In this document: positions 1 through 62,707 of the stretch, piece after piece
Layout of the letters: each line of letters begins with the position of its first letter
Position numbering within the stretch: the first letter of the stretch is position 1
NCBI GenBank assembly: GCA_049523555.1
Contig: JBEKMU010000007.1
Location: forward strand, 1-62,707
DNA from: Verrucomicrobiota bacterium
Lineage (GTDB): Bacteria; Verrucomicrobiota; Verrucomicrobiia; Limisphaerales; UBA11358
DNA: 62,707 nt
Reading direction: 5' to 3'
The notes under the pieces: model-generated
Told to the model about the DNA's origin: nothing
Database searches by the model: none
The model's input: the letters and a program-made list of their open reading frames with translations, nothing else
Made by a program: the position numbers and the translations under genes

Positions 1-164
1 CAACCGTGTTTCTGCACACGCTGGCCAAATTGGTCGTGGACATCCGGCAGACAGCTCCACCAGAACAGATTTTCCACCGGCCAGTTTTTCAACATCTGGC
101 GCACAACGACCGGCCCGCCACCGGAAGCATTGGGCGGGAATTCTGTGGCAACGAGCAACTTCAA
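1..164 (-). CDS. 5' part of probable glycosyltransferase (runs off window)
   Basis: Hand translation from TTG at 164: MKLLVATEFPPNASGGGPVVVRQMLKNWP..., a GT-B-like N-terminus; TTGA overlap with the stop of 161..958. Confidence 0.65.
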   Translation of the reverse strand, partial: MKLLVATEFPPNASGGGPVVVRQMLKNWPVENLFWWSCLPDVHDQFGQRVQKHG

Positions 165-958
165 GGGGCCGGTTTAACCTGGGTTGAAGCCGGTTTAACA
201 ACCACCAACATAATATGCTGGGCGAAAAGCGATGGCCACACCTTCTCCAGAAAACCCAGGCGCAACACGTAAGGCACTCTTTGTTTTAGCCTCATGCTGA
301 ATCCAACCAGCCTGCCAATCACCCACAAAGCGTCAAAAATCGAACACGAGGAATGAGGAATTACTTCAACCACTTCAAAACCAGCGGCTCGCATGAGCTT
401 CTTGAACTCCCGAAGGCTAAAAAATCGAATATGTGCGCCGGCAAATGGATTGTTGATATAGTCGTACGCTGAGTTTCTTACCCGCGCCCGGAATAGAGCT
501 TCCAGTCGGTCACCAAAATAGCCAAAATTAGGCACGCTGGCTACAAGACACGCCCCGGGTTTTAGAACTCGGCAAATCTCCTTTGCCGTAAACAAAGGAT
601 CAAAAAGATGCTCCAACACCTCGATGCAGGTTGCCCCATCAAAGGAATTGTCTTCGTACGGAAAGCGCTCAGAGTCGAATTTCACAACCGATGCCTTAAG
701 ACCAACCGATTGAGCCTGCTCAACTCCCCGGCTGCTGACATCCATCGCATAAAGCTCGTGAACGTTGTTGAGGAGTTGACGGTGGTAAGTAGTTGCATCA
801 CCGCACCCAACATCGATGACTTTTTCCTTGCCAGAAAATCGACCGAGTTTCCTCTCGAACTCGCCATCGGCCCAAGGCTTGATCTCGGGCGTCCAAGTAG
901 CATTGTCACCCCGATCCCAATAATGATCATAGTAGGACTGTGTTTCTGACTTGCTCAT
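161..958 (-). CDS. class I SAM-dependent methyltransferase (Methyltransf_11-like)
   Basis: IDVGCGD motif I, FPYEDNSFD, EVLEHL, LKPG, HIRFFS. Confidence 0.9.
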   Translation of the reverse strand: MSKSETQSYYDHYWDRGDNATWTPEIKPWADGEFERKLGRFSGKEKVIDVGCGDATTYHRQLLNNVHELYAMDVSSRGVEQAQSVGLKASVVKFDSERFPYEDNSFDGATCIEVLEHLFDPLFTAKEICRVLKPGACLVASVPNFGYFGDRLEALFRARVRNSAYDYINNPFAGAHIRFFSLREFKKLMRAAGFEVVEVIPHSSCSIFDALWVIGRLVGFSMRLKQRVPYVLRLGFLEKVWPSLFAQHIMLVVVKPASTQVKPAP

Positions 959-1230
959 AAAGTTAGGACTTTATTCCGGCTGCGACGACGGAAAAAGAAA
1001 AAAGCGGCAGCCATAAGGAACTGACGCAGGCCGGGATTGAGACAGGCAGACAGGCGCGGCATTTCGCCCACCCGCAATATGTTCTTGATCTGGCACAGCG
1101 GCCATTTGCAGGCAACCACCGTGAATGTACTGAGAATAAGGAAATTCGCCACCCAGCCGAACATTTTCTCGCGGCAGTGATAGACATCACGCGGAGTATT
1201 GGACAGACAGGCCTGACAGATATTATTCAT
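955..1230 (-). pseudogene. remnant of Zn-ribbon N-terminus of a class I methyltransferase
   Basis: MNNICQAC...YHCREKMFG, then a frameshift into GEFPYSQYIHGGCLQMAAVP; no SAM domain follows. Confidence 0.55.
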
Positions 1231-2063
1231 TTTTGCCCGCCGCGGTTTCGCTGTTGCCGCCAGAACTCAAGGCACATCTGGGCGTGATAGATTGCTCCGC
1301 CAATGGCAACGAGTGGGGAAATTTTTTTTTCAACTTTCCATTGGCTGCGCAGCCCGCGGAACGTCCCCATGACCAGCCTTTTTAGAGCCGTCCGGAGCGG
1401 ATGCTGCCGGATTTGCTCCCATTCCACCGGCCATTCTTCATTTTCCCAACGCCAGCAGGCAAGATCCGTGGGCCTGCCCAATAAGGAGGCGGTTATGAAT
1501 GCACGCCCGCGAGGATGTTTTGTAAGTGCATTATACAGACTATAGGCTTTTCCCTTTGGTTGGTGATGCAGCACGAGATCCAATGGTTCATATTTGCCAT
1601 CGGGAATTGGCACTTGCTCTCCCATTCCAAAAAAGCGCACGCGCTGCTTGTGAAAGAGAAAAATCCGGCCCGACGGCCACTTCTTCGAGACCATTCTCTG
1701 TCCATCCCACAACGGCCAGATGCAGGTGAACCCGGAAATTTCTTCCGGCGGCTCGGGAGCGCGGCGGAATTCCTGCAGCCAGATTTTCATCTCTTCGCTG
1801 GGAAATTCATCCGCATCCAGCCGCAGAATCCAATCGTGTTTCGCCTGTCCCCAGGCAAACGGCCAGTGCGGTTCCTGCGAAGCGGCGGGTGGCCTTTCAA
1901 AAAACTGGCCGCCGACGGCTTCAACCACCGACCGCACGTCCTGCACATCAGGAATGTCGTGCTCTACCACCAAATCGTCGTAACAATTGCGTGATTCCCG
2001 CAACAGCCGTTCCAGCAGATCGCGTTGACGATGCACACAAACAACCAGAGATATGGCGGGCAT
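1227..2063 (-). CDS. glycosyltransferase family 2
   Basis: ISLVVCVH N-terminus, AKHDWILRLDADE (DxD). Confidence 0.85.
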   Translation of the reverse strand: MPAISLVVCVHRQRDLLERLLRESRNCYDDLVVEHDIPDVQDVRSVVEAVGGQFFERPPAASQEPHWPFAWGQAKHDWILRLDADEFPSEEMKIWLQEFRRAPEPPEEISGFTCIWPLWDGQRMVSKKWPSGRIFLFHKQRVRFFGMGEQVPIPDGKYEPLDLVLHHQPKGKAYSLYNALTKHPRGRAFITASLLGRPTDLACWRWENEEWPVEWEQIRQHPLRTALKRLVMGTFRGLRSQWKVEKKISPLVAIGGAIYHAQMCLEFWRQQRNRGGQK

Positions 2064-2066
2064 AAA

Positions 2067-2139
2067 TCAGCGGTGATTTTTTCTGAATTGGTGAAGGCGC
2101 ACGCGATAATAAAAAGGGCGCAGGGCGAGTTGTTCAAGC
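2067..2139 (-). repeat. displaced copy of GT4 3' end (direct repeat with 3343..3403)
   Basis: 2079..2139 matches 3343..3403 at 59/61 bp; encodes LEQLALRPFYYRVRLHQFRKNHR*. Confidence 0.95.
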
Positions 2140-2146
2140 AAAATGG

Positions 2147-3319
2147 TCAAGCATGTCGAAAATACGAACGCAATCTGAATAAAGGACGCTCCAAACCATA
2201 ATACGATATGATTGCGACTGCAAATGTCGGAATCAGCCAATACCATGCCCAAGATGAATTTTGGACATCCTTCCATTGTTCCGTTCCCATCCATGGCCGA
2301 GACCAAAATATCTGCTGCCAAATGTAGAGCGAATAGGAAAGCACGCCAATCCAACCTACCCATTTCCAGTTCAGTATGCGATAGACGCACCAGTCAGGAT
2401 CGATTAGGCTGTGCAAGAGAAGAAGAGAAAATCCCAACGCCTGAAAGCTTTGTCCAAAGGGCAACAAAACAATCCTAGCAACCGTGGTTATAGTAAGATT
2501 TGTAAAGACATGAGGCATCACATGAGGCGCCAGATGAGGCGTCACCACCAGCAACAGTGCGGCAACAAACATCACCCCTCGCCTTTGTTTGAAAATGCTT
2601 GCAACAAGATTCTGTTTATTGGCGAGTAAAATGGCGCACAAGCAGCCGAACGCCAAGCTGTCAAAATAGCAAAAGAACGAACCAAAAGAAAACACCCTTT
2701 CTAGAAATGCGGGTTTAAGGTGAATTCCGTTCAGACCACGCAAAAGATGCTGATGACTTTTACAAAAAATATAATTACCCACCCGGAAAATTGGTGCGGT
2801 ACAAATCGGAATTGCCAGAATAATAGCCTTTACACGAATACTGCGTCTGCTCAACAAAACAAGCAGGCTGGGCCAAATCAAATAAAATTGTGCCTCAACG
2901 GAAAGCACCCATATATGTGCACTTGTGAAAGAAGCATCCATAAAATTTCTGGTAAAAGTCAACATTCCAAGCCAGCCGGCCGTTGTTTCCTTAAATTGTG
3001 TAAATAACTGGAGTCCCAACAACACAAGAACGAACATGTAATAAACTGGAAGAATACGTAAAAAACGGCGCACATAAAAATATTTAAGATTTATCCGTCT
3101 TGATTGATTCGTTTCCTGTAGCAGCAGCCATGTGATCAGGAATCCACTGATCACAAAAAAAAAGCGGACACCAAGATTGCCATCAAAAATCCAGTGAAAG
3201 AGCGGCTTTTCTGTATCAGAAACAAACCAGCCTGTATGCTCCCCCAACACCATCAAGATGCTTAATGCTCGCCAGCCATCCAAAGATGGTAATCGGGATG
3301 AAGTTGAGCAATTTCTCAT
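2147..3319 (-). CDS. acyltransferase family 3 (OafA-like O-acyltransferase)
   Basis: LDGWRALSIL, GVRFFFVISGFLI, RRFLRILP, HIWVLSVEAQFY, SYSLYIWQ, SYYGLERP. Confidence 0.93.
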   Translation of the reverse strand: MRNCSTSSRLPSLDGWRALSILMVLGEHTGWFVSDTEKPLFHWIFDGNLGVRFFFVISGFLITWLLLQETNQSRRINLKYFYVRRFLRILPVYYMFVLVLLGLQLFTQFKETTAGWLGMLTFTRNFMDASFTSAHIWVLSVEAQFYLIWPSLLVLLSRRSIRVKAIILAIPICTAPIFRVGNYIFCKSHQHLLRGLNGIHLKPAFLERVFSFGSFFCYFDSLAFGCLCAILLANKQNLVASIFKQRRGVMFVAALLLVVTPHLAPHVMPHVFTNLTITTVARIVLLPFGQSFQALGFSLLLLHSLIDPDWCVYRILNWKWVGWIGVLSYSLYIWQQIFWSRPWMGTEQWKDVQNSSWAWYWLIPTFAVAIISYYGLERPLFRLRSYFRHA

Positions 3320-4578
3320 GAATTGGAATCCATGTAAAAAGATTTTCTGAATTGACGAAGGCGCACGCGATAATAAAAAGGGCGCAGGGCGAGTTGTTCA
3401 AGCCAAGAATGGCCGAATTGGTGCGCATCCAGATAGGCGGCTGTGGCCCGCGCCCGTGCCAAATCTTCGGCGGCAAAGGGATTGTCGCGTTTTTCCACGA
3501 CCGCACGCAGAACGGCCTCCAGCCGCGCTATGGATGTGTCCGGATCCGCCAGCGTCCGGATGTGTTGCCGCGCGGCGGCCCCGAATTTCCGGCGGAGCAC
3601 GGTGTCATTGGCCAGCGTCAAAATCGCATCCGCCATCGTGGCCGGGGTGCTGGCGACAAAGCCGCATTCGCCATGCCGCACCAACTCGATCTGCGCCTGG
3701 TCGAACCACGGCACGGAATGGGTGATGACCGGCTTGCCCAAGTTCATCGGTTCGGCGATGCCGTAACCGAAACTTTCACCAATCAGGGAGGTGTGCAGTA
3801 CCCCGTCGAGCGCTGCCAAGGTCAGGCGCAGCTCTTCGGCATCGGCGGTGGCCGGCAAAATGATGAAATGCCGCGCGTCAGCGGAGGCACGCAATTTTTC
3901 AGCAATGAATGGTGGCGGCTCGCGCAGGAGCAGTTTTATTTTCCGGTTCCGCCGCAGCGCCTTTTGAAAGGCATCCAAGGCAAGGTTGGTCCATTTGTTG
4001 GGCTCCGGCCGCGAGAGCCGGCCAAAAAGAACTTCATCGTCAGCCACACCGAGTTGTTTTCGGAAGGCGGCGATTTCGGCGGCGGACGGCGGTTCCACCG
4101 GGTCCACCGGATAGACCGCCACACTGCATCGCCTGAAAAACTCCCCATCCAGCCGTCGGAATGTGCGCCGCGCCGCTTGCACGCACGCCGTCCATGAGAT
4201 GAACAGCCGGAAATCCGTCCAGGCGTCTTCACGTGGGTTTTGCCGCTTCCCGAAAATATTGGTTTGCACGACGGGAATTTTTCGGGGCAGCAGTGCCAGC
4301 GCTTCTCCAAGTATGTCTCCTTCGTGGGGATGGCCGGGTGCATGCGCATGAACAACTTCCGGCGAAATCTCCCGAAGCCTGTCGGCAATCACCCGCGCGG
4401 AGGTGCTGATAACTTGCACGGGCACATTGTGCTGTTCCAGTTCGGCGCGACGTGGCCCATCCATCAAAGTGAGCATCGTGACGTGGTGGCCGCGCTCCTT
4501 CAAACCCCACGCCCAACGGCCAGCCGCTTTTTCGGTGCCGCCCAGCCCCAGAATGTTCACAAAAGAGACGACTTTCAT
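3316..4578 (-). CDS. glycosyltransferase family 4
   Basis: MKVVSFVNILGLGGTEKAA start, ESFGYGIAEPMNLGKPVI (EX7E). Confidence 0.9.
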   Translation of the reverse strand: MKVVSFVNILGLGGTEKAAGRWAWGLKERGHHVTMLTLMDGPRRAELEQHNVPVQVISTSARVIADRLREISPEVVHAHAPGHPHEGDILGEALALLPRKIPVVQTNIFGKRQNPREDAWTDFRLFISWTACVQAARRTFRRLDGEFFRRCSVAVYPVDPVEPPSAAEIAAFRKQLGVADDEVLFGRLSRPEPNKWTNLALDAFQKALRRNRKIKLLLREPPPFIAEKLRASADARHFIILPATADAEELRLTLAALDGVLHTSLIGESFGYGIAEPMNLGKPVITHSVPWFDQAQIELVRHGECGFVASTPATMADAILTLANDTVLRRKFGAAARQHIRTLADPDTSIARLEAVLRAVVEKRDNPFAAEDLARARATAAYLDAHQFGHSWLEQLALRPFYYRVRLRQFRKSFYMDSNS

Positions 4579-4658
4579 GTTGGACAGGTGTTGTGCTGTG
4601 AGCAGCAAGCCAGACCCGGAATTTCCCGCCGGCACGGGTTCATTGCCACTGGTAAGAA

Positions 4659-5387
4659 TTATCCATACCAATCAATAATTCCCGTGCCCGTCCAGTGCCC
4701 GAATGACGTAAGATCGAGCTTTGGTTTTGTGATGCCGCGCCATATGGAGAGCATGTTCCACTGGCGAATGTCGTCAAAAAGCACAAGGGCATTCGATGGC
4801 AAGTGGATCGTGGACAAATGTTGCAGGAACGTCTGTTCAAAAACGATATTTTTGGGCGCATCAACGAACAGCAGATCGCAGCCAGATAGCGTTTCAGCAA
4901 AGTTGGCAAAGAAAGTGGCGTTGCCGAGATCCCCGATGACCTGGCGCAATTTGCCATCTTCAAAATCGGAGGAGCGCAATGCGCTGTCCTTGATCTCATT
5001 CCATGGGATAATATCAATGGTGATGAGTTCGCTGCCCGGCGGCAAGCTGCCCTTCATTGAGAGGGCGCTCAATCCTTGAAACGTGCCAATCTCGATTATT
5101 TTTTTGGGCTTTTGGGCAATGACCAGGCCGGCAAGCAATTTGTAATGTTCCCCCGGCCAAACATCCGGGTAATAAAGTGGGGCAACCATGCGTTTCGATA
5201 CCCACGACAAGTCCACGCGACGGGCTTGTTCGATGGCCTTTAAGGAAATATCCAAAAGCCGTTCGTTCGGGCGACCCGAATCGTCATCTATGGATGCGAT
5301 TGTCGAATACTCGATGTGCCGACAGTTGAACGGCAATGGCAGACTCCAGCGCAAAGCCCTGCCTTTTAATCTGGCAATCAGGTTCAT
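4659..5387 (-). CDS. class I SAM methyltransferase (Methyltransf_24/O-methyltransferase-like)
   Basis: IIEIGTFQGLS, DLLFVDAPK, VLFDDI. Confidence 0.85.
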   Translation of the reverse strand: MNLIARLKGRALRWSLPLPFNCRHIEYSTIASIDDDSGRPNERLLDISLKAIEQARRVDLSWVSKRMVAPLYYPDVWPGEHYKLLAGLVIAQKPKKIIEIGTFQGLSALSMKGSLPPGSELITIDIIPWNEIKDSALRSSDFEDGKLRQVIGDLGNATFFANFAETLSGCDLLFVDAPKNIVFEQTFLQHLSTIHLPSNALVLFDDIRQWNMLSIWRGITKPKLDLTSFGHWTGTGIIDWYG

Positions 5388-5524
5388 GCGTTCTTCTTTG
5401 GAAAGTTATCGTGATGCCTGCAATAAACAAGCGTTGAATAATAAAGCACCTGGTGAGGTGGCGATTGTGCCAAATATGATGTCGGGAAAATGCGGTTTTT
5501 ACTGAACTGAAACGCGAACAAATA

Positions 5525-5577
5525 TTTTGCGAATTTGGCGGCGCAAGATTCACGCCGCCACCAGCCCGCCATGCAAA
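5525..5577 (-). pseudogene. copy of Wzx flippase 3' end
   Basis: 5542..5576 matches 9468..9502 at 33/35 bp; LHGGLVAA*ILRR versus LHGGLVAAWILRR. Confidence 0.9.
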
Positions 5578-5813
5578 GTGGCGTGAATGACATCAGGCTG
5601 GATCTCCCGCAAAACTCCGGCGATTTTATCAGCGGAAATCCCGACCACCCGAGCTGGAACGTGATGTTGTTCCAATTCAATCCGGCGCGGCCCGTCCGCC
5701 AGCGTCAACACCGTTACCTGATTGACGCGCTCCTTCATTCCCCAAGCCCAGCGGAAGGCCGCCTTCTCGGTGCCGCCCAGCCCAAGGTTGTTCAGGAAGA
5801 TGATGATTTTCAC
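5578..5813 (-). pseudogene. truncated 5' copy of the GT4 gene
   Basis: VKIIIFLNNLGLGGTEKAAFRWAWGMKER...PDVIHA, homologous to the N-terminus of 3316..4578 and fused to the flippase fragment. Confidence 0.9.
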
Positions 5814-6054
5814 GTGGCAAGCACGCAGTTTATTCACACCAGACGTGATAGGAAAACTTTGAATCCGGCGAATCGAAATCATCGAAAAATGAAACGGCTT
5901 AGCCCGCCGCATGGCTGTCGCCCAGCCGTGCAATGGCTGGTGTCTGTTTAGCCCTCATCGGGTGGACAAGTTTATTCAGCTTTATTGTATTGCTGTAAAT
6001 ACCAAACCTCGCTTGAGATTGCCTGAGGCCAGTACCTGTTAAAGAGTGAATTTT

Positions 6055-6882
6055 CTAATAGGCCGCATTGGGTTCCAGCAAATGCGCAACCTCCGGACTG
6101 GCTGCGATATAATTAAGCCCCAGAAAATCGTCATCTTCGAAGCGATATTCCCGGAACCTTATAGATGTTGGAAGCAATTTCCCGACCTTATAGCCGCGAT
6201 CCGAAAAATAAGCGTAATAATCCCGCAATAGAAATTTGGTGACTATATTCACCATGCCATATTCAAATTGAATAACAGGCACGACCTTGGGGGTGATCAA
6301 ATTACCAAAACCATGAAGCACAAGATGCTCTGCTCCCTCCACGTCCACTTTCAGCAAATCCATCCCGGTGATGCCCCGATCAGCGCAATAATCCATGCCG
6401 CGCATGACTCGCGCTTTGATTGTTTCGTTGTTTTGGGAACATACAACCTCGAACATGGAGCTTAATTCATCCCACTCCCGGCAATATTTCACTTCAATTT
6501 CCCCCGCCGAATCTGAAAGACCAATCGCGTTTAAGACAATCTGTTGGTTTGTTGAAAACCGGGCGGAGAGTTTTTCATAAGTGGGCGGGCAAAGTTCAAA
6601 GCAGTGAATGATGGCGCGAGGGTTAACCGCCAGGACTGAAGAGGCCCAATTGCCATGATTCGCCCCGACATCAAAAACGGTTTGAAGCAGGTTGCGCCGT
6701 GCCAACGCACTCAAAAACCATCGCTCGCCATTGGAATCAAAATCGCCATTGGAATTCTCATGAATCCGATGATAGGTGACGCAAATTGAATCAAGTTTTC
6801 GCCCCACAACTGGACTTGCGTCCAAGGCAGACATGAGCCGTCTTGCGGTTCGTTTCAAAGTATTGCGAAATGGCAGCGGCAT
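6055..6882 (-). CDS. FkbM family methyltransferase
   Basis: VFDVGANHG, FE, LLKVDVEGAE, IQFEY. Confidence 0.92.
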   Translation of the reverse strand: MPLPFRNTLKRTARRLMSALDASPVVGRKLDSICVTYHRIHENSNGDFDSNGERWFLSALARRNLLQTVFDVGANHGNWASSVLAVNPRAIIHCFELCPPTYEKLSARFSTNQQIVLNAIGLSDSAGEIEVKYCREWDELSSMFEVVCSQNNETIKARVMRGMDYCADRGITGMDLLKVDVEGAEHLVLHGFGNLITPKVVPVIQFEYGMVNIVTKFLLRDYYAYFSDRGYKVGKLLPTSIRFREYRFEDDDFLGLNYIAASPEVAHLLEPNAAY

Positions 6883-6984
6883 TTAATATAGAGGTGTATT
6901 TCAGTCCGACCGAGCGATACTAAACAACAAGGCGGTAATGATGCAAATGGATTTTCCTTAATGGGTTTGTGAAATTGGAGAAAA

Positions 6985-7346
6985 ACTGGAAATCCGTCCA
7001 GTCGTCCTCCTTTGGGTTTTCCAACCGGCCAAAGACATTGGTTTGAACGACGGGAATTTTTTTCAGCGCCTCACCCAGCACGTCGCCCGTGTGCGGCTGG
7101 CCGGGAACATGGGCGTGGACGACGTTAGGCTGTAGTTCCGGTAAAATCCTGGCAATGACCCGCACGGATTTTTCCATGATTCGAACGGAAAGGTCGTGTT
7201 GTTCCAATTCGGCCCGGCGCAGACCGTCGTCCAATGTCAGCACCGTGATCTCGTGACCACGTTTCTTCAAACCACAAGCCCAGCGGCAGCCGGCCTTTTC
7301 CTTGCCCCTCAGGCAAAGACCGTTCAAAAAAAACCAGGATCCGCAC
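6985..7346 (-). pseudogene. second truncated, frameshifted 5' copy of the GT4 gene
   Basis: VRILVF (frameshift in A8 run 7326-7333) LNGLCLRGKEKAGCRWACGLKKRGH...KIPVVQTNVFGRLENPKEDDWTDF. Confidence 0.9.
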
Positions 7347-7356
7347 AAATTTACAA

Positions 7357-8460
7357 TCAGCCTAAATTGTAGGTGATTGAATCGCCCCGTTTGTTTGCCG
7401 GCGTGTAGGCGGGGCATATCCGGCAGCACTCGGGCAAATTGCCCTTGGACCAATCATCCATTTTTGCCAAAAGTGCCTGGTTGAGGTCCAAACCCGGCGT
7501 ATCGGCCGATCCCAGATAAAACCAACTTTGCTCCTGCTTGAAGGAATCGCTTATTGAACAGTAGCAACAATACCATTTCCCCGTGGGGGCGCAGGCGAGC
7601 TTGCCCAAATGGGCGCAAGGCATGGTCATCAAAGGCGTAGTGTCAAGATGGCGCGCGAGCTTGAGGTACTTGGGTTGCTGGCCGGAGATCGCCAGAATGT
7701 CGTGATAAACATCAACGTACTCGACTTCGTTGATCAGATGTTTGAACCGCCCCAGGAAGGCGACGTTTTCCGGATGTTTTTTTACCTTCCCGGAATCCAG
7801 TGCCCGATACCACAGGGCAATGAAGACATTCGATTTGAGCCGTTCCTTGGCGGCGAGCAAGGCTTGCACTCCATTGTAAACCTTGTCCCAGGCATCAATT
7901 TTGTACAACTGAAGATAATCCTCCCGGCCCCAGGCGCCGAACGAAACATTAATCCGGGAAACATTCGTGACAAGCCAAATATAGGTGTTGGGCAGTTCTT
8001 TTCTGGTTTTGCGGATGCGGGGGATCAGTTGGGGATCAATGAATGCCTCCCCGAGGTAGGGGGTAAAATCAACCAAGTCCACCTGCGCCTTTTTGGCCAA
8101 CGACAACGCCTTCTCAAAGAGGCCGTCACCCATCACCCGCCTGGGAAAATCCAAAATCGGATAGGAACAAAACGAACAACTGGCGTTGCAAATGCTGACC
8201 GTCTCAATGGTCACGGCCTTGTCAAATTTTCTTATCTCCAACTCCAGGACCCCGCAGAGACAGCGATGAATGTGTCCCAACAGATGCCGATGACGTTGAG
8301 GACACAGACCCGTCCTGAATCCAAAACCGAGGAGAAGCTTGAGGAAGTGCAACCAGTATTTTCGTATTCTCGGAAAACGAGAGAACAGGGAAAAAGCCTT
8401 TTCAAGCAGTCGCATGGCCACCGAATCTACAATTTCATCAGGAAAAGTCAAGTGTTTCAT
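7357..8460 (-). CDS. radical SAM protein with C-terminal SPASM/twitch-like Cys cluster
   Basis: CNASCSFC (CxxxCxxC), GEAF, C-terminal PCAH...CCYC...CCRIC. Confidence 0.8.
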   Translation of the reverse strand: MKHLTFPDEIVDSVAMRLLEKAFSLFSRFPRIRKYWLHFLKLLLGFGFRTGLCPQRHRHLLGHIHRCLCGVLELEIRKFDKAVTIETVSICNASCSFCSYPILDFPRRVMGDGLFEKALSLAKKAQVDLVDFTPYLGEAFIDPQLIPRIRKTRKELPNTYIWLVTNVSRINVSFGAWGREDYLQLYKIDAWDKVYNGVQALLAAKERLKSNVFIALWYRALDSGKVKKHPENVAFLGRFKHLINEVEYVDVYHDILAISGQQPKYLKLARHLDTTPLMTMPCAHLGKLACAPTGKWYCCYCSISDSFKQEQSWFYLGSADTPGLDLNQALLAKMDDWSKGNLPECCRICPAYTPANKRGDSITYNLG

Positions 8461-8519
8461 TCAATCGGCTGATGAAAGCTTCCGAATTGAATTCCAAGGT
8501 CACAATCCTTTCCCTTTCA

Positions 8520-9383
8520 TCACGCAAAACGACTATCCGGTTTTTGCACCACCACATGGCAACCATAAGGAAGGGCGCCGGGGGCAATTCCCGGCATGTT
8601 GGCGGAGGTTTGGACCATCCGCGCATTTTTCTGTTCAAAAAACCAGACCAAATCCTTCAGGCGGACGAGGTGAATGGCGTCGGCGTCAATCGAATAACCG
8701 GCGCCATGAAGCATGCCCGGCGCAAGATTCAGCCAGAAGGCACCCGGAGCACCGGCCCGGAGTCGCCTTTTCCAAAGCGGGGCGCGAATCTTCCAGTCCA
8801 TGAGATGCGAACAGGCATCGGCGAAATCCAACGTCCGCAGCTTTTCCCGGAACCGGCGGGGCGTGCGGCCAAAATAAATGCTCGGCGGAAAACCGGGGCT
8901 GTCTATGAATTCCGGACAATGAATGACAATCAATCCGCCAGGTTTGCAGTAACGCCACAGTGATTCGAGATAGGCCGGCGGGTCAACAACATGTTCCACA
9001 ACGCAAATGCTGGCAACAATGTCGAAGTCTTCCGCCATAGATGTGCCAAGCTGGAAAAAGCGCGCCTTGGGAAACCGTTGCCGGTTGTTTTGCAACAAAG
9101 CATCGCTATGATCCAGACCGGTATAAAAGCCGCCCTTTTCTTCAACATACTGGCAGAGATGCGCGGTGCCGCAGCCAACTTCCAGCACCGTCGCTCCCGA
9201 AAACACACGGCCAATCAAGTCCCAGTGGAATGGGTACTCTCCCGGATTGTATCTACCGGCAACCTGATCGGCTATCTGGTAATAGCTCGCCGGTGTGTTT
9301 TGATAGAAAGCAGTCATCGCCTGTTCCAATCCGGCAATCTGCTCCGGCGAAAGTTCGGCGCGGCGGCACAACTGGAGGCTCAT
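8520..9383 (-). CDS. class I SAM-dependent methyltransferase
   Basis: VLEVGCGTAH, VVEHVVDP, KPGG. Confidence 0.88.
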   Translation of the reverse strand: MSLQLCRRAELSPEQIAGLEQAMTAFYQNTPASYYQIADQVAGRYNPGEYPFHWDLIGRVFSGATVLEVGCGTAHLCQYVEEKGGFYTGLDHSDALLQNNRQRFPKARFFQLGTSMAEDFDIVASICVVEHVVDPPAYLESLWRYCKPGGLIVIHCPEFIDSPGFPPSIYFGRTPRRFREKLRTLDFADACSHLMDWKIRAPLWKRRLRAGAPGAFWLNLAPGMLHGAGYSIDADAIHLVRLKDLVWFFEQKNARMVQTSANMPGIAPGALPYGCHVVVQKPDSRFA

Positions 9384-10912
9384 GGCTTGGGGTCTTGCGG
9401 CATTGGGGTTGCAGCGCAGAGCTTACCGAAAATGGAATTGCCGGCAATGAATTTGCGCAACGGCCGACGCAAGATCCACGCCGCTACCAGCCCGCCATGC
9501 AAGCCGGCGGGAATCAACAGCCAGTAGGAATCGTGTTTGAAGGCCAGGTAGCTCAACGCAAACCCGGCCCCGACCAGACCTTGCGCCCCCATTTTAAGCC
9601 AGGTGTGAAAGTCCAGCCAACCCCCCGCCTTCATCAGATGCATGGCAAACAAATCCTGGGCGAGATAGGCGATCCGGCTGAACAGAAAACCGTAAGCCGC
9701 GCCAACCACCCCAGCGGCGTTCCATCCAACCCACACACCCGCGCCGGCCAGCAAACCGGCAGCAACGTTGAACCCGACCGCCGTGCCCATGCGGTTGAGG
9801 GAGGCCAGTTGCGCCCCGGAAATGTTAGCCATGGCACTGAGGCAGCACGCGACGACCAGCGGCGTGAGCAGCGGCGCGACTCGCAAAGCGGTTTGTTGCC
9901 CCAGTTCCATTCCCATGGTGTGCACCAGCCACACCCGGAGCAGCACCGGATGCCAGAGGCCGAGCCAGAGGGCGGCGAGCAGATACCAGTCGAATACAAA
10001 GGCAAAGGTTTCATTGTAAATCTTCGCCGCCGCTTCGCGCCCGCTGTCCACTACCCGCGCGGTGTTGTAAAGAACCGGCCCCATGACCGCGACACTCAGG
10101 CTTTGCAGGCGCGCGCCGATGTTGCCGGAAAAAAAGTAAGGGCTGAAATCCGCCGTCGGGGCCAGTTTGCCGAGCATCACCCGGTCAACGGAACCGAACA
10201 GCGATCCGGCAATCAACCCCAGGAAATTTTTCCCGGTGTAGGCGGCCATTTCCCGGGCGCGGGCGAAGCTGGCCGTTTGGAGATTGAAACCCAGATGATA
10301 ATTTCGCCGCGCGTGCCGGACGAAAACGCCGAGTTGCAACAGGCTGACGAGCGTGCTCCACACAATCAGCAACAGCGGATTTTGGGTGAAAAACGCCAGC
10401 GCGATGGACGGCAGGATTTGCAGCAAGGTCATCGCCACCCGCAACAAGCTGATGAATTTGAAATCCAAGTAGGCCTGTGAAAGAATCAGCCAGTAGGTGC
10501 CGTAGTAGGCAAGGAACAAGCCAAAACCGCCCGCCACAAAACACCAACGAAGCAAATTGGCATCGCCCGGCAGCACGTTGAACCATTTCGGCCCCAGCCA
10601 TGCGCCCAACCCGATGAACGCCAGCGCCACCAGCGTCAGAAATGGAATCATGATTAGATTCCCCGTGCCCCAATAACCGCGCACAGCTTCGTGGTCATTT
10701 TTCCCCAGCGCAACCCCGATGTAACGTCCCACCGCAACGCCCAGACCGAGATCGGCAAAACCAAACATTCCATTGAAGGTAACAATGTAACCCCACAGCG
10801 CGTACATGTCGTTGCCGAGATAACGAAGAAACAAGGGCATCGAAAAAAAACCGACTGCCGCGCTGACCAGCAGCGGCGTCATGTTCCACAAAGACTGTCG
10901 TTTGATACTCAT
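9380..10912 (-). CDS. wzx: Wzx-type oligosaccharide flippase (MOP/PST family)
   Basis: ~510 aa polytopic membrane protein; PLFLRYLG...FADLGLGVAVGRYI. Confidence 0.8.
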   Translation of the reverse strand: MSIKRQSLWNMTPLLVSAAVGFFSMPLFLRYLGNDMYALWGYIVTFNGMFGFADLGLGVAVGRYIGVALGKNDHEAVRGYWGTGNLIMIPFLTLVALAFIGLGAWLGPKWFNVLPGDANLLRWCFVAGGFGLFLAYYGTYWLILSQAYLDFKFISLLRVAMTLLQILPSIALAFFTQNPLLLIVWSTLVSLLQLGVFVRHARRNYHLGFNLQTASFARAREMAAYTGKNFLGLIAGSLFGSVDRVMLGKLAPTADFSPYFFSGNIGARLQSLSVAVMGPVLYNTARVVDSGREAAAKIYNETFAFVFDWYLLAALWLGLWHPVLLRVWLVHTMGMELGQQTALRVAPLLTPLVVACCLSAMANISGAQLASLNRMGTAVGFNVAAGLLAGAGVWVGWNAAGVVGAAYGFLFSRIAYLAQDLFAMHLMKAGGWLDFHTWLKMGAQGLVGAGFALSYLAFKHDSYWLLIPAGLHGGLVAAWILRRPLRKFIAGNSIFGKLCAATPMPQDPKP

Positions 10913-11051
10913 GAAAGGCGCGCGGGCGGAAGTTACCTGTTCACGACAACTTTTCCACGCCGAAAATTATCCGGTCGCAAACTCAAATGCGCTTGCAGTC
11001 TGCCGCCGCTCTGCTTTCATTCCACCGTCGCGTTTCCGACGAAGGGAAAAT

Positions 11052-12638
11052 ATGCATTGTGTCATCGGTTCCGGTCCGGCGGGCGTCGCCTGCGCCAAGG
11101 CGCTGCTGGCGCGCGGCGCAAGCGTACTGATGCTCGACGCCGGCCTCGTACTGGAGGCCGACCACGCCCAAATCGTCCGTCAATTTGCCGGCACGAAACC
11201 TTCCACCTGGCAAATGGGCGACCGCGCCAGCCTGAAAGGCGACATGGCTGCCAGCGCCAAAGGCATTCCACTCAAGCTGGCTTTCGGTTCGGACTTTCCC
11301 TACCGCGAAACGGAAACGCACATCCCTTGGCGTGGCCAGGGCACCAGCGTGCGACCGTCGTTGGCGCTCGGCGGCCTCAGCAATGTCTGGGGCGCGACCC
11401 TGTTGCCGTATCGCGACGCGGACATCGCCGACTGGCCCATCAAAAGCGCGCAATTGGAAAGACATTACCGCGCCGTGCTTGAACTCACCGGGCTGGCCGC
11501 CCAGCGTGACGACCTCGAAGAGTGGTTTCCGCTGCATTGCGACAACCCGCGCATGCTTGAGCCCAGCCAACAGGCCGGTTTACTGCTCCACAATCTTTCC
11601 CGCCATCGCGACGTCCTGCGCGAACGCGGCTGGCGATTCGGCCGCGCGCGGCTGGCCGTGCGCGCCGCCGACAACCCCCGGGGCATTGGGTGCCTCTATT
11701 GCGGTTTTTGCATGTATGGCTGCCCTTACGGCTGCATTTTCAACAGCGCCGACACCGTGTGCGAACTGCGCGCGGAGAAAGGCTTCACATATCACCGTGA
11801 TGTCATTGTCGCCTTGTTGCGTGAACATTCCGACAAAGTCATCGTCGAAGGTTATCACCGCCAAACGCGCGCCCCGCTTTCATTTGAAGCGAACCGGGCG
11901 TATCTGGCAGCGGGCGTCATTCCGACCGCGCAAATTCTTTTGCGCTCCCAATCCGCCTACGACCACCCGTTGCGCCTGCGCGACAGCCAGTATTTCCTTT
12001 TCCCGCTCGTGCTGGCGCGCCGGTCACGGGACGTCCAAACCGAATTGCTGTACACCCTCAGCCAGGTTTTCATCGAACTTTGCCGTCCGCAAATCAGCCG
12101 CCATACCGTCCATCTGCAAATTTACACCTACAGCGATTTGATCGGGGAGGCCGTGCGGAAAACTTTCGGACCGCTCGCGCGTCCGCTGGAAGGCCTGGCG
12201 CGGCAACTCGAAGGACGCATGGTGATTGTGCAAGGCTACCTGCACTCGGACGAGTCGCGGACCATTGAAATGACGTTGAAACGCGACGGCGCGAGGGACT
12301 GTCTGCACTTGAACGCGCTGCCCAATCCCGACACCCGGCGCACGGTCAAACGTGTTGTGCGTGAAATGCTCCGGCAATCGCGCCGGCTCGGCGGCATCGT
12401 TTTGCCGCCGATGTTGCATATGGGCCGGCCCGGCCGCGGCTTTCACTGCGGCGGCTCGTTTCCGATGCGCGAAAATCCGCAACCGTTCGAGAGCGATTGT
12501 CTCGGACGACCGCATGGCTGGACGCGCGTTCACGCGGTGGACGCGACGGTGTTTCCGAGCGTGCCGGCAACAGCGATCACTTTTTCCGTCATGGCCAACG
12601 CCCATCGCATCGGCTGGGAAACCGCCGCGTGGGATTGA
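11052..12638 (+). CDS. GMC family FAD oxidoreductase
   Basis: VIGSGPAG FAD motif, GGLSNVWGA, CLYCGFCMYGCP, FHCGGSFPM, VDATVFP. Confidence 0.85.
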   Translation: MHCVIGSGPAGVACAKALLARGASVLMLDAGLVLEADHAQIVRQFAGTKPSTWQMGDRASLKGDMAASAKGIPLKLAFGSDFPYRETETHIPWRGQGTSVRPSLALGGLSNVWGATLLPYRDADIADWPIKSAQLERHYRAVLELTGLAAQRDDLEEWFPLHCDNPRMLEPSQQAGLLLHNLSRHRDVLRERGWRFGRARLAVRAADNPRGIGCLYCGFCMYGCPYGCIFNSADTVCELRAEKGFTYHRDVIVALLREHSDKVIVEGYHRQTRAPLSFEANRAYLAAGVIPTAQILLRSQSAYDHPLRLRDSQYFLFPLVLARRSRDVQTELLYTLSQVFIELCRPQISRHTVHLQIYTYSDLIGEAVRKTFGPLARPLEGLARQLEGRMVIVQGYLHSDESRTIEMTLKRDGARDCLHLNALPNPDTRRTVKRVVREMLRQSRRLGGIVLPPMLHMGRPGRGFHCGGSFPMRENPQPFESDCLGRPHGWTRVHAVDATVFPSVPATAITFSVMANAHRIGWETAAWD

Positions 12639-12666
12639 ATTGATTGACAGCCGGTTTTATGTGATG

Positions 12667-12725
12667 GGTAGGGCCGCACGGCTGTGCGGCCATCAACATC
12701 CGGCACGCGGCAACGCCGCCCTGCC
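12667..12725. repeat. REP-like palindrome (GGTAGGGCCGC...CGCCCTGCC family)
   Basis: Intergenic imperfect palindrome; same family as 47652..47711. Confidence 0.7.
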
Positions 12726-12741
12726 CTTGCCGGGTAATGAT

Positions 12742-13632
12742 ATGAGCAACTCAACAAACGAAAAATCATCGAAACCGGTTTGCGCCATCACCGGCAGCAA
12801 TGGCTACGTCGGCGGCTGCCTCAAAAATTATTTTTCGGCGCGCGGCTGGGAAATTTTGGAATTGACCCGCCGGTCGGGATCCGGGGCGCGCGCGGTGGCG
12901 TTCCAGCTCGGCGCGGAAATTTCCCCACAGGCCCTGGCGGGGGCGCGCGCGCTCGTGCACTGCGCCTACGACTTCCAGCCGCTGCGCTGGAAAGAAATTC
13001 GCGCGGTGAACGTGGACGGCACGCGAAAACTTTTTCAGGCCGCGCGCGCGGCGGGCGTCGAAAAAATGGTTTGCCTTTCATCCATCAGCGCCTACGACGG
13101 CTGCCGCTCGCTTTACGGCAAGGCGAAACTGGAAATTGAAAAAATCGCGCTGGACAGCGGCGCGCTGGCGGTCCGGCCCGGATTGGTTTACGGCCGCGGG
13201 CCGGGCGGGATGTTCGGAAAATTGGCCGCGCAAATCCGGAAGTCCTCCATTATCCCGCTGATCGGCGACGGCTCGCAAATCCAGTTTCTTGTCCACAACG
13301 AGGATTTGTCCGCGTTCGTGGAAAAAGTCGCCGCCGGAAAAATCAAAACGGCGCCGCGCATTTTGACGGCGGCGCACGAGCAGCCGTGGCCGTTCAAGCA
13401 ATTGCTTTTGGAAATCGCGCGCGGTCTGGACAAGAAAGTAAAATTCGTCCCGCTGCCGTGGCGGCTGGTCTGGGCCGGATTGAAAATGGCGGAAACTTGC
13501 GGCGTGCGCCTGAATTTCCGCAGCGACAGTCTGGTAAGCCTGATGTATCAAAACCAGAATCCGGATTTTTCCGCGAACGCGGCGGCGGGTCTGATTTGCC
13601 GTGCATTTCGGGTGGACAAATTGGCATTGTGA
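12742..13632 (+). CDS. NAD-dependent epimerase/dehydratase (extended SDR)
   Basis: ITGSNGYVG, VHCA, YGKAKLEIE (YxxxK), RPGLVYG. Confidence 0.9.
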   Translation: MSNSTNEKSSKPVCAITGSNGYVGGCLKNYFSARGWEILELTRRSGSGARAVAFQLGAEISPQALAGARALVHCAYDFQPLRWKEIRAVNVDGTRKLFQAARAAGVEKMVCLSSISAYDGCRSLYGKAKLEIEKIALDSGALAVRPGLVYGRGPGGMFGKLAAQIRKSSIIPLIGDGSQIQFLVHNEDLSAFVEKVAAGKIKTAPRILTAAHEQPWPFKQLLLEIARGLDKKVKFVPLPWRLVWAGLKMAETCGVRLNFRSDSLVSLMYQNQNPDFSANAAAGLICRAFRVDKLAL

Positions 13633-13645
13633 CTGGCTGCAAATA

Positions 13646-15370
13646 CTACTGCCAGAGCAGAATTTTTAGAATATCGCCCGGCTTGAGGCGCGACCAATTG
13701 CGAAACGGATGCCCCTGATAAGAAGGCGCATGATAATCCCCCGGCTTCTCGGGGATTTGGAAAAAACCAATATCCATAACTTTGCCGCTGGCATAGACGC
13801 GGCAAACCCTTAATGACCGAGGAAGATCCTTTTCCTCTGGAAAAGGATAATGACCAGAGATTTCATACAAGGTTCCTTCTGTGAAGTGATGCTGACGGCA
13901 CCACTCTTGTACAAAGGCAACCGAATTAACATTTGTGCCCAATTGAAAAATATTGCGTTGTGCATAGTAAACCTCGGCTCCACGCACGTCACCGTTAAAG
14001 AACGCGGGGCCATTGGTTGAAGCGGTTTTAACAATGATTTCTCCTATCCGTTCCTGTTCCGACTGGGCGACATAACTCCATCCTTGCGGCATTTCATAGG
14101 TCCTCCAAAAAAAACAGATGGAAAACAGACCCACCATGACACTCAGTCCAAAAATCCAGGTCGAAGCCCCGCGGCTCCAGGTTGTTCCCCAAACGATAAA
14201 AAGCGCCAGTAACTGCACCCCCTTCAGACGATCATACGAATAGAGATTCGCATGGTCACCCATCAACAGATTCTCCAGCAAGGCGATAACCATGATAAGA
14301 AATGAAATAAGAAAAGGATCCTTGCCGGGAAGGATCACCTCACTGCGCGTCACAACCTCCTTGTTGACACGAGACCACGGTCGCAAGAAAAATACAACCA
14401 ACCCGATGATGGAGAAGAGGCCGAAAGAATTTGAATATCGGATGATCAACGTTACGCGGCTCGATAGTGAACCTTCGCGGCTCGAACCGCGAACGATCAA
14501 ATTGTGAAAATAATCATGAACTGGGATGACAGTGGCATACCACCCGATAATGCATAAGCCAGCCAAAAGACATCCAAGGATTATTGCAATCGTGAGACGA
14601 AGCGCGCGGGCATCGCGTGTTTTCCAAAACGAAAACAACGCGATCCCGGCCATTCCGAGATTGGCGAGGTAGGAAGTCCAATCCGCAAGGCATCCAATGA
14701 AAGCGAAAACAAACAGCAGAAGCGTTGAAGGGTAAAACAAAAAACAGATGATCTGAATGATCAGCAATAAAGCATAGAATTGCTCGGCCCACAAATTGAT
14801 CGAGTGGCTTTTGAGGCATTCCGGAGCGGTCATATAAATAACCGCAGTCGTGGCGGAAGCGAGCAACCGAAGTTCAAATTCAACCCCTTTTTTCTTCGTG
14901 CAAAGAAAAACCAACCCGGCCAGGGCAAACGCTGACAGTATCTGCAAGACAATGTTGTACCATCTCAAACCCGCCATGCTCGGACTTGCCCCGACCGATT
15001 TGACCGCGATATAGGGAAGAACAAATGTGAGAGGGGGAAAGCTTGTATAATAATAATTTCCGAACCGGTCAGCCGACGCAGCTCCGGGATGTTGATCAAT
15101 GTACTTGTTGTATGGCGCACCAAGCGTGAAAATGGACAGGAAGTGGTGTATCTTCCACGAAGTTTGTTCAAAAGCCAGATGGGTGACCAAAATATGTGAC
15201 TCGGACTCCTGACCATCAAGACGACCGGCGAAGGGCCGCGTTTGAATGAAATGAGCACGAGCGATCACTGAGAGCAATGAAACGCAAAAAACAATAAAAC
15301 CAACCAGCCATATCCATGATCTGGTTTTCGGCCTTGCAGGGGTAAGGCAGGAATTGTCGTTCTGACCCAT
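13646..15370 (-). CDS. polytopic membrane protein, probable GT-C fold glycosyltransferase
   Basis: N-terminal TM, then YYTSFPPL loop motif (YxxxPP, as in ArnT/PMT-like enzymes); many TMs; AT-richer than flanks. Confidence 0.6.
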   Translation of the reverse strand: MGQNDNSCLTPARPKTRSWIWLVGFIVFCVSLLSVIARAHFIQTRPFAGRLDGQESESHILVTHLAFEQTSWKIHHFLSIFTLGAPYNKYIDQHPGAASADRFGNYYYTSFPPLTFVLPYIAVKSVGASPSMAGLRWYNIVLQILSAFALAGLVFLCTKKKGVEFELRLLASATTAVIYMTAPECLKSHSINLWAEQFYALLLIIQIICFLFYPSTLLLFVFAFIGCLADWTSYLANLGMAGIALFSFWKTRDARALRLTIAIILGCLLAGLCIIGWYATVIPVHDYFHNLIVRGSSREGSLSSRVTLIIRYSNSFGLFSIIGLVVFFLRPWSRVNKEVVTRSEVILPGKDPFLISFLIMVIALLENLLMGDHANLYSYDRLKGVQLLALFIVWGTTWSRGASTWIFGLSVMVGLFSICFFWRTYEMPQGWSYVAQSEQERIGEIIVKTASTNGPAFFNGDVRGAEVYYAQRNIFQLGTNVNSVAFVQEWCRQHHFTEGTLYEISGHYPFPEEKDLPRSLRVCRVYASGKVMDIGFFQIPEKPGDYHAPSYQGHPFRNWSRLKPGDILKILLWQ

Positions 15371-15549
15371 TTTCCGCTGTTTCCGCAGGCCATTGTATAC
15401 CCCAAAGGCTTGGGGTCAAGCGATGTTCCCAAGAATCTGGTGATTGACAGTTTTGGCACCCGTCAGGCTTGCGTCATCTGGATCTCTTGGAAGAGGCGCG
15501 TGACAACAGCCATTGGGACGAACTCTGGATCACTGGTTGATGGCAGTGG

Positions 15550-15655
15550 TGTCAAGGCAGCCGGCGCGATTTAATTCGTGAAATGCCGATAAAATCCAGC
15601 CCGCGCCGCACAACTAGCCGGAGCAAAGAATCCACACTCGCACAGCCAGCGCCAT
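15550..15655 (-). pseudogene. 5' remnant of a paralogue of the 16955..18841 membrane protein
   Basis: MALAVRVWILCSG*LCGAGWILSAFHELNRAG versus MPTVVLLWVWFCAYLNCAGWTLSAIRELNARG; in-frame TAG at 15614-15616. Confidence 0.75.
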
Positions 15656-15706
15656 ACTCAGAAATTCTCAAGGCCGGTTCACATCGCATCACCAGCAAAA
15701 ACGGGC

Positions 15707-16903
15707 CTATTTTGCCGCAGGTGCTGGCGGCCGGCGCGAGACGGTTTTCAGGCCGAGCACGCTCATGAAGAAGCTCGAAAAAACACCCTGAATACCCAGG
15801 ATCACGAGCGTTGCCGCCGGAATCAGCCGGCGCAGGTTTTCCTCCATTGACGGCAGCAGGCCGAAGCGGGCTTGTTTCCAAAGCCACAGCGCGCGCAGCA
15901 ATAAAATTGTTCCCGTGAGCAACACGACTAAGCTGGCGACAATTCCCTTTTCGAGCGTGAAAATTTTGAAGACACGCGTGAGTTTCGGGTCCTCCGGCAG
16001 CAGGCCTTCGGCGATGGCAAAAACCTTGGTGAAAAACGCGAAAGCAACGAGTTGGAAACCCATAACGACCGCCATGCACGCCGTCATCAGCGTGCCCACG
16101 TTCAACTCGACACCACTGACTTTGATGTCATTCACCGACAGTGCGGCGGCAAAAATGATGCCCAGTGCCGAGAGCAAAAGTCCCGGCACGAGAAACAGCC
16201 AGCGCGGCGAGTAAATGAGCATGAACCGCAAATGCCGCCAGCCGTCACGCCACGGTTTCAAATGCGGCGGGCGCGAGCGCCCGTCCGGGTGCAGCGTGAC
16301 GGGCACTTCGGAAATTTTGAACTTCCTGAGTGTGGCCTTGATGACCATTTCGGAGGCGAACTCCATGCCCGTCGTCTGCAATTCCATTTTTTCAAAGGCC
16401 TCTTTGGTGAATCCGCGCAGGCCGCAATGAAAATCGTGCGCCGGACATTTAAAAAAAAACCGGCCGACGAACGTCAACACCGGATTGCCGAGCCAGCGGT
16501 TTTTCCACGGCATCGCGCCGGGCAAAATGGTTCCGCCGCCGACCGGCAAACGGCAGCCCATGACCAGTTCGGAACCTTCCTGAAATTTTTTAACGAAGCC
16601 GGTGAGGTCGGATAAATCGTAGCTGTCGTCCGCATCGCCCATGATGATCCATTTGCCGGACGCGGCCTGAATACCGCCGCGCAAGGCGCTGCCGTAACCT
16701 TTTTCCTTCACGTGCACGACGCGCGCGCCGAGCCGCCCGGCGATTTGTACCGAGTCGTCGGTGCTGCCGTTGTCGGCGACGACAATTTCACCCCGTACGC
16801 CGGCGCGCTGAATGCCGAGCCGCGCCTTTTCGACGCAACGGGCGATGGTTTCCGCCTCATTCAGGCACGGCATCACTATGCTCAGTTCAATGGGTTCGTT
16901 CAC
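15707..16903 (-). CDS. GT2 polyprenyl-phosphate glycosyltransferase (DPM synthase/GtrB-like) with C-terminal TMs
   Basis: SIVMPCLNEA, DNGSTD, GYGSAL, MGDADDSYD, DFHCGLRGF. Confidence 0.9.
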   Translation of the reverse strand: MNEPIELSIVMPCLNEAETIARCVEKARLGIQRAGVRGEIVVADNGSTDDSVQIAGRLGARVVHVKEKGYGSALRGGIQAASGKWIIMGDADDSYDLSDLTGFVKKFQEGSELVMGCRLPVGGGTILPGAMPWKNRWLGNPVLTFVGRFFFKCPAHDFHCGLRGFTKEAFEKMELQTTGMEFASEMVIKATLRKFKISEVPVTLHPDGRSRPPHLKPWRDGWRHLRFMLIYSPRWLFLVPGLLLSALGIIFAAALSVNDIKVSGVELNVGTLMTACMAVVMGFQLVAFAFFTKVFAIAEGLLPEDPKLTRVFKIFTLEKGIVASLVVLLTGTILLLRALWLWKQARFGLLPSMEENLRRLIPAATLVILGIQGVFSSFFMSVLGLKTVSRRPPAPAAK

Positions 16904-16954
16904 GAGACAAACTTACTCAAACTTCCGGCCACTTGGCGAGTGCGGGTTTTTGGC

Positions 16955-18841
16955 TCACGGCAATTTGACCAGATACCAGTCGGCCGCGGCTTCGGCGGCG
17001 CGCTGTGGGAGCGGAATTTTTTCAACCACTTGCGCGTTCATCCGCCCGACCCAGTCGTCGGGTGAACAGCCAAACCAGCGTCCAAAGTCGCGCGTTTTTA
17101 TCAAAACGTATTCGATGCCGCGCTGTTTCAGATCCGGGAGCGTGTCGCCGGGGCAAACATGCTCGATGCGGCGCGAACCGAACGGCCGCCATAATGAAGC
17201 TTCCGGGGCGTCGAACGCGATGAAGCCTAAAATTTTCAAGTCGGGCGGCAGAGTCGCGCGCGCGGGCGCAAAAGCGTCATTCCGGTCGCGATAGATGGAA
17301 TACACAGTTTCAACACGCGCCAGTGACGGATGTTGTCCCGCAGCCGTGTGAATTTTTTCCAAAAACATCCCGACCGGGAATAGCGGGCGTGCCGGAGAAA
17401 TAACCAGCAATCCCGCCGCCATCAAAAAGACTGCCAGCGCCGACGTACGCCACCAGCGCCGCGTCACGAGCCTTTCGTGTCCGGAGGCAGCAAGGAAAAT
17501 CGGCAGCAGCAAGGCGTAAAATGGCACAATTTCGCGGCTGATGGCGATAAAATTCGATTGCGTCATAAATGCCAGCAGGCAAATTGCGGACGACCAGCGC
17601 GTGCAGATTTGCCAGAATGATGTGCCAACGTTGTCTCGTAGCAGCGCGGTTTTTTCCCTCCGCATGAATATTACCGCCACAACACTGGCTAGTAGCAAAC
17701 TCGAAACACCGAAGCCCACCCCGGCATTTTCCTCGATTTGCATCTCGTCCAGTTTGAACTCGCTGCCCGGCGATTCCATGGTCCGCGCCAGTTGCGCCCG
17801 CAAACCGGGCGGTAGCATCACTTTTACTTCGCGGTTCCACTGGTTCGCCAAGGGAAAAACGGGCGGCACAAAATTCTGGCTCGTGATTAAGACCACATTG
17901 GCCCCGGTCCGCAGCAGCATCACGTTTTTCGTGGCACCGTAACCCACTCCGACCCCGGACCAATCGAAAGAAAATTTCACGTTTAAAACCATCGTCGGCA
18001 AAGCCGAGGCAAAAACGGCCAGCACGCAAACGCAGAACGTTCGCGCCGGCCAGCGCAAAATCAGCCCCAGCGAAGGCAAAAGGGCAACCGCCCATGGCAG
18101 GAGCAGCGGCAGATTGCCCATTTTGGCGCTGGTCATCATCGCCGCCGCCAAGAGCGAAGCAAAAAAATCGTGCAGTGACCGGGATTTTTTCGCGCGCAGC
18201 GCAAAATCCACCGCCGCCAGCGCGAACGTCGCTCCGAACAAATCGTTGCCGATGCTGCCCGCTTGCAGCACCAAACAGTAACCCGTTGGCACAATCCACA
18301 TCCAATGCCAGGCTGTGCGCCGGCGCACGCCGAGCCGTGTAAACACGCTGAACACCAGGCCCGGCAGCAGCAGAAATGAAATGATATTGATGAGAAACAA
18401 CCATCGGTCGGTTTTCATCAGCGCGACGAACGGCGCGGATACCCACTCGATGCCGCACGTGCGACCATTAAGACGGTCGAAAATAGTGTGAATCCAGTGC
18501 CATTGCCCCCCCGCCAGCCAGTGCAGCACGCGCGGAATGCGATAGGCCAGCGCGTCATAATTTGTCGGCGGATGCAGCGCGCCGCCCAAAAACGCCAGCG
18601 CCGCCAGAATCAAAAACGCCAGCGGGAACGGCCGCCGGAAACGGCGGCGGAATTTCTGCCAACGCGCGTGCGCCAAAAATTGCGCGGAAGTTCTTTTCCG
18701 CCAGACGCACAGGGCGATGAACCAAATCAGCAGCGCGACGGCATAGCCGCGGGCGTTCAGTTCGCGAATCGCGGAAAGCGTCCACCCCGCGCAATTGAGA
18801 TACGCGCAAAACCACACCCAGAGGAGCACGACAGTCGGCAT
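16955..18841 (-). CDS. GT-C fold (family 39-like) membrane glycosyltransferase
   Basis: PPTNYDALAYRIPRVLHW loop, AGSIGNDL, multiple TMs. Confidence 0.65.
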   Translation of the reverse strand: MPTVVLLWVWFCAYLNCAGWTLSAIRELNARGYAVALLIWFIALCVWRKRTSAQFLAHARWQKFRRRFRRPFPLAFLILAALAFLGGALHPPTNYDALAYRIPRVLHWLAGGQWHWIHTIFDRLNGRTCGIEWVSAPFVALMKTDRWLFLINIISFLLLPGLVFSVFTRLGVRRRTAWHWMWIVPTGYCLVLQAGSIGNDLFGATFALAAVDFALRAKKSRSLHDFFASLLAAAMMTSAKMGNLPLLLPWAVALLPSLGLILRWPARTFCVCVLAVFASALPTMVLNVKFSFDWSGVGVGYGATKNVMLLRTGANVVLITSQNFVPPVFPLANQWNREVKVMLPPGLRAQLARTMESPGSEFKLDEMQIEENAGVGFGVSSLLLASVVAVIFMRREKTALLRDNVGTSFWQICTRWSSAICLLAFMTQSNFIAISREIVPFYALLLPIFLAASGHERLVTRRWWRTSALAVFLMAAGLLVISPARPLFPVGMFLEKIHTAAGQHPSLARVETVYSIYRDRNDAFAPARATLPPDLKILGFIAFDAPEASLWRPFGSRRIEHVCPGDTLPDLKQRGIEYVLIKTRDFGRWFGCSPDDWVGRMNAQVVEKIPLPQRAAEAAADWYLVKLP

Positions 18842-18938
18842 TTTGCTGGCGATTTCTACGCCGCGCCGGTTTTGAAATCAATCAAATTGGTTGCGGTTTT
18901 TACCTTTTCTTTCCCGGCGGCCATTTTACGCTTTGGCA

Positions 18939-19425
18939 ATGCCTTCATTTGACATCGTTTCCCAGGTCAACTCGATGGAAATCGAGAATGCCGTCAACCA
19001 GGCCAACAAGGAACTAGCCAACCGCTTCGATTTCAAGGGCACCGATGCGGAAATTGTTCTCGAAAAAAACGAAATCAAGCTCTCCGCCGAAGACCGGTTC
19101 AAAATCAATGCGCTCACGGAAATCGTCATGGGCCGGCCCGCCAAAGCGCAACATCAGTTTGAAGAGCGTGGAAAAGGCCGAACCGGACGTTTCGCCGCTG
19201 GGCCACGCGCGGCAGGTCATCAAGATCAAGCAAGGCATCGAATCCTCCATCGCCAAGCAAATCACCGGCTTCATCCGCGACGGCAAATTCAAGGTGACGA
19301 CGCAGATTCAGGGCGACGTCATCCGCGTGACCGGCAAAAGCCGGGACGAACTGCAGGCCGTTATCGCCGCCGTGCGCGCCGGGGAATTTCCCGTCCCGGT
19401 GCAGTTTGCAAATTTCAGGGATTAG
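18939..19425 (+). pseudogene. yajQ: YajQ family nucleotide/c-di-GMP-binding protein, +1 frameshift
   Basis: MPSFDIVS...RFDFKG and [17 protein letters not shown]...QFANFRD lie in different frames; span 487 bp = 162 codons + 1. Confidence 0.9.
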
Positions 19426-19531
19426 AGTTAGTTTTCCCGATAAACTCAGACGATAGAATAACGTACTGACAATGTATTGGATTTGGCAACCTATGTGCGC
19501 TTTATTTGCGGTTAGCCATCAACCCTTTTTC

Positions 19532-20290
19532 ATGTCCACAACATTTCAAATCATACAGACAGCTAGCAGTGACACTTCCAAGCCACTGGCTATGAAAAAA
19601 CGGCTCGATTTGATAGAACGGCATCTACAGACGTCGGGAGGACGTTTTTTGGATTGTGGCTGCGGATCCGGCGGTTATGTCTTATCTCTCATGGAGCGAT
19701 TTCAGCTCGACGCGCATGGAATCGAATTGGATGAGGACAAGGTCAAAAGGGCCCGAGGCAACACCCTTCTTCAGGAACGGGTAGAGCGCGGGGATCTGCA
19801 AGCGATTAATTTTCCTGCAAACACATGGGATTACGCCATGCTGAATGAAGTTCTGGAACATGTTCCTGATGATCGGCGGGCTTTGAAGGAAGTGTATCGA
19901 ATTCTGAAACCCTCCGGACTCTTGTTTATTTTTTCTCCAAATCGTTGGTTTCCCTTTGAAACACACGGCGTGCGGCTGAAGCGGTCTGTCCGGCTAGTTC
20001 CTCATTGGATACCCTTTATCCCCTATATCCCGTTGCGGTTCGGTAGCCTGTTTTTTGATTATTGGGCGCGAAACTACTGGCAAAAAGAGTTGGCCGATAT
20101 GGCAAGAGCCAGCGGGTTCTCGATCGTTGAGCGGTCGTTTATCTGGTTGACCTTTGAAGGCATCTCTGGTTATCAGCCTAGATTTATCAGGGCTGGCAAG
20201 CCGCTATTGAGATTCATCAGTGACAAACTGGAGAGGCTTCCGATTGTAAAAAAATTCGGGTTGTCTCAAGTGCTTGTATGCAGGAAGTGA
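19532..20290 (+). CDS. class I SAM-dependent methyltransferase
   Basis: LDCGCGSG, NEVLEHVPDD, SPNRWFPFETHG. Confidence 0.9.
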   Translation: MSTTFQIIQTASSDTSKPLAMKKRLDLIERHLQTSGGRFLDCGCGSGGYVLSLMERFQLDAHGIELDEDKVKRARGNTLLQERVERGDLQAINFPANTWDYAMLNEVLEHVPDDRRALKEVYRILKPSGLLFIFSPNRWFPFETHGVRLKRSVRLVPHWIPFIPYIPLRFGSLFFDYWARNYWQKELADMARASGFSIVERSFIWLTFEGISGYQPRFIRAGKPLLRFISDKLERLPIVKKFGLSQVLVCRK

Positions 20291-20369
20291 TCGTTAACAC
20301 AAAATCTGGAGACAATTTGTTGTTCGTATTGCTTAAAGCTGGAGCGCCCGTTTTTTTCCGCCACAGAAA

Positions 20370-20403
20370 TCAAATCGCCATCACCTGTTTGTATTCCGGC
20401 ACG
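20370..20403 (-). repeat. displaced copy of MBL-hydrolase 3' end (direct repeat with 21031..21064)
   Basis: 30/34 bp identity; VPEYKQVMAI* versus VPEYKQMVEI*. Confidence 0.88.
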
Positions 20404-20451
20404 TTTCCTCGCCGTCGCGAACGTTGTCCCAATGAGACATTCCGAAAATGG

Positions 20452-20471
20452 CCCGGCGTTGAAACGCCGGG
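20452..20471. repeat. REP-like hairpin CCCGGCGTTGAAACGCCGGG
   Basis: Perfect inverted repeat. Confidence 0.6.
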
Positions 20472-20560
20472 TCGCCGGTGTGGATGATTCTGCTCCAACG
20501 GGCCACGTCGGTCCGACAACAAAGATACCGGCCATTTACAGGCGGGGTTTGTTTATTCTG

Positions 20561-20914
20561 TCATGCGTGAACAAAGAGCCGGGTGGATCTAAGTCCATCA
20601 CGCAAAGTTCGCAGCAAACTAAATCCTGCTTCCTTAAATTTTGCCTGGGCCCGACGGATTGATTCTCCCTCCGGCTCCGCGTGGAATTCAATGATGATGT
20701 AACGGAATTTGCCGAGGACACCAAGCGGAGCGGCCCGTAAAATTGCATATTCCGCCTGTTCGCAGTCGAGCTTGAGCAGATCAAATCGTTGAAAGTGGCT
20801 GCCGTGCTTCTCCAATAAAGTTTCCGGCGTCATTAGTTCAACCTGCGATTCATCGCTTTTGTCCGTGTTCAGCGTGGTAAAAATATTGTCGGAAACCCGT
20901 GCGGTTCGTGACAA
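20561..20914 (-). pseudogene. C-terminal fragment of FkbM methyltransferase
   Basis: FDLLKLDCEQAEYAIL...IIIEFH; N-terminal DxGAN motif missing. Confidence 0.75.
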
Positions 20915-21030
20915 GGTTGCCTTAGGCCACGCTCGTTAAATATGCCGATTGATCAGATGCGCCGTTCCATCGAATGGTGCTTTGTCAAATTGCTTTGCTG
21001 GTTGGCAGCAGGAAGCACCGCCTTCCAAAC

Positions 21031-22425
21031 TCAAATCTCCACCATCTGCTTGTATTCCGGCACGAGGACTTGGGCTTTGGGTTTCATCGCGCGCAACGTT
21101 TCCGCGTGCGCCAGACACTGTGATTCCTCGCCGTGGATGCAGACGATTTTTTTGAGGTCGCCGGAGATTTTCTGGACATATTGTTTCAATTCATTCCTGT
21201 CCGCGTGGCCGGAATAGGTGTCCAGCGAAACGATTTTGGCGCGCACCGCCTGCGGTTCACCAAAAATGTTGACCGGATTTTGTCCCGCCACGATTTGTGC
21301 GCCCAACGTGTGTTCCGCGCAAAAGCCGATGAACAGAATCAGATTGCCCGGATCGCCGATGTGGTTTTTGAGATGATGCCGGATGCGGCCCGCCTCGCAC
21401 ATGCCTGACGCGCTGATGATGATGGCGGGTTCCTTCAAATCGTTCAGTTTCATCGAATTCGCGACTTCGCGGATGTAAGTCAGGTTTTCCATGCCAAACG
21501 GGTTCGCCTTTTCGTGCAGGAATTTGTTGATCGTGTCGTTGAAACATTCCGGGTGCAGGCGGTAAATCTCCGTGGCGTTCACACTCAGCGGGCTGTCCAC
21601 GAAAATCGGCACGCGCGGCAGTTTCCCGGCCAGCGTGAGCTGGTGGAGCACATAAACAATCTGTTGCGTGCGCCCGACGGAAAACGCCGGGATGATGACC
21701 TTGCCGTTTTGTTTCAGGGTTTCCAGCACCAGTCGGCCGACGGTCTCGTCGGCGTCCGCGCGGACAGAATGTTCGCGTCCGCCGTAGGTGGATTCGATTT
21801 GGAGATAATCCACGTTTTCGACCGGCTCCGGATCGCGGAGAACTTCGTCGTTGCCGCGGCCGACGTCACCGCTGAACAAATAACGGAATTGGCGTCCACC
21901 TTCGCGTACGTCCAACACGACTTGCGCCGAGCCGAGAATGTGTCCGGCGTCACGGAACGTCACCGTCACACCATCGAGCACCGGAAAGGGGCGGTTGTAA
22001 TTGAAGGCGACGAATTGCTGGAGCGCCTTCTCGGCGTCGGCTTCGGAGTAAAGCGGTTCGACCAGCGGCAGTTTTTGCTTCGCGCGTTTTTTGGAGACGA
22101 ACGCCGCGTCATCCTTCTGGATTTGCGCGGAATCCACGAGCATGATGCCTGAAAGGTCGCGCGTGGCGAACGTGCAGTAAATGTTGCCGGTGTATCCTTG
22201 CTTGCAAAGGTTCGGCAGATTGCCCGCGTGATCAATGTGCGCGTGGCTCAACACCACGGCGTCCACCGGCTTCGGGTCGAAGGGAAAACAGCAGTTGCGC
22301 TGGATGGACTCCTCGCGGCGGCCTTGAAACAACCCGCATTCGAGCAACAACCGCCGGCCGTTGACCTCGAACAGATACATTGAGCCGGTGGTGGTGCGCG
22401 TTGCGCCGAAGAAGTGGATTTGCAT
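21031..22425 (-). CDS. MBL-fold beta-CASP metallo-hydrolase (RNA-specific, YSH1-like)
   Basis: LSHAHIDHAG, AGHILGSA, ESTYG, PAFSVGRTQ, SGMCEAGRI, YSGHAD, HGE. Confidence 0.93.
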   Translation of the reverse strand: MQIHFFGATRTTTGSMYLFEVNGRRLLLECGLFQGRREESIQRNCCFPFDPKPVDAVVLSHAHIDHAGNLPNLCKQGYTGNIYCTFATRDLSGIMLVDSAQIQKDDAAFVSKKRAKQKLPLVEPLYSEADAEKALQQFVAFNYNRPFPVLDGVTVTFRDAGHILGSAQVVLDVREGGRQFRYLFSGDVGRGNDEVLRDPEPVENVDYLQIESTYGGREHSVRADADETVGRLVLETLKQNGKVIIPAFSVGRTQQIVYVLHQLTLAGKLPRVPIFVDSPLSVNATEIYRLHPECFNDTINKFLHEKANPFGMENLTYIREVANSMKLNDLKEPAIIISASGMCEAGRIRHHLKNHIGDPGNLILFIGFCAEHTLGAQIVAGQNPVNIFGEPQAVRAKIVSLDTYSGHADRNELKQYVQKISGDLKKIVCIHGEESQCLAHAETLRAMKPKAQVLVPEYKQMVEI

Positions 22426-22509
22426 GGGGCAATCGTGTTGCGTGTTGCGGGTTACGTCAAGCAGCCGGGTTGATCCGTTGTCGAACACTTGACGCAATAC
22501 GCAACACAG

Positions 22510-22728
22510 TCAGCTGTGCCGGTAGGTGATGCGCGCCTTGTTCAAATCGTAGGGCGACATCTCGACATTGACCTTGTCGCCGACGCTGATGCGGATGAAA
22601 TTTTTTCGCATCTTGCCGGAAATGTGCGCGAGCACCTCGTGCCCGTTCGGCAGCGCGACACGAAACATCGTGCCCGGCAGCACCTGCTTGACGCTGCCGG
22701 TCAATTCGATTGGCTCTTCTTTGGGCAT
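22510..22728 (-). CDS. infA: translation initiation factor IF-1
   Basis: 72 aa; [22 protein letters not shown]...[13 protein letters not shown]. Confidence 0.97.
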
Positions 22729-22840
22729 GCTTATGAGCCAGCAAGTAATGCCAATCGTACCGTCCAAAATCAACCCCTTTTCCTGCTGAAAAAAGGCATT
22801 GGACATTTGCCGCCGACCCGTTAAAGTTTGGGCGTTCATT

Positions 22841-23098
22841 ATGAAATGTGAAACCACGAACACCGTTTTGACCTACGTGCTCGGCGTGCTCGCGCTGCTG
22901 GGCGTAATCTTCGCTCTGCAAACCATCTTCCGCACGCGGGAGTATCGTTCGCTGACCGGACAAGCAACCCAAGCCAACAGTGTCCTTATGCGGTTCCAGT
23001 CCCTGGCCAACGACACGCTGGCTTTCAACCAGAGAAATCCGAACCCGGAACTCACCCGCATTCTTCAATCCATTCAAGCCAAACCCGCCACCCGCTAA
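22841..23098 (+). CDS. small single-TM hypothetical protein
   Basis: N-terminal TM plus helical C-terminus; typical codon usage. Confidence 0.7.
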
Positions 23099-23103
23099 TC
23101 GCC

Positions 23104-23436
23104 ATGAACGAACCCGAAATGAATTTTCCCGCAACCGCCGACTTGAGCGAGCAAGTGGCCGCCTTGCAACGGCAGGTTTTCACGCTGCTGCTGGCACTCA
23201 TTGTCGTCAGCGGCACGCTGACCGTTTTTTTGTACCGGCAGGCCAGTCTCACGGGCAAGGACATCACCGCCATCAAACCGCAGGCGCAACAACTCATCCA
23301 GGTGTATAAACAAAACCTGACCAGCATGGATACTTTTGTGAACCAGCTCGTCGCCTACAGCCAGACGCATCCTGAGTTCCGTCCCGTTCTGCAAAAAAAC
23401 GGCATCAATCCACTGGCGACCGCGTCTAAGAAGTAG
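23104..23436 (+). CDS. small single-TM hypothetical protein, similar architecture to the upstream gene
   Basis: TM LLLALIVVSGTLTVFLY; C-terminal LVAYSQTHPEFRPVLQK. Confidence 0.72.
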   Translation: MNEPEMNFPATADLSEQVAALQRQVFTLLLALIVVSGTLTVFLYRQASLTGKDITAIKPQAQQLIQVYKQNLTSMDTFVNQLVAYSQTHPEFRPVLQKNGINPLATASKK

Positions 23437-23827
23437 GCGTCGCCAATTTCGCACCGCAGTTCGGACAAAAATTCGACTGCGGCGGACAACTCTTGCCGCA
23501 ACCCGGACAGTCGAAGTGTGCCTTTTTGTGGCGATAGTGGATGACCAAATTCCGCGTGTAGGGAATCCATGTGAAAAGATAGGCGAAAATAAAAACCGAA
23601 TCCTGCTGCCGCAACGAATAAATCAGTAGCAGCAGCGAACCGGTCAGGCTCAACCACCAAAACGCCGTCGGCACAACGACCCGCTTCTTTTTTTCCGTCG
23701 CATACCACTGGACGAAAAAACGCGAGAAGAAAACCGCGTTGCCCATCCAGCCAATGACTTTCCAGAAACTCCAATCAATGCCCAGCAACTTGCCGTCATG
23801 CCAGATGAGATTCGTGAGCCAGTCCAT
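23426..23827 (-). CDS. lipid-A-disaccharide synthase N-terminal (LAB_N) domain protein with zinc ribbon
   Basis: FFSRFFVQWYATEKKKRVVVPTAFWWLSLTG; CPGC...CPNCG. Confidence 0.85.
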   Translation of the reverse strand: MDWLTNLIWHDGKLLGIDWSFWKVIGWMGNAVFFSRFFVQWYATEKKKRVVVPTAFWWLSLTGSLLLLIYSLRQQDSVFIFAYLFTWIPYTRNLVIHYRHKKAHFDCPGCGKSCPPQSNFCPNCGAKLATPTS

Positions 23828-23911
23828 AATGGCCACAGCTTAAGCGCCCGCCTCCCGGATTTGGAGACAAATTATCCCCAACTCCCATCTGCCATCTCCC
23901 ATCTTCCAATA

Positions 23912-24121
23912 TCACCCCCCGGCGGCAATTTTTACAATTTCCAATCTGTCGCCGGCATTGAGCCGACGTTGGGAAAATTCCGAAGGCGCAACGGCCTCAC
24001 CGTTGTGCTCGATGACCACGCTACGCGGCAAAAGCTTTTGCGTGACCAGAAATTCCTCAATCGAGCACGGCAGCTTCGCCTCGACAGGCTTCCCATTAGC
24101 AGTGACAAACGCGGTATTCAC
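23912..24121 (-). CDS. thiS: sulfur carrier protein ThiS
   Basis: 69 aa, EHNGE, GDRLEIV, C-terminal GG. Confidence 0.93.
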   Translation of the reverse strand: MNTAFVTANGKPVEAKLPCSIEEFLVTQKLLPRSVVIEHNGEAVAPSEFSQRRLNAGDRLEIVKIAAGG

Positions 24122-24159
24122 AATTCAAGCTTCGCACTTCCGACTTCGCACTTCGCACT

Positions 24160-25395
24160 TCAAGCGGTGAACGCCGCGTCCCAATCCTTCCAGACCGGCT
24201 CGTAACCGAGACGGCGGATCAAGTCCGCCACTTCCTGCGACGAGCGTTTGTCGGCAATTTGAAATTGTCCGGTCGCGGCCGTTGCGTTTTCCGGCGCAGT
24301 TGCCCATTCGCTTGCGCCTTCACTGCTAATTCGCAGCTTCGGCGACACAGGCGCGCCGAGTTCCACAATCCGGCCGCGCACAGTTTGATGCAATTTTTCC
24401 CTCCCCGCACCGGTGTAACCGCCCGGCTCGGTGTGGCTGCCCGCGCTCATCATCGTGATGCCCAGCGGAATCAGACCGTCGCGCAGTTTCGCCGGTTCGC
24501 GCGTCGAAAGCACCAGCCCGACATCGGGAAACATCAACCGAAACGCGCACACCAGTTGCGCCAGGTCACGGTCGCTCATGTGCGTGAGCGGCTGGAATTC
24601 GCCCGCGCACGGACGCAGCCGCGGCAGCGAAATCGTCAACTGCGCCTTCCAGCAATTGCGCAACAAATAATCCGCATGCGCGGCGACGCTGATGGCTTCA
24701 AACCGCCAGTTCGCCAGTCCGTAAAGCGGGCTGATACCGAGCCGGCGAAAGCCCGCCGCGTAGGCGCGTTCCGGCGTTTCGAGCCGCCAATCAAAATTCC
24801 GTTTCGGCCCGGCGGTATGCATGTTCGCATAAACTTTTCGATCGTAGGTTTCCTGATAAACCACCAGCCCGTCCGCGCCGGCCGCGACCAACGGCGCGTA
24901 GTTGGCGGTTTCCATCGGCCCGACTTCGAGCGAGATGCCCGGCCAGTCGGTGTGCAACGCAGCAATGCATTCCCGAAGATAATTGCTGGAAACGAATTTG
25001 GGATGTTCGCCCGCGACGAGCAGGAGGTTGCGGAATCCCTGCGACTTGAGTTCCGCCGCCTCGTGTTTCACTTCGTCGAGCGACAGTGTCAAGCGCAGAA
25101 TCGGGTTGTCCCGCGAAAAACCGCAGTATTGGCAGTTGTTGATGCACTCGTTGGAAAGGTAAAGCGGCGCGAACAACCGGATGACCTTGCCGAACCGCTG
25201 CTGCGTCATCGTGTGCGACCGCCGGCCCATGTGCTCCAGAAGTTCAGCCGCGGCCGGCGAAATCAGGTTCGCAAAATCCGCGAGCGACGGTTTGGGTTTT
25301 GCCAGACTTTCCCGCACCGCCGCCGCCCCGGCAGACAACGACCGTTGCACCAGCGGCTGCACCGGCGACGAATTAAACTCGGAAACAAAGCTCAC
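24160..25395 (-). CDS. thiH: 2-iminoacetate synthase ThiH (radical SAM)
   Basis: FAPLYLSNECINNCQYCGF, YQETY, LSTRE, SAGSHTEPGGY, GYEPVWKDWD. Confidence 0.95.
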   Translation of the reverse strand: MSFVSEFNSSPVQPLVQRSLSAGAAAVRESLAKPKPSLADFANLISPAAAELLEHMGRRSHTMTQQRFGKVIRLFAPLYLSNECINNCQYCGFSRDNPILRLTLSLDEVKHEAAELKSQGFRNLLLVAGEHPKFVSSNYLRECIAALHTDWPGISLEVGPMETANYAPLVAAGADGLVVYQETYDRKVYANMHTAGPKRNFDWRLETPERAYAAGFRRLGISPLYGLANWRFEAISVAAHADYLLRNCWKAQLTISLPRLRPCAGEFQPLTHMSDRDLAQLVCAFRLMFPDVGLVLSTREPAKLRDGLIPLGITMMSAGSHTEPGGYTGAGREKLHQTVRGRIVELGAPVSPKLRISSEGASEWATAPENATAATGQFQIADKRSSQEVADLIRRLGYEPVWKDWDAAFTA

Positions 25396-25493
25396 AAAGC
25401 ACAAGGTAACAAATTGAGGGGCAAAGTCGAGGCGAGCTTGGCATTGCACAATGCACCCGATTCGTGAAACATGGACGCGCAGCGGAACTTCAC

Positions 25494-26828
25494 ATGGCAC
25501 GCAAAATTGCAAAACCGCAGCGCGGCGCGTCGTTGATGGTGCTCGGTGTCGGCTCATTCGCGCACAGCATCGGACAGGCGCTGGCCGACACGGGTGCAAA
25601 CGTCTCGACCTATCTCACGCGCAATTACGGCCATTTCCCGCCGTCGCTCGTCGGACCGGTTTTTTCGCGCGATACCTTTCTTAGTCCGCTTCCGCTCATT
25701 AAGAAGAATGGCGTTGATGCCATCATCCCGCAGTCCATTGACTGGGCGCTGGCCCCGTGGGCGGAGGAATTGCTGCATTCCGGCGTTGGCATTTTCAGTC
25801 CCACACGCGGAGCCATGCGTATCGAGCGCGAACGTGATTTCGCCCGGAAACTGTGTGCCGATTTCAAAATCCCTTTCCCGCAGGCTTACGTAGCGTCGAA
25901 CCGAATTGAGGCGGAAAAAATTCTGGCGCAGCATCCGCAGCCGTTCGTCATCAAAAATCCGCTCTGCTCGCCGACCAGTCCGGTCCACACGATTCTGTGC
26001 GAAACCGTCGCGGACACGCGCGCGTGGCTGCGGCACGTCAATTACGCCGAAGGCGTTTTCCTGCAGGAATACCTCGGCCGCGCCGAAGCCGGGCACATTG
26101 TGCTGGTGAGCGGCGGTGAGATTTATTCGCTCGTCACCAACCAAGAATACAAATACGCCTTTAACGGCAACCAAGGCATTGTCGCCGGCGCGCCGCTCGG
26201 CGGCCTGGTTGAATGCGATCCAAACGACAAATACGGTCTCGCCCGGCAACTCATCCATCCACTGTTGCCGTGGCTGCGCGAAGTGAATTACCACGGACCA
26301 TTGCAAGTGACGGCGGTGAAATGCAATTCTCCGGTGGGGCGAGCGTCCTCGCGAGCCGGCTCGTCGGTAGCCTCGCCCCACCAAAAATGGCACGTCATCG
26401 AATACAACATCCGCATCGGTGTCACCTCCGGCCCGATGATTTTGCGGATGCTGAAAAATCCGGTGGAGATTGTTATGCGGACGGCTCGGAATGAAAAACT
26501 GGATTTGCGGTTCAACGAAAAATTGAACTTCGGCTGTTCACTCACTTTGGCGGGTTATGGTTATCCGTTCACGCAAGTGCGCAGCCCGCACCTGCCGTTG
26601 GAAGTGGCCGGCCGGTTTGATTGCGATGTGTGGTGGAACGAAGTGGCGCGCGGCGCGGACGGCAAATTGATGGCCACCGGCCATCGCATCGCAGACGTGA
26701 TTGCACTCGCGCCGAAACTCGACGCGGCAATTGCGAAGGCCTATGCGAACATCCGCAAAATTCGCGTCGTGGGCAGTTATTTCCGGACAGACGTGGGCCA
26801 GAGTTTATGGCCGCCGGGAATCATCTGA
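25494..26828 (+). CDS. ATP-grasp ligase, divergent PurD (GAR synthetase)-like
   Basis: IERERDFARKLC..IPFP, FLQEYL, VIEYNIRIG, YFRTDVG; lacks the canonical GxGGREHA and GPNTGGMG motifs. Confidence 0.75.
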   Translation: MARKIAKPQRGASLMVLGVGSFAHSIGQALADTGANVSTYLTRNYGHFPPSLVGPVFSRDTFLSPLPLIKKNGVDAIIPQSIDWALAPWAEELLHSGVGIFSPTRGAMRIERERDFARKLCADFKIPFPQAYVASNRIEAEKILAQHPQPFVIKNPLCSPTSPVHTILCETVADTRAWLRHVNYAEGVFLQEYLGRAEAGHIVLVSGGEIYSLVTNQEYKYAFNGNQGIVAGAPLGGLVECDPNDKYGLARQLIHPLLPWLREVNYHGPLQVTAVKCNSPVGRASSRAGSSVASPHQKWHVIEYNIRIGVTSGPMILRMLKNPVEIVMRTARNEKLDLRFNEKLNFGCSLTLAGYGYPFTQVRSPHLPLEVAGRFDCDVWWNEVARGADGKLMATGHRIADVIALAPKLDAAIAKAYANIRKIRVVGSYFRTDVGQSLWPPGII

Positions 26829-28517
26829 ATTCATTTGATGCTGTAATGCATCCGCCTTGTATTCAAAAGTCGCTGCGCGTTTGAGGTTGTTCATGGATTT
26901 GAATTGCGCGGCGAGCTTGTAGTCCAAGTCTCGTTCGATAGTTTCGCGTTTGACCGGCGCTTTGGACCAGATAAAACCCAGCGCGGCCAAAATGGCCAGC
27001 AAAGCGATGAATGCCGGCAGATTTTCCCACGCCAGACCCAGCGGGCTGCGAATCAAGGCGTATCCCAAAAGACCGGCGAACAGGCCCAGTCCGCCATACA
27101 ACAACCAAGTGGAATTTCGTAACAGCCATTGTGAAACGGCGGTGAAGCGGCCCATAACGCGCGCATCGGTTGCTGGCAGGCACACGGCCGGAAGAATGGT
27201 TTGGAGTTTCGGATTACGCAACACTCTCAAGGCCTTTCCCGGATTTGGACGAACGGTAGGCGGTTCGAGCAGATCGCGTTCGTTGCCGGTGGCCATGAAC
27301 GTTTCCACGCGTTCCTCGGCCACCAGGTTCATCATGCGGGTTGGCAGCAAAAGATCCTCCACCACGAGTTGCGAAGTGCGGCAAAGACCAAACAGAATCA
27401 CGGCATAGAAAACGAGCGGTGGGAACAAGGTGAACCCGGTGGAAAATGCGCTGTGCAGCCAGAATTGCGCGAGCAGTACCGATGCGAAAAGACTGGCGAT
27501 AACAAAAACATTCAAGATGTCCAGGTAACGGCTGACCGGGAAAACGCCTCCATAATTTGCCCGGCCATAGGCAAGCGCAATGGATTGCAGCAGGCTCCAC
27601 AGCCCCAGTCCCAGCAGCAATTCAGCCGCCCGTGACATTTGAAAATTCCGGCGAAAATACAGGGCCATCAGCAAAACCAGCGGCAGGAAAATGACGCACG
27701 CAATCCCTGGAACGTCAAAAAACAGCCAGTCTAAATTGTGCATCAGGGCCGAGACAAATTCCATCTTCGTATGTGCCTGCAGTGGATAGCCCACATCCGT
27801 GGGAACGTGGAGGGCCAGTCCTAATCCAACAACAGCGAGGCTGGAAATCAGGGTGATTAAATTTCCCTTTTCCACCCGCCGGTCTTTGATAGCGCGCAAC
27901 ACTGTCAATCCACCAACCGCCAGGGGAGCCAGAAGGCCTGAAGCCATGGTGAACAGACTCATGACCGCCATGGCCAATCCGAACCACCACCACCGGCTGC
28001 CCGGCTTGGCAAAGCCCAGGGCAACCATGGTCGCCAAGGAGAAGATGTCCAGCATATACTCAAGCGTGATTGCCCAAATGGCGTTCTCTCCTGCATAGGA
28101 TAAGGCGAAGAACGGAACCAGCAGAAAACAGACAAACCACCCGTTTTTCCGCCCCAGAAAATCCCAAAGAAAAAATGCCAGCCCGCAAACATACAGCGTG
28201 TGAATGAAGGCATTGACCGTCAATTGCAGCATGGGTTCCCACCGCCCATTCAGCCAGATGACGACGAAATCAAGCAGGCGCGTGCAGAAAATTCTGTGCC
28301 CGTTATCAGGTGCAAAAAAGGCCTGCCACGTCAAATGACCTTCCACCCACAGCCGGAAGAAATCGTCGGCTTCGTACCATTGGTCCCAGAGCGGTAGCGG
28401 CGATCCGTAAAGCTGCACCAAGCTGAGTTTTGCCCCGAACACGATCAAAAACAACGCCGCCAAGGAGACGCTGAAACGTTTAAACGAGTCGTGCGACGGG
28501 TTCATTGGCGTGTTCAT
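26805..28517 (-). CDS. polytopic membrane protein, probable GT-C glycosyltransferase
   Basis: PLWDQW...FAPDNGHRIFCTRL loop motif, SRY motif, many TMs. Confidence 0.65.
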   Translation of the reverse strand: MNTPMNPSHDSFKRFSVSLAALFLIVFGAKLSLVQLYGSPLPLWDQWYEADDFFRLWVEGHLTWQAFFAPDNGHRIFCTRLLDFVVIWLNGRWEPMLQLTVNAFIHTLYVCGLAFFLWDFLGRKNGWFVCFLLVPFFALSYAGENAIWAITLEYMLDIFSLATMVALGFAKPGSRWWWFGLAMAVMSLFTMASGLLAPLAVGGLTVLRAIKDRRVEKGNLITLISSLAVVGLGLALHVPTDVGYPLQAHTKMEFVSALMHNLDWLFFDVPGIACVIFLPLVLLMALYFRRNFQMSRAAELLLGLGLWSLLQSIALAYGRANYGGVFPVSRYLDILNVFVIASLFASVLLAQFWLHSAFSTGFTLFPPLVFYAVILFGLCRTSQLVVEDLLLPTRMMNLVAEERVETFMATGNERDLLEPPTVRPNPGKALRVLRNPKLQTILPAVCLPATDARVMGRFTAVSQWLLRNSTWLLYGGLGLFAGLLGYALIRSPLGLAWENLPAFIALLAILAALGFIWSKAPVKRETIERDLDYKLAAQFKSMNNLKRAATFEYKADALQHQMNSDDSRRP

Positions 28518-28666
28518 GGTGAGAAACCTTAATCAAGCGCAAGCCTAAATCAATTTCATAACGACGCAGGTCCGCAAACCAACCGCTGGATTCCGATCCG
28601 GTAGTCGCGCCAGTTTTTTTCGTGTCTTTTGGGTTGATTCGTGGTTAAACAGTTCCCGGCATTTTT

Positions 28667-29848
28667 ATGGATTTTGATTCGACAGTCTTTCCGCTGCGAC
28701 CGGCGTGGGTGGAGATTGACCTCGCACGGCTGCGAAACAACCTGCGGCTCATCCGGCGCGACCTGCCGCGGCAGGTGCAGTTGATGGCCGTGGTGAAGGA
28801 CGAGGCATACGGACACGGCGCGCTCGACGCGGCGCGCATCGCGCTCGAAGAAGGCGCGTGGGGCCTCGGCCTGAGCACGCTTGAAGAGGCGATGACCTTG
28901 CGTGAAGCGGGCATTACCGCGCCGCTGCTGTTGCTGGGCGAACGGCAGGAAACCGAATTGCCGTGGTGCGTGGAACATGACCTGACCGTCTGCCTCAACG
29001 GACTCCACACCGTCCGCCAGCTTGCGCGCATCGCGGCTGCGCATGACAAACGTGTGCCGGTGCATCTGAAAATCCACACGGGCATGAGCCGCTTCGGCGT
29101 GCGCTGGGACGAAGCACTGCCGCTCATCGAACGAATCGTCACCGAAAAATCGCTGTTGCTCGAAGGCGTGATGACGCATTTCGCCCAATCGGACGAAACG
29201 GAAAAGACATTCGCCAACCTGCAATTCTCCCGTTTCAATGAAGTTTTGCACGGGATGGCGGCGCGTGGAATTTCCGTGAAGCTGCGCCACACTTGCAATA
29301 GCGGCGGCTTTCTCGATCTACCGCACGCGCACCTCGACATGGTCCGCGTCGGCATTTTGCTCTACGGGGTTTTCCCGTCGTCAGTCTGCCGCCGGATTCC
29401 GGGTATTGAGCCGGTGATGTCGGTGAAGGCGCGCATTGCGGCGATTCAAAAATTGAAGCCGGGCGAAGTTGTTGGCTACGGCATGCGTTACACGGCACCG
29501 TCCGAGCGGCGGATTGCGGTGTTGCCGATCGGTTACGGTGACGGATTTCCGCGCGTGCGCAACACCGGCGGGGCGCTCATTTACGGTCAACGGGCCCCGC
29601 TCATCGGCGGCATTGCGATGGACGCGCTGATGGTGGACATCACGGACATTCCCGAGGCGCAGATGTGGGACGAGGCCGTGCTGATGGGCAGACAGGGCGA
29701 CGAGGAAATCACCGTGCATGACATCGCGAAATTGAAAAACTCGGTGAGCTACGACGTGTTGACAAACTGGCGGCTGCGGTTGCGGCGTAAGGCCGTGAAC
29801 AGTGAAACCAAGAGCGCGCGCACTCTTGAAACTGTGTCCGCAAAATAA
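28667..29848 (+). CDS. alr: alanine racemase
   Basis: AVVKDEAYGHG (PLP Lys), HLKIHTGMSRFG, MTHFA, VGYG, IGYGDG. Confidence 0.93.
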   Translation: MDFDSTVFPLRPAWVEIDLARLRNNLRLIRRDLPRQVQLMAVVKDEAYGHGALDAARIALEEGAWGLGLSTLEEAMTLREAGITAPLLLLGERQETELPWCVEHDLTVCLNGLHTVRQLARIAAAHDKRVPVHLKIHTGMSRFGVRWDEALPLIERIVTEKSLLLEGVMTHFAQSDETEKTFANLQFSRFNEVLHGMAARGISVKLRHTCNSGGFLDLPHAHLDMVRVGILLYGVFPSSVCRRIPGIEPVMSVKARIAAIQKLKPGEVVGYGMRYTAPSERRIAVLPIGYGDGFPRVRNTGGALIYGQRAPLIGGIAMDALMVDITDIPEAQMWDEAVLMGRQGDEEITVHDIAKLKNSVSYDVLTNWRLRLRRKAVNSETKSARTLETVSAK

Positions 29849-29852
29849 TTTT

Positions 29853-30011
29853 AACCACGGATTACACGGATTGAAACCATGAACGCCGGAATCTTTTTGG
29901 TGAAAGGCAATGACTAACTCGTGCGGATGGATGAACAGCCTTACAATTCCGAGGACTTGTTGCAGGAGCTTTTGGCAAAATATCTGTGTTCATCCGTGGC
30001 CATCCGTGGTT
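29853..30011 (+). pseudogene. short gene remnant bracketed by inverted short-period repeats
   Basis: AACCACGGATTACACGGATT ... ATCTGTGTTCATCCGTGGCCATCCGTGGTT enclosing MNAGIFLVKGND*LVRMDEQPYNSEDLLQELLAKY. Confidence 0.7.
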
Positions 30012-30019
30012 GATTTGCC

Positions 30020-30823
30020 ATGAAACTCCTTTTCTCCGAACAAAATTCCGATTACGAGCACTACCAGTTCCCCTACGCCATCTGGGCGGTGCCGGAGGAA
30101 GGCGAAACGCCGTCGGACATTTTCGACGCGGGCTTCCTGCCGTCGTCGCGCAATCTCGACCGCTTTTATCTCTGCCGGCAGGTGCGCGTGAACCTCGCGA
30201 AGTTCAAGCCATCGTCCGAGAACCGCCGCATCCTGCGCAAGGGCGCGGGCATCGAGGTGAAGCTCGTCCCGCGCGACAAATACGATTACACGCCGGAGCG
30301 CCGCCAGTTTTTCAAGACCTACGCGGACATCAAATTCGGCAAGGACGTGATGACGTTTGAGCGGCTCGACGCGCTGTTCGGTTCGCCGATTATTTCGCAC
30401 CTGCTGGTGTTCACGGACGCGGAAACCGGCAAGGAAATCGGCGTGGCCACGTTGTATCTCGAAGGCAAGGCGCTGGCGTTTTACTACTACGCGTTTTACG
30501 ACCTGAATTATTACGCGCGCAATCTGGGCATGTTCATGATGACCTCGGCAGTGGTGTTGTTCGCCGAACGCGGCTTCAAGCAGCTTTACCTCGGCACGTG
30601 CTATTCGCAGACGGCACTGTATAAAACGCAGTTTGCCGGCGCGGAATTTTTCAACGGGTTCCGCTGGTCGGACGATTTGGACGAACTGAAATTCATCATC
30701 CGGCGCGACAAAAAGGAACTGGACCAGCACCTGCTTGAAACCGGAGAATACCGCGACGAATTTTACAAGGGCGACCTCGGCAAAATCGCCAATGCCAGCG
30801 CCTTCCGGGTGAAGGTGAAGTGA
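30020..30823 (+). CDS. ATE1/Bpt-like aminoacyl-tRNA-protein transferase (GNAT fold)
   Basis: RVNLAKFKPSSENRRILRK, FYDL...LGMF, LYLG..Y...YKTQF resemble ATE_N/ATE_C. Confidence 0.7.
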   Translation: MKLLFSEQNSDYEHYQFPYAIWAVPEEGETPSDIFDAGFLPSSRNLDRFYLCRQVRVNLAKFKPSSENRRILRKGAGIEVKLVPRDKYDYTPERRQFFKTYADIKFGKDVMTFERLDALFGSPIISHLLVFTDAETGKEIGVATLYLEGKALAFYYYAFYDLNYYARNLGMFMMTSAVVLFAERGFKQLYLGTCYSQTALYKTQFAGAEFFNGFRWSDDLDELKFIIRRDKKELDQHLLETGEYRDEFYKGDLGKIANASAFRVKVK

Positions 30824-30830
30824 GAGATAC

Positions 30831-30857
30831 TGGAGCCAGCTGTCGGGATTGTACTGA
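30831..30857 (-). repeat. att site: duplicated 3' end of tRNA-Thr
   Basis: TGGAGCCAGCTGTCGGGATTGTACTGA versus 34575..34601 TGGAGCCAGCTGTCAGGATTGAACTGA (25/27). Confidence 0.92.
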
Positions 30858-31171
30858 GCTCAACGGCTCAGTGCTGGGAAAATAGCAGATTTCATTGGGA
30901 ATTCAAGGAGAATTCGTGCTAATTAGCCACTATTTTTCTAACTCTGTCAGTGCTATCACTGACACTTTCACTGACAGTTTAACATCTTCTGGAAAGCGGT
31001 CATGCGTATGCCCGGGCAATTTGGAGGTTTAGAACCGGCTGCCGGAATGACTCGTTCTTGGCATGGGGCACTCGTAGTGCTTCTTCCCTGTCTTTGGTGC
31101 GCAGGCTGCTTTGGTTTTGGTGCTGTGAACCGGCGGCAAACCGTGCGGAAAACTGCTGAATTTTGGACGAA

Positions 31172-31996
31172 CTACGTCGCGACGGATGCGATATAGTTGG
31201 TCACGCCTCTGAAGTATTCCAAATCTTCGTAATATTCCAGTACCGGCACCGTTTTACCGCTGGGATAGATTCTCTGAATCCGATATCCATATCCGGTCAA
31301 CAAATCATAATAATCGCGGAAGAAGGTTCTGGAATTGACGTTCGAAGTGCCAAATTCAAAGGTCAACGTGTGAATGCGGCGTGTTTTCAACGATTGGGCA
31401 GCTCCGCGCAAAGCGAAAAGTTCATGACCCTCCAGGTCCATCTTGGCCAGGTCAACCATTTCAATTCCACCTTGGTCCAGGATTTCGTCAATGGTGGTCA
31501 TCGCCACTTCGCGTTCTTCCAAAACCAGATGCTCCATGCGCACATGGGAATCGTTCCGCTGGTGAAGACTGGCAAAACCGCTGCCATCGCCCGGGGTGTA
31601 AAGTTTGGCCCTTCCGGCGTGCTCGCCGACCGCCACCTCAATGACTTCGACGGCGTTTAATTTCCGCAATACGGCGCAGCATTCTGCGGCCGGATCCACC
31701 AGAATCCATCGCCCCCGCTCTCCGATCAGGCGCCGAAGTTCAATGGTCCACCATCCCTTGTTCGCTCCGATATCCATGATCACTGGATTCTCGCGGTGAA
31801 TAAAGCGGGCGGCGGCCAGTCTTTCTCCCTGGTGCCAGTTGCTTCCCCCGCCTTTCCCAATAACACAGTTCAAATATGAACTCGTCAGCTCAATCAAACT
31901 GGTTGTGCGCGCATTGGCAGCAAGGCGGCTGAAAAACGGCGTGATTTTTTTGCCAAACCGGTTAAGTTTTCCGGGGGTGTTCAGGCGCAATGGCAT
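31172..31996 (-). CDS. FkbM family methyltransferase
   Basis: MDIGANKG, AKMDLEGHE, TFEFG. Confidence 0.9.
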   Translation of the reverse strand: MPLRLNTPGKLNRFGKKITPFFSRLAANARTTSLIELTSSYLNCVIGKGGGSNWHQGERLAAARFIHRENPVIMDIGANKGWWTIELRRLIGERGRWILVDPAAECCAVLRKLNAVEVIEVAVGEHAGRAKLYTPGDGSGFASLHQRNDSHVRMEHLVLEEREVAMTTIDEILDQGGIEMVDLAKMDLEGHELFALRGAAQSLKTRRIHTLTFEFGTSNVNSRTFFRDYYDLLTGYGYRIQRIYPSGKTVPVLEYYEDLEYFRGVTNYIASVAT

Positions 31997-32171
31997 CGCG
32001 CCGGACAGTACAGGAATATCCTGCCATGTTTCAAGCAACGTCTGCTGCCATCGCCCGGAGTGTAAAATTTGGCCTTTCCTATCACCCCTTCTGCCAGACG
32101 ACCAACCCGCCGTCGGCATCAATAACGACAAACCCCTTCTCCCCCGGAGACAGGCTCTAGCTAATGGCCAT

Positions 32172-32711
32172 TCAGACCCCTTTATATTTGTTAACACCTA
32201 CGATTTCTATTCTAGCATATGCCATATTCCGAAAAGGCGTAATTTTTAAGATATTCTGAACCATAAAACAGATAGAACTTTTTATCCGAGATGTTGAAAA
32301 GTATTCCACAAATTTTACTTCTTCTATGTCAAGCCCTGCTTTTGTAAAATGATTTATAAGGTGTGTCTTTGTAAAAAAACAATAGTGCCTGTCATCGGGG
32401 CATTCAGCTTTTTCGTATCCTCCTGTGTGCGCCCTCTTGTTAAGTGCGAACGCCCAATAACTTCCGTTGTCTGTTATCACTCTTACTTTTCCTCCTTCTT
32501 TAGTAACCCTTTTCATTTCCATTAGCATATTGAAGGGATTTTTGAGGTGTTCAAAAAGACATTTGCTATATACCTCGTCAAAGGTGTTGTTTTCAAAAGG
32601 AAGTCCCTTTTCCATGTCACATTTGACTACATTTTTTCTACTAGGATACATATCTACAAAGTCCGTTCCGTAAATTTCCTTTCCGCATCCGACATTAAGA
32701 ATTCTTTTCAT
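32172..32711 (-). CDS. class I SAM methyltransferase (Methyltransf_11), very AT-rich
   Basis: LNVGCG, LPFENNTFDEV, FEHL. Confidence 0.88.
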   Translation of the reverse strand: MKRILNVGCGKEIYGTDFVDMYPSRKNVVKCDMEKGLPFENNTFDEVYSKCLFEHLKNPFNMLMEMKRVTKEGGKVRVITDNGSYWAFALNKRAHTGGYEKAECPDDRHYCFFTKTHLINHFTKAGLDIEEVKFVEYFSTSRIKSSICFMVQNILKITPFRNMAYARIEIVGVNKYKGV

Positions 32712-32789
32712 TAAAATATTGAATTGATAGGAAATTGTTTTTGGGCACTCCGCAGTTCACGGGGCATCGCTGGTTCGTCGGTGGCCATT

Positions 32790-34118
32790 TTACGCGGGTG
32801 GAGGTGGGCAGCAAGCACTTTTATTGGCGTTCTTACGGGGAGCAGGCTGGCAAACGTTTTTCTCGAGTTCACTGTCGTATTTTGTCACCGATGCATAAAC
32901 CGCATTGACGGTACGGCGGTAATGATCCTCCGTAAAATGCTCGGCGATTCTTTTGCTGGCCAGCTTCCCTTTGTCTAAAATGATTTTCCGGTCGTGATCA
33001 ATGGCCACGAGGGTATCTGCCATCTCTGCAATCATCCGCTCCTGTGTGGAGACAGGAATTTTATAGCCACAATCCTCCGTGACAATAAAGTTTGGCCCTC
33101 CGCAGTCAGCCACAACCGGCACACACCCGGCCAACATGGCCTCCATCATGGTCAGACCGACGCTTTCCCGCAGGCTGGGGAGGAGGTAAACATGGGTGTT
33201 TCCCAATTCCCGCTGATAATCCTCGCTGCTCATGGCGCCACCAAAAACAACTTCTTGGTTAATGTTCAGTCTGGCCACCAGTTTTTTCAAATGCGGGATT
33301 TCCGGCCCGCCCGCGCCGAGATGGTAGCGGAAATTCACTCCGCATTTTTTTGCCTGGGCCAGGGCTGGCAAAGCCAGCCCCAGACCTTTGTGCCCCCCCA
33401 AGTTGCCCGACGCAAAAAGACGGAGCGGTCCGTCCAGGTTTTTTCCCGAGGCAAAGCGGGAAAAAGCCGCCACCTTGGCCGCCGAATAAAAACCCGGCAG
33501 CAACCGCGAAATGCCTTTGCCGGAGCCGCGCATGGCTTTTACCAACTGTTCCGTTTCTGTGGTAGCCGCGAAAATGTGGGCGGCCCCGCAGATGCCCCGG
33601 CGGACGCCGGGTGAAAACCGGGAAACGACATTGGACGTCTTCCGCAACAGCTCAAAGGCAGCACCGGCCGGACTTAAAACCGGGAAAATTCGAAACGGAA
33701 ATTTTTCATTCCCGCCAATGGGGCCAAAAATGAAAGGGATGCCCAGCTGCCACAGCGGCGAGGCCACCCGCCAGGTCGCAAAGGTGACATGATGAACGAG
33801 ATCAAATTTTTCCGTTCGGTGCAGTGCTCTGGCGACCGCAAGTGAATCTTTGGAGAAATTGATGTATTCCCTCCACTCTTGCATTCGTGCCAACAGGCGG
33901 TTGGGATGCCACTTCTTGAATTCACCGGCGTAAAAAAATCGGACGTTGGGCAGAACCAGGCCGTCCGCCTCCGCTTTGGCCAGGTCGGGGCGATTACGGC
34001 TGCCAGTAATCACGCATAACGTGTGATCCTGCGCCAGGCATTTTACCGCCGACCATCCAAAGTAATGTTCGGAGCCCAAATACGGGTTACACACGATGGC
34101 CGACACCAATACTTTCAT
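32790..34118 (-). CDS. glycosyltransferase family 4
   Basis: MKVLVSAIVCNPYLGSE, PSLRESVGLTMMEAM (EX7E), DCGGP. Confidence 0.92.
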   Translation of the reverse strand: MKVLVSAIVCNPYLGSEHYFGWSAVKCLAQDHTLCVITGSRNRPDLAKAEADGLVLPNVRFFYAGEFKKWHPNRLLARMQEWREYINFSKDSLAVARALHRTEKFDLVHHVTFATWRVASPLWQLGIPFIFGPIGGNEKFPFRIFPVLSPAGAAFELLRKTSNVVSRFSPGVRRGICGAAHIFAATTETEQLVKAMRGSGKGISRLLPGFYSAAKVAAFSRFASGKNLDGPLRLFASGNLGGHKGLGLALPALAQAKKCGVNFRYHLGAGGPEIPHLKKLVARLNINQEVVFGGAMSSEDYQRELGNTHVYLLPSLRESVGLTMMEAMLAGCVPVVADCGGPNFIVTEDCGYKIPVSTQERMIAEMADTLVAIDHDRKIILDKGKLASKRIAEHFTEDHYRRTVNAVYASVTKYDSELEKNVCQPAPRKNANKSACCPPPPA

Positions 34119-34201
34119 GGTATAAATATTAAAAATAATCGGCGCGAAGCTGGCAGCACAATTTAAAAACACATAATTCAAGGCTTCCGTTAAACACCAA
34201 C

Positions 34202-34372
34202 GCATCACTGCACGTCTGGAGCTACACCCCTTTCAAGGCTTTGAACCATAAGACGAGACTACGGTGGAAGTCAGCACCGTTGCCCAGGCCATTGAATCAC
34301 AAAGAAACGATTTTATGGACTTCGTGAAAATGGATGTCGAAGGACACGAACGATTCGCTTTTGGGGGCCGGC
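34202..34372 (+). pseudogene. internal fragment of FkbM methyltransferase
   Basis: ASLH.../TVEVSTVAQAIESQRNDFMDFVKMDVEGHE, frameshifted, no start. Confidence 0.7.
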
Positions 34373-34574
34373 AGTCTCGGCTTCTCCTTCATCCGCCGTG
34401 CGAGTGGAACTGCTTTTTCTGGTTTTGAGCCAAAGGGCTTGGGTGAATCTTTGGGCAAATCGTCCCAATAATTTGAAGACTCCATTACTTTGGCGGGTGT
34501 CGGAGAGCGAAGGCGTGTTAACGGAAGCTGTTCGTCCCAAATGGAAAAGGGTCTTGAACACGGTCGGTGAAAAA

Positions 34575-34649
34575 TGGAGCCAGCTGTCAGGATTGAACTG
34601 ACGACCCACGGTTTACAAAACCGTTGCTCTACCGCTGAGCTAAGCTGGC
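34575..34649 (-). tRNA. tRNA-Thr(TGT)
   Basis: GCCAGCTTAGCTCAGCGGTAGAGCAACGGTTTTGTAAACCGTGGGTCGTCAGTTCAATCCTGACAGCTGGCTCCA cloverleaf, encoded CCA. Confidence 0.97.
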
Positions 34650-34921
34650 CTTGAAGCCTAAAGCAGACAATTTTCCCGGATTTGGCAAACTTCCAACCAG
34701 GCCAAAACCCCGTGCCTCAATTTCGGACATCACAAACCCGGTGGCAACTATTTTGAAAAGCGCTGATTCTATGGCAAGTTAATTCGCCATGACCGTCCCT
34801 GCCAAGGCAACAGCGTTATTGGCTGCGGACAACGGGCGGATCAGTGCAAGCGCGGCCCACTTCAGCCATCGTCAAAATGGCTTGAAATGGTTTTCGCTTT
34901 GTGGACTCTGACAGCCGGACT

Positions 34922-35830
34922 ATGAAAAAACTGCTTCAAGAAGCCGCGTTCGAACGCCGCCTCGTCTGTGACGGCGCAATGGGCACGCAACTTATGCTCG
35001 CCGGCCTCGAAAGCGGCGGCTGCGGCGAACTCTGGAACCTGACAAATCCGGACCGCGTCCTCGCGATCCAGCGCCGTTACGTGGAAGCCGGCACTGATTG
35101 CCTCATCACCAATACGTTTGGCGGCAGCCGCACCGTCTTGAACCGGCATGGCGTCGCCGGCAAGGTTCGCGAGATCAACCAGGCCGGCGCGCGCATTGCG
35201 CGCGAGGCGTTTGGCAATCGCCCAGGATACGTGCTGGGCGACATCGGCCCGCTCGGCACGATTCTGGAACCTTACGGCGAGCTTTCGCACGCCGATGCGC
35301 GGATCGCGTTCGCAGAACAGGCGCACGCCCTGGTTGAAGCCGGCGTGGACGCCATCATCATCGAAACGCAAACGTCGCTTGAAGAACTCGGCCTGGCCAT
35401 TGACGCCGCCAAAGCCGCCGGTGCGCCGTGCATCATCGGCTCGCTCGCTTATGATTTGTCGGCGGACAAGACCTTTTTTGTGACGATGATGGGTGTGTTG
35501 CCCGACAAAGCCGCCCAGTTTGTGGAAGAAAGAGGCGCACACATCGTGGCGTTGAATTGCGGCACTGGCATGGACATGACGGGCGCGGCAAAGGTTGTCC
35601 GGCTTTATCGCGAGAATTGCACATTGCCGGCCATGGCGCAGCCCAATGCTGGCCTGCCCGTGCTGGAAAAAGGGAAGGCGGTTTACAAACAAACACCGGC
35701 TGAAATGGCGGCCGGCGTGCCGGAGGTGCTGGCTGCCGGCGCCAACATTGTCGGCTCTTGCTGCGGCAGCACGCCCGAACACACACACGCCATCCGCCAG
35801 GTCGTTGATGAATTTAACCGGGGCAAATAA
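34922..35830 (+). CDS. homocysteine S-methyltransferase domain protein (stand-alone MetH N-terminal domain)
   Basis: DGAMGTQL, TNTFG, IIETQ, ALNC, PNAGLP, GSCCGSTPEH. Confidence 0.92.
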   Translation: MKKLLQEAAFERRLVCDGAMGTQLMLAGLESGGCGELWNLTNPDRVLAIQRRYVEAGTDCLITNTFGGSRTVLNRHGVAGKVREINQAGARIAREAFGNRPGYVLGDIGPLGTILEPYGELSHADARIAFAEQAHALVEAGVDAIIIETQTSLEELGLAIDAAKAAGAPCIIGSLAYDLSADKTFFVTMMGVLPDKAAQFVEERGAHIVALNCGTGMDMTGAAKVVRLYRENCTLPAMAQPNAGLPVLEKGKAVYKQTPAEMAAGVPEVLAAGANIVGSCCGSTPEHTHAIRQVVDEFNRGK

Positions 35831-35921
35831 GCCGCCGTTCGGAGTTCCGGCTTCAGCCGGTCCAGCCACAGCAGTTCGCACTTGTGAATCTTGGCCAGCC
35901 CCGATGGGCTTCCGCCCAGTT

Positions 35922-37298
35922 TCAGCCTGAAACCGCGCACGGCGCCAGAATCGCATCCGCCATGCCGTGAATGATCTTTTTGTCCGCGGGATTCACCGTT
36001 GCCAGCACCCCGCCCAGTTGCGGACGCGCCGCGTCGCCTTCGCCGGAAACAAAATAATACGGACACAGCCGCACACGGCCCTTCATCGTCTGAACGGAGT
36101 TTTTCTCAAAATCAAACCACTGCGCCTCGACGAGCGTGGGCTTGTGGTAACGCTGGAGGACGCGCGGCGACCGGTCGAAATGTTGAATGGCGTCGTCCAC
36201 CGCTTGCGCCCAGTCTGCCTGCGGCAAATCACCGCCGAGAAAAACCCCGCGCGCGCCCCACGCGTGTTCGGAAAACCCGGACACTTTCAGAATCAAGTCG
36301 CGCTCGCGCTGTGACAGCGTTTTGAGCTGCTGCCAGTCCGTCAGGTTCAATTCAGGAATCGCCGCCTGCGGCGGCAACGGTGTCGGGTCAACGATCCACG
36401 TGTAAGGGACCAGTTTTTTCAGCCGGGCAAAAAAGCCTTCACCGAGTTCCTGCCGCCAGAAGTTTTGCAGGTTCCGGTTCCATAGCAGTGCGAAAAGCAT
36501 TTTCTCCTCAAACAGCGGTTTCGGCGGCGGCGTGAGACGAATCCGTTTTTCGGCGGCCAGTTCAAAAATCTTTTTTGAATTAGGCACGTTCGCCAGATCG
36601 AACAGCTCGAAGAAACGGTAAACGGCATCGCCTTCGGCGAAGTCCGTGAACCTTGAACTTTGAACCTTGAACCTTGAACCTTGAACTTGGCTTGCCAACC
36701 ATTCCATTTCCGGCCGGTAAGTCGCGGCTTCTTCGGACACAATGATGTGAACCTGTTTTGCGTCACCAAAAATACTTTCAAACCCGTGAATCATTCCGTC
36801 CGCGCCGCCGATCACTTCTATTTTTCGGAGGGGCGAGCTCTGCGAGTCCCCATCTTGATTTGGGCGTCGTGGAACTCCACCCTCCGAAAAAATTGAATAC
36901 GTTTTGTTCAACCACGCCGTCAGGCCGATGCCGCCGGGGACGCTGTCGAGTTCGGTGATGCTGATGCCGGTCTCCGTCAGCAGAATGTCGGGCCGGATGA
37001 CGCGCGGCACGTCGCTCTTGAACGCGGGCGAACGCTGAAGCGCGATGAGTTCCGCCGGTTTACCGAGGTCGAGCCAGCGCGCGACCCATTCCGGCTGTTT
37101 CCCTTCGGCGCTTTTGCGGTAAAGCAGATTGACCGCACGATAGAATTGGAGCAGCACTCGTCCGAGCGAATCAATTTCCTTCGCCAATTCCGCGTCGAGC
37201 GGAAATGGCGCCGGCGAAATGCGCCACTCCAGACCGGCGAACAAACCACCGGGCGGGAGCGAGTCACGGATAAATTTTGCTTGTTCGGCAGTGTTCAC
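35922..37298 (-). CDS. ATP-grasp amide ligase-like protein (glutathionylspermidine synthase/circularly permuted ATP-grasp-like)
   Basis: IRPDILL, TELDSVPGGIG, LILKVSG...WGARGV, LQRY. Confidence 0.6.
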   Translation of the reverse strand: MNTAEQAKFIRDSLPPGGLFAGLEWRISPAPFPLDAELAKEIDSLGRVLLQFYRAVNLLYRKSAEGKQPEWVARWLDLGKPAELIALQRSPAFKSDVPRVIRPDILLTETGISITELDSVPGGIGLTAWLNKTYSIFSEGGVPRRPNQDGDSQSSPLRKIEVIGGADGMIHGFESIFGDAKQVHIIVSEEAATYRPEMEWLASQVQGSRFKVQSSRFTDFAEGDAVYRFFELFDLANVPNSKKIFELAAEKRIRLTPPPKPLFEEKMLFALLWNRNLQNFWRQELGEGFFARLKKLVPYTWIVDPTPLPPQAAIPELNLTDWQQLKTLSQRERDLILKVSGFSEHAWGARGVFLGGDLPQADWAQAVDDAIQHFDRSPRVLQRYHKPTLVEAQWFDFEKNSVQTMKGRVRLCPYYFVSGEGDAARPQLGGVLATVNPADKKIIHGMADAILAPCAVSG

Positions 37299-37541
37299 AG
37301 ATTTTTAGTCGCGGTTGAAAAGTGAAATTAAATCTCTCGATACTTGTCTTCAAATGTTGAAGACCGCATCCAGCCAGAATATCCAAATAGTTTCAACAAC
37401 AGTAATATTTATTGCGCCTGCAATTCGGGATTCATTAATTGTGGCCTCTTTCAATTCGTCTTCAGATATACAACATTGTCAACGCGCAACTTATCAGACC
37501 CTTTGCGAACAATTTTTACGAATTCATCGGCTGTCATTTCT

Positions 37542-38828
37542 TCAAGTTCTGATTTGCCCGTTGCCGATGCCAATCCACTTGTAGCTGGTCAATTCCTCAA
37601 GGCCCATCGGACCACGCGCGCCGATCTTGTCGGTGCTGATGCCGATTTCCGCGCCCATGCCGAATTCGCCGCCATCCGTAAACCGCGTTGAGGCGTTCCA
37701 GTAAACCGCCGCTGAATCCACTTCGGCGAGAAATTGTTTCGCGTGTGCCTCATTCTTGGTGACAATGCTGTCCGAATGCGCCGAGCCGTAGTGATTGATG
37801 TGATCAATCGCCGCTTTCACGCCGTCCACGACCCGGACGTTCAGGATATAATCGTTGTATTCGGTGTAAAAATCCTGCTCGGCGGCGGGCCTGATTTTCG
37901 ATTTTCGATTTTCGATTTTCGATTTCAAAAGCGCGAGCGCGTTTTCATCGCAACGCAACTCCACGTGCTTCTCATCCAGCCGTCTGGAGATTTGGGGAAG
38001 AAACTGGACGGCAATCGCCTTGTCCACCAGCAACGTTTCCATCGCGTTGCAGACGGCGGGGCGCTGAACTTTGGCGTTCATCGCGATTTCCTCGGCCATT
38101 TTCAAATCCGCTTCGGCGTCCACAAAAACGTGGCAGACACCCTTGTAATGTTTGATGACCGGCACCTTGGAACAATCGGCCACGGCGCGAATCAATCCTT
38201 CGCCACCGCGGGGCATGCACAGGTCAATGTATTGCGTGAGCGAAAGCAAAAGGGGAATTGCTTCGCGGTCAGCCACAGGTACGACCTGAATCGCGTGTTC
38301 AGGAAATTTCGTGAGCGCTTGTTTCCCCGCCTCAATCATCGTCTTCGCGATAATTTGATTCGAGTTCAAGGCCTCCCTGCCGCCGCGCAAAATTGTGGCG
38401 TTGCTGGATTTGAAACAAAGGCTCGCGGCGTCCGCCGTCACGTTCGGGCGCGATTCATAAATGATGACCACCACGCCGATGGGGGTGGAAATTTTTTGCA
38501 GCTTGAGGCCGTTGGGCCGGACGCGTTCGTCCAGAATTTTCCCGACTGGATCGGGCAGCGCGGCGACTTCGCGCAACCCTTTCGCCATCGCAGCGATGCG
38601 TTTGTCGTCGAGCTTGAGCCGGTCGAGCATCGCGGAAGAAAACCCGCTTTTCACGGCGGCGTCCATGTCCAGCGCGTTCACCATTTTGAGCGCGTCAGAA
38701 TTTTTTTCGAGCGCACCGGCCATGGCGAGCAGACAGGCGTTCTTCTCCGCCGTCGTCAGCTTGGCGAGTTCGCGCGACGCGGCCCTGGCCTGTTTGGCCA
38801 ATCGCGTCATCTGCTCATTCAAAGTCAT
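37542..38828 (-). CDS. proA: gamma-glutamyl phosphate reductase
   Basis: IYESRPNVT, CNAMETLLV, NASTRFTDGGEFGMGAEIGIST, ARGPMGL. Confidence 0.97.
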   Translation of the reverse strand: MTLNEQMTRLAKQARAASRELAKLTTAEKNACLLAMAGALEKNSDALKMVNALDMDAAVKSGFSSAMLDRLKLDDKRIAAMAKGLREVAALPDPVGKILDERVRPNGLKLQKISTPIGVVVIIYESRPNVTADAASLCFKSSNATILRGGREALNSNQIIAKTMIEAGKQALTKFPEHAIQVVPVADREAIPLLLSLTQYIDLCMPRGGEGLIRAVADCSKVPVIKHYKGVCHVFVDAEADLKMAEEIAMNAKVQRPAVCNAMETLLVDKAIAVQFLPQISRRLDEKHVELRCDENALALLKSKIENRKSKIRPAAEQDFYTEYNDYILNVRVVDGVKAAIDHINHYGSAHSDSIVTKNEAHAKQFLAEVDSAAVYWNASTRFTDGGEFGMGAEIGISTDKIGARGPMGLEELTSYKWIGIGNGQIRT

Positions 38829-38909
38829 GGAACGAGAATACCCCAAAACCGTCGTGAAGAAAAATGGAAGTTTTTGCTTGGGGGCGCCGAGCAGTGCTCG
38901 GCGTTCCAA

Positions 38910-39206
38910 TTATTTTGAGTGCCGTTTTTTTGACGCGGCTTTTTCGTTCAGTGCGAACGCAGACGTCCGGTGCGCCGGATAAGGAAATTGTGCCTTCATG
39001 CTTCTGCCGATTCGATGCGGCGGCAGCGCCAATTCTTTGGGCACGGCAATGCCGGCACGCGTCAATTTTTCGACAATGGCGTCGCGGACAAATTGGGAGC
39101 GATTCCGGTAGCCCGCGTGCGCAAGCCCGGCGTCCAGCTCGCGCAGGAACTTTTCATCCACGGCGATAGGCAACAGTTTCTGACCTGCGGCGCGTTGATT
39201 TGGCAC
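38910..39206 (-). CDS. ribbon-helix-helix (CopG/NikR-like) DNA-binding protein
   Basis: LPIAVDEKFLRELD...GYRNRSQFVRDAIVEKL. Confidence 0.8.
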   Translation of the reverse strand: MPNQRAAGQKLLPIAVDEKFLRELDAGLAHAGYRNRSQFVRDAIVEKLTRAGIAVPKELALPPHRIGRSMKAQFPYPAHRTSAFALNEKAASKKRHSK

Positions 39207-39289
39207 ATAATTTCTATACACCGTTTTGCCGCCGGGAAAAATAAAATTTTTGTTGACATGTTTATAGACTCAATATAGACACCCAACCC
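39207..39289. promoter_or_regulatory. divergent promoter/operator region
   Basis: TTGACA at 39253-39258; TATAGAC repeats at 39263 and 39274; TATACAC at 39215; AT-rich UP-like tract. Confidence 0.7.
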
Positions 39290-39463
39290 GTGAAGCGGGT
39301 TGGGAAAAAGCGAAAAGGGAAACAGCTTTCAATTTGGGCTTCCGAAACGTTGCTGCCACGTCTGGACGAAGGCGTCAAAAGAGAAGATTCGGACCGCTCC
39401 AAGTTCATTCGCAATGCTATCCGGGAAAAACTGTTGCGCCACGGGACCACCGTCAAAAAATGA
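39290..39463 (+). CDS. 57-aa ribbon-helix-helix protein (below ORF-track cutoff)
   Basis: MKRVGKKRKGKQLSIWASETLLPRLDEGVKREDSDRSKFIRNAIREKLLRHG; ATGA overlap with the next gene. Confidence 0.8.
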   Translation: MKRVGKKRKGKQLSIWASETLLPRLDEGVKREDSDRSKFIRNAIREKLLRHGTTVKK

Positions 39464-39855
39464 GAATTACCGTTAAGCCGAAAATTCTCGTCGTCGAAGA
39501 TCAGCCGGAAGTTTTAACCACGATGACGCTTCTTCTGGAACGCGCCGGATTTGAGGTCTTCGGCGCGCAGACCGGCATGGATGGAATCCGGTTGTCGCAA
39601 AAAGAGGAATTCGATCTCGTCATATTGGACGTCCACCTGCCGGAGAAGAACGGCTTTGAGGTGTGCGCCTGGCTGAAACAGGATTTTCGTTTCAGCCGGA
39701 CGCCCATCATTTTCGCCTCCGGTCACTGGAACGAGGAAAATCGCCGCCGTGCGCTTGAACTGGGCGCCGCCGATTTCATTGACAAACCATTCGATACTTC
39801 ATTTTTTCTGCAAAAAATTTTCTCCCATCTCAAAACGGCGCGCCGGAAAAATTGA
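39460..39855 (+). CDS. single-domain response regulator (CheY-like receiver)
   Basis: ILVVEDQ, LVILDVHLP (phospho-Asp), PIIFAS, DFIDKPF. Confidence 0.92.
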   Translation: MRITVKPKILVVEDQPEVLTTMTLLLERAGFEVFGAQTGMDGIRLSQKEEFDLVILDVHLPEKNGFEVCAWLKQDFRFSRTPIIFASGHWNEENRRRALELGAADFIDKPFDTSFFLQKIFSHLKTARRKN

Positions 39856-40105
39856 GATCGCCATCAAGGCCGCATGAAACCAACCTGCAACAAGAGAGTT
39901 TCCGGCATCCCTCAAACCCGGCGCCGGGTTTTAAGCGACAAGGCATCCAGCCACCCGATGAAATCGCAATTTTTGTTTATTTGTTGCCAAAAGAAGGAAA
40001 GCATATTTTCGCCTTAACACTAATCTTCACAACATGGTTACTGGCAAGGAATTAACAGCAGGATATGTTGAACAAACGATGCCTCTGACAGTTGACAGTA
40101 ACATC

Positions 40106-40255
40106 ATGCGGATTGCGGGGCATAAGGTCAGGGTTCCGCTCCCAATCATCGCAAAGTTGTGTGGGGTGATGGAATCCCAAGTGCCGGTCGGTTACGAGGA
40201 TGAAGGCGGATTCCATTACGGCGCGGACATGGCCGATTGGTTCTTTTCAATTTAA
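40106..40255 (+). CDS. small hypothetical protein with PVGYEDEGGFHYG motif
   Basis: Short ORF with a compact motif-like C-terminus; start uncertain (40079 or 40106). Confidence 0.55.
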   Translation: MRIAGHKVRVPLPIIAKLCGVMESQVPVGYEDEGGFHYGADMADWFFSI

Positions 40256-40264
40256 GGCCCGTTG

Positions 40265-40388
40265 CCGCGCATCACTTTGGGATGCGCGGACAGGGGCAAG
40301 ACGGACTTTGATTCGGGCGGACAGCCGTTTTTTCAGCGGGATTCCTCATCCCCACCTCCTTGGCGGCTGTCGCCCGAATCGCTTTTTA
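40265..40388 (+). ncRNA. candidate structured RNA or terminator with C-rich loop
   Basis: Hairpin CCGCGCATC/GATGCGCGG; 17-bp stem GATTCGGGCG(G)ACAGCCG/CGGCTGTCGCCCGAATC enclosing CCCCACCTCCT; followed by a T-run. Confidence 0.4.
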
Positions 40389-40533
40389 GGGAATGATCAA
40401 AACGCCAAGTGACCGTGCCATCAGCGCAATAACCGGATGCAAGCCGGTTGCTGGCGCAGGCGATGCTCTGATCAATTTCCGATTTTGAAGTGAGCCTCCT
40501 GACGCTGGCTCCTATGATTTCCCTAGCAAGGGT

Positions 40534-41121
40534 TCAACGTTCCGCAATCCAAACCAGCGTGCCGACGGGTAGTATGTCGAAGAGGGGAACCAAATCATGG
40601 GCGGCGAGATGAATGCAACCGCACGACGCCGGACGGCCAATCGTCATCTCATCGCCCGTGCCGTGGATGTAAATGTAACGCGCCTGCGAATCCACATTGC
40701 CGCCGCGATTGAAGCCGGGTTCAAGTCCTTCCAGCCACAGGATGCGCGTGGCAATTTTTGCGTCCGGCATCCCCTGCCAGGTGTAACCAATGGGTTGGCG
40801 GCTTTCAAAAACGGTTCCGACCGGCCAGCCGCCGCCAATTTTTTCCGCGACCCGGTGCAAACCCAGTGGCGTGCCGTTGGAACCGGCAACCTGGCTAATG
40901 CCGAAACGCGAAGTCGAGCAGCGGAATTTTTTTACAAACTTGTAGCGATGGTCTGTGACCGTCGGCGAATTCGAATTTTTAACGCAAAAACGCGAAAACG
41001 CAGAGACTTTTTCAAAAAGCGAAACGGTTTGGTTTGCGACGCTGACGACGAGCGCGAAGCGAGTCGGAACCACGTCCTGCCTTTTGCAGGCGAGTAAAAA
41101 CTTTTCCAGCGGGTGCGGCAT
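40534..41121 (-). CDS. L,D-transpeptidase (YkuD family)
   Basis: TPLGLH, IYIHGT...GRPASCGCIHL (HxxxxxSxGC). Confidence 0.9.
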   Translation of the reverse strand: MPHPLEKFLLACKRQDVVPTRFALVVSVANQTVSLFEKVSAFSRFCVKNSNSPTVTDHRYKFVKKFRCSTSRFGISQVAGSNGTPLGLHRVAEKIGGGWPVGTVFESRQPIGYTWQGMPDAKIATRILWLEGLEPGFNRGGNVDSQARYIYIHGTGDEMTIGRPASCGCIHLAAHDLVPLFDILPVGTLVWIAER

Positions 41122-41147
41122 TGGGAACTTGCAGGCAGGGGCTTGCG

Positions 41148-42428
41148 TTACTTTAATTTCTTCACGAGCACCTTTGAATTCCGTCCGCTTTGCTCGTATT
41201 TCTCGCGGCGCGCGGGCGGCAGATCGTCGGGCGTACCCTCGGCAAAGCCGGCCTTGGATTGAAAATACGTGAAGGCCTGCGTCGAGAGCGTGAGGAGTTC
41301 GGTCAGGTTCATCTCCCGCGCCTTGTTTTCGACGTATTGAATCAGCTTGCGCCCGATGCCCCGGTTTTCGTGCAGCGGGTTGACATACAGGCACGCCAGT
41401 TCGCCCTTTTTCTGTTCGGGATAAACGTGCAACGCGACGCACGCGACCGGGTTTTTATCAATTTCAAAAATGAAAAAGTCACCGAGATTTTTTTCAATGG
41501 CCGTCCGGCTGCGCTTGACCAGTTCCTCCGCTTCCACCGCCTTTTGTGTCAGCAATTGAATCGCCCGCACGTCCTTTTTCATCGCGCGGCGGACCTGCTG
41601 ATATTCATTGGCGTAGATGAGCGTGCCGATGCCGTCGTTGGAAAACACCTCGGCCAGCAGCCCTTCGTTCACACGGCCGTTGATGATATGCACGCGCGGC
41701 ACGCCGGCCTTGCAGGCCGCAACGGCATGCTGCGCCTTGGAAAGTTGTTCCGGCGCAATGCCGTCTTTTTGCAGCGCGAGCACGGATTCAAGGTCGGCAA
41801 CCAGCATCTGCCGAATGAGCCGGCCCTGGACGAAAATCCCGTCCTGCGACGTGATAAAAATCAATTTGATGGCCTTCAGCGCCTCGGCCACCGCGACCGC
41901 GACGCCGTCCGAGTTCACGCGGTACGTTCTGCCGTCGCCATCGAAACCGAGTGGCGGGATGACCGGCACGACGCCCTGCGCGAGCAGCGATTGGAGCAGT
42001 TCCACGTCCACGCGCTCGACCTTACCGGTGAACAGGTGGTCCACGCCCTGGAGGATGCCCATCGGATGCGCAATAATGACGTTCGTGCTGGCGGCACGGA
42101 GGTCGTTGGCTGAAAGACCTTCGAGCATCTCGTGCGTGAGCCGGTTCGCGGCCGTCAGTGCGAGCTGGAGCGTGGCCGCGTCCGTGACGCCGGAGCCGTC
42201 GAGATTGGAGGGCTGGATTTTTTGCTCCTCGGCGAGCGCCTTGATTTGCGCCGACGCGCCGTGGACGAGCACGACGCGGATGTTCAGCGAGCGCAACACC
42301 GCCACATCGAGCAGCAACGTGGCGAAGTTCTCGTCGGTGACAATCGCGCCGTCAATCGCGAGGATGAACGTCTTCTCGCGGAATTGCGGAATGTATTGCA
42401 GGATACCCCGCAGGTCAGTCGGTTTCAC
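41148..42428 (-). CDS. argA: amino-acid N-acetyltransferase (N-acetylglutamate synthase)
   Basis: AA-kinase domain (VLVHGA, NSDGVA, LLAEVFSNDGIGT) plus GNAT domain (GELACLYV, GIGRKL). Confidence 0.93.
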   Translation of the reverse strand: MKPTDLRGILQYIPQFREKTFILAIDGAIVTDENFATLLLDVAVLRSLNIRVVLVHGASAQIKALAEEQKIQPSNLDGSGVTDAATLQLALTAANRLTHEMLEGLSANDLRAASTNVIIAHPMGILQGVDHLFTGKVERVDVELLQSLLAQGVVPVIPPLGFDGDGRTYRVNSDGVAVAVAEALKAIKLIFITSQDGIFVQGRLIRQMLVADLESVLALQKDGIAPEQLSKAQHAVAACKAGVPRVHIINGRVNEGLLAEVFSNDGIGTLIYANEYQQVRRAMKKDVRAIQLLTQKAVEAEELVKRSRTAIEKNLGDFFIFEIDKNPVACVALHVYPEQKKGELACLYVNPLHENRGIGRKLIQYVENKAREMNLTELLTLSTQAFTYFQSKAGFAEGTPDDLPPARREKYEQSGRNSKVLVKKLK

Positions 42429-42580
42429 TTTTGGCTCGTCATTAAATTGGCAACGCCAAACAAGTATTCGGTTTTGGCCGCGATTCAAACAATAATTTTC
42501 AGCCGCGGTTCTCCGTTCAAATGAATTGCCATCGAACGCGGGTCGGGGCATTGTTGTCACTCTTAAAAATCAAGCGAAAC

Positions 42581-43579
42581 ATGAATGCTGCCATCGCAAC
42601 CGAAAAGGCGCCGGCGTCAACGGCGTTGAGCCAGCTCGACCAGCTCAAAAGATTCACGACGGTGGTCGCCGACACGGGCGACTTCGCCGCGCTCAAACAA
42701 TACGCGCCGCAGGATGCCACGACCAATCCCTCGCTCATCTTCAAGGCCGCACAGATGCCGGAATACCGGTACCTCGTGGACAAGGCCATCGCCGAAAACA
42801 AAAAATCCGGCGGCGGCGGCGAAAAATTATTGCGGAGCGTCATGGACGATTTGCTGGTGCTGTTCGGCGTCGAGATTCTGAAAATCGTGCCCGGCCGCGT
42901 TTCGACCGAGACGGATGCAAATCTCGCGTTTGACACCAAAGGCCTGATCCACAAGGCGCGCCGGTTCATCGAGCTTTACCAGGCACGCGGCATCGGGCGC
43001 GAGCGCATCCTCATCAAAATCGCGACGACGTGGGAAGGTGTGCGCGCGGCGGAAATCCTCCAGCGCGAGGGCATCAACTGCAACCTGACGCTGTTATTCT
43101 CGCTGCCACAGGCCGTCGCGTGCGCCGAGGCCAAGGCCAGCTTGATTTCGCCGTTCGTGGGACGGATTTTGGATTGGCATAAAAAGAACGCGGGCAGGGA
43201 TTTCGCGCCCGCCGAGGACCCCGGCGTGCTGTCGGTGAAGGAAATTTACGGCTACTACAAAAAGTTCGGGCACGCGACGGAGGTCATGGGCGCGAGTTTC
43301 CGCAACGCGGGCGAAATTCTCGAACTGTCCGGGTGCGATTTGCTGACCATCAGCCCGCAGTTGATGGGTGAATTGAAAAAAAGCGCTGCGCCCGTCGCCC
43401 GCAAACTCAGTCCCGAACTCGCGCGCGACAGCAAAATTGAGCGGCTGCAGTTGGATGAAAAGAAATTCCGCTGGCTCCTCAACGAAAACGCGATGGCCAC
43501 GGAAAAAACCGCCGAGGGCATCCGGCTGTTCAACGCCGACGCGCTGAAACTGGAGCAGTTCATCGCGGCGAAGCTTTAA
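42581..43579 (+). CDS. tal: transaldolase
   Basis: [42 protein letters not shown]. Confidence 0.97.
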
Positions 43580-43618
43580 TTTCTGGACGCGCGCGCTGAA
43601 CTCTGCGAAGTTCAGGAT

Positions 43619-43945
43619 ATGGATGGAGACGAGCGCGAAATTTTTCAATTTCTGAAGAGCCGGGGCGAAGAGTTTGTCAATGCCGTGGAAATTGCCCGGC
43701 GCGCGGGCGGCAAAAAGAGGTTTTACGAAGACCCTGACTGGGCCAAGCCAATTCTGGTGCGCATGACAGAACGCGGCATCCTCCAAGGCGACGCCTTGGG
43801 CCGTTACCGTGTCAAGCCCGTTGCCAGAAAAGGGAAGGACAAACGCTGGGTCTCGCCTGATATCGTCAAAATCCTTCAGGAAAGCGGCGTCGAAGTTGAA
43901 GGCGCGAACGAACTCGGCTCGGACGATTATTACGAGCAATTGTAA
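43619..43945 (+). CDS. hypothetical protein, possible winged helix
   Basis: EIFQFLK...EIARRAGG...WAKPILVRM..RGIL..DALGRY. Confidence 0.7.
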   Translation: MDGDEREIFQFLKSRGEEFVNAVEIARRAGGKKRFYEDPDWAKPILVRMTERGILQGDALGRYRVKPVARKGKDKRWVSPDIVKILQESGVEVEGANELGSDDYYEQL

Positions 43946-44014
43946 TCACTCGTCCCGGTTTCGCCGCGGCAGCATGAAAAGCGCCGCGTCAAATATTTCC
44001 CATCCGTATCCGTC

Positions 44015-44932
44015 ATGTTTGCCGCACTCCTGACCACGCTGCTGTTTGCCATATCCGCCATTTGCGGGCATCGCACCGCCACGCGGCTGGGGGGTGTTGA
44101 GGCCAATTTCTGGCGCATCTGCGGCGCGTTTCTTTTCCTGGCGGTCTGGGCGAACCTTTTCGGCGCGGGCATGGCCGGCGCTGCGTTTTCCATCTTCGTT
44201 TTGAGCGGGCTCGCCGGCATCGGCCTCGGCGACACGGCGTATTTTCAGGCCTTGCCGCGGCTCGGCAGCCGCCGGACGGTTCTGCTGACGCAATGCCTCA
44301 CCGCACCGTGCGCCGCGATAATCGAATGGCTCTGGCTCGGTACAAAATTGGACCTCGCGGAAATTTTTTGCATTATTGTCATTCTCACCGGTGTGGCCAT
44401 CGCGATGGCGCCGGGCGACCATTTGAAAATCGCGCCGGGTCGTCTGTGGCCCGGGATTCTGGCCAGCGCCATCGCTGCGGTTGGCGGCGCGCTCGGCGCA
44501 GTCCTGAGCCGCAAAGCTTACGCCGTCGCCCATGCGGCGGGCGAACATCCTGATCCCGGCACGACCGGCTACCAGCGCGTCATCGGCGGCGCGGTCGCCC
44601 TTGGCCTCGTTTTTTTGATTGTCAAGTGGCGGCACGCCCGCAAACGCGGCGATGACGCGCAAATGAAAGATTCATTTTCTCCGCGCGAAAAATTAAGGCT
44701 TTGGCCGTGGGTGCTGGTCAACAGCCTCGCCGGCCAGACGGTCGGCGTGAGCTGCATGCAGTGGGCACTCGAAAACACGCCCACCGGCATCGTCACCGCC
44801 ATCATCGCCATGACGCCCATCGTCATGCTGCCGCTGGCACGCATGTTCGAAGGCGAAAAGATCACGGCCCGCGAACTTGGCGGCGGTTTCGTTGCCATCG
44901 CGGGCGTGATCGGCCTGGTGTTTTGGCATTGA
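44015..44932 (+). CDS. DMT/EamA family transporter
   Basis: 10 TMs in two repeats; GIGLGDTAYF; GEKIT. Confidence 0.88.
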   Translation: MFAALLTTLLFAISAICGHRTATRLGGVEANFWRICGAFLFLAVWANLFGAGMAGAAFSIFVLSGLAGIGLGDTAYFQALPRLGSRRTVLLTQCLTAPCAAIIEWLWLGTKLDLAEIFCIIVILTGVAIAMAPGDHLKIAPGRLWPGILASAIAAVGGALGAVLSRKAYAVAHAAGEHPDPGTTGYQRVIGGAVALGLVFLIVKWRHARKRGDDAQMKDSFSPREKLRLWPWVLVNSLAGQTVGVSCMQWALENTPTGIVTAIIAMTPIVMLPLARMFEGEKITARELGGGFVAIAGVIGLVFWH

Positions 44933-45033
44933 ATCATCTTGGAAGACAAATTTCCATTCGTCCTCGTTCTCGTCCTCCTCCTCGACACGGGTTGCGGATC
45001 GGGAATCGGGAACCGGGAAGAGGATGATTTTTT

Positions 45034-45399
45034 ATGAAAAACGAACTGCAAACTGCCGTCGAAACGCTCGGCCTTGAAAAATTCCGGCGCCACATTTTTC
45101 TGTGCGCCGACCAGACCGAACCGAAATGTTGCGCGAAGGAACAGGGGCTGGCCGCGTGGGAATTTTTGAAGCGGCGGTTGAAGGAATTGAATCTGGCCGG
45201 ACCGGAGCCGCTGGTTTATCGCACCAAGGCCAATTGCCTGCGCGTCTGTGCGCGCGGGCCAATTGCGGTCGTTTACCCCGAAGGCGTCTGGTATCATTCC
45301 TGCGCGCCGGACGTGCTGGAGCGCATCCTTCAGGAACACTTGATTGGCGGAAAAATCGTCGAGGAGTTTGCGTTTGCAAAAAATCCGCTGGGACGGTAG
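45034..45399 (+). CDS. thioredoxin-like (2Fe-2S) ferredoxin
   Basis: HIFLC...[21 protein letters not shown]. Confidence 0.9.
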
Positions 45400-45492
45400 T
45401 GACGGCACGCCACCCCAGTTATTACATTTTCTTCTCGACATTTGCTTCCCAAACGTGCAAGCTGTTGTGAGATCGAATGGGTCGGAGACCGC

Positions 45493-46104
45493 ATGGCTAG
45501 GCTGCTCATCAAAACGGAGGGTTTGGAAAGCCAGACGCTGGAACTTCGTTTTGGCGTCAATCACGTTGGCCGCGATCCGGATTGTGATTTCCCCATCGCT
45601 CACCCCAGCGTGTCTGCGTTGCACTGCGAGTTGGTGCTGTCCAACGAAGGCGTGCTGATTCACGATTGCGACTCGACCAGCGGCACGTTCGTCAACGGCG
45701 AGGCAATCAAGGAGGCATGGTTGCGCGTGGGCCAGACGGTGCAACTGGGCGAGGTGAAATTGTTCGTCGAAAACACCGAGATCGCCATCGCAATCCCCCA
45801 ATATGAGCGCGAGCGTCCGAAACCGCCGGTGGTGCTCGCGGACGGCGCAATGCTGTGCCCACGTCACTCGCAAATACAGGTCACTTACAAATGCACGCAT
45901 TGCGGCGAAGTCATGTGCAGCAGTTGTGTCCACACGTTGCGCCGCAAAGGCGGCCAGCCGTTGTTCCTTTGCCCGCTGTGCAGCCACCCGTGCGAACTCA
46001 TCAGCGTCGGCAAGCCGCCGACGAAAAAGCCAGTTCTGCAAGTGCTGCATCGCACAGTGAAATTGCGATTGGCTCATTTCCTCGGCCTTTCCAAATCGAA
46101 GTAA
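45493..46104 (+). CDS. FHA domain protein with C-terminal B-box-like Zn fingers
   Basis: VGR...SVSALH...DCDSTSGTFVNG; CPRH..CTHC..CSSC..CPLC. Confidence 0.85.
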   Translation: MARLLIKTEGLESQTLELRFGVNHVGRDPDCDFPIAHPSVSALHCELVLSNEGVLIHDCDSTSGTFVNGEAIKEAWLRVGQTVQLGEVKLFVENTEIAIAIPQYERERPKPPVVLADGAMLCPRHSQIQVTYKCTHCGEVMCSSCVHTLRRKGGQPLFLCPLCSHPCELISVGKPPTKKPVLQVLHRTVKLRLAHFLGLSKSK

Positions 46105-46116
46105 TAAGCCGCCCCT

Positions 46117-47127
46117 TCAGGAAAAAAATCGCCGGATCATCTTTTCCAGTGCCGTGAGCCAGAGTGGGTGTTCGTTCAAACACGGAACGAGCGCGAATTC
46201 CTTCCCGCCCGCCGACAAAAATGTCGCGCGCCCGCGAATGCCGATTTCCTCCAGTGTCTCCAGACAATCGGAAACAAACGCCGGGCAGATAACGAGGAGC
46301 TTTTTAATTCCGCGCTTGGGCAATTCGGCCAGCACCACATCCGTGTAAGGCATCAGCCACAGGTCGCGGCCCAGCCGGGATTGAAACGATACGGAATATT
46401 TTCCGGCGGGCACGCCGGCTTGCTTCACGAATGCGGCAACAGTTTTGAAACACTGGGCGCGGTAACACGTCGCGTGCGCCGGGCCGGCAACGTTGCAGCA
46501 GTTCAGCGCGATCAAACAATGGCGGCCGGTCGGGTCTGATTCCCTGAGATGCCGCACCGGCACGCCGTGAAAACTGAACAGCAAATGGTCGTAGCCCGCC
46601 TCCAGATGATTCTTTGCGCTGGCCGCGAGCGCCGCAATGTAATCCGGCGCATCACCGTAGGGCGGCTGAACCTCAATCCGCATTTTAGGCGCGACCCAGG
46701 CCGCGACTTTCCTCACCCGTTCGACGGCCGTCTCGTAACTCGACATGGCGTAGTGCGGGAACAGGGGAATCAGCAAAACCTCGTCAATCTTCTCCTCCGC
46801 CAGCTTGCGCACCGCTTCCCGAATTGATGGATTCCGGTATCGCATCGCCAGTTCCACCGGCACGGTGACACGCTCCTGCAATTTCGCCTGAACCCTGCGG
46901 CTCGTGGCAATGAGCGGCGAACCTTCGGGCGTCCAGATTTTGTGATAGGCCTCGGCGGATAGTTTCGGGCGGTTGATGAGAATCATGCCCACAATGAACG
47001 CCCGCAGCGGCCACGCGACGTCAATCACGCGCCCGTCCATCAAAAATTCACGGAGATAACGCCGCACGTCGCTGACGGCAGTCGAGTCCGGCGAACCGAG
47101 ATTGACCAGTAAAACACCTCTACTCAT
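46117..47127 (-). CDS. hemH: ferrochelatase
   Basis: VLLVNLGSP, LFSFHGVP, FQSRLG...W..PYT, FVSDCLETLEEI. Confidence 0.96.
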   Translation of the reverse strand: MSRGVLLVNLGSPDSTAVSDVRRYLREFLMDGRVIDVAWPLRAFIVGMILINRPKLSAEAYHKIWTPEGSPLIATSRRVQAKLQERVTVPVELAMRYRNPSIREAVRKLAEEKIDEVLLIPLFPHYAMSSYETAVERVRKVAAWVAPKMRIEVQPPYGDAPDYIAALAASAKNHLEAGYDHLLFSFHGVPVRHLRESDPTGRHCLIALNCCNVAGPAHATCYRAQCFKTVAAFVKQAGVPAGKYSVSFQSRLGRDLWLMPYTDVVLAELPKRGIKKLLVICPAFVSDCLETLEEIGIRGRATFLSAGGKEFALVPCLNEHPLWLTALEKMIRRFFS

Positions 47128-48617
47128 TTGGCTGTCAGAAACCTTTCCACGCGTTTGACGATGTTGCAACCGGACAAAATTGAATCACCCAGCGAAACAC
47201 CATCGCGATAGTGGCCGGCAAAAAACAGACCGGGCGCCTTGTTTTCAATTTCCGTCAGCAGTCCACGGTAACGGCCGTAGCCGAGATTATATTGCGGAAT
47301 CGCCTTGGGATAGACAACGCAATGCGTGAACGTTGGCTGCCCGCACACCCCAAGCAACACGCGCAAATCTTCGCACGTCAGTTCGACCAATTTTTCCGTC
47401 GGCAGCAACGCGAGTTCAGGCTGCCGCTCGCCGCCAAGGTAGCTCGTGAGGGTAAGATGCCCGGCGGGCGCACGGTTCGGAAACAGTGACGACGAGAAAA
47501 TCGTGCCGAGAATTTTGAAGCCCTCAACTTTCGGAATCAACATCCCGAAACCCTGGCAAGGATGAGCAACATCTTCACGACGAAATCCCAAAACGACGCT
47601 GGCCACCGGCGGATAACGGATTTCGGAAAATTCGGCGAAATCAATTTTACCGGTAGAGCGGTGCTGCTGCGCCGCCCCAATTTCGGGGCCGCACGGCAGC
47701 GCGGCCCTACCAAACATAACCTTCAACTCCACCAATCTGTGCGCCGTGCCGCAATAAATCACTGCACTGTGCTCCGATTGAATTTCCCGGAGGGACGAGC
47801 TCTGCGAGTCCCCAACTTCACCCGCGAAGGGCGGGACTTGCGAAGCTCGTCCATTCGAATGTGTGAGTGTCCAACCATCGCTGGTTTGTGTGAGCTTCGT
47901 GACAGCGACGTTCAATTTCACCGTGTCGCCCAGGCGCTCACGCAATGTGTCCGGCAGAACCTGCAGGCCTTCGTCGAACGAAAATTTCGGCGCGCGGTCC
48001 TTGGCGATTTCGTCGCGCCGCTTCCGTTCGCCCGCGCCGAAAATCTGGCCTTTGATGAGCGAGCCGTAACGTGTTTCGAGTTCAGCGAGCCTCGGGAACG
48101 CCTGCTGGACGGATAATTTGCATGGGTCGCCTGCGTAAACGCCAGCCACCAGCGCGTCAATCGCGTGGTCGAGAAATTCCCGGTTCAGCCGCCGCTTCAC
48201 AAATTCGGCGACGCTTTCTTCCCTGCCATCACGCCGACGTGGCACGAATGGCTCGCGCAGCACGGCAAGTTTGGCTTTGGCGGTAAAAAGTTTCGTCGTG
48301 AAAAATCCGAGCGATGAACCCGGCATCACGATGGGCCGTCGGTAACGGACGACGTAACGCGCCCCGGCTTTCGGGTCGGAATCAAGCCGGCGCGATTCCA
48401 AACCTGAGTCGCGGATGAATTGGGTGATTTTCGGCGACGTTTCGAGGATGGTGTTCGGCCCGCATTCGGCTAAATACCCGTCCTTGCGGATGGATTGAAT
48501 CACGCCACCGACGCGACTGCCCGCCTCATAAACCGCGATCGGAATGCCCTTGCGTTTCAGATAAAACGCCGCAGTCAACCCCGTGATGCCGGCCCCGATG
48601 ATGGCGACAGGTTTCAT
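47124..48617 (-). CDS. hemG: FAD-dependent protoporphyrinogen oxidase (HemY/HemG type)
   Basis: IIGAGITGL, ECGPNT, GVYAGDP, GFGMLIP, AIPQYNLG. Confidence 0.92.
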   Translation of the reverse strand: MKPVAIIGAGITGLTAAFYLKRKGIPIAVYEAGSRVGGVIQSIRKDGYLAECGPNTILETSPKITQFIRDSGLESRRLDSDPKAGARYVVRYRRPIVMPGSSLGFFTTKLFTAKAKLAVLREPFVPRRRDGREESVAEFVKRRLNREFLDHAIDALVAGVYAGDPCKLSVQQAFPRLAELETRYGSLIKGQIFGAGERKRRDEIAKDRAPKFSFDEGLQVLPDTLRERLGDTVKLNVAVTKLTQTSDGWTLTHSNGRASQVPPFAGEVGDSQSSSLREIQSEHSAVIYCGTAHRLVELKVMFGRAALPCGPEIGAAQQHRSTGKIDFAEFSEIRYPPVASVVLGFRREDVAHPCQGFGMLIPKVEGFKILGTIFSSSLFPNRAPAGHLTLTSYLGGERQPELALLPTEKLVELTCEDLRVLLGVCGQPTFTHCVVYPKAIPQYNLGYGRYRGLLTEIENKAPGLFFAGHYRDGVSLGDSILSGCNIVKRVERFLTAK

Positions 48618-48749
48618 TCAGTTTGGGAAAAATTAAACCACGCTTCCGCATTGTCGAGAACACTTGCGCTTCCGTGCCTTTGGGACGCCGCAAAATTGGC
48701 AGTTTAATTGCCTGACTTTTTGAGGCACATTAAGCGCGTGAAAACGACA

Positions 48750-48920
48750 ATGAAGCGACAGGCAAAAACCGAGGTCGAATTATTGGACCACGCCACGAAC
48801 AACCTGTTGCGGGGGCTTAAGCGCGATATGCAAAAGAAAGATGGTCGTGTGGACTACGACAAACTTCGCAAACACGGCTACACTGATCGCTTGCTGACCC
48901 GGCTGGCAGCGGCAGCTTAA
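48750..48920 (+). CDS. small hypothetical protein
   Basis: 56-aa ORF, helical, divergent from hemG. Confidence 0.5.
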   Translation: MKRQAKTEVELLDHATNNLLRGLKRDMQKKDGRVDYDKLRKHGYTDRLLTRLAAAA

Positions 48921-49240
48921 CCAATCAATCAAAACCTAACGCAACTCGAATTTCGGCTCGGTGATCAGGCCATCCCTGCGCCAACTTTTCATAAAATTGC
49001 AGCTTATTCTTGATGAGTTTGCGGAAATCATCAGCGTGCAAATTGAGGTAGCGAGTGCATTTGTCGTTAACAGACGTATTCCCGATACCTCTTTATTGAG
49101 TAAAACTCCAACGGAACCAGATGCGGGAGTGCAAGGCGACCTGGCTCTCGGATTGGCGCTTGCATGAAACCAGATTGAGCCGCATCCGGATTGTCCAGCA
49201 AGTTGAAATGGGGGCTCGTGGAACTCGCCCCTCCGACATG

Positions 49241-50617
49241 TTAAATTGTCCTCGAATGTTTCCGCTCGCCCACGGGTGCGAGGGTGTTGTCGAAGCACAT
49301 CGCGATGTTGCGGATAAAAAGGCGGCCAATGTCCGTGACTTCGAGCCCGGTCGGCGTGCGTTTTACAAGCCCGTCGGCTTCAAGTGGCGCGAGCGCGGCG
49401 AGTTCGTTGGCGAAGTGCTGCGCGAAGTTGATGTCAAGCTTCGTGCTCATCGCGGCGTAATCGAGCGAGAGGTCGCACATGACGCGCATGATGGTTTCGC
49501 GGCGGATTTTGTCCTCGTCAGTCACGAAATACGCACGCTGCAGCGGCACACGGCCCGCATCCACGGCTTCCTGCCATTTCGGCAGTTCCTTTTCGTTCTG
49601 CCAGTAGGCGTCGGGTATCTGCGAGAGGCTCGACATGCCGAACGCGTAAATGTCCGCCCCGGCACGCGTGCTGTAACCCTGAAAATTACGCTGAAGCTGC
49701 TTTTTTTTCTGCGCCACGGCGAGCTCGTCGTCCGGCTTGGCGAAATGATCCATGCCGATATAGACGTATTGGCCGTTCGCCGTGAGTTTTTCGATGACGA
49801 GCTTGAGCACCCGCAATTTGGTTTCGGGCGCGGGCAGGATTTTCTGCTCCAAAATCTTCTGCGACGGCTTGATCCACGGCACGTGCGCGTAACTGAAAAC
49901 CGCCAACCGGTCCGGTTTCATTTCCAGCACGATATCGAGCGTTTCGTTGAACGACTCCGGCGTCTGGTGCGGCAGGCCGTAGATGAGGTCGAGGTTGATT
50001 GAGCCGAAGCCAAGTCCACGCATCCAATCCATCGCCTGCTGCGTCATCTCGCGCGGTTGGATGCGATGAATCGCCTCCTGTACTTTCGGGTTGAAATCCT
50101 GCACGCCCATCGAGGCACGGTTGAAGCCGATTTCGCGCAACGCAACCATATGGTCGCGCGTGAGCCGGCGCGGGTCCACTTCCACGCCCGCCTCGATGTC
50201 CGGCGAAAACGTGAAGTGTTTGTGGATGATTTCACCGAGCCGGCGGATTTCGTCCGGGCGCAGAAACGTCGGCGAACCGCCGCCGAAATGGAGCTGGACG
50301 ATCTTGCGCTGTTTGTTCAAACGCGGCGTGAGCTTCGCGACTTCGCATCCGAGGTGGTCAATGTAATCCCTGCCCTTGTCGTGATTGAGCGTGATGACGG
50401 TCGTGCAGCCGCAGAACCAGCAGAGCGTTTCGCAAAACGGGATGTGAAAATAAATCGAGAGGTCGCGGGCGGTGCGGTTGTTCTCGTCAATCTTCGCGGC
50501 GAGTTGTTCCCATGTGATCGCATCGGTGAATTTCGTCGCGGGCGGATAGCTGGTATAACGCGGCCCGGCCACGTTGTATTTCTGCACCAACTCCAGATCG
50601 ACGTTCAGCTTGCTCAT
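49241..50617 (-). CDS. hemN: oxygen-independent coproporphyrinogen III oxidase
   Basis: GPRYTSYP, HIPFCETLCWFCGC, GGGSPT, IGMDHF, RNFQGYS. Confidence 0.97.
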   Translation of the reverse strand: MSKLNVDLELVQKYNVAGPRYTSYPPATKFTDAITWEQLAAKIDENNRTARDLSIYFHIPFCETLCWFCGCTTVITLNHDKGRDYIDHLGCEVAKLTPRLNKQRKIVQLHFGGGSPTFLRPDEIRRLGEIIHKHFTFSPDIEAGVEVDPRRLTRDHMVALREIGFNRASMGVQDFNPKVQEAIHRIQPREMTQQAMDWMRGLGFGSINLDLIYGLPHQTPESFNETLDIVLEMKPDRLAVFSYAHVPWIKPSQKILEQKILPAPETKLRVLKLVIEKLTANGQYVYIGMDHFAKPDDELAVAQKKKQLQRNFQGYSTRAGADIYAFGMSSLSQIPDAYWQNEKELPKWQEAVDAGRVPLQRAYFVTDEDKIRRETIMRVMCDLSLDYAAMSTKLDINFAQHFANELAALAPLEADGLVKRTPTGLEVTDIGRLFIRNIAMCFDNTLAPVGERKHSRTI

Positions 50618-50628
50618 TTCCTTTTTAC

Positions 50629-50689
50629 CGTAGCAGCCGACGTTAGTCGGCTCTGACTAAACTAGAGCGGACTTACGTCCGCTGCTACG
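50629..50689. repeat. REP-like palindrome CGTAGCAGCCGACGT...ACGTCCGCTGCTACG
   Basis: Long intergenic inverted repeat with GTAG end, between hemE and hemN. Confidence 0.8.
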
Positions 50690-50695
50690 AAAGAT

Positions 50696-51784
50696 TCATT
50701 TGAAGTTTCTCACCGTTTCGACCAGCGCAGCGATATTTTCCAGCTTGGCCTCTGGCGGCACGCCGTGGCCGAGGTTGAAAATAAAGCCGTTGCGCCCGCG
50801 CATGGCTTCAAGCAGACGCGACGCTTCGGCGGCGACCGTCTCGGGCGTGGCGTCGCTGAGCAGCGCCGGGGCGAGATTGCCTTGAAGACCAATGTCGCCG
50901 GGCAGCAACCGGCGCGCGTTCGCCAACGGAAACCGCCAGTCAATGCCCAGCACGTTCGCACCGGTGGCCAGAAGGTCGTCCCAGTTGCCGTGCGTCCCGA
51001 GGGAAAAAACGATGATCGGGAGTTCGGCGTTCGAAGTTCGGAGTTCGGAAATAATTTCCTTCATCCAGCGGCCGGAAGCTTCCTGAAATTCCGTCGGCGC
51101 AAGCAGCCCGCCGTGGCTGTCGAAAATCTGGACCGCGTCCACGCCCGCTTTGATTTGCATTTGCAGGTGGGCGATGACAGCGGCGGTGAGTTTTTCGGCC
51201 AGTTCAAAATAGGCCTTGCGGTCCTTGCGAAACAGCGTCAGCGCGCGGGTGTAACGTTCGCTGCTGCCGCCTTCCATCATGAACGTCGCCAGCGTCCACG
51301 GCGACCCGGCAAAACCGATGAGCGCGGTCTGTTCGCCGAGCGTAGATTTGACGAGCCGCAGCGCGCGCGGGAGGTATTGCAGGCGTTCGGGCAGCGCCGT
51401 GGCGTCGAGCCGAGCGATGTCTGCCGCCGAACGCAGCGCAAAGTCCATTTGAATGCCGTTGTTTTCGTCGAAGCGATATTTTTGCCCCAAACCCTCGGCG
51501 GTGACGAGAATGTCGCTGAACAAAATCGCCGCGTCGAAGCCGAACCGGCGGACGGGCTGAAGCGTGACTTCGGCGGCGAGTTCGGGCGTTTGCACCAGTT
51601 CGAGAAAGGAATGTTTCTGCCGGAGCGCGCGATATTCCGGCAGCGCGCGCCCGGCCTGGCGCATGAGCCAGACGGGCGGACGATCCACTGGCTGGCACGC
51701 ACAGGCGTTGAGGAAACGCCGGCGGCTGGTCAGCGCGGTGGCGGCGGGCCGGGGCGGTTCGGCGGAAGCGGCAGTCGTTTGCAT
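50696..51784 (-). CDS. hemE: uroporphyrinogen decarboxylase
   Basis: PVWLMRQAGR, AAILFSDIL, GFAGSPWT, QIFDS, FNLGHG. Confidence 0.97.
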   Translation of the reverse strand: MQTTAASAEPPRPAATALTSRRRFLNACACQPVDRPPVWLMRQAGRALPEYRALRQKHSFLELVQTPELAAEVTLQPVRRFGFDAAILFSDILVTAEGLGQKYRFDENNGIQMDFALRSAADIARLDATALPERLQYLPRALRLVKSTLGEQTALIGFAGSPWTLATFMMEGGSSERYTRALTLFRKDRKAYFELAEKLTAAVIAHLQMQIKAGVDAVQIFDSHGGLLAPTEFQEASGRWMKEIISELRTSNAELPIIVFSLGTHGNWDDLLATGANVLGIDWRFPLANARRLLPGDIGLQGNLAPALLSDATPETVAAEASRLLEAMRGRNGFIFNLGHGVPPEAKLENIAALVETVRNFK

Positions 51785-51890
51785 TTCAACCCCATTGTTC
51801 TAGCATATCGCGCGGGTTTTGAACAGACGCAGTTTTGAAATTTTCCGGCGCAACTTTGACCAGGCGGCGGTTTTTAACTCAAAGGACACG

Positions 51891-52373
51891 ATGAAAAACG
51901 AGCCACTCCAAAACCCATTACGCGAACTGGCTTGGCGCCGGAAATTGACCGACGCCGAAAAAACCGGGTCGCGCGCGCAGCCGGAAGTGCAGGCTGACCT
52001 TGAACTTGAATCGCGCCTGAGCGAAGCGCTCGCACGCGTGCCGGACGCCCCCATGCCGTCGAATTTCACCGCTCGCGTGCTTCAGGCCATCGAACGCGAA
52101 GAGGCGCGCGGTGCGCAAACGCGAAGCTGGTCCTGGTATTGGCGCGTGCTCGTGCCCCGGGTCGCGGTGGCAGTGGCAGTCGTTGGACTCGCCGGTCTGG
52201 CGTATCAATATCACGCATTCGACCAGCGCGTCCAACTCGCCAAAGACGTCGCACTCCTGGCCCAGGCGCAGCCGTTGCCGAGCGTCGAGGCGCTGAACAA
52301 TTTTGACGCGATCCAGCGCATGAGCCAGACGACGCCGCGCGCGGACGACGAACTGCTGGCACTGCTCCAATGA
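51891..52373 (+). CDS. putative anti-sigma-factor-like membrane protein
   Basis: LSEALARVPDAPMPSNFTARVL followed by a TM helix. Confidence 0.6.
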   Translation: MKNEPLQNPLRELAWRRKLTDAEKTGSRAQPEVQADLELESRLSEALARVPDAPMPSNFTARVLQAIEREEARGAQTRSWSWYWRVLVPRVAVAVAVVGLAGLAYQYHAFDQRVQLAKDVALLAQAQPLPSVEALNNFDAIQRMSQTTPRADDELLALLQ

Positions 52374-53380
52374 ATTGCTCGCGGCAGGCGTGTTGGCGGA
52401 CCGTCGTCGTTCTTGCGGTCGCTCAAATCGCCATGCTCCCGCTCCCCGCCGCACCCGCCACGAATCTTCCGGCCCCGCACCGGTTGCTTTTTGCACCGAC
52501 GAACATTTTGCCACCGATGCCGCAGGTCAAGCCGCCGGTGGAATTTTTCCGCGAATTGCTGGCCATGACGCCAGCCGAACAGGAAAATTATCTGACCAAC
52601 CGCCCGCCGGAAATCCGCAGCCGCATCCTCGCCAAAATCCGTGAATATCAGGCGCTTGACCCCAACGAGCGCGAAATGCGGCTGCGCGCAACGGAATTGC
52701 GCTGGTATTTGCCGCCGTTGTTGCATGAATCACCGACCAACCGCACCGAACGGCTCGCGGCGGTCCCGGACGATTTGCGCGACCTTGTCAAGGCGCGCCT
52801 CGCTCAATGGGACATTTTGCCGCCGCCGTTGCAGCAGGAATTCCTCGAAAACAAACGCACGCTGCACTACTTCACGCACGTGGATTCCACCAACGGCCCG
52901 CCCACGCCGGGAGGCGGCTGGGAACGCACTCCGCCGGATTCCGATTTGGCGCGCTGGAACGCGCTTTCCGAAGATCAGCGCCAAAGGATCACGGACCAGT
53001 TCAACCAGTTTTTTGAACTCGCGCCGGTGGAAAAACAAAAAACCCTCGGCACCTTGTCCGACGCCGAGCGGCAGCAAATGGAGAAGACCTTGCAGGCGTT
53101 CAACCAACTGCCGCCACCGCAACGACTCCGGTGCATCCGCGCATTCACGGAATTCGCAGGCATGAGCGCGTCGGACAAACGGGAATTTATGAAGAACGCC
53201 GAGCGCTGGTCGCAGATGTCCCCGCAGGAACGCCAGACCTGGCGCGACCTCGTCGCCAACGTGCCCAAATGGCCGCCGATGCCGCCACCGCCCATGCCGC
53301 CCATGCCGCCCATGCCGTCGGCATCGTCAGTGCCAGCGACGCCGCATGTCCACCCGACGGTGGCCACCAATCACAATTGA
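52370..53380 (+). CDS. secreted DUF3106-like helical-repeat protein
   Basis: Signal peptide; repeated W/F-x-x-L/M-S/P-P-x-E/Q-R units; Pro-rich tail. Confidence 0.7.
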   Translation: MNCSRQACWRTVVVLAVAQIAMLPLPAAPATNLPAPHRLLFAPTNILPPMPQVKPPVEFFRELLAMTPAEQENYLTNRPPEIRSRILAKIREYQALDPNEREMRLRATELRWYLPPLLHESPTNRTERLAAVPDDLRDLVKARLAQWDILPPPLQQEFLENKRTLHYFTHVDSTNGPPTPGGGWERTPPDSDLARWNALSEDQRQRITDQFNQFFELAPVEKQKTLGTLSDAERQQMEKTLQAFNQLPPPQRLRCIRAFTEFAGMSASDKREFMKNAERWSQMSPQERQTWRDLVANVPKWPPMPPPPMPPMPPMPSASSVPATPHVHPTVATNHN

Positions 53381-53430
53381 GCGGCGAATTTCAATTTCCC
53401 ATTTCCACTGCGCCACTTTAGCCTTCTCCT

Positions 53431-54243
53431 GTGCATCCGATTGCGTTTCAACTCGGCTCCTTCACGATCCACTGGTACGGCGTGATGATTGCGCTGGCGT
53501 TTCTCGCCGGGCTTTGGACGGCCACGTTCCGCGCCCGCCGCGAAAACATCCCCGGCGAAAGAATCGCCGATGTCGTCCTGTGGCTGATGGTCGGCTCAAT
53601 CATCGGCGCACGTTTTGTTTATGTGACGACGTATTGGAAGGACGAATTTGCCGGCCAGCCGCTCTCGGAAATTTTCATGATTCAACACGGCGGCCTCGTC
53701 TATTACGGCGGGCTCATCGGCGCGATCCTTGCCGGTTTCATGTACCTTCGCTGGAAAAAAATGCCGCTGTGGAAAACCGCCGACGTGCTCGCGCCGAGCA
53801 TCGCGCTGGGAAACGTCTTTGGCCGCATCGGCTGCCTGCTCAACGGCTGCTGCTTTGGCCGCGCGTGCAGCCTGCCCTGGGCGATTCGATTTCCGAACCA
53901 ATCCGCAGCCTGGGAGCAACATTTTCAGGCCGGTTTGGTGGGCAGAGGTGACCCGTCATTGCCGGTACATCCGACGGAGATTTACGACGCGCTGGACAAT
54001 TTCATTCTTTACCTTCTGCTGGCCTGGCTGTTTCGCCACAAGAAATTCGATGGGCAGGTGTTCGCCACTTATCTCATCGGCTACGCCGTGACCCGCATCA
54101 TCATGGAATGTTTCCGCGGCGATTATCCGCCCGACCACATTCACTACGGCCTCACGCCGGGCGAACTCGTCAGCTTCCCCATTTTCATTGCCGGTCTCGC
54201 CCTCGCCGCGGCGCTCTCGCGGCGTGAGCCGAAACGAGGATAG
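53431..54243 (+). CDS. lgt: prolipoprotein diacylglyceryl transferase
   Basis: IHWYG, GARF.YV, GGLVYYGG, GRIGCLLNGCCFG, HPTEIY. Confidence 0.95.
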   Translation: MHPIAFQLGSFTIHWYGVMIALAFLAGLWTATFRARRENIPGERIADVVLWLMVGSIIGARFVYVTTYWKDEFAGQPLSEIFMIQHGGLVYYGGLIGAILAGFMYLRWKKMPLWKTADVLAPSIALGNVFGRIGCLLNGCCFGRACSLPWAIRFPNQSAAWEQHFQAGLVGRGDPSLPVHPTEIYDALDNFILYLLLAWLFRHKKFDGQVFATYLIGYAVTRIIMECFRGDYPPDHIHYGLTPGELVSFPIFIAGLALAAALSRREPKRG

Positions 54244-54260
54244 CGGATGGAGGATTGAAG

Positions 54261-55217
54261 ATGGCAAAACCCTATCTCCCATCTCCGATCTCCCATCTCC
54301 CGATCCTCATCGCCGGCCCGACCGCCGTCGGCAAATCCCAAATCGCGTTGCAACTCGCCGAACAGCTCGGCGGCGAAATCATTTCCGCCGATTCCATGCA
54401 GGTCTATCGTGGACTCGACATCGGCACGGCCAAACCGTCGTCCGCCGAACGCGCCCGCGTGCCGCATCACCTGATTGACATCTGCGACCTGACCGAATTG
54501 TTCGACGCCGCGCAATTTGCCCGGCTCGCGCACAGTGCCGTGGCGAAAATCCAGTCGCACGGGCGTGTGCCAATTCTCTGTGGCGGCACCGGACTTTACC
54601 TCAAGGCGTTTCTCGAAGGACTCGGCGAAGCGCCGTCCGCCGACGCCAAGTTGCGCGCCGAACTCGAAGCCACACCGTTGGAAAACCTGCTGGAAGAATT
54701 GCGCGAACGCGATCCGGTCACGTTTGAAAAAATTGACAAAAAAAATCCGCGCCGCGTTGTGCGTGCCGTGGAAGTGATTCGTCTGACCGGCCAACCTTTC
54801 TCCAAACAGCGCGCGGACTGGAACACACATCACGCATCACGCATCACGCATCATTTTTACTGCTTCACGCGAACGCCTGCCGACTCGCACGCCCGCATCA
54901 ACGTCCGCGTGGATGCGATGTTCGCGCACGGTTTGGTGGAGGAGACGCGCGAACTGCTCAAGCGCGGCCTTGCGCAAAACAAAACGGCCATGCAGGCCAT
55001 CGGCTACCGGCAGGTGGTGGAACATTTGCGCGGTGAACGATCATTAAAGGAAACCATCGAGCTGGTGAAGATCCGCACGCGGCAATTTGCCAAACGCCAA
55101 CTGACCTGGTTTCGCGCCCAGAAGAATCTCGAGTGGATTGAATTGAACCCGGGCGGATCGCTTGAAAAACGTCTGCAAGAAATTTCTTGTGCGGTTCAGA
55201 ATCAAAACCGAATATGA
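54261..55217 (+). CDS. miaA: tRNA dimethylallyltransferase
   Basis: GPTAVGKS, SADSMQVYRGLDIGTAKP, GGTGLY, AIGY, FAKRQLTWFR. Confidence 0.97.
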   Translation: MAKPYLPSPISHLPILIAGPTAVGKSQIALQLAEQLGGEIISADSMQVYRGLDIGTAKPSSAERARVPHHLIDICDLTELFDAAQFARLAHSAVAKIQSHGRVPILCGGTGLYLKAFLEGLGEAPSADAKLRAELEATPLENLLEELRERDPVTFEKIDKKNPRRVVRAVEVIRLTGQPFSKQRADWNTHHASRITHHFYCFTRTPADSHARINVRVDAMFAHGLVEETRELLKRGLAQNKTAMQAIGYRQVVEHLRGERSLKETIELVKIRTRQFAKRQLTWFRAQKNLEWIELNPGGSLEKRLQEISCAVQNQNRI

Positions 55218-55369
55218 TTCCAGTCCTGTGGAAATGGCTTGGGCGACGCCGGCGATAATGATGGTTGCCGCTCACGATGCGCGCGAATTCGATGCGCGTG
55301 TGCCAGTTCCCTGTGTACCTGTCCGCCGCCGGTCCACCTGAAAGACGAATGAGCACTTGAATTCTGCCT

Positions 55370-57859
55370 GTGCGTATTTCAACAGCAAACAAGGGAGAAG
55401 GGAAATCCACCCGGAAGAGGCTTCCAGGGTTGCTCGTCGTAATCGCCGGCATCATTTTGGGACAGGCGGTTTTATATGGGCCCTCATTGATTGGGCAGAA
55501 AATCCTTTTGCCGCTGGATATTCTCGCCCAACCGGGTTTCTACATTCCTGCAACGCCGGAAACGGCAAAAATCGTGCCGCACGACTTGATCTTGTCCGAC
55601 TTGATTTTGCAATGGGAACCGGCACGGCAATTCGCCATTTCCGAGATGTACCAAGGCCGTTTTCCCTTATGGGCACCGTATCAATATGGGGGCGTCCCTT
55701 GCGTGTGGCCCAAATACTCGCTTTTTCTGCTTCTGGAATGTCTTGCCAAAACACCGGTGATACTTGCCTGGGTGCAACTCTTCGCCGCACTGGTGACAGG
55801 TATGGGAATGTATGTTTTTTGTCGGAGGGTATTGATGGTCAGCTTTTGGCCGGCGGCCGTTTGCGCGTGGTGTTATCCTTTGACGGCCTTTTTTGTTCTG
55901 TGGCAGGGTATCCCAACGGGCTTGGCCGTATACTGGCTGCCGTGGCTTTTTCTGTTGGTTGATCAAACCATCCGGGGCATTAATCCCCTGGCCGTCATTG
56001 GTTTAAGCGTCGTCACATTCCTGGTAATAACCAGCGGCACCATTGACGTTGCCGGACAGGTACTCCTGGGTTCTGGAATTTATGCAATCTGGTGTTTGCG
56101 GGATGCACATCCCGGCGGATGGTTCCACCGGAAATTCCGAACGGCAATCGCGATGCTGGTTCTTGGCTGGGGACTTGGATTTTTACTGGCGACTCCGCAC
56201 CTGTTGCCTCTGCTGGAATACGCACAATCAAGTTCCCGTATGGCGCAGCGCAGCGAAGGTGTAGAGGAGCGACCACCAGTTGGTTTGGCGGCGTTGCCTC
56301 AAGTTTTATTGCCAGACATGTATGGCACAACGGCAAAAGGCAGTTGCTTTATCGGATTCGGAGAGCCAAATCTAATGGAAAGTCCGTCCGCAGCCTATGC
56401 TGGTATTTTTGCCGCCTTGTTGGTCGCACCTCTGGCATGGTTAAGCAGACATCATCGCGCCATCAATGTCTTCTGGGTTTTTCTCGTTTTCTTTGGATTA
56501 AGCTGGTGTCTGAATGTTCCGGGTTTCGTTGATCTGTTGCGTCTGCCGGGATTGAACATGATGTCTCATAATCGCCTGGTGTTCCTGACCTCCTTCGCCA
56601 TTCTCGCCATGACTGCCATCGGGCTTGAAACGCTTTTGCAGGGCTTCATCAACCGGCGATGGTGGTTCTGGTTGCCGGCGATTTTGCTGGTTGGACTTTG
56701 CGGTTGGTGCATCTACCGCAGCATGGTTCTACCCGAACCCATCGCCACCCAGCTGCGGTTCCCCGTTTCTGACGGAAAATATTTCGGGCAAATTCGGGAC
56801 ATTGAAGACGTGCGGCAGGTTCAAGCATGGTTTGTCCGGCATTACCTTGTTATGGCCGTGTTTTGTGGCCTGGGTTTTTTAGGCTGGCTGTTGCTGTGGT
56901 TCCAAAAGGCGGGGCGTTTTTATCTGATGCCGGCGCTGGTGATTTTTCTAATGGGAGATCTGCTGTGGTTTGGCCATTGCCGCAGTGCCCAATGTGACCC
57001 CGCGCTTTACTATCCGGAGATTCCGGTTCTGAATGCAGTTGCCCATTCCACGCCTGCCCGGCTGATTGGCGACCTGCCAGCTCCGCTTGCGTCAATGCAG
57101 GGCTTGAGCGATATCCGGGGATATGATGCCATTGATCCGGCGCGAATGGTGTCCCTCTTAAAACCAGTCGCTGCCCCGGAAAGCGTGATACCCTCTTACG
57201 CACAAACCATGTTGCTGCTGCCGAAAGAAGAGTTTACCCCGCCATCCACCATACGACTTCCCCCCATTTTAGACATGCTCAACGTGCGCTACGTCATCTT
57301 TCGCGGCACTCCCTCCCAAACAATGCAACCGGCGTTTCAAGGAAACGACTATTTCGTATTTGTCAATTCCAATGCCCTCCCCAGAGTGTTCGTTCCAACG
57401 TCCGTGACAATCATTACCAACGATGAAGATGAATTGATGGAATTGTCATCGCCGCAATTCAAGCCGGCAGATATCGCCTGCGTCGAATCGTCCGTCGAAC
57501 TGCCCGCCCGCTGCCGCGGCACGGCGCAAATCACCAAGGAAATTCCAACGCACATCACCATCTCGGCGCAAATGGAAACGCCGGGATTAATCGTGCTGGC
57601 CGACCGATGGGACAAAGGCTGGCGCGCATTGTGGAACGGCCGGCCGGCACCCATCCTCCGGGTGAATTACGCAATTCGTGGCGTTGTGGTGCCAGCCGGG
57701 ACCGGAACATTGGAATTCATTTATAAACCGGCGAGTTTGGTTCTTGGGTTGTGGCTGGCCGGTCTGGCGGCCACGACTCTGCTGTGCTGGCTGGCTGTCA
57801 TCCGGATGAGATCCCGGTCTCGGCAAATCAAATCCCCCGATGAAGCCACTACCCGGTAA
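55370..57859 (+). CDS. YfhO-like GT-C membrane protein
   Basis: PLWAPYQYGGVP, GYDA, LNVRYV, ALPRVF, GWRALWNG...RGVVVPAG. Confidence 0.85.
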   Translation: MRISTANKGEGKSTRKRLPGLLVVIAGIILGQAVLYGPSLIGQKILLPLDILAQPGFYIPATPETAKIVPHDLILSDLILQWEPARQFAISEMYQGRFPLWAPYQYGGVPCVWPKYSLFLLLECLAKTPVILAWVQLFAALVTGMGMYVFCRRVLMVSFWPAAVCAWCYPLTAFFVLWQGIPTGLAVYWLPWLFLLVDQTIRGINPLAVIGLSVVTFLVITSGTIDVAGQVLLGSGIYAIWCLRDAHPGGWFHRKFRTAIAMLVLGWGLGFLLATPHLLPLLEYAQSSSRMAQRSEGVEERPPVGLAALPQVLLPDMYGTTAKGSCFIGFGEPNLMESPSAAYAGIFAALLVAPLAWLSRHHRAINVFWVFLVFFGLSWCLNVPGFVDLLRLPGLNMMSHNRLVFLTSFAILAMTAIGLETLLQGFINRRWWFWLPAILLVGLCGWCIYRSMVLPEPIATQLRFPVSDGKYFGQIRDIEDVRQVQAWFVRHYLVMAVFCGLGFLGWLLLWFQKAGRFYLMPALVIFLMGDLLWFGHCRSAQCDPALYYPEIPVLNAVAHSTPARLIGDLPAPLASMQGLSDIRGYDAIDPARMVSLLKPVAAPESVIPSYAQTMLLLPKEEFTPPSTIRLPPILDMLNVRYVIFRGTPSQTMQPAFQGNDYFVFVNSNALPRVFVPTSVTIITNDEDELMELSSPQFKPADIACVESSVELPARCRGTAQITKEIPTHITISAQMETPGLIVLADRWDKGWRALWNGRPAPILRVNYAIRGVVVPAGTGTLEFIYKPASLVLGLWLAGLAATTLLCWLAVIRMRSRSRQIKSPDEATTR

Positions 57860-57871
57860 GGTTCGTGATCC

Positions 57872-57959
57872 TCGCGCCCAGACAAACCGGGAGTGGATTG
57901 AATTGCAGCCGGATGAGTCGCTGGAAAACCTGGCTAATTTTTTCCGCGGGACATGCTGA
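57872..57959 (+). repeat. second copy of miaA 3' end
   Basis: RAQTNREWIELQPDESLENLANFFRGTC*; shares GAGTGGATTGAATTG (57891-57905) with 55131-55145. Confidence 0.92.
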
Positions 57960-57986
57960 AGGTTTGCCGGAGGAATTTCGCCAGCG

Positions 57987-59828
57987 TCAGCGATGAGGAG
58001 CGGACAGCGTGACGCTCTGTCCGATGGCCGGAACTTTGAATGGCTTGGCGGAAGACGTCCGCCAGTCGAACCAGAGCCAGTGGAAATCGGGCGAATCCAG
58101 CGAGGTATCGAAATGGAACGCAACACAGGAAGGCAAACCCGATGCGTCCGATTCCAGAACTTCCACCGTGAGGCCGCCGAGATTGTAGCGGTCGCCTTTT
58201 TTACATTTGGGTTCGCTCACCAATGTGAAAGTGCTGAAGGCGTAGGTGATATGGATGGGACCGACATCGTCGCAGGAGAATATGTTCGGCCCGTGGGATT
58301 GAATCACCAGCGTTTTGTCATCGGTTCGTTGGACGTCAAAGCCCGTGCAACCCGGCACCAGCACCCGCAGGGTCCTGGGCAGTAACTGGTGATGATACGC
58401 TCTGTAAGAAGGTACATAAGCCGACTCAAGCGGGCAGACTGCATTGACAACGATCACATTTTCGTTCTCGATGTTTGGCCAATCAGGAGGAACGCGGCTC
58501 GCCCAAGTGAAAAGGTAAGAGTCAGCTTTAACCACTGCAACTCTTCCGGCGACCGCTCCCGGCCCATGTGCCAGAATCAGCAAGACACCGGCAGTCCAAG
58601 CTAGGATTCGGTAGCCCGACCATTCCGGCAACCGGCTTGGCCGGATGACCAGCCCGGCAACGAAACTGGCGATCAATCCATAAGCGCCGACCGCTATAAA
58701 GCCGAAGTTCTTGGACAATGGCACCAGCACTGCTTCGGGAATGGCTGCCAATATCATGACCGCAAACCAGAACGCGGCTGTTTTGTCCCGGCGCACCCAC
58801 GGGAGAAAAACCACCAAAGCCGCAACCACAAACACGCCATAAAGTGCAATAACTACCGGATGCAACGAAGGTTTAAGCGCGAACAAAAATTCCGGCGGCA
58901 CGCCGGTAAGCTGGCCTCCCAGCAGAACCGTGGTTCTAGGGATCAGTTCCCGCATAAAATAAAGCGGCTCATGGGCTGGATCAATGTAAATACCCACATG
59001 AGACAGACCGTAGCCGGAGAACGTATAGATGATGCGCCACGCGATAATCACCAAGACCGAAGGCAAAATCGTCAGCGCCCGGTTGTGAAAAGGTTCCGGC
59101 TCAAGCACCAGGGCATACGCGAGGATAAAGGCAAACGTGGAAGCTCCGCTTTCTTCCGCAAAAAGTGAAAGCGCCAGAAATAGAACGGACAGTCCGAGCG
59201 CGGAACGGGATTTTGTGGAACGCCATTGATGATGTTCGTAAAGACACAACAGGCCGAAGAAAAGCGCCAGTAAAAAGCCGCGGTTGGCGACAAACGCCAC
59301 GGGAAAGTAGGTATTGCCATCAAGCAGGAACAGCAGCGCCGCCAGTCCGGCGGCCCAACCCGTTCCCATCAGCTTCCGGTAAACCATCGTGAGGAGAAAC
59401 ACGACGGCCGCAAACCACGCGATGTTATGGGCGTGCATCAGCGCCGGCGAGTCGGGAAAGAGCCGGTAATCGAGCCAGTGCGTAAGCGCGGTGACCGGCC
59501 GGCAAAGACTCAATCTTAAATCGTCCGGCGTCCACCACGGCAAGGTGCCGTAGTTCTTCATCAAAACCATGCATTGTGGATTCCGGCTGAAGCCGAAGAG
59601 GTCAAAAAGGACAGTCGAGAATCTGCCGGAATCCGGGGGGTTGCCCGTCTCCTGCATTCGCGGCGGCAATTGGTCCGGCCGAAGCTCAACCGCGCGCTGA
59701 GGCAGATCATCCATGAACAGGCCGGTCTTCAAGGCGGGCAACATTACCAGTATCGCCCCAATCGCAAGAATCGCAGGAAGGTGGCGGTGCTCAAGAAATC
59801 GCTTCAGGACATTTAAGATTGTTGCCAT
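57987..59828 (-). CDS. GT-C fold (TMTC/PMT-like) membrane glycosyltransferase
   Basis: FMDD, CRPV, MHAHNI, ANR..LL, AEES; many TMs. Confidence 0.7.
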   Translation of the reverse strand: MATILNVLKRFLEHRHLPAILAIGAILVMLPALKTGLFMDDLPQRAVELRPDQLPPRMQETGNPPDSGRFSTVLFDLFGFSRNPQCMVLMKNYGTLPWWTPDDLRLSLCRPVTALTHWLDYRLFPDSPALMHAHNIAWFAAVVFLLTMVYRKLMGTGWAAGLAALLFLLDGNTYFPVAFVANRGFLLALFFGLLCLYEHHQWRSTKSRSALGLSVLFLALSLFAEESGASTFAFILAYALVLEPEPFHNRALTILPSVLVIIAWRIIYTFSGYGLSHVGIYIDPAHEPLYFMRELIPRTTVLLGGQLTGVPPEFLFALKPSLHPVVIALYGVFVVAALVVFLPWVRRDKTAAFWFAVMILAAIPEAVLVPLSKNFGFIAVGAYGLIASFVAGLVIRPSRLPEWSGYRILAWTAGVLLILAHGPGAVAGRVAVVKADSYLFTWASRVPPDWPNIENENVIVVNAVCPLESAYVPSYRAYHHQLLPRTLRVLVPGCTGFDVQRTDDKTLVIQSHGPNIFSCDDVGPIHITYAFSTFTLVSEPKCKKGDRYNLGGLTVEVLESDASGLPSCVAFHFDTSLDSPDFHWLWFDWRTSSAKPFKVPAIGQSVTLSAPHR

Positions 59829-59929
59829 TTCCGGCTCCGTTCCGCTTGGGGTTTTCCAACAAGCCCTTCTTACAAAATTTTGCGCCCAGCCGCCAAGAAT
59901 TTAATTTTCCACAAGACCCGGATTTGGTT

Positions 59930-60007
59930 TTGGAGTGGATTGAATTGAAACCGGATGAATCGCTGGAGAACGTCGCGCAGAAAATTTGTGACACGATTTC
60001 AAATTAA
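59930..60007 (+). repeat. third copy of miaA 3' end
   Basis: LEWIELKPDESLENVAQKICDTISN*; GAGTGGATTGAATTG at 59933-59947. Confidence 0.92.
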
Positions 60008-60156
60008 CCGCGGAGACGCAGAGATTGCTTAATGAAAAACTTCAGTTCGGCCTAACCTGCAGTTCGATGAACTCAATTACTTCTTCCGCCTTTTCGAGAT
60101 ACTCAAAAATCCGAGTATAGGTTATTCTGGTGCGTCCCACGCCTATTTGTCATGTC

Positions 60157-60846
60157 TCACTTCGTTTCTCTTGGTCTTCTGACGACGACATCAATTCCCG
60201 CCTTGTTTTTCGCGATCATGTTCGCAGGTAAAATGCCGCGCCAGAACACGTTCGGGTAAATCACCGCGCCGCGCCCGACGATGCTGCCGGGGTTCAACAC
60301 GGCGTTGCAGCCGATCTCCGCGCCGTCGCCGAGCAGCGCGCCAAATTTCCGCAAGCCGGTGTCGAACGGCTGGCCGTCTATCTCCACCTCGATGTTGCCG
60401 GGGAACAGTTTGTAGTTGGAGATTTTCACGCCCGCGCCGAGGTGCGCCTGGTGGCCAAGAATCGAGTCGCCGACGTAATTGTAGTGCGGCGCGACGGCAT
60501 GATTGAACAGCAGCGAGTTTTTCAATTCGGACGAATTGCCGACCACGCAGCCGTCGCCGATGATGACGTTTTCGCGGATATAGGCGTTGTGGCGGATCTG
60601 GCAATTTTTGCCGATGATGGCCGGGCCTTTGATCATCGCGCCGTCCTCGACCACCGTGCCTTCGCCAATGAAAACCTGCTCACTGATGAAGGCGCGGCCT
60701 TCACATTTGTTGTGGAGCGCCGGTTTGAGATTCGCGGCGAGGTAGGCTTCGATTTTTTTGAGCGCGTCCCAGGTGAATTTGCAGCCATCGAAGATGGCGG
60801 CGTGTTCGGTCTGGTCGAGGTCAAACAAGTCGGCTGGTTTGAACAT
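60157..60846 (-). CDS. left-handed beta-helix acyltransferase (GlmU C-terminal-like)
   Basis: Hexapeptide repeats, HYNYVGDSILG, TGLRKFGA. Confidence 0.88.
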   Translation of the reverse strand: MFKPADLFDLDQTEHAAIFDGCKFTWDALKKIEAYLAANLKPALHNKCEGRAFISEQVFIGEGTVVEDGAMIKGPAIIGKNCQIRHNAYIRENVIIGDGCVVGNSSELKNSLLFNHAVAPHYNYVGDSILGHQAHLGAGVKISNYKLFPGNIEVEIDGQPFDTGLRKFGALLGDGAEIGCNAVLNPGSIVGRGAVIYPNVFWRGILPANMIAKNKAGIDVVVRRPRETK

Positions 60847-60935
60847 GGCGGCAACTTAGGCGAAAGAACGCCGGCGGAAAAGTGAAATGAGACGCCATGG
60901 CCGGGCACGGCTGCAACTTGGCACTGGCGTCGACT

Positions 60936-61042
60936 CCCTCTCCCCGCCCGGGCGGGGAGAGGGCTGGAGCGAGGGGATTTGAGCCGGAAAATAATAGGCC
61001 TCCTCACCCCGCCCCTCTCCTCCTTTGGGGGAGGAGAGGGAG
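60936..61042. repeat. REP-like double hairpin (CCCTCTCCC...GGGAGAGGG family)
   Basis: Two GC-rich hairpins in a divergent intergenic region. Confidence 0.75.
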
Positions 61043-61140
61043 AAAAAATGGCAACGTCGAGTTGCGCCTCACCCGGCACTTTTGTCCGGATTTGGATTGG
61101 CACGCGCGGAGAATACGGCAAATTTTGACGGACGCGTTTT

Positions 61141-62127
61141 ATGCCCTTGCTCGAAGTCAAAAATGTGAAGGTGTATTTCCCGGTGAAGCACGGGCTGTTC
61201 AGCGGTGTCCACGAATTTGTGAAGGCGGTGGACGACGTGAGCTTCAGCCTCGAGCCGGGGGAAACGCTGGGGCTGGTCGGCGAGAGCGGCTGCGGCAAGA
61301 CGACGCTCGCCCGCGCCATCGTGCGGCTGGTCGAGCCGACGGCGGGCAGCGTTCTGCTCAACGGCGAGGACGTCACCCGGATGAGCGGTTCGGTGTTGCG
61401 CGCGCGGCGGCGGAAATTCCAGATGATTTTCCAGGACCCCTACGGCTCGCTTAATCCGCGCATGACCGTCGAGCAAATTGTCGGCGAGGCGCTTGACATC
61501 CACAAACTGGCCGGCAGCAAATCGGCGCGGCACAAACGCATCACCGAATTGCTGGCCGCGGTCGGCCTCGACCCGGTTCACGCGCAACGGTATCCGCACG
61601 AATTCAGCGGCGGGCAGCGCCAGCGCATCGGCATCGCGCGCGCGCTGGCGGTCGAGCCGGAACTGATCATTTGCGACGAACCGGTGAGCGCGTTGGACGT
61701 TTCGGTGCAAGCGCAAATCATCAATTTGCTCCGCGATTTGCAGCAGCAGCATCGCATCGCCTATCTCTTCATCGCGCACGACCTGGCCGTCGTGGAACAC
61801 ATCAGCCACCGCGTGATGGTGATGTATCTCGGCAAAATTGTGGAGACGGCGGACGCAAAAACGCTCATCCGCGAACCGCAGCATCCTTACACACAGGCGC
61901 TGATTTCCGCCGTGCCGGAAGTGGATCCGGAAACGAAGCGGCGTCGGATTGTCCTGCCAGGCGACGTGCCGTCACCGATACATCCGCCGCCGGGGTGCCC
62001 ATTCCATCCGCGCTGTCCGATTGCCGAAGAGCGATGCAAAACAGAAGTTCCAGCATTCCGGGAAGCCATGAAAAATCATTTCGCCGCGTGTCATTTGGCG
62101 GGAACGCAGATTGAGGCGCGGGTGTAA
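61141..62127 (+). CDS. oligopeptide/dipeptide ABC transporter ATP-binding protein (OppF/DppF-like)
   Basis: GESGCGKTT, FSGGQRQR, ICDEPVSALD, HPYT, GCPFHPRCP. Confidence 0.95.
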   Translation: MPLLEVKNVKVYFPVKHGLFSGVHEFVKAVDDVSFSLEPGETLGLVGESGCGKTTLARAIVRLVEPTAGSVLLNGEDVTRMSGSVLRARRRKFQMIFQDPYGSLNPRMTVEQIVGEALDIHKLAGSKSARHKRITELLAAVGLDPVHAQRYPHEFSGGQRQRIGIARALAVEPELIICDEPVSALDVSVQAQIINLLRDLQQQHRIAYLFIAHDLAVVEHISHRVMVMYLGKIVETADAKTLIREPQHPYTQALISAVPEVDPETKRRRIVLPGDVPSPIHPPPGCPFHPRCPIAEERCKTEVPAFREAMKNHFAACHLAGTQIEARV

Positions 62128-62153
62128 ATTCCGTTCGTGCCGGCGGCTTGAAC

Positions 62154-62227
62154 TGGAGCGGGCGATGGGAATCGAACCCACGTGTGAAGCTTGGAAGGCT
62201 TCCGTTCTACCATTGAACTACGCCCGC
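62154..62227 (-). tRNA. tRNA-Gly(TCC)
   Basis: GCGGGCGTAGTTCAATGGTAGAACGGAAGCCTTCCAAGCTTCACACGTGGGTTCGATTCCCATCGCCCGCTCCA. Confidence 0.97.
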
Positions 62228-62414
62228 CTACGTTCCGCGTTGCGGAACTACGGCGCGGCAGGCCCGCCACACCGTAGCAAACCCGGCTCGTCGAGCCGAA
62301 GCTCAAAGAGCGAAGGCTGACGCGGCAAGCCCGCTAAACCGTATAAACCGTAGCGAACTTAGCCCGCTTGTCGAGCCGTAGCCTAAAGGGCGAAGGCTGA
62401 CGCGGCAAGCCCGC
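62228..62414. repeat. BIME-like tandem of REP hairpins upstream of tRNA-Gly
   Basis: Two ~65-bp units (62271-62334, 62347-62414) ending GCGAAGGCTGACGCGGCAAGCCCGC, plus an inverted unit next to the tRNA. Confidence 0.8.
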
Positions 62415-62486
62415 AAGACTTGCTGCGCGTTGAATCATAATCTCCGTACTTGCCTTGTCAATTCCGCGCGTGTATCGTCGCCACGC

Positions 62487-62707
62487 ATGGCAGCGTTGCT
62501 TCTCACCGGCGGGCGCGTCGTGGACCCGGCCAATCGTCTCGACGCAAAGACAGACGTTTTAATTTCGGAAGGTAAAATCGCGGCAGTCGGCGCGGACGCG
62601 GCGAAAAAGGCGCCGCGCGACGCCGAACGAATGGCGGTGAACGGCCTGGTGGTTTGTCCCGGCTTGATTGATTTGCACGTCCATTTACGCGAACCGGGGC
62701 AAACGGC
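62487..62707 (+). CDS. pyrC: dihydroorotase, 5' part (runs off window)
   Basis: GGRVVDP...PGLIDLHVHLREPGQ. Confidence 0.9.
   Translation, partial: MAALLLTGGRVVDPANRLDAKTDVLISEGKIAAVGADAAKKAPRDAERMAVNGLVVCPGLIDLHVHLREPGQT

Follow-up and report, generated by a model that had tools for sequence, protein, structure and literature searches.

Integrons consist of an intI/attI platform with cassettes that end in attC hairpins. Genomic islands at tRNA genes depend on tyrosine integrases, encoded inside the island and mostly close to the tRNA, show tandem accretion and include integrase-less, att-flanked derivatives (cis-mobilizable elements); it is also well established that integrases can target the 3' termini of housekeeping genes. 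Integrase-free hotspots such as the minimal mobile elements of Neisseria hold alternative cassettes between core genes and work by homologous recombination in the flanks; to our knowledge, neither these elements nor other core-gene hotspots need the duplication of a gene end. C-terminal displacement and the resulting arrays of orphan ends were reportedly described in Rhs, CDI and T6SS effector-immunity loci by Jackson in 2009 and Poole in 2011, and insertion with long target duplication is said to have been first described by Nobusato et al. in 2000. Insertion of this last type is integrase-free, and some of the cases set out in one survey overlap gene 3' ends (Furuta, Abe & Kobayashi 2010, PMC2853133), by 15 bp and 2 bp for the H. 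influenzae repeats given there. For the displacement of 3' ends, Kirchberger et al. (2017, PMC5361080) put forward a model of homology-facilitated illegitimate recombination (HFIR). In E. coli conjugation assays, single crossover gave the main product, with 109-950-bp duplications, while in classical HFIR recipient DNA is usually lost and not duplicated (PMC3240628).

We analysed a 62,707-nt stretch of DNA (hereafter the window) from G000, an uncultured Verrucomicrobiota MAG from peat (3.1 Mb in 192 contigs). A preliminary description of the window had claimed that, at five sites, cargo lies between direct, diverged copies of the end of a resident gene. All five repeat sets were found at the coordinates given there, with the copies in direct orientation and local-alignment scores of 116, 49, 44, 54, 53 and 60. 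The null distribution, obtained from 300 random pairs of 400-nt zones lying 0.6-4.5 kb apart in the same window, had a median of 20, a 95th percentile of 26, a 99th percentile of 32 and a maximum of 66, this last value being probably a real repeat itself. The repeats, at 44-116 against a 99th percentile of 32, are real. Alignment to relatives showed that the resident genes are full length, bearing out the claim that they are left complete, and the claim that the cassettes lack an integrase agreed with Pfam scans, in which no cargo ORF scanned in the window matched an integrase or transposase family. On balance, we favour the view that the repeats are displaced gene ends, the scars of integrase-free recombination that adds DNA beside conserved anchor genes.

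The simplest case was site 1, which has the following features:

3316..4671, minus strand: resident GT4 glycosyltransferase, complete (Pfam Glycos_transf_1/Glyco_trans_4), the anchor of sites 1 and 2
3343..3412, minus strand: proximal GT4 tail repeat, 66/70 identical to 2079-2146
2067..2146, minus strand: distal copy, being the original GT4 tail, now displaced and ending in a separate stop codon at 2067
2147..3319, minus strand: cargo, Acyl_transf_3 acyltransferase (Pfam; GC 0.43, atypical codon use)

The GT4 aligns with its relatives across residues ~28-447, and the acyltransferase gene start overlaps the new GT4 stop. The distal copy runs into the start of a 278-aa gene exactly as in G062, which, like G056, G134 and G158, has a single tail copy and no cargo at the GT4/278-aa junction; the same junction holds FkbM in G042, G141 and G001. 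Both repeats (70 nt, 94% identical) can be aligned to the single G062 tail. Read from these alignments, site 1 would be a plain long target duplication around a foreign, low-GC acyltransferase. It matches the cases described by Furuta and colleagues feature for feature, as far as these are set out: a small gene set inserted without a mobility gene, between direct repeats of more than 30 bp that are single in the empty-site genome. The cargo differs, being restriction-modification genes in the described cases and other genes here. Judged against the same cases, many of the repeats in G000 are not newly made duplicates but diverged alleles that came in with the cargo. The repeats span the gene tail as far as its stop codon, are stacked in tandem and affect some 20-30 genes in a single 3.1-Mb genome.

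On the other side of the same anchor gene lies site 2:

4579..8637, minus strand: site 2 block of ~4 kb, absent from relatives in which MT23 adjoins GT4
4659..5387, minus strand: methyltransferase gene
5519-5588: flippase-tail piece
5550..5933, minus strand: GT4 N-terminal fragment
6055..6882, minus strand: FkbM methyltransferase gene
6920..7453, minus strand: GT4 N-terminal fragment
7357..8460: radical-SAM-like ORF

Here GT4 N-terminal fragments alternate with methyltransferase genes, and the repeats are gene halves of 380-530 nt rather than short ends.

A second form of insertion was found at miaA (site 5):

54255..55217, plus strand: resident miaA, complete; its tail (55112-55168) is copied twice downstream
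55370..57859, plus strand: cargo 1, an 829-aa membrane protein, YfhO-like (below the Pfam cut-off)
57872..57960, plus strand: miaA tail remnant r2 (aligned block 57872-57928, 45/57; frame open to a stop ~30 nt further)
57987..59828, minus strand: cargo 2, a 613-aa membrane protein without Pfam match
59914..60007, plus strand: miaA tail remnant r3 (aligned block 59933-59987, 45/56)

For cargo 2, feature-based look-alikes offer GT39/PMT_2 as a lead. In both r2 and r3 the miaA frame is intact and terminates in a stop codon, and r2 has an orthologue in G022 and L122. The flank behind r3 is the one that comes after miaA in empty-site relatives, and r3 with this flank corresponds to the genuine miaA ends in G016 and G023; from this comparison r3 appears to be the oldest miaA tail. 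The junction between miaA and a hexapeptide-transferase gene is empty in G017, G013, G001 and G015, contains cargo 1 only in G011 and cargo 2 without cargo 1 in G022, and is filled with other cargo in G003, G002, G019 and G023. Two remnants each were detected in G000, G022 and L122.

The two ends of the window miaA have different affinities. Its first 80 nt are 0.89-0.90 identical to L077/L078 and 0.46-0.64 to L124/L083; over its last 80 nt the identity is 0.71 to L124, 0.65 to L083 and 0.42-0.57 to the nine others. The tail motif of the window allele was present at 2 of 52 loci, both with a cargo 1 homologue. These results indicate that the miaA tail (the last ~80 nt) was imported together with cargo 1, and a tail travelling with its cargo is what additive integration anchored in a gene predicts. 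The preliminary description had proposed that pieces carrying a relative's allele of the gene end integrate additively; this is supported at miaA, the gene-proximal tail being foreign and linked to cargo 1, and at GT4 the near-identical repeats (94%) fit an origin from the target itself, with site 1 as a plain target duplication.

The two sites suggest how such scars could arise. In the GT4 form, an acyltransferase would have come to lie between 94%-identical 70-nt copies of a stretch that is single in empty-site relatives. In the miaA form, a relative's miaA end and the gene behind it would have been joined in, pushing the recipient's tail downstream as a dead remnant, and repetition of this displacement would have stacked two cassettes and two remnants. 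We infer that one end of the join is homologous and lies inside the anchor gene; the other could arise by Campbell-type single crossover, the piece having been circularised, or by an illegitimate or short-homology join. A remnant, once formed, would offer a second homology arm, allowing whole-cassette swaps by ordinary homologous recombination.

Several traits of miaA are those of C-terminal displacement in Rhs, CDI and T6SS loci: a conserved gene body anchors the incoming DNA, a new 3' end with its linked gene or genes pushes the old 3' end downstream, successive events give arrays (two remnants at miaA, three at the beta-CASP gene of G066), and HFIR is proposed without an integrase. However, the genes that serve as anchors in G000, among them miaA, the RNase J-like gene, asd and argG, are of the housekeeping kind, and their tails play no part in polymorphic toxins; toxin tip and immunity cargo are replaced by methyltransferases, glycosyltransferases, TA pairs and others, and the remnants are short (28-170 nt). 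Unlike classical HFIR as summarised in the conjugation study, the recipient shows a duplication and not a deletion. Single crossover of the Campbell type would likewise give an insert with a direct duplication, leave a complete gene copy and need no integrase. The assays, as reported, used a laboratory plasmid system, whereas in our case the repeats are shorter and no circle was observed; the circle model requires a circle source and a transfer route, and none was seen.

A third protein-coding anchor, at site 3, carries a shorter tail remnant:

21031..22497, minus strand: resident beta-CASP metallo-beta-lactamase-fold gene, RNase J-like; the repeat is its last 34 nt plus the stop
20367..20403, minus strand: displaced beta-CASP tail remnant including the stop codon, 32/37 identical to 21028-21064
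19472..20290, plus strand: methyltransferase, outside the remnant
20561..20914, minus strand: truncated FkbM (C-half), between the remnant and the resident gene

A matching remnant is present in G066. Extra copies of the beta-CASP tail number one in G022, one in G063 and three in G066, with none in G049 and G011, and their lengths are ~35, 42 and ~71 nt. Across GT4, beta-CASP, miaA and tRNA-Thr, comparison of relatives revealed alleles that are empty, hold other cargo or are filled several times.

We then considered the whole of G000, for which the preliminary description had suggested a self-comparison. Orphan copies of 3' ends within 8 kb were direct and downstream for 34 genes, inverted and downstream for 6, and direct and upstream for 8; whole-gene BLAST for 3'-terminal pieces gave 37 direct downstream cases (20 of them 28-120 nt long) versus 1 inverted. 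These genome-wide counts are approximate because genes were predicted with a home-made ORF caller. In a curated set of 23 remnants (median 62 nt), 16 have their end no more than 11 nt from the stop codon. Overall lengths range from 28 to 170 nt, with clustering at 28-120 nt; random joints would give a broader spread, and we propose that long repeats may be unstable and so be lost. The best 6-mer at remnant boundaries was shared by 5/23, a value equal to the null 95th percentile, so that the reported lack of a common motif between sites extends to the genome. HFIR would predict a microhomology of 3-10 bp at the illegitimate joint; no identical bases were seen beyond the aligned block in any of the 23, local alignment absorbing any microhomology. 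Outside the window the anchors are mostly housekeeping or conserved genes (among them YchF, asd, pdxJ, argG, carB, aconitase and RtcB).

The cargo turned out to be less uniform than described. Its restriction to surface-glycan machinery did not hold: 17 other sites in G000 hold cargo of various kinds, with a clear link to glycans at only 3, and relatives carry, at the same sites, ParD/ParE- and RelE-like (TA-like) pairs, IS200/RAYT-like genes, a cupin-like gene and others. The glycan cargo of the window is a local effect, because this contig holds a glycan locus. Transposase-like genes occur at 2 of the 17 sites (a weak DDE match at C10, an IS200-like gene at C48) and integrases at none. One tail duplication, C52, has no cargo. 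Of the competence genes that the preliminary description had suggested looking for, ComEC and DprA are both encoded in G000, but this is not distinctive, since most control genomes have both.

Tail repeats mark a minority of insertions. In the 51 kb colinear with G022, the closest relative, flanking repeats were found at 0 of 8 G022-specific insertions, which means that most insertions in this lineage arise otherwise or lose their scar. All eight look like the minimal-mobile-element type, unlike the tail-repeat sites, although the latter share with those elements alternative cassettes between the same conserved flanking genes. We conclude that the scars represent a version of two known processes, insertion with long target duplication and C-terminal displacement, that they accumulate at a minority of insertion hotspots and, genome-wide, at many housekeeping genes, and that the cargo is whatever is exchanged. 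The event type is already known. What stands out seems to be its apparent frequency: by a count from one genome, scars seem unusually common here.

An alternative that we regard as unlikely is that all sites are attL/attR remnants of recombinase elements targeting gene 3' ends, with the recombinase lost or acting in trans. Site 4 is the exception, for which an att origin is our preferred reading:

34575-34649, minus strand: tRNA-Thr(TGT), complete
30831..30857, minus strand: copy of the 3' 27 nt of tRNA-Thr, 25/27 identical
30858..34574, minus strand: cargo region
31172..32197, minus strand: FkbM
32172..32711, minus strand: truncated methyltransferase (C-part)
32790..34208, minus strand: GT4
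~34290-34370, plus strand: FkbM scrap

In G022 the tRNA-Thr has a 25-nt 3' copy (25/25 identical) and a site content different from that of G000. As in tRNA islands, a complete tRNA and a 25-29-nt 3' fragment bound variable cargo, but no integrase is present in G000 (FkbM, methyltransferase fragment and GT4) or in the ORF list of G022 (one 331-aa ORF). Because the tRNA-Cys islands of the same genome, with a 29-nt fragment and two integrases, leave the same signature, the simplest reading of this site is an att relic left by an integrase-borne island that has lost its integrase, and not the integrase-free cassette site it had been taken for. A tRNA-Glu island of the relative L070 has a comparable tRNA-fragment structure, and an integrase ORF lies 82 nt from the tRNA-Thr(TGT) 3' end in G046.

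The protein-gene sites lack every other hallmark of tRNA islands. They do share one trait with att identity blocks, in that remnants begin inside the gene and reach its stop codon, and G000 has 11 PF00589 matches. Moreover, the commonest miaA boundary recurs in several different cassettes; we infer descent and crossovers inside remnants, though a site-specific enzyme would give the same picture. Against recombinase elements at all sites, PF00589 matched none of 30 cargo proteins scanned outside the window and none of the window cargo, and no integrase was seen by eye among the ORFs listed for 20 + 52 miaA loci. Among 20 integrase loci sampled from five near-complete relatives, 13 adjoin tRNAs and none is flanked by protein-gene tails within 20 kb. 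In addition, there are more than 20 different target sequences without a common motif, remnant boundaries vary at one and the same gene (the starts of the miaA remnants are spread over about 10 codons, and one remnant is much longer), and some duplications have no cargo, as in G042, whose displacing DNA ends within the head of the neighbouring gene.

Distinctly improbable, in our judgement, is a dedicated recombinase-free cassette system in which tail repeats are portable sites for integron-like gain and excision of glycan genes. At miaA and beta-CASP, small, mostly single-gene, integrase-free cassettes that bring their own tail remnants are indeed stacked, newer cassettes proximal, as in integrons; the tail travels with the cargo, G000 and G022 have different cassettes upstream of r2 but are homologous again from the remnant boundary on, and the window cargo is mostly glycan-related. 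However, there is no intI/attI, the repeats are neighbouring gene ends and apparently not attC hairpins, and the sites are scattered without a common motif. The cargo is unspecific, several cargo genes are truncated, remnants decay, some of them without cargo, and most nearby insertions lack repeats. Metagenome contigs gave no demonstrated excision product: the one 'empty' joint seen most likely belongs to another, more abundant relative. With the eight repeat-free insertions, the varying boundaries and the cargo-less duplications, nothing points to the proposed system for accumulating and excising genes, and our verdict is that this is not an integron-like glycan system.

Decay in place, by local tandem duplication of a gene and its neighbours followed by deletions, with nothing imported, is very unlikely. 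The GT4 N-terminal fragments (380-530 nt) and many truncated FkbM/methyltransferase pieces do look like decayed paralogues, and tandem paralogue arrays exist elsewhere in G000 (C18, C20 and C53). But relatives have empty sites, one slot holds different cargo in different genomes, the site 1 cargo has low GC and atypical codon use, and the miaA tail allele is common to distant and not to close relatives; for sites 1 and 5 this explanation is already contradicted.

Finally, assembly chimeras of co-existing strains, which the 192-contig peat MAG, the co-occurrence of several strains, the many variant positions and the uneven depth might suggest, are highly improbable, since divergence between copies is 5-25% and no sequence common to the cargo/remnant joints offers a graph assembler a path, other remnants sit in 0.3-1.5 Mb contigs of other assemblies, the r2-cargo 2-r3 structure recurs in G022 (542-kb contig) and L122 (4.6-Mb contig), and independent contigs of run X1 span both the miaA-tail/cargo 1 joint and cargo 1/r2/cargo 2 with no differences.

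Repeat finding combined with local alignment reproduced the direct repeats at all five sites where the preliminary description had reported them:

2079-2146 and 3343-3412: tail of the GT4 gene (site 1, acyltransferase cargo), 66/70 identical
5550..5933 and 6920..7453: N-terminal pieces of GT4 (site 2)
20367-20403 and 21028-21064: tail of the beta-CASP gene (site 3), 32/37 identical
30831-30857 and 34575-34601: 3' end of tRNA-Thr (site 4), 25/27 identical
55112-55168: tail of miaA (site 5)
57872-57928: first downstream copy of the miaA tail (r2), 45/57 identical
59933-59987: outermost copy of the miaA tail (r3), 45/56 identical

Their alignment scores ranged from 44 to 116, against a 99th percentile of 32 for 300 random pairs of window zones at similar spacing. 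Both downstream miaA copies are complete C-terminal tails in the miaA frame with their own stop codons, and the distal copies of beta-CASP and GT4 each contain a stop codon. The possibility that the repeats are assembly chimeras of co-existing strains was rejected. Pfam analysis of the window cargo identified Acyl_transf_3, several class-I and FkbM methyltransferases (two of them truncated) and one GT4. The 829-aa gene behind miaA (cargo1) gave a sub-threshold YfhO match, and the 613-aa gene that follows r2 (cargo2) had no Pfam match, its feature-based look-alikes, named GT39/PMT_2, being a lead only. No integrase or transposase family was matched among the window cargo ORFs scanned.

Empty and filled alleles were both found in relatives, at the miaA junction and at the place between GT4 and a 278-aa gene. 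The junction between miaA and the hexapeptide-transferase gene is empty in 4 of the first 20 relatives (G017, G013, G001 and G015). Elsewhere it holds a cargo1 homologue only (G011), a Phd/RelE-like pair and, behind it, a tail remnant of the genome's own (G003) or other ORFs (G002, G019 and G023), and the closest relative, G022, keeps r2, cargo2 and r3 with a different small gene where cargo1 would be. Among 52 further miaA loci, robust tail remnants were present in nine, preceded by cassettes of at least six kinds. The two ends of the window's miaA have different affinities: the 5' end is closest to loci L077 and L078 (0.89-0.90, vs 0.46-0.64 for L124 and L083), whereas the last 80 nt are closest to L124 (0.71) and L083 (0.65), vs 0.42-0.57 for nine others. 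This tail type occurs in just these two of the 52 loci, and a cargo1 homologue adjoins miaA in both, in agreement with the earlier proposal that a relative's allele of the gene end integrates. Site 5 is a displacement by an imported tail allele. The outermost copy is the oldest, since r3 and its flank match the ends of the live miaA genes in G016 and G023.

At the GT4 locus, window 1-10975 had no DNA match in any of the five closest relatives, and a wider search matched the glycan locus (1-10.9 kb) in 17 of 150 other genomes of the genus. Eleven loci from ten of the matching genomes share the order flippase, MT23, GT4, insertion slot, 278-aa gene. Four genomes (G062, G134, G056 and G158) have an empty slot and three (G042, G141 and G001) have an FkbM gene in it; site 2, a ~4-kb block between MT23 and GT4, is absent from G141, G001, G087, G134, G135 and G127. 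In G062 the GT4 tail leads through its stop codon into the start of the 278-aa gene, and the same string follows the distal copy in the source genome, G000. The resident GT4 of G000 departs from the shared sequence 4 codons ahead of the old stop and ends in 8 new codons that overlap the acyltransferase start. The cargo of site 1 has a GC content of 0.43 and a negative codon-usage score. Site 1 has the structure of a true target duplication. G042 carries, past the GT4 stop, ~15 codons from the head of the 278-aa gene, then 45 codons of remnant GT4 tail, then FkbM and the 278-aa gene in full. This is a third scar variant, in which an 'empty-type' allele was added and the resident allele kept, with no cargo brought. 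At the beta-CASP gene, relatives carry one (G022, G063), three (G066) or no (G049, G011) extra tail copies, and their cargo there includes a ParD/ParE-like pair and an IS200/RAYT-like gene.

Across the genome the pattern recurs, and it is not bound to glycan genes. We searched G000 with the last 120 nt of each of 2659 genes from a home-made ORF call for orphan copies within 8 kb. Such copies of 3' ends lay downstream in direct orientation for 34 genes, compared with 6 for inverted-downstream and 8 for direct-upstream copies; for 5' ends, the same scan returned 29 direct-upstream vs 7 inverted copies. Whole-gene BLAST recovered 37 direct-downstream 3'-terminal pieces vs 1 inverted; 20 of the 37 measured 28-120 nt, and the longer ones came mostly from paralogue arrays on contigs C20 and C53. 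Leaving out seven REP-like, self-overlapping or otherwise doubtful cases gave a curated set of 23 remnants with a median length of 62 nt, 16 of which have their end 11 nt or less from the stop codon. Remnant length varies at one and the same gene, and on C52 a 24-codon remnant lies 153 nt past the live stop as a cargo-less scar. Most of the anchors beyond the window are housekeeping genes (YchF, a serA-like dehydrogenase, glutamine amidotransferase, asd, pdxJ, RtcB, argG, aconitase, carB, an rRNA methyltransferase, a DinG-like helicase, a sigma factor and others). Their cargo is mixed, comprising a histidine kinase, NUDIX and cupin genes, a ParE toxin, an ORF6N protein, a Calx-beta protein, a DEAD-box helicase, DUF885, an IS200-like gene and a weak DDE transposase match. 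Glycan-related cargo was found at 3 of the 17 sites outside the window (C1, C6 and C29); together with the ParD/ParE-like and IS200/RAYT-like cargo of relatives, this contradicts the earlier statement that the cargo is always glycan machinery. No integrase was found among 30 cargo proteins scanned at these 17 sites, and no 6-mer was shared above chance at the boundaries of the 23 remnants, as would be seen with a common recombinase motif; on both points the preliminary description holds. The cassettes with IS200/RAYT-like genes are on C48 of G000 and in G066 and G063.

The tRNA-Thr site appears to be of another kind. G000 has 11 PF00589 matches, three of which adjoin tRNAs. At tRNA-Cys (C12, 4517-15121) two tyrosine integrases (4517-5653 and 13749-15020) form classical tandem islands, with 29 nt of the tRNA 3' end copied at 5687-5715. 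Since integrase islands in the same genome leave such a tRNA fragment, the tRNA-Thr site requires no new mechanism. In G022, tRNA-Thr is accompanied by a perfect 25-nt fragment and one unrelated 331-aa ORF. Across five near-complete relatives, 13 of 20 integrase loci adjoin a tRNA, one being a 3.2-kb mini-island at tRNA-Glu, and protein-gene tails flanked none of the 20 in the 20-kb stretches inspected. For the integrases on C2, C45, C47, C11 and C171 of G000, no flanking direct repeats were found inside the contigs. At relatives' integrase loci L057-L060, L062 and L065, several integrases stand head-to-head with the 5' side of a tRNA (Arg, Ser, Lys, Thr-CGT) and not behind its 3' end, a layout that repeats in different genomes. 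A further decayed gene piece of the tRNA-Thr island is an FkbM methyltransferase scrap covering the conserved motif region (~34290-34370, + strand), situated between tRNA-Thr and the GT4 cargo. The homocysteine S-methyltransferase gene at 34901-35830 is an insertion relative to G022, G049 and G053, in which tRNA-Thr directly adjoins the homologue of 35922..37298.

The window is colinear with G022 across 51 kb, with 12 indels or replacements of at least 300 nt. We looked for flanking direct repeats at eight insertions specific to G022, on its contig C9:

42638-45664, 50886-51921, 54552-59286 and 66481-67922: first four insertions
70692-72199, 77321-79450, 82596-84161 and 84394-84938: other four insertions

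None of the eight had repeats exceeding the inverted control; tail scars therefore mark a minority of hotspots. Direct repeats were likewise not found flanking the homocysteine methyltransferase insertion (34901-35830) or the replaced block 13636-15725, in whose place unrelated DNA stands in G022.

Excision was assessed by comparing the contigs of four peat metagenome runs with window 53400-61000. No excision product or circle was seen in these contigs, in which rare junctions and circles would be invisible. One joint, 55045 to 59932, was present in a single contig of each of two runs (X1, depth 9.4; X3, depth 28.1), with only 36 letters on its shorter side at a likeness of at least 90%, and was rejected as an excision product. 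Because the 86 nt from 55045 to the repeat register are unmatched and the X3 contig is 10x deeper than the cargo, the joint was read as a relative's empty-type miaA, most likely that of another strain. Cargo2 was deeper than cargo1 in the metagenome contigs of three runs.

The tail-repeat observation is confirmed, and is broader than first described. DNA has been inserted beside conserved genes with the old gene end kept, a tail allele was imported along with cargo, the same gene was hit by repeated events, and no element-borne integrase was found in the cargo scanned. We propose that one end of the incoming DNA would recombine homologously within the anchor gene, the other end being resolved without homology or via short tail homology. 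Remnant and gene body could then serve as two homology arms, which would account for the different cassettes of G000 and G022 upstream of r2, where homology restarts at the remnant boundary. The surviving repeats may be short through loss of cassettes with long, recombination-prone repeats. Of the competence genes that the preliminary description had proposed to look for, ComEC and DprA are present in G000, but they are too common among control genomes to carry weight.

Tail scars are a variant of kinds of event that are already known. Single crossover of a circular piece experimentally yields exactly 'insert plus duplication' of 109-950 bp, and typical homology-facilitated illegitimate recombination yields insertion plus deletion (both PMC3240628). 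Restriction-modification genes are known to insert with long target duplications and no integrase (PMC2853133), and T6SS, Rhs and CDI loci show displaced 3' ends with orphan arrays (PMC5361080). The earlier interpretation stands as regards integrase-free, additive integration of relatives' alleles, and not as regards glycan specificity, integron-like behaviour or inclusion of the tRNA site; new machinery for diversifying surface glycans is not demonstrated. A more ambitious reading would make the displaced core-gene tails of this lineage portable homology arms and any gene between a live tail and its dead copy a cassette, which general recombination alone adds, stacks, swaps between species and excises, as a recombinase-free counterpart of integron cassettes operating genome-wide at dozens of housekeeping genes; we consider this unlikely.

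Hotspots without mobility genes hold much of the bacterial accessory genome, and how genes first enter them is poorly understood. G000 offers a datable set of scars (one true long target duplication, one clear import of a tail allele plus cargo, stacked remnants and cargo-less events) that record the joining reaction where conserved housekeeping genes end, in a soil and peat lineage without cultured members. They extend two patterns, hitherto known from restriction-modification genes and from polymorphic toxins. The main interest lies in their apparent frequency and in these clean natural examples of gene entry into such hotspots. Should about 20-30 scars in 3.1 Mb prove unusual, the lineage would be well suited to natural studies of gene gain without an integrase; should that number be ordinary, a scan as simple as this one could chart comparable events in other genomes of any kind.

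The G000 metagenome bin comprises 3.13 Mb in 192 contigs (GC 0.567), and the window is the whole of contig C7. Peat and soil projects are the source of the close relatives of its miaA, which belong to uncultured Verrucomicrobiota or Verrucomicrobiae, some records being labelled subdivision 3 or Limisphaerales; the metagenome runs that contain the window are from peat and wetland. The glycan region also contains two large ORFs (13646-15370, 574 aa; 16955-18841, 628 aa) without a Pfam match. A ~55-nt stretch (26332-26390) within ORF 25464..26828 has 90-100% matches at many unlinked places in relatives and probably encodes a motif that is highly conserved in a large family. A tandem 57-nt pair adjoins tRNA-Gly. 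REP-like short dispersed repeats occur at 12667-12731 (at least 14 matching places in G066), at 60913-61000 (matches in many relatives' contigs, with very high contig depth) and at 62283-62419.

Follow-up and report, generated by a model that had tools for sequence, protein, structure and literature searches.

The window analyzed here is the whole stretch of 62 707 nucleotides that forms contig JBEKMU010000007.1 of a Verrucomicrobiota assembly (GCA_049523555.1), and the region described below is part of a hypervariable surface-glycan operon in this peat metagenome-assembled bacterium. All genes at the junction of interest are on the minus strand, and the features are listed in the direction in which they are read.

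3316..4578, minus strand: intact gene for a GT4-family glycosyltransferase, 420 amino acids from the ATG at 4578
3343..3406, minus strand: upstream copy of the repeat, within GT4, where it encodes WLEQLALRPFYYRVRLRQFRK
3316..3342, minus strand: AT-rich new tail of GT4, with a TGA stop that overlaps the acyltransferase ATG
2147..3319, minus strand: complete gene for an AT3-only acyltransferase, 390 amino acids, low GC, the inserted gene
2143..2146, minus strand: CCAT, four bases from the acyltransferase stop to the start of the ungapped remnant
2079..2142, minus strand: downstream copy of the repeat, left from the GT4 3′ end and non-coding (GT4 residues 393–413 match it at 90.5% in tblastn)
2064..2078, minus strand: ancestral-type remnant tail (NHR, TGA) and TTT spacer; the identical TGATTTATGCCCGCCAT stands at the direct GT4/GT2-like junction of a relative, G062
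1227..2063, minus strand: GT2-like (GT-A-like) gene, downstream of the junction

The present order is GT4 with a new 8-codon tail, the acyltransferase gene, 0–4 nt, the last 64–76 nt of GT4 for a second time, TTT, and the GT2-like gene. The stop codon of GT4 (TGA, 3318–3316) overlaps the start codon of the acyltransferase gene (ATG, 3319–3317) as ATGA, and these coordinates agree with the initial annotation, which had described a new tail on the upstream copy with a stop overlapping this ATG. GT4 remains a whole gene that is probably translationally coupled to the acyltransferase gene. The latter stops at 2149–2147, and the remnant has its own TGA (2069–2067), followed by TTT and by the ATG of the GT2-like gene at 2063. 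The insert amounts to little more than one open reading frame, with 23 nt ahead of the gene and 0–4 nt behind it. When a 2-nt gap is allowed in alignments with the sequences of relatives, ‘CCATT’ also matches GT4 and may be microhomology at an illegitimate distal joint. A random illegitimate joint would not be expected to lie as close as 0–4 nt to a natural stop codon. The repeat copies do flank a complete acyltransferase gene, as had been noted, but ‘exactly bracketed’ is too strong a description: the edge of the insert on the GT4 side is not sharply defined, because the C-terminal stretch that follows FRK is variable among almost all of the 119 homologs. The last eight GT4 codons (SFYMDSNS) occur in none of the 119 listed homologs, the best of which have 81–82% amino-acid identity, and the end of one of the GT4 homologs, P0122 (FRKRFFMGHG), resembles this tail only vaguely.

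The GT4 product matches the Pfam families Glycos_transf_1 (E 7.7e-12) and Glyco_trans_1_4 (E 1.6e-11), and its orthologs in relatives have 65–77% amino-acid identity. The acyltransferase matches Acyl_transf_3 (PF01757) with E 6.1e-18 and 65.4 bits, against a cut-off of 31, and the match covers the whole domain (residues 11–373 on profile positions 2–322 of 326). Motifs that characterize AT3 proteins are R/K-X10-H in the first helix, FFXISG, and RXXR (PMC7448272), and they are found in the translation as R17-X10-H28, FFVISG (54–59), and R85-F-L-R88; H28, G59, R85, and R88 are invariant in an alignment of eight acyltransferase sequences. The N- and C-termini have 53–81% identity to homologs. The protein resembles Oac of the Shigella phage Sf6 in these motifs and in having a single AT3 domain of ∼330–390 amino acids without SGNH (PMC7448272), and differs from it in its low identity and in the lack of a phage context. 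Judging from its family and from its place in a glycan locus, the product presumably O-acylates the glycan. With a GC content of 0.431 and a GC3 of 0.440, in a genome with a GC content of 0.567 and between flanking genes with a GC3 of 0.60–0.67 (0.667 for GT4), the insert is compositionally foreign. The third gene had been labeled GT2. The label is weak: the product matches no Pfam family at E≤0.01 (PF13704 appears only at E 0.15), and a profile of 12 orthologs matches the GT2-type protein GmaR with E 5e-6. Orthologs of this gene are present in 20 of 151 genomes of the genus, including the source genome.

A direct repeat of the GT4 3′ end

A repeat search, checked by script, identified a direct repeat on the minus strand in which 3406–3343 and 2142–2079 are identical at 61/64 positions, with a spacing of 1264. 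Over the span 2079..2139 against 3343..3403, the script reproduces the 59/61 given in the initial annotation. Mismatches at 2091/3355, 2092/3356, and 2140/3404 leave a perfect core of 47 nt (2093–2139 = 3357–3403) and a second perfect stretch of 12 nt. When the window was shuffled 20 times by mononucleotide, the exact direct repeats reached at most 14–19 nt, compared with the 47 observed, and the number of 47-nt exact pairs expected by chance is ∼1e-19. No copy beyond these two places was detected by blastn in the 3.13-Mb assembly. The copies have 0 synonymous and 2 non-synonymous codon differences, and all three differing letters alter amino acids. The Arg of the intact copy is unique among 120 listed GT4 proteins (query included), and the remnant retains the family-consensus His codon; the amino-acid-altering letters and the unique Arg are predicted by no model. 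The idea that the repeat region is a specially conserved recombination site was rejected, as its identity to nine orthologs is 0.74–0.75, compared with a gene mean read as ∼0.68 and with values of up to 0.83 in other parts of the gene.

Both copies, with their copy-specific letters, are also recovered in Logan contigs of the run X1, which are independent of the assembly. The 47-nt core forms a separate piece there with a depth of 16.6, approximately double that of the neighboring pieces (8.2, 10.2, and 11.2), and a 151-nt contig of the run X4 spans 3292–3442, including the acyltransferase start, the repeat, and GT4. These observations show that the repeat was not created by assembler duplication. 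The insert-bearing form is present with at least 99% identity in Logan contigs of all four runs. Linkage from the GT2-like side through the repeat to the acyltransferase 3′ end is given by the assembled contig alone, since the 47-nt core is too long to be bridged by contigs built with k=31. It is extremely improbable that two co-occurring strains were joined through the core as an assembly artefact or strain chimera. Such a reading might be prompted by the origin of the window as one contig of a 192-contig metagenome bin, by the breaks of k=31 contigs at the core, and by a second branch point at 7962, which reflects strain heterogeneity in the locus and whose loose end has no match in the assembly or in any locus searched. 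Both insert-repeat junctions, however, occur with copy-specific letters in records 1, 3, and 4 of X1, records 16 and 17 of X3, and record 23 of X4; the depths fit one two-copy molecule and not two molecules that share the GT4 side; and the core is shorter than a normal read.

The junction in relatives and other scars

GT4 directly adjoins the GT2-like gene in G062, G056, G158, and G134, which are four of the eight relatives with both genes in the stretch examined, and in none of the eight does an acyltransferase gene lie between them. The GT4 end of G062, ‘...TGA TTT ATG CCC GCC AT’, has the same 17 letters as window positions 2069–2053, and a G062-like metagenome contig (L035) aligns colinearly to both repeat copies. 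It had been proposed that the downstream copy, the 3 bp after it, and the GT2-like start represent the ancestral junction, and the G062 junction and the direct adjacency in half of these relatives bear this out. Comparison of gene orders thus shows GT4 followed directly by the GT2-like gene as the ancestral-type state.

The proposal of a recent event is similarly consistent with the divergence of the repeat. The copies differ from each other at 3/64 positions, compared with 7–12/64 between either copy and the nearest species sampled; in terms of identity, this is 61/64 between copies and 52–57/64 to three other species. Within the repeat there are 0 synonymous codon differences between the copies, compared with 4–9 to other species. 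The survey of the genus used one genome per species. A scan of metagenomes with a degenerate GT4 3′-end pattern returned only two loci, L035 (G062-like) and L036 (G001-like), neither of which represents a strain of the species that the window comes from.

Further fragments lie elsewhere in the same locus.

5568..5813, minus strand: GT4 5′ fragment, residues 1–82, 63% amino-acid identity to intact GT4
5526..5588, minus strand: flippase 3′-end copy, between the GT4 fragment and an O-methyltransferase gene
6968..7330, minus strand: GT4 5′ fragment, residues 6–130, 61% amino-acid identity, upstream of an FkbM methyltransferase gene

The flippase fragment matches window 9477–9514 with 87% identity across 38 nt and the 3′ end of the G141 flippase gene with 86% across 63 nt. 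The scar of the source genome has the same order as G060, where the orthologous O-methyltransferase gene is immediately preceded by a flippase 3′ end. In G042, 7 nt separate the GT4 stop from the opening ∼28 nt of a GT2-like gene (24/28), and a frameshifted GT4 3′ remnant of ∼170 nt, FkbM, and the GT2-like gene follow in this order. In the closest relative, G141, GT4 is followed by FkbM, a degenerate remnant of the GT4 3′ end (GQSLLEHTALRPLYYQACF), ∼1.1 kb, and the GT2-like gene, and in G113 a GT2-like 5′ remnant (MPTISLVVCVSMQCDL) precedes a TylF-type methyltransferase gene and the GT2-like gene. A supposed GT2-like fragment in G130 (E 0.039) was rejected, as it proved to be the beginning of another, genuine GT2 gene. 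The alignments show several partial duplications at cassette borders, in the same locus and in three relatives, that are analogous to the acyltransferase repeat. Scars carrying pieces of another arrangement document recombination between variants of the locus with illegitimate joints.

Proposed entry of the acyltransferase gene

We consider it likely that the repeat is a young recombination scar, left by the horizontal gain of a single gene for a membrane O-acyltransferase of the AT3 family at the GT4/GT2-like junction. The gene would have entered by one crossover anchored in GT4 homology, with one illegitimate, microhomology-type joint at the other border, right after the acyltransferase stop codon. 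This may have occurred through homology-facilitated illegitimate recombination (HFIR) or through single-crossover integration of a circularized fragment. The second repeat copy would be the tail of the resident GT4, left behind together with the original sequence upstream of the GT2-like gene. HFIR has been proposed as a model for arrays of displaced genes, including orphan immunity genes of the Vibrio cholerae T6SS and orphan 3′ ends in Rhs/CDI loci (PMC5361080; defined also in PMC3240628). According to the first of these sources, HFIR scars have a conserved upstream gene as the homologous anchor and an illegitimate other end, and pieces of displaced resident genes persist downstream of the newcomer, as they do here. 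In contrast to those cases, where toxin/immunity modules are displaced, a glycan-modifying gene has been added here and the leftover is a short non-coding tail. The GT4-side border lies within GT4 sequence, and the distal joint lies 0–4 nt after the stop, with ‘CCATT’ as a possible 5-nt microhomology.

On the donor side, an anchor gene next to the newcomer, that is, a GT4-acyltransferase arrangement, was not found with the queries used (119 GT4 homologs; genomes of the genus, family, and order). The nearest acyltransferases, P0002 and P0003, have 79–81% identity. Searches found no acyltransferase above 57% identity in 163 genomes of the genus and family, and a sample of 400 further genomes of the order gave no match at E≤1e-110. 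With P0003 as the query against family and order, the only match at E≤1e-110 besides the source genome (G000) was in G158, with 57% identity. No close viral relative was detected on viral contigs, and in a contig scan with the acyltransferase alignment the best 80 loci among the matches listed were 25–45% identical on their best segment, such patterns being too general to find a donor. With regard to natural competence, the source genome has ComEC and DprA, but so do 10–11 of 14 control genomes.

A plain HFIR replacement would make the upstream copy donor DNA, and with 0 synonymous differences the donor must then have been almost the same strain. This pushes the first capture back unexplained, and the identity of the copies is more simply explained by duplication in situ. 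The main rival to a homology-anchored gain is an in situ insertion with target duplication, in which a foreign fragment of ∼1.2 kb without GT4 homology was joined at two microhomologies 64–71 nt apart in the GT4 3′ end, by annealing of a foreign single strand at a replication fork, template switching, or the filling-in of a staggered break. In that case a single resident sequence would be the source of both repeat copies. We regard this as rather unlikely, although it fits the perfect stretches of 47 and 12 nt with their lack of synonymous differences, the failure to find a donor with adjacent GT4 and acyltransferase genes, an insert that is essentially one reading frame, and the imperfect similarity ‘CCATT..TT’ at the distal joint. 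Ectopic single strands have moreover been reported, in a study of Acinetobacter baylyi, to integrate at microhomologies during replication (10.1101/2023.11.22.568220). The 92%-complete assembly yielded no Ku, an absence that speaks against capture by end-joining. To our knowledge, and as far as a literature search could tell, no bacterial process regularly gives target duplications of 60–70 bp around kilobase inserts. Furthermore, the scars in G042 and at the O-methyltransferase gene of the source genome contain pieces of other locus arrangements and need recombination between locus variants, so that an in situ origin must assume a second mechanism for the acyltransferase scar.

Readings in which the repeat marks a dedicated site fare less well. 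A length of 64 nt far exceeds the usual target-site duplications of transposons. The ends of the insert lack terminal inverted repeats, the sole inverted pair being intragenic (2751–2775 / 2940–2964), and no integrase, transposase, or phage family was detected among 54 selected window reading frames of at least 110 amino acids (threshold E≤0.01 for 11 of them and E≤1e-5 for 43). At these thresholds the insert does not fit a transposable element or an integron gene cassette, the latter also for want of an attC hairpin: the repeat has no hairpin and folds no better than shuffles (z 0.13–0.54). No Rfam family was found in window 1–12000, promoter- and terminator-like sites are not in excess, and the window has just two tRNA genes, at 34.6 and 62.2 kb. 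It is very improbable that the 64-bp copies are attL and attR of a tiny element, or of a prophage relic of serotype conversion, with the recombinase elsewhere. Direct repeats and the exchange of the target 3′ end for an element-borne tail do resemble integration at the 3′ end of a gene, viral contigs carry AT3 genes, in many cases close to the end of the contig (125 candidate stretches include 82 relatives), and the O-acetylase gene (oac) of phage Sf6 adjoins attP. These likenesses are set against the absence of an integrase or phage gene among the reading frames scanned, of the repeat elsewhere in the assembly, of inverted-repeat structure, and of a nearby tRNA gene. Viral AT3 relatives are at most 41% identical on a segment and ∼32% over the full length, the 1.2-kb insert has room only for the reading frame, and the scars of relatives are at differing positions in GT4 or the GT2-like gene and do not define a single site. 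A broader proposal, which we hold to be quite improbable, is that the GT4/GT2-like junction is a dedicated capture site, where an unknown process inserts single promoterless modification genes and duplicates the end of the adjoining gene, with the fresh repeats then allowing excision as small circles. If this were true, populations would shuffle and shed glycan-modifying genes (the acyltransferase gene and those for FkbM-type and TylF-type methyltransferases) in an integron-like manner, without an integrase or attC.

Possible loop-out and comparable systems

Simulated loop-out within the core removes 1264 bp and gives a GT4 of 415 amino acids that ends RVRLHQFRKNHR, 3 nt ahead of the GT2-like ATG. 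The product has the ancestral junction, in accordance with the clean 1264-bp deletion foreseen in the initial annotation, and it is possible that loop-out through the 47-nt core, restoring GT4/GT2-like exactly, takes place as a rare event. The further suggestion of a ‘one-way off switch’ is not supported as it was stated, being a mere possibility inherent in any direct repeat. A selected switch, in which loop-out at a useful rate hedges between acylated and non-acylated glycan, is in our view improbable. The deletion product would indeed be perfect, and the 47-nt core exceeds the minimal length for RecA-dependent exchange known from work in E. coli. Neither the deleted allele, the joint, nor the circle was seen in the k=31 Logan contigs of the four runs, a comparison that is uninformative as such contigs are unable to bridge the core. 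The depth of the insert in X1 (10.2) falls between those of its flanks (8.2 and 11.2), so that, as a rough estimate, a deleted allele in more than about a fifth of cells is unlikely. G141, G042, and G113 retain remnants of this kind that are older and decayed, and such scars are evidently not resolved quickly. Every insertion scar that includes a duplication has the capacity for loop-out, there is no sign that it has been selected, and we regard it as a by-product and not a selected switch.

The closest precedents are the HFIR-type orphan arrays described above and the lag-1 region of Legionella. In the report on this region (PMC3766260), the O-acetyltransferase gene lag-1 of Legionella pneumophila serogroup 1 lies beside a partial duplication of ORF2 and is described as unstable; loop-out was assumed, and a loss of 1e-6 to 1e-7 in vitro was quoted as unpublished. 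This instability speaks for a switch. Both regions have an AT3-type gene in the variable part of a glycan locus beside a partial duplicate of a neighbor, and the acyltransferase gene here is likewise flanked by direct partial duplicates of the neighboring gene. According to the same source, a transposase adjoins lag-1, whereas none is found here, and the loss of lag-1 was observed in strains and in vitro, whereas the present evidence comes from k=31 contigs that cannot show a deletion. The duplicate is also only 64–76 nt here, and the host is an uncultured peat bacterium.

The event is of a known kind, an ordinary recombination scar that could permit the gene to be lost again and not a proven switch, and it reveals no new kind of mobile element or switch. 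Its interest is as a clean, datable snapshot of a surface-glycan operon gaining a modifying gene in an uncultured soil/peat lineage. The ‘before’ junction can be seen in relatives and the ‘after’ state in the window, with four more scars of the same type in one genus, and the locus is thereby a natural record in which gene gain by illegitimate and homology-anchored routes can be measured beyond model organisms. The presence or absence of the 1264 bp is a predicted polymorphism that could be tracked in peat metagenomes.

The repeat pair and the genes around it

A complete acyltransferase gene of the AT3 family lies between the GT4 gene and a GT2-like gene in this glycan locus, and each of its flanks carries one copy of a direct repeat. 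Every gene of window 1–11000 is on the minus strand, and the terms upstream and downstream are used in that sense.

Features of the repeat-bracketed segment.
4578–3316, minus: GT4, 420 aa, with Pfam Glycos_transf_1 and Glyco_trans_1_4
3406–3343, minus: upstream repeat copy, within GT4
After the upstream copy, to the end of GT4, minus: new GT4 tail SFYMDSNS, AT-rich, 8 codons
3319–2147, minus: acyltransferase, 390 aa, complete, AT3-only (PF01757 at 65.4 bits, cut-off 31)
2142–2079, minus: downstream repeat copy, starting four bases past the acyltransferase stop
To 2067, minus: remnant tail, NHR-TGA, then TTT, then the ATG of the GT2-like gene
From ATG at 2063, minus: GT2-like gene, 278 aa

A repeat search of the window identified the two copies as a 64-nt pair (2079–2142 and 3343–3406) with 95% identity, 1264 nt apart. 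The 59/61 identity first reported for them was reproduced by script and becomes 61/64 over the full length, with mismatches at 2091/3355, 2092/3356, and 2140/3404 and a perfect core of 47 nt. The longest exact repeat in 20 shuffles of the window was 14–19 nt, and the chance expectation for exact pairs of 47 nt is ∼1e-19. The window makes up all of contig C7 in an assembly of 192 contigs and 3.13 Mb, which contains no further copies of the repeat. Unusual conservation of the repeat region was ruled out, with identities to nine orthologs of 0.74–0.75 compared with a maximum of 0.83 elsewhere in GT4.

The acyltransferase contains R/K-X10-H, FFXISG, and RXXR, which are described as AT3 family motifs (PMC7448272), and we infer that it would O-acylate a glycan. 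Both of its termini agree with homologs at 53–81% identity. The public protein collection lists it as a 378-aa product (P0001) starting 12 codons downstream (window 3284–3319). Since homologs conserve the first 12 residues, the ATG at 3319, which overlaps the TGA of GT4 (ATGA), is the likelier start. No Pfam family matches the GT2-like protein at E<=0.01; a profile built from 12 orthologs matches the GT2-type protein GmaR (E 5e-6).

The assembly was checked against Logan k=31 contigs from four peat or wetland runs (X1–X4). In X1, possibly the source sample, contigs cover 2–2122 (depth 8.2), 2110–3386 (10.2), and 3374–7962 (11.2), each with copy-specific letters, and the 47-nt core is a separate piece with a depth of 16.6. 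These depths fit a single molecule with two repeat copies, not two molecules sharing the GT4 side, and the concern that the repeat might be an assembly artefact is not borne out. Contigs of X3 cover 1962–2122 and 3228–3386, and a 151-nt contig of X4 (3292–3442) links the acyltransferase start, the repeat, and GT4. At window position 7962, inside a radical-SAM gene, contigs of X1, X2, and X3 coming from the 9500 side diverge and continue with the same letters in all three runs. This continuation was found neither in the assembly nor in any fetched locus, and the locus is likely to have a structural variant that co-occurs with the assembled form.

The ancestral junction and the age of the event

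Of 151 genomes sampled from the genus, 20 have an ortholog of the GT2-like gene, the host included, and up to 12 kb upstream of the gene was examined in 18 of the 19 others, leaving out G129, where it is a fragment at a contig end. GT4 lies upstream within the fetched stretch in eight genomes and is not present in that of the other ten. It directly adjoins the GT2-like gene in G062, G056, G158, and G134 (contig C27); an FkbM-type methyltransferase gene separates them in G001, G042, and G087 (divergent there), joined by one more gene in G141. In none of the eight genomes having both genes does an acyltransferase lie between them. The G062 junction, TGA TTT ATG CCC GCC AT, is identical over 17 letters to that after the remnant, and a G062-like metagenome contig (L035) is colinear with window 4551–3343 and 2142–1335, with its positions 1194–1257 matching both repeat copies. 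Because of this identity and colinearity, the remnant, taken together with the stop, spacer, and ATG that follow it, can be recognized as a GT4/GT2-like junction of the ancestral type, as proposed in the initial annotation.

G134 has three versions of the locus (L139 on C27, L149 on C25, and L150 on C39); in the latter two the genes are separated by about 3.2–3.4 kb. GT4 or the GT2-like gene is matched piecewise in two of the three, as if frameshifted, which could reflect strain mixture, paralogy, or decay. In several relatives, distant AT3 acyltransferase genes (26–41% identity) are located on the downstream side of the GT2-like gene, so acylation genes recur in the locus at other positions.

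Distant AT3 genes in relatives.
L142 2287–3348: G056
L141 823–1770: G062
L148 8264–8533: G060
L144 7174–7443: G158

Of 64 letters, 3 differ between the two copies, compared with 7–12 between either copy and G141, G001, or G062. Their codons show no synonymous and two non-synonymous differences, TGG/TTG (W/L) and CGT/CAC (R/H); comparisons with the other species give 4–9 synonymous differences. The remnant retains the family-consensus His, and the Arg of the intact GT4 occurs in no other of 120 listed proteins. Judged from these letters, the event postdates separation from every sampled species, in keeping with the recent date first suggested, and the source of both copies was a single genome or strains that were almost identical.

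How the acyltransferase gene may have arrived

The acyltransferase gene looks imported. Its GC is 0.431 in a genome of 0.567, and its GC3 of 0.440 is below that of both neighbours (GT4, 0.667; GT2-like gene, 0.595). As GC3 spans 0.43 to 0.82 among the other homologs of the genus, low GC is no trait of the family. Homologs at E<=1e-15 are present in 54 of 163 genus genomes (the unpublished G073 counted), the best being 54% identical, and in none of the 54 is one found at a GT4 3′ end. The large protein collection contains two proteins at 79–81% identity, P0002 and P0003, the latter encoded on contigs up to 285 kb. With P0003 as query, the closest match in 163 family genomes was 57%, and 400 other genomes sampled from the order gave no match at E<=1e-110. 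Viral contigs contain only distant relatives. The tail SFYMDSNS is absent from 119 GT4 homologs (best 81–82%), and since tails past FRK vary in almost every one of them, the insert has no sharp boundary on the GT4 side.

Pfam scans of 54 selected window ORFs (>=110 aa; 11 scanned at E<=0.01 and 43 at E<=1e-5) gave no recombinase, transposase, or phage family at those thresholds. The repeat has no hairpin, the insert no terminal inverted repeats, the locus no tRNA gene, window 1–12000 no Rfam family, and there is no excess of promoter- or terminator-like sites. Because no recombinase, transposase, phage family, hairpin, tRNA, or inverted repeat was found, we read the pair as a by-product of insertion, probably a young scar and not a device.

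Within this reading, we prefer a homology-anchored route, which falls just short of an even chance. One crossover would have occurred within GT4 homology, and the second joint would be illegitimate, directly past the acyltransferase stop, where 'CCATT' may reflect microhomology with GGCCATT of GT4; equivalently, a circularised fragment could have integrated by a single crossover. The combination of a homologous crossover and an illegitimate joint is described as HFIR (PMC5361080; PMC3240628), and orphan arrays of the HFIR type in T6SS, Rhs, and CDI loci provide a mechanistic precedent (PMC5361080). The GT4–acyltransferase donor state is missing, the 3′ border is tighter than expected for a random joint, and near-identity of the copies means that the donor strain would have to be nearly identical too. 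That near-identity is better accounted for by the main rival, in-situ insertion at two microhomologies 64–71 nt apart that duplicates resident sequence, but this requires a process with no other documented case for inserts of kilobase size and we consider it unlikely. A search of the assembly, which is 92% complete, did not find Ku; it does contain ComEC and DprA, which are uninformative.

Possible loss of the gene and other scars

The insertion leaves the GT4 reading frame open, with a changed tail in a change-tolerant region, and the GT2-like gene retains its native 76 nt of upstream sequence. In simulation, exchange within the core removes 1264 bp and leaves a 415-aa GT4 that ends with RVRLHQFRKNHR and stops 3 nt short of the GT2-like ATG, the clean deletion product that had been predicted. 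The contigs of the four runs showed no such joint, but contigs of k=31 cannot reveal this allele because all its 31-mers also occur in the insert-bearing one. Insert depth in X1 is not below that of the flanks, evidence against a deleted form in more than about a fifth of cells, on a very rough estimate. The initial interpretation is partly supported: the ancestral junction, clean product, and recency hold, but a one-way off switch for glycan O-acylation is not supported. Decayed remnants persist in G141, G042, and G113, which suggests that scars are not resolved quickly. A rare, irreversible loss of the gene would be possible. The nearest precedent is the lag-1 region of Legionella, where, as in this locus, an acyl-transferring glycan gene (an O-acetyltransferase) adjoins a partial duplication of a neighbour (ORF 2). 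That region is described as unstable, with loop-out assumed and loss at 1e-6 to 1e-7 quoted as unpublished (PMC3766260).

The repeat pair is one of several scars in the locus. Such scars recur in one genus, and here the before-and-after states are well documented.

Further fragments in the window.
7330–6968, minus: GT4 fragment, residues 6–130, ahead of an FkbM gene
5813–5568, minus: GT4 fragment, residues 1–82, then the flippase 3′-end copy
5588–5526, minus: flippase 3′-end copy, 63 nt, then an O-methyltransferase gene

Both GT4 5′ fragments have 61–63% amino acid identity to the intact protein, and in G060 the flippase 3′ end lies directly before the orthologous O-methyltransferase gene. G042 (L133 3601–4000) has, 7 nt past the GT4 stop, ∼28 nt from the start of a GT2-like gene (24/28), and after these a ∼170-nt frameshifted GT4 3′ remnant from PFAAED, FkbM, and the real GT2-like gene. 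This scar and the window flippase fragment include pieces of a different arrangement and so record recombination between locus variants, with one joint illegitimate. G141 is the closest relative, with nucleotide identities of 82% across flippase and methyltransferase and 76% across GT4; there, a remnant of the GT4 3′ end, GQSLLEHTALRPLYYQACF, follows FkbM in decayed form (L134 10819–10920). G113 (L132 11095–11178) has a GT2-like 5′ remnant, MPTISLVVCVSMQCDL, then a methyltransferase gene of the TylF type, and last the intact GT2-like gene. Compared with G001 and G141, the window has an extra radical-SAM gene (7357–8460). In other glycan regions of the contig, ORFs 20561–20914 (FkbM profile, C-terminal half only) and 32172–32711 (179 aa; class-I methyltransferase profiles, C-terminal part only) may be further gene fragments.

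Follow-up and report, generated by a model that had tools for sequence, protein, structure and literature searches.

The DNA analysed here (the window, 62,707 nucleotides) comprises positions 1 to 62,707 of contig JBEKMU010000007.1 (C7) from assembly GCA_049523555.1 (G000), a Verrucomicrobiota bacterium (UBA11358) of the peat-soil Verrucomicrobia. The assembly is a metagenome-assembled genome of 3.13 Mb in 192 contigs and is 92% complete. The left neighbour of the locus is lgt, encoding prolipoprotein diacylglyceryl transferase (53431..54243, + strand; PF01790, E 6.8e-73), which is conserved and syntenic in relatives. It is followed by a full, working miaA gene encoding tRNA dimethylallyltransferase (54255..55217, +; PF01715, E 9e-85), which matched the IPPT profile with 284.7 bits (cut-off 23.6) over profile positions 1-243 of 243. 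Near its 3' end, the codons for EWIEL form core copy 1 (55131..55145, +), the junction between the resident miaA and a unit termed cassette 1. On sequence grounds, the final 24 miaA codons past the core are the tail brought by this cassette; the same tail is common to the other YfhO carriers, L097, L131, L171 and L058.

Cassette 1 measures 2760 nt from core to core (55131..57890, +) and consists of the replacement tail, a candidate YfhO-family gene and, at its right end, a miaA-like arm of 19 nt (57872-57890). It forms one blastn cluster with L097, L163, L166, L131 and L171. Its gene (ORF1; 55370..57859, +) encodes an 829-aa polytopic membrane protein, a candidate YfhO-family member that is a lead with no curated match. 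The right arm opens miaA tail copy 2, a remnant (57872..57959, +) with its core at 57891-57905 and its stop at 57957-57959. Cassette 2 (57891..59932, +; 2042 nt core to core) consists of this second tail, a gene on the minus strand for a 613-aa GT-C-fold membrane glycosyltransferase of a large unnamed family (ORF2; 57987..59828, -), and a right arm (approximately 59880-59932) that contains an inserted stretch. It clusters with L094 and L100 and shares 87.2% identity over 2130 nt with L031 (2555-4683). Tail copy 3 (59933..60007, +) is a remnant that we take for the original miaA end, and the native spacer follows. The conserved right border of the hotspot is a hexapeptide-repeat (GlmU C-terminal-like) transferase (60157..60846, -; PF00132, E 1.9e-21), which also gave a partial TIGR03992 match.

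The preliminary description had reported a 15-mer present three times, each copy followed by a different miaA tail and a stop, and this was confirmed by the window search and by shuffling. The 15-mer GAGTGGATTGAATTG is present at 55131, 57891 and 59933, on the + strand and with 0 mismatches, at exactly three sites in the window; allowing up to 2 mismatches revealed no further site there. The chance expectation was 0.18, and three sites were reached in 0 of 100 shuffles. The repeat exceeds the 15-mer, as a 57-nt family was aligned at 55112-55168, 57872-57928 (79%) and 59914-59970 (67%), and the tail similarity spans 57-100 nt including the tails and stops. All three copies are in frame, with EWIEL and differing tails, and translate as ...RAQKNLEWIELNPGGSLEKRLQEISCAVQNQNRI*, ...RAQTNREWIELQPDESLENLANFFRGTC* and ...EWIELKPDESLENVAQKICDTISN*. 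A miaA-tail profile search over the whole 3.13-Mb assembly identified these three places and no further tail copy elsewhere in G000. When all of G000 was scanned separately for short, diverged direct repeats lying no more than 12 kb apart, 263 pairs emerged, mostly paralogues and repeat proteins.

The proposed check for conservation of the 15-mer beyond protein constraint came out negative: at synonymous sites, the core shows no more conservation than the codons around it. Across relatives, the core codons ATT, GAA and TTG were retained in 32/37, 35/41 and 30/43 cases, compared with 44/47 for GCC and 40/44 for ATC nearby. Remnant cores decay in relatives (e.g. GAACGG, GGGCGG). Folding of the site in the manner of attC was rejected, as six folds (three copies, both strands) showed no hairpin and gave z-scores of -0.34 to 0.76.

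The array was compared with read sets in the form of assembled Logan contigs of runs X1-X4. Contigs of run X1, which may be the source sample, bridge the miaA/ORF1 junction (55004-55702) and the ORF1/copy 2/ORF2 junctions (56579-58011) with 0 differences. The copy 2-ORF2-copy 3 layout is repeated in two relatives, on contigs of 0.54 Mb and 4.6 Mb. The structure is therefore not an assembly artefact, and the tail array is real and recurrent. It is scarcely credible that a chimeric assembly or the chance recurrence of a short coding motif produced it. The origin of the window in a 192-contig metagenome-assembled genome, and the possibility that the best read set is the source sample itself, would speak for such an error; against it stand the shuffles, the similarity over 57-100 nt with tails and stops, the bridging contigs, and the independent assemblies sharing the layout. 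The contigs of X1-X4, which cannot reveal rare forms, contained neither a go-back joint nor a skip of 2760, 2042 or 4802 nt. A lone long skip from 55045 to 59932 (X1 and X3; 36 letters on the short side) was rejected as an excision joint: it represents a relative's ordinary miaA, the conserved block of which fits copy 3 best.

A YfhO-like gene on the plus strand and a TMTC/PMT-like gene on the minus strand had been proposed between the tails, and the 829-aa and 613-aa ORFs were found accordingly. ORF1 gave no NCBIfam match, and its match to PF09586 (21.6 bits, cut-off 28.5) was C-terminal and limited to the last 50 profile positions. All 30 of its 30 Atlas feature matches were YfhO clusters (score up to 1.00), and it is 67-70% identical to orthologues behind miaA in L058, L097, L131 and L171. 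ORF2 had no sequence match in Pfam, NCBIfam or PDB. Its predicted model (pLDDT 94.7, pTM 0.94) ranked PglB, STT3, AglB, ArnT, ALG9/12, AftD, PimE, DPY19 and Pmt4 at the top of a Foldseek search, with 14 matches at E <= 0.001 (best E 1.7e-5) and low TM-scores (0.35-0.44). Among 54 relatives, D40 never varies and D41 is kept in at least 90%. On the predicted model, ORF2 is a GT-C-fold enzyme, with a multi-helix membrane domain whose first outward loop carries an acidic motif. The earlier GT-C label thus stands, and membership of the PMT or TMTC family found no support: no PMT, PMT_2 or TMTC profile in Pfam or NCBIfam matched ORF2, PMT_2 was found in 1 of 54 relatives (E 0.0055), and in the Atlas it marked 5 of 30 clusters, on 11% of members.

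The interval behind miaA is highly variable among relatives, as the preliminary description had anticipated, both in the number of cassettes and in their content. Two to three miaA tails were present in 20 of 133 related loci, and all 23 extra tail copies lie on the miaA strand, in direct orientation. The tails bound nine cassette families: YfhO, the new GT-C enzyme, a cupin, a Phd/RelE-like toxin-antitoxin (TA) pair, PIN and others. Single units of these families are all very small, between 588 and 2760 nt, and little sequence separates the gene ends from the repeats. Where the locus extends to the next conserved gene, the hexapeptide-repeat transferase (57 loci), the gap behind miaA ranges from 3 to 6765 nt; 19 have a gap below 300 nt and represent empty alleles, and 38 have a gap above 400 nt. 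In 13 of 163 genus genomes, a strict pattern matched at least twice on the same strand of a single contig, no more than 3 kb apart, and the reversed control pattern gave 0 matches. Tail remnants situated away from miaA (G146, G085, G090, G168) were considered as secondary docking sites and rejected, being hexapeptide-side halves of arrays parted by rearrangement.

The same modules are combined differently from locus to locus. The copy-2-type tail precedes the GT-C gene in L094 and L100, and the slot before it holds YfhO in the window, a cupin in L094 and L100, and TA in L200. Similarly, behind the YfhO cassette stands the GT-C cassette in the window, a deleted TA cassette in L097, and nothing in L058. 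This modular make-up, together with the empty and differently filled alleles, supports the proposal of a tandem array of two single-gene cassettes. The spare tails are also working miaA ends in other genomes. The copy-2-type tail is the working tail of L062; copy 3 shares 94% identity over 67 nt with the working tails of L068 and L170, both of them empty loci, and its identity to L133 is 85% over 92 nt; the tails were also compared as peptides. Recombination from core to core would therefore keep an intact reading frame, in keeping with the earlier suggestion that excision at any pair of cores leaves miaA functional.

The junctions are resolved most closely in a sister pair, L160 (empty) and L150 (TA), which are exactly one cassette apart (646-nt insert). 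Copy 1 of L150 agrees with the empty allele at 66/70 positions left of the core and 29/60 right of it; for copy 2, the values are 27/70 and 59/60. Similarity to the empty allele thus switches at the core on both sides of the insert, which bears out the idea of the core as a boundary or crossover site. The core variants of the pair fit a single reciprocal exchange between core positions 2 and 8, and L061 and L067 put the ancestry switch between positions 3 and 10. The remnant arm of L150 departs from the resident sequence of its sister at 3-4 of 18-19 positions, against 2 differences in the 125 nt to its right, which shows that the arm arrived with the cassette. A crossover at the left edge of the arm (approximately -19), as with tRNA-targeting integrases, was rejected because the L150 arm is foreign, whereas resident sequence precedes core 1. 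Furthermore, one TA right end with its own arm allele type is joined to differing downstream tails in L086, L061 and L067. Read by eye, the right arms of 7-8 families begin 18-29 nt before the core, and no remnant starts after it. Arm lengths vary overall from approximately 13 to 78 nt. The right arm is identical to the genome's own miaA sequence in L200, L054, L188 and L131, and is 47-78 nt long in L200, L051, L054, L143 and L197. Such own-sequence and long arms suggest homology-driven exchange or duplication and not a fixed site.

A search for the responsible enzyme covered 134 ORFs (32 + 102) downstream of miaA in relatives and found neither an integrase nor a resolvase. The sole mobile gene among them was an rve IS transposase in L056. 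In G000, PF00589 (tyrosine recombinase) had 11 matches, none on contig C7, and PF00239 (serine recombinase) had 0 matches in this 92% complete assembly; the search covered these two domains. In the literature collection searched, no paper ties miaA in this way to an integrase, to attB or to a site of integration.

We consider it likely that two small mobile cassettes were inserted serially, in Campbell fashion, into the last codons of miaA, with the newest next to the gene. Each cassette would consist of a miaA-like right arm (approximately 19-29 nt), the EWIEL core, a replacement miaA tail with its stop, and one gene. A circular, or at least tail-bearing, cassette would recombine reciprocally with the chromosomal miaA inside or beside the 15-bp core, so that miaA reads into the incoming tail and the old one is displaced downstream, where it persists as a non-functional direct repeat. 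In the window, the original end would have been copy 3 with the native spacer; the GT-C cassette would then have entered, making copy 2 the working tail, and the YfhO cassette after it, making copy 1 the working tail. Any pair of cores could recombine, with loss of cassettes and an intact miaA as the result. We infer the circular intermediate and the catalyst. For the catalyst, a site-specific recombinase acting in trans and host homologous recombination on the short conserved block appear equally plausible, and some other one-sided or illegitimate joining is a weaker candidate. The exact 15-bp identity of the core is below the 25-35 bp that RecA usually needs (PMC6382021). Weighing against serial insertion are the lack of a linked integrase or resolvase, the missing hairpin, the unexceptional synonymous sites and decayed remnant cores, the own-sequence and long arms, and the lack of any sign of recent transfer in the window's own cassettes.

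Serial cassette insertion has to be weighed against a flexible islet with no dedicated site, which we regard as unlikely. Foreign DNA starting with a relative's miaA end would have been anchored by homology, and its far end attached by illegitimate joining to the recipient miaA, some dozens of bases further upstream (homology-facilitated illegitimate recombination, HFIR), leaving the whole old tail as a remnant; later shuffling would be ordinary homologous recombination between diverged alleles. This would accommodate the lack of a recombinase gene in or beside any array, the remnant left arms identical to the genome's own miaA (L200, L054, L188, L131) and the wide range of arm lengths. It would also suit the many loci with cargo but without a remnant (gaps above 400 nt in 38/57, extra tails in 20/133). 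The GT-C gene is found at other, tail-less loci in G011, G016 and G004, which also favours an islet; cassettes are therefore made from ordinary genes. HFIR with joins of 3-10 bp is documented (PMC6382021). The junctions argue otherwise: the L150 arm came with the cassette, one TA right end with its own arm allele is joined to different tails, nearly the same arm start recurs in 7-8 independent families, and no remnant begins after the core.

The same foreign working tails, with displaced tails as direct repeats, match the attL/attR architecture of elements that replace a gene's 3' end. Integrase-bearing elements targeting the miaA 3' end could thus have integrated repeatedly and lost all but one or two cargo genes, and tandem integration pushing older elements outward is described for tycheposons (10.1101/2020.12.28.424599). 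We find such decay of classical integrative islands improbable, as tyrosine or serine recombinases were present in 0 of 20 arrays and 0 of 134 ORFs downstream of miaA, and the nine families are uniformly tiny single units with gene ends near the repeats.

The structure behind miaA in the window resembles SCC, icd/e14 and tycheposon loci. SCC and pseudo-SCC islands occupy the 3' end of rlmH (orfX) in staphylococci; they are units of many kb moved by Ccr serine recombinases, some SCC-type elements rely on a recombinase in trans, and the target gene stays intact. As in SCC, insertion here is in the last codons of a conserved gene, miaA and not rlmH, with a short core as direct repeats between tandem units. 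Unlike SCC, there is no PF00239 match, as expected of Ccr, in G000, and the units are 0.6-2.8 kb with 1-2 genes, each with a long divergent replacement tail. The prophages e14 and phage 21 carry their own tyrosine integrase and insert singly at the icd 3' end in E. coli, displacing an icd remnant. The likeness lies in incoming DNA that brings an alternative 3' end and displaces the old one as a downstream direct repeat or fragment; the differences are the lack of an integrase at the insert edge, the tiny size of the cassettes, up to two in tandem, and nine families at one site. Integron arrays consist of single-gene units with their own recombination site, which enter at the array head under a recombinase outside the cassette, and the origin of integron cassettes is unexplained. 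The miaA arrays share the single-gene units with their own site, the probable newest at the head, and no recombinase in the cassette. They differ in having no intI beside the array (11 PF00589 matches in G000, none on C7; 0/134 ORFs) and no attC-like hairpin; their genes point either way, and a housekeeping gene provides the site with its coding end. Tycheposons of Prochlorococcus insert at tRNA genes and encode tyrosine recombinases together with replication modules (10.1101/2020.12.28.424599). As here, repeated integration pushes older elements deeper into the island, partial target copies persist as remnants, and the cargo genes are described there as adaptive; at miaA, in contrast, the target is a protein-coding gene and element-borne machinery is lacking.

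The locus offers an unusually clear natural series, with one target, nine cassette families, and empty and filled sister alleles, in which the junction can be narrowed to a few bases; the group is large and comprises uncultured peat and soil bacteria. Gene gain at fixed hotspots is a main route of bacterial genome change, and to our knowledge, the entry and exit of very small DNA pieces without a mobility gene are poorly understood. Should a recombinase acting in trans prove responsible, site and cassettes together would be a new, directly testable capture system. If host recombination alone is responsible, a conserved block of 15-40 nt at the end of a core gene could act as portable homology. 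A bolder reading, which we hold only tentatively, is that of an integron-like gene-capture platform in this soil Verrucomicrobia genus, docking at the miaA coding end. Minimal arm-core-tail circles of one or two genes would be inserted and excised at an exchange region of approximately 7 bp in the core, by a recombinase elsewhere in the genome or by an unrecognised recombinase-independent route. This would represent a new class of mobile cassette that lacks a recombinase and turns ordinary chromosomal genes into portable ones.

The window's own cassettes carry no sign of recent transfer: the identity of the GT-C cassette to L031 (87%) is like that of its flanks (83-91%), and the 67-70% identity of YfhO to other carriers mirrors the host tree. 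The two GT-C glycosyltransferases, of which the YfhO one is a candidate, adjoin a sugar-nucleotide acyltransferase-like gene, which suggests that the hotspot diversifies the cell surface. The cargo behind miaA in relatives also includes toxin-antitoxin pairs, PIN, Abi, NACHT and other accessory genes. TA carriers occupy six distinct positions in the host tree, with empty relatives next to them, and in 9 of 15 pairs both TA genes had fewer synonymous differences than every host gene compared. In the TA cassette (e.g. L045), a 96-aa ORF matched the Phd/YefM antitoxin profile (PF02604, E 2.3e-10), and it overlaps a 98-aa partner ORF with no Pfam match, which we read as a RelE/ParE-like toxin.

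The 15-bp core repeat encoding EWIEL was present on the + strand of the window at 55131, 57891 and 59933, with no further site in the window at two or fewer mismatches, and three sites were reached in 0 of 100 shuffles. All three copies are in frame and each is followed by a differing miaA tail and a stop codon, confirming the positions and frames in the preliminary description. Similarity extends beyond the 15-mer, over a 57-nt family (79% and 67% identity). The complete miaA gene (54255-55217, + strand; PF01715, E 9e-85) lies directly after lgt and ends in copy 1. ORF1 (55370-57859, + strand; 829 aa) lies between copies 1 and 2, ORF2 (57987-59828, - strand; 613 aa) between copies 2 and 3, and a hexapeptide-repeat transferase gene (hexa) beyond copy 3 after a 150-nt spacer. 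With a profile of 20 miaA tails, the 3.13-Mb assembly (G000) matched only at the window's three copies. Titles of related records and run labels point to an uncultured peat or soil member of Verrucomicrobiota as the host. Two window junctions were bridged with 0 differences by independently assembled contigs of a public sequencing run (X1), which may be the source sample; an artefact was considered extremely unlikely. A pair of G+C-rich palindromic units of the CCCTCTCC...GGAGAGGG type was noted between hexa and an ABC ATPase gene (60934-61042; 41-nt arms, 73% complementary, one perfect 15-nt palindrome), and could represent a pair of terminators or a REP-like element.

The miaA loci of relatives were drawn from 20 genus genomes, 52 verrucomicrobial records among 80, and 80 metagenome contigs, many of which stop 1-2 kb or less from miaA. 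Duplicate DNA was present among the loci (L097 = L163 = L166; L094 = G022; L086 = G003; L058 = G011). The tail was detected in 126 of 133 loci, with two or three tails in 20 (tail profile, E < 1e-3), and 23 of 23 extra copies were on the miaA strand. Where hexa was found downstream (57 loci), it lay 3 to 6765 nt from miaA, and <300 nt in 19 loci, the gaps being approximate because they were measured from tblastn ends. A strict 26-letter pattern matched 78 of the 163 genus genomes; in 13 of them, two or more matches fell inside 3 kb on the same strand of a single contig. Reversing the pattern as a control gave no match in any genome. The cargo behind miaA included Phd-type toxin-antitoxin (TA) pairs, PIN, cupin, Clp_N, Abi_C, NACHT, subtilase, PPDK and rve IS types.

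Several minor features were noted among these loci. An IS transposase (rve, rve_3 and HTH_21 domains) lies in the miaA-hexa hotspot of L056 (11790-12833, - strand), where miaA remnants are absent. Eight loci (L063, L065, L071, L072, L078, L082, L084 and L089) fall well inside the lgt-miaA Verrucomicrobia tree under titles naming unrelated taxa, namely Bifidobacteriaceae, Acidobacteriota, Chloroflexota and Vulcanimicrobiota, and are probably mislabelled or mis-binned MAGs. In G003, G017, G001, G010, G005 and G016, the window MiaA protein matched in two pieces (approximately residues 1-190 and 198-310) within one long frame, which suggests an inserted stretch mid-protein.

When the arrays were split at their cores and the resulting units grouped by blastn, nine cassette families were obtained, and the variable cassette number and empty alleles looked for in the preliminary description were both found in relatives. 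The families comprised TA (L051, L061, L067, L086, L150, L200), cupin (L094, L100), GT-C (window, L094, L100), YfhO (window, L097 group, L131, L171), PIN (L054, L143) and four singletons (L195, L197, L064, L188). The YfhO cassettes of L131 and L171 carry a second gene with a spermine-synthase domain. The layout nearest to the window was that of G022 (L031/L094), with the order miaA, a 637-nt cupin cassette, a copy-2-type tail, a GT-C gene with 86% aa identity to that of the window, a copy-3-type remnant and hexa. The unit preceding the GT-C-linked, copy-2-type tail was YfhO in the window, cupin in L094 and L100, and TA in L200; in L062, the same tail type is the working miaA tail, and a GT-C fragment still adjoins hexa. 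The YfhO cassette was always accompanied by its own tail type, and was followed by the GT-C cassette (window), by hexa directly (L058), or by a remnant running into a Phd antitoxin end (L097). In L097 (~13650-13900), the YfhO ORF runs into the miaA remnant, the tail of which is joined to the final residues of the antitoxin (..LAYKELDLDDENFGL*), a vestige of a TA cassette that has mostly been deleted. Window copy 3 and the working tails of two empty loci, L068 and L170, shared 94% identity across 67 nt, and the copy 3 peptide agrees with tails common among empty loci.

Some irregular arrays were also observed. In the YfhO carriers L058 and L171, the YfhO-type tail stops at an earlier TAA (..ISRAIRK*) that is followed by an in-frame NRI*; the window miaA passes this place and ends in ..QNQNRI*. 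In G146 (L216/L217), G085 (L218/L219/L226), G090 (L223/L227/L228) and G168 (L225), a remnant-cassette-remnant-Clp_N-hexa half of the array lies away from miaA, after a GH57 branching-enzyme gene, which looks like a rearrangement with its breakpoint inside the first cassette. In G146, the half-array and miaA share a contig but are 557 kb apart and on opposite strands, with a toxin fragment preceding the remnant; in G085, tyrS comes after miaA. L216 also carries a 293-nt direct duplication (2719-3009 and 4172-4463; 91.5% identity, 1454 nt apart) spanning the miaA tail and ~180 nt downstream, longer than the repeats of other arrays.

To locate the exchange, a host tree was built from 1470 nt comprising lgt and the 5' portion of miaA (quick IQ-TREE run, 103 rows). 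The TA-carrying locus L150 and the empty locus L160 were sisters (SH-aLRT 99). Compared with L160, L150 copy 1 matched at 66/70 nt on the left and 29/60 nt on the right, and copy 2 at 27/70 nt on the left and 59/60 nt on the right, the near-identity at copy 2 extending through the spacer. As the match switches sides at both copies, L150 and L160 differ by exactly one core-bounded 646-nt unit. The 18-19 nt arm before core 2 of L150 carries 3-4 differences relative to the resident sequence, which assigns it to the cassette. The cores, GAATGGATTGAATTG in L160, GAATGGATGGAATTG in L150 copy 1 and AAATGGATTGAATTG in L150 copy 2, are the outcome expected if a single reciprocal crossover had fallen between core positions 2 and 8; a crossover immediately to the right of the core, together with one point change, would account for them as well. 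Read by eye, the first core bases of L061 and L067 group with the left side, and L067 core 2 has an odd right half in common with the empty sisters of this locus, L084 and L205; together, these features would put the switch at core positions 3 to 10. In the GT-C family of three genomes, the stretch before core 2 was 71% alike and the tail after it 85% alike, a contrast that fits an arm belonging to the preceding cassette.

The TA cassette showed signs of movement between lineages. Its carriers fell at six separate places in the host tree, in each case next to relatives that were empty or held other cargo. The cassette was 85.5-90.6% identical among four genomes with lgt-miaA flanks of 76-84%. 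For 9 of the 15 pairs, the proportion of synonymous differences was lower in both TA genes than in any of the host genes compared, each TA gene having only ~70 synonymous sites; pairs with L200 mostly lacked this reduction. Identity relative to flanks and the host tree gave no sign of recent transfer of the window's own cassettes. The divergence of the GT-C cassette was similar to that of its flanks (87% over 2130 nt between window 57873-59999 and G022; flanks 83-91%), and the window YfhO was 67-70% identical to four others, which were 80-87% alike among themselves, mirroring the host tree.

The array probably arose by successive Campbell-type insertions at the end of miaA, stacked by crossovers within or next to the core. 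The original end would have come first, the GT-C cassette second and the YfhO cassette last, the newest unit being the one that adjoins miaA. The main rival, illegitimate joining at one end and ordinary recombination afterwards, appears rather unlikely; an arm start common to independent families is hard to obtain by random joins. Decayed integrase-borne islands are a very unlikely source.

For the stacked insertions, the catalyst might be a recombinase acting in trans or host homologous recombination on the conserved block, each possible rather than probable; another catalyst is doubtful. No linked recombinase gene was found: no tyrosine or serine recombinase was identified among the 32 + 102 ORFs tested behind miaA in relatives, the 11 PF00589 matches in G000 were all off the window's contig, and there was no PF00239 match in G000. 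No folding of the core site was found, and the remnant cores are decayed. Read by eye, the arms form a short class starting 18-29 nt before the core (7-8 families) and a long class of 47-78 nt (L200, L051, L054, L143 and L197). The suggested conservation of the 15-mer beyond protein constraint was not borne out, as synonymous variation was as great in the core codons as in conserved codons close by. The lack of a linked recombinase gene, the unfolded site, this synonymous variation, the decaying cores and the variable arms do not fit a simple site-specific system. In L200, L054, L188 and L131, the arm, read by eye, was identical to the miaA sequence of the same genome, which suggests gene conversion or homology-driven exchange. 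On the other hand, the 15 bp of exact identity is shorter than the 25-35 bp that RecA-mediated exchange usually needs (PMC6382021).

The structure shares its logic with the four closest known systems, yet lacks a defining feature of each. SCC and pseudo-SCC arrays sit at rlmH, and e14 and phage 21 insert at icd; the miaA case lacks the ccr of the former and the element integrase of the latter. Integron cassette arrays share the logic, but intI and a folded attC are absent here. Tycheposon arrays (10.1101/2020.12.28.424599) also share it, but the target here is a protein-coding gene rather than a tRNA gene. No mention of miaA as an integration target was found in the literature searched.

ORF1 matched Pfam YfhO in its C-terminal part only (21.6 bits, under the 28.5 cut-off), and 30 of 30 matches in a feature search of the Atlas were YfhO clusters; its assignment to the YfhO family is a lead. 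ORF2 gave no sequence matches in Pfam, NCBIfam or the PDB. Its family is large (4140 representative clusters at E ≤ 0.001, 1363 of them at ≤ 1e-30), and no Pfam or NCBIfam model covering it was found. An AlphaFold model with 54 relatives as input was confident (pLDDT 94.7, pTM 0.94). The best structural matches were the GT-C enzymes PglB, STT3, AglB, ArnT, ALG9/12, AftD, PimE, DPY19 and Pmt4, with 14 matches at E ≤ 0.001, yet TM-scores of just 0.35-0.44. Residues D40, G94, W98, W99, R183, E226, W264, P284 and P600 were invariant in 54 members and D41 nearly so, D40/D41 lying directly past the first helix. YfhO proteins presumably have the GT-C fold. The earlier reading of two GT-C cassettes is reasonable because the ORF2 model best matches GT-C folds and ORF1 hits YfhO clusters; the label PMT/TMTC-like for ORF2 was not shown. 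The GT-C gene is accessory: a search of 41 relatives detected it in 5. G011, G016 and G004 carry it at another place in the genome that has no miaA tail, and the cassettes are therefore built from ordinary genes.
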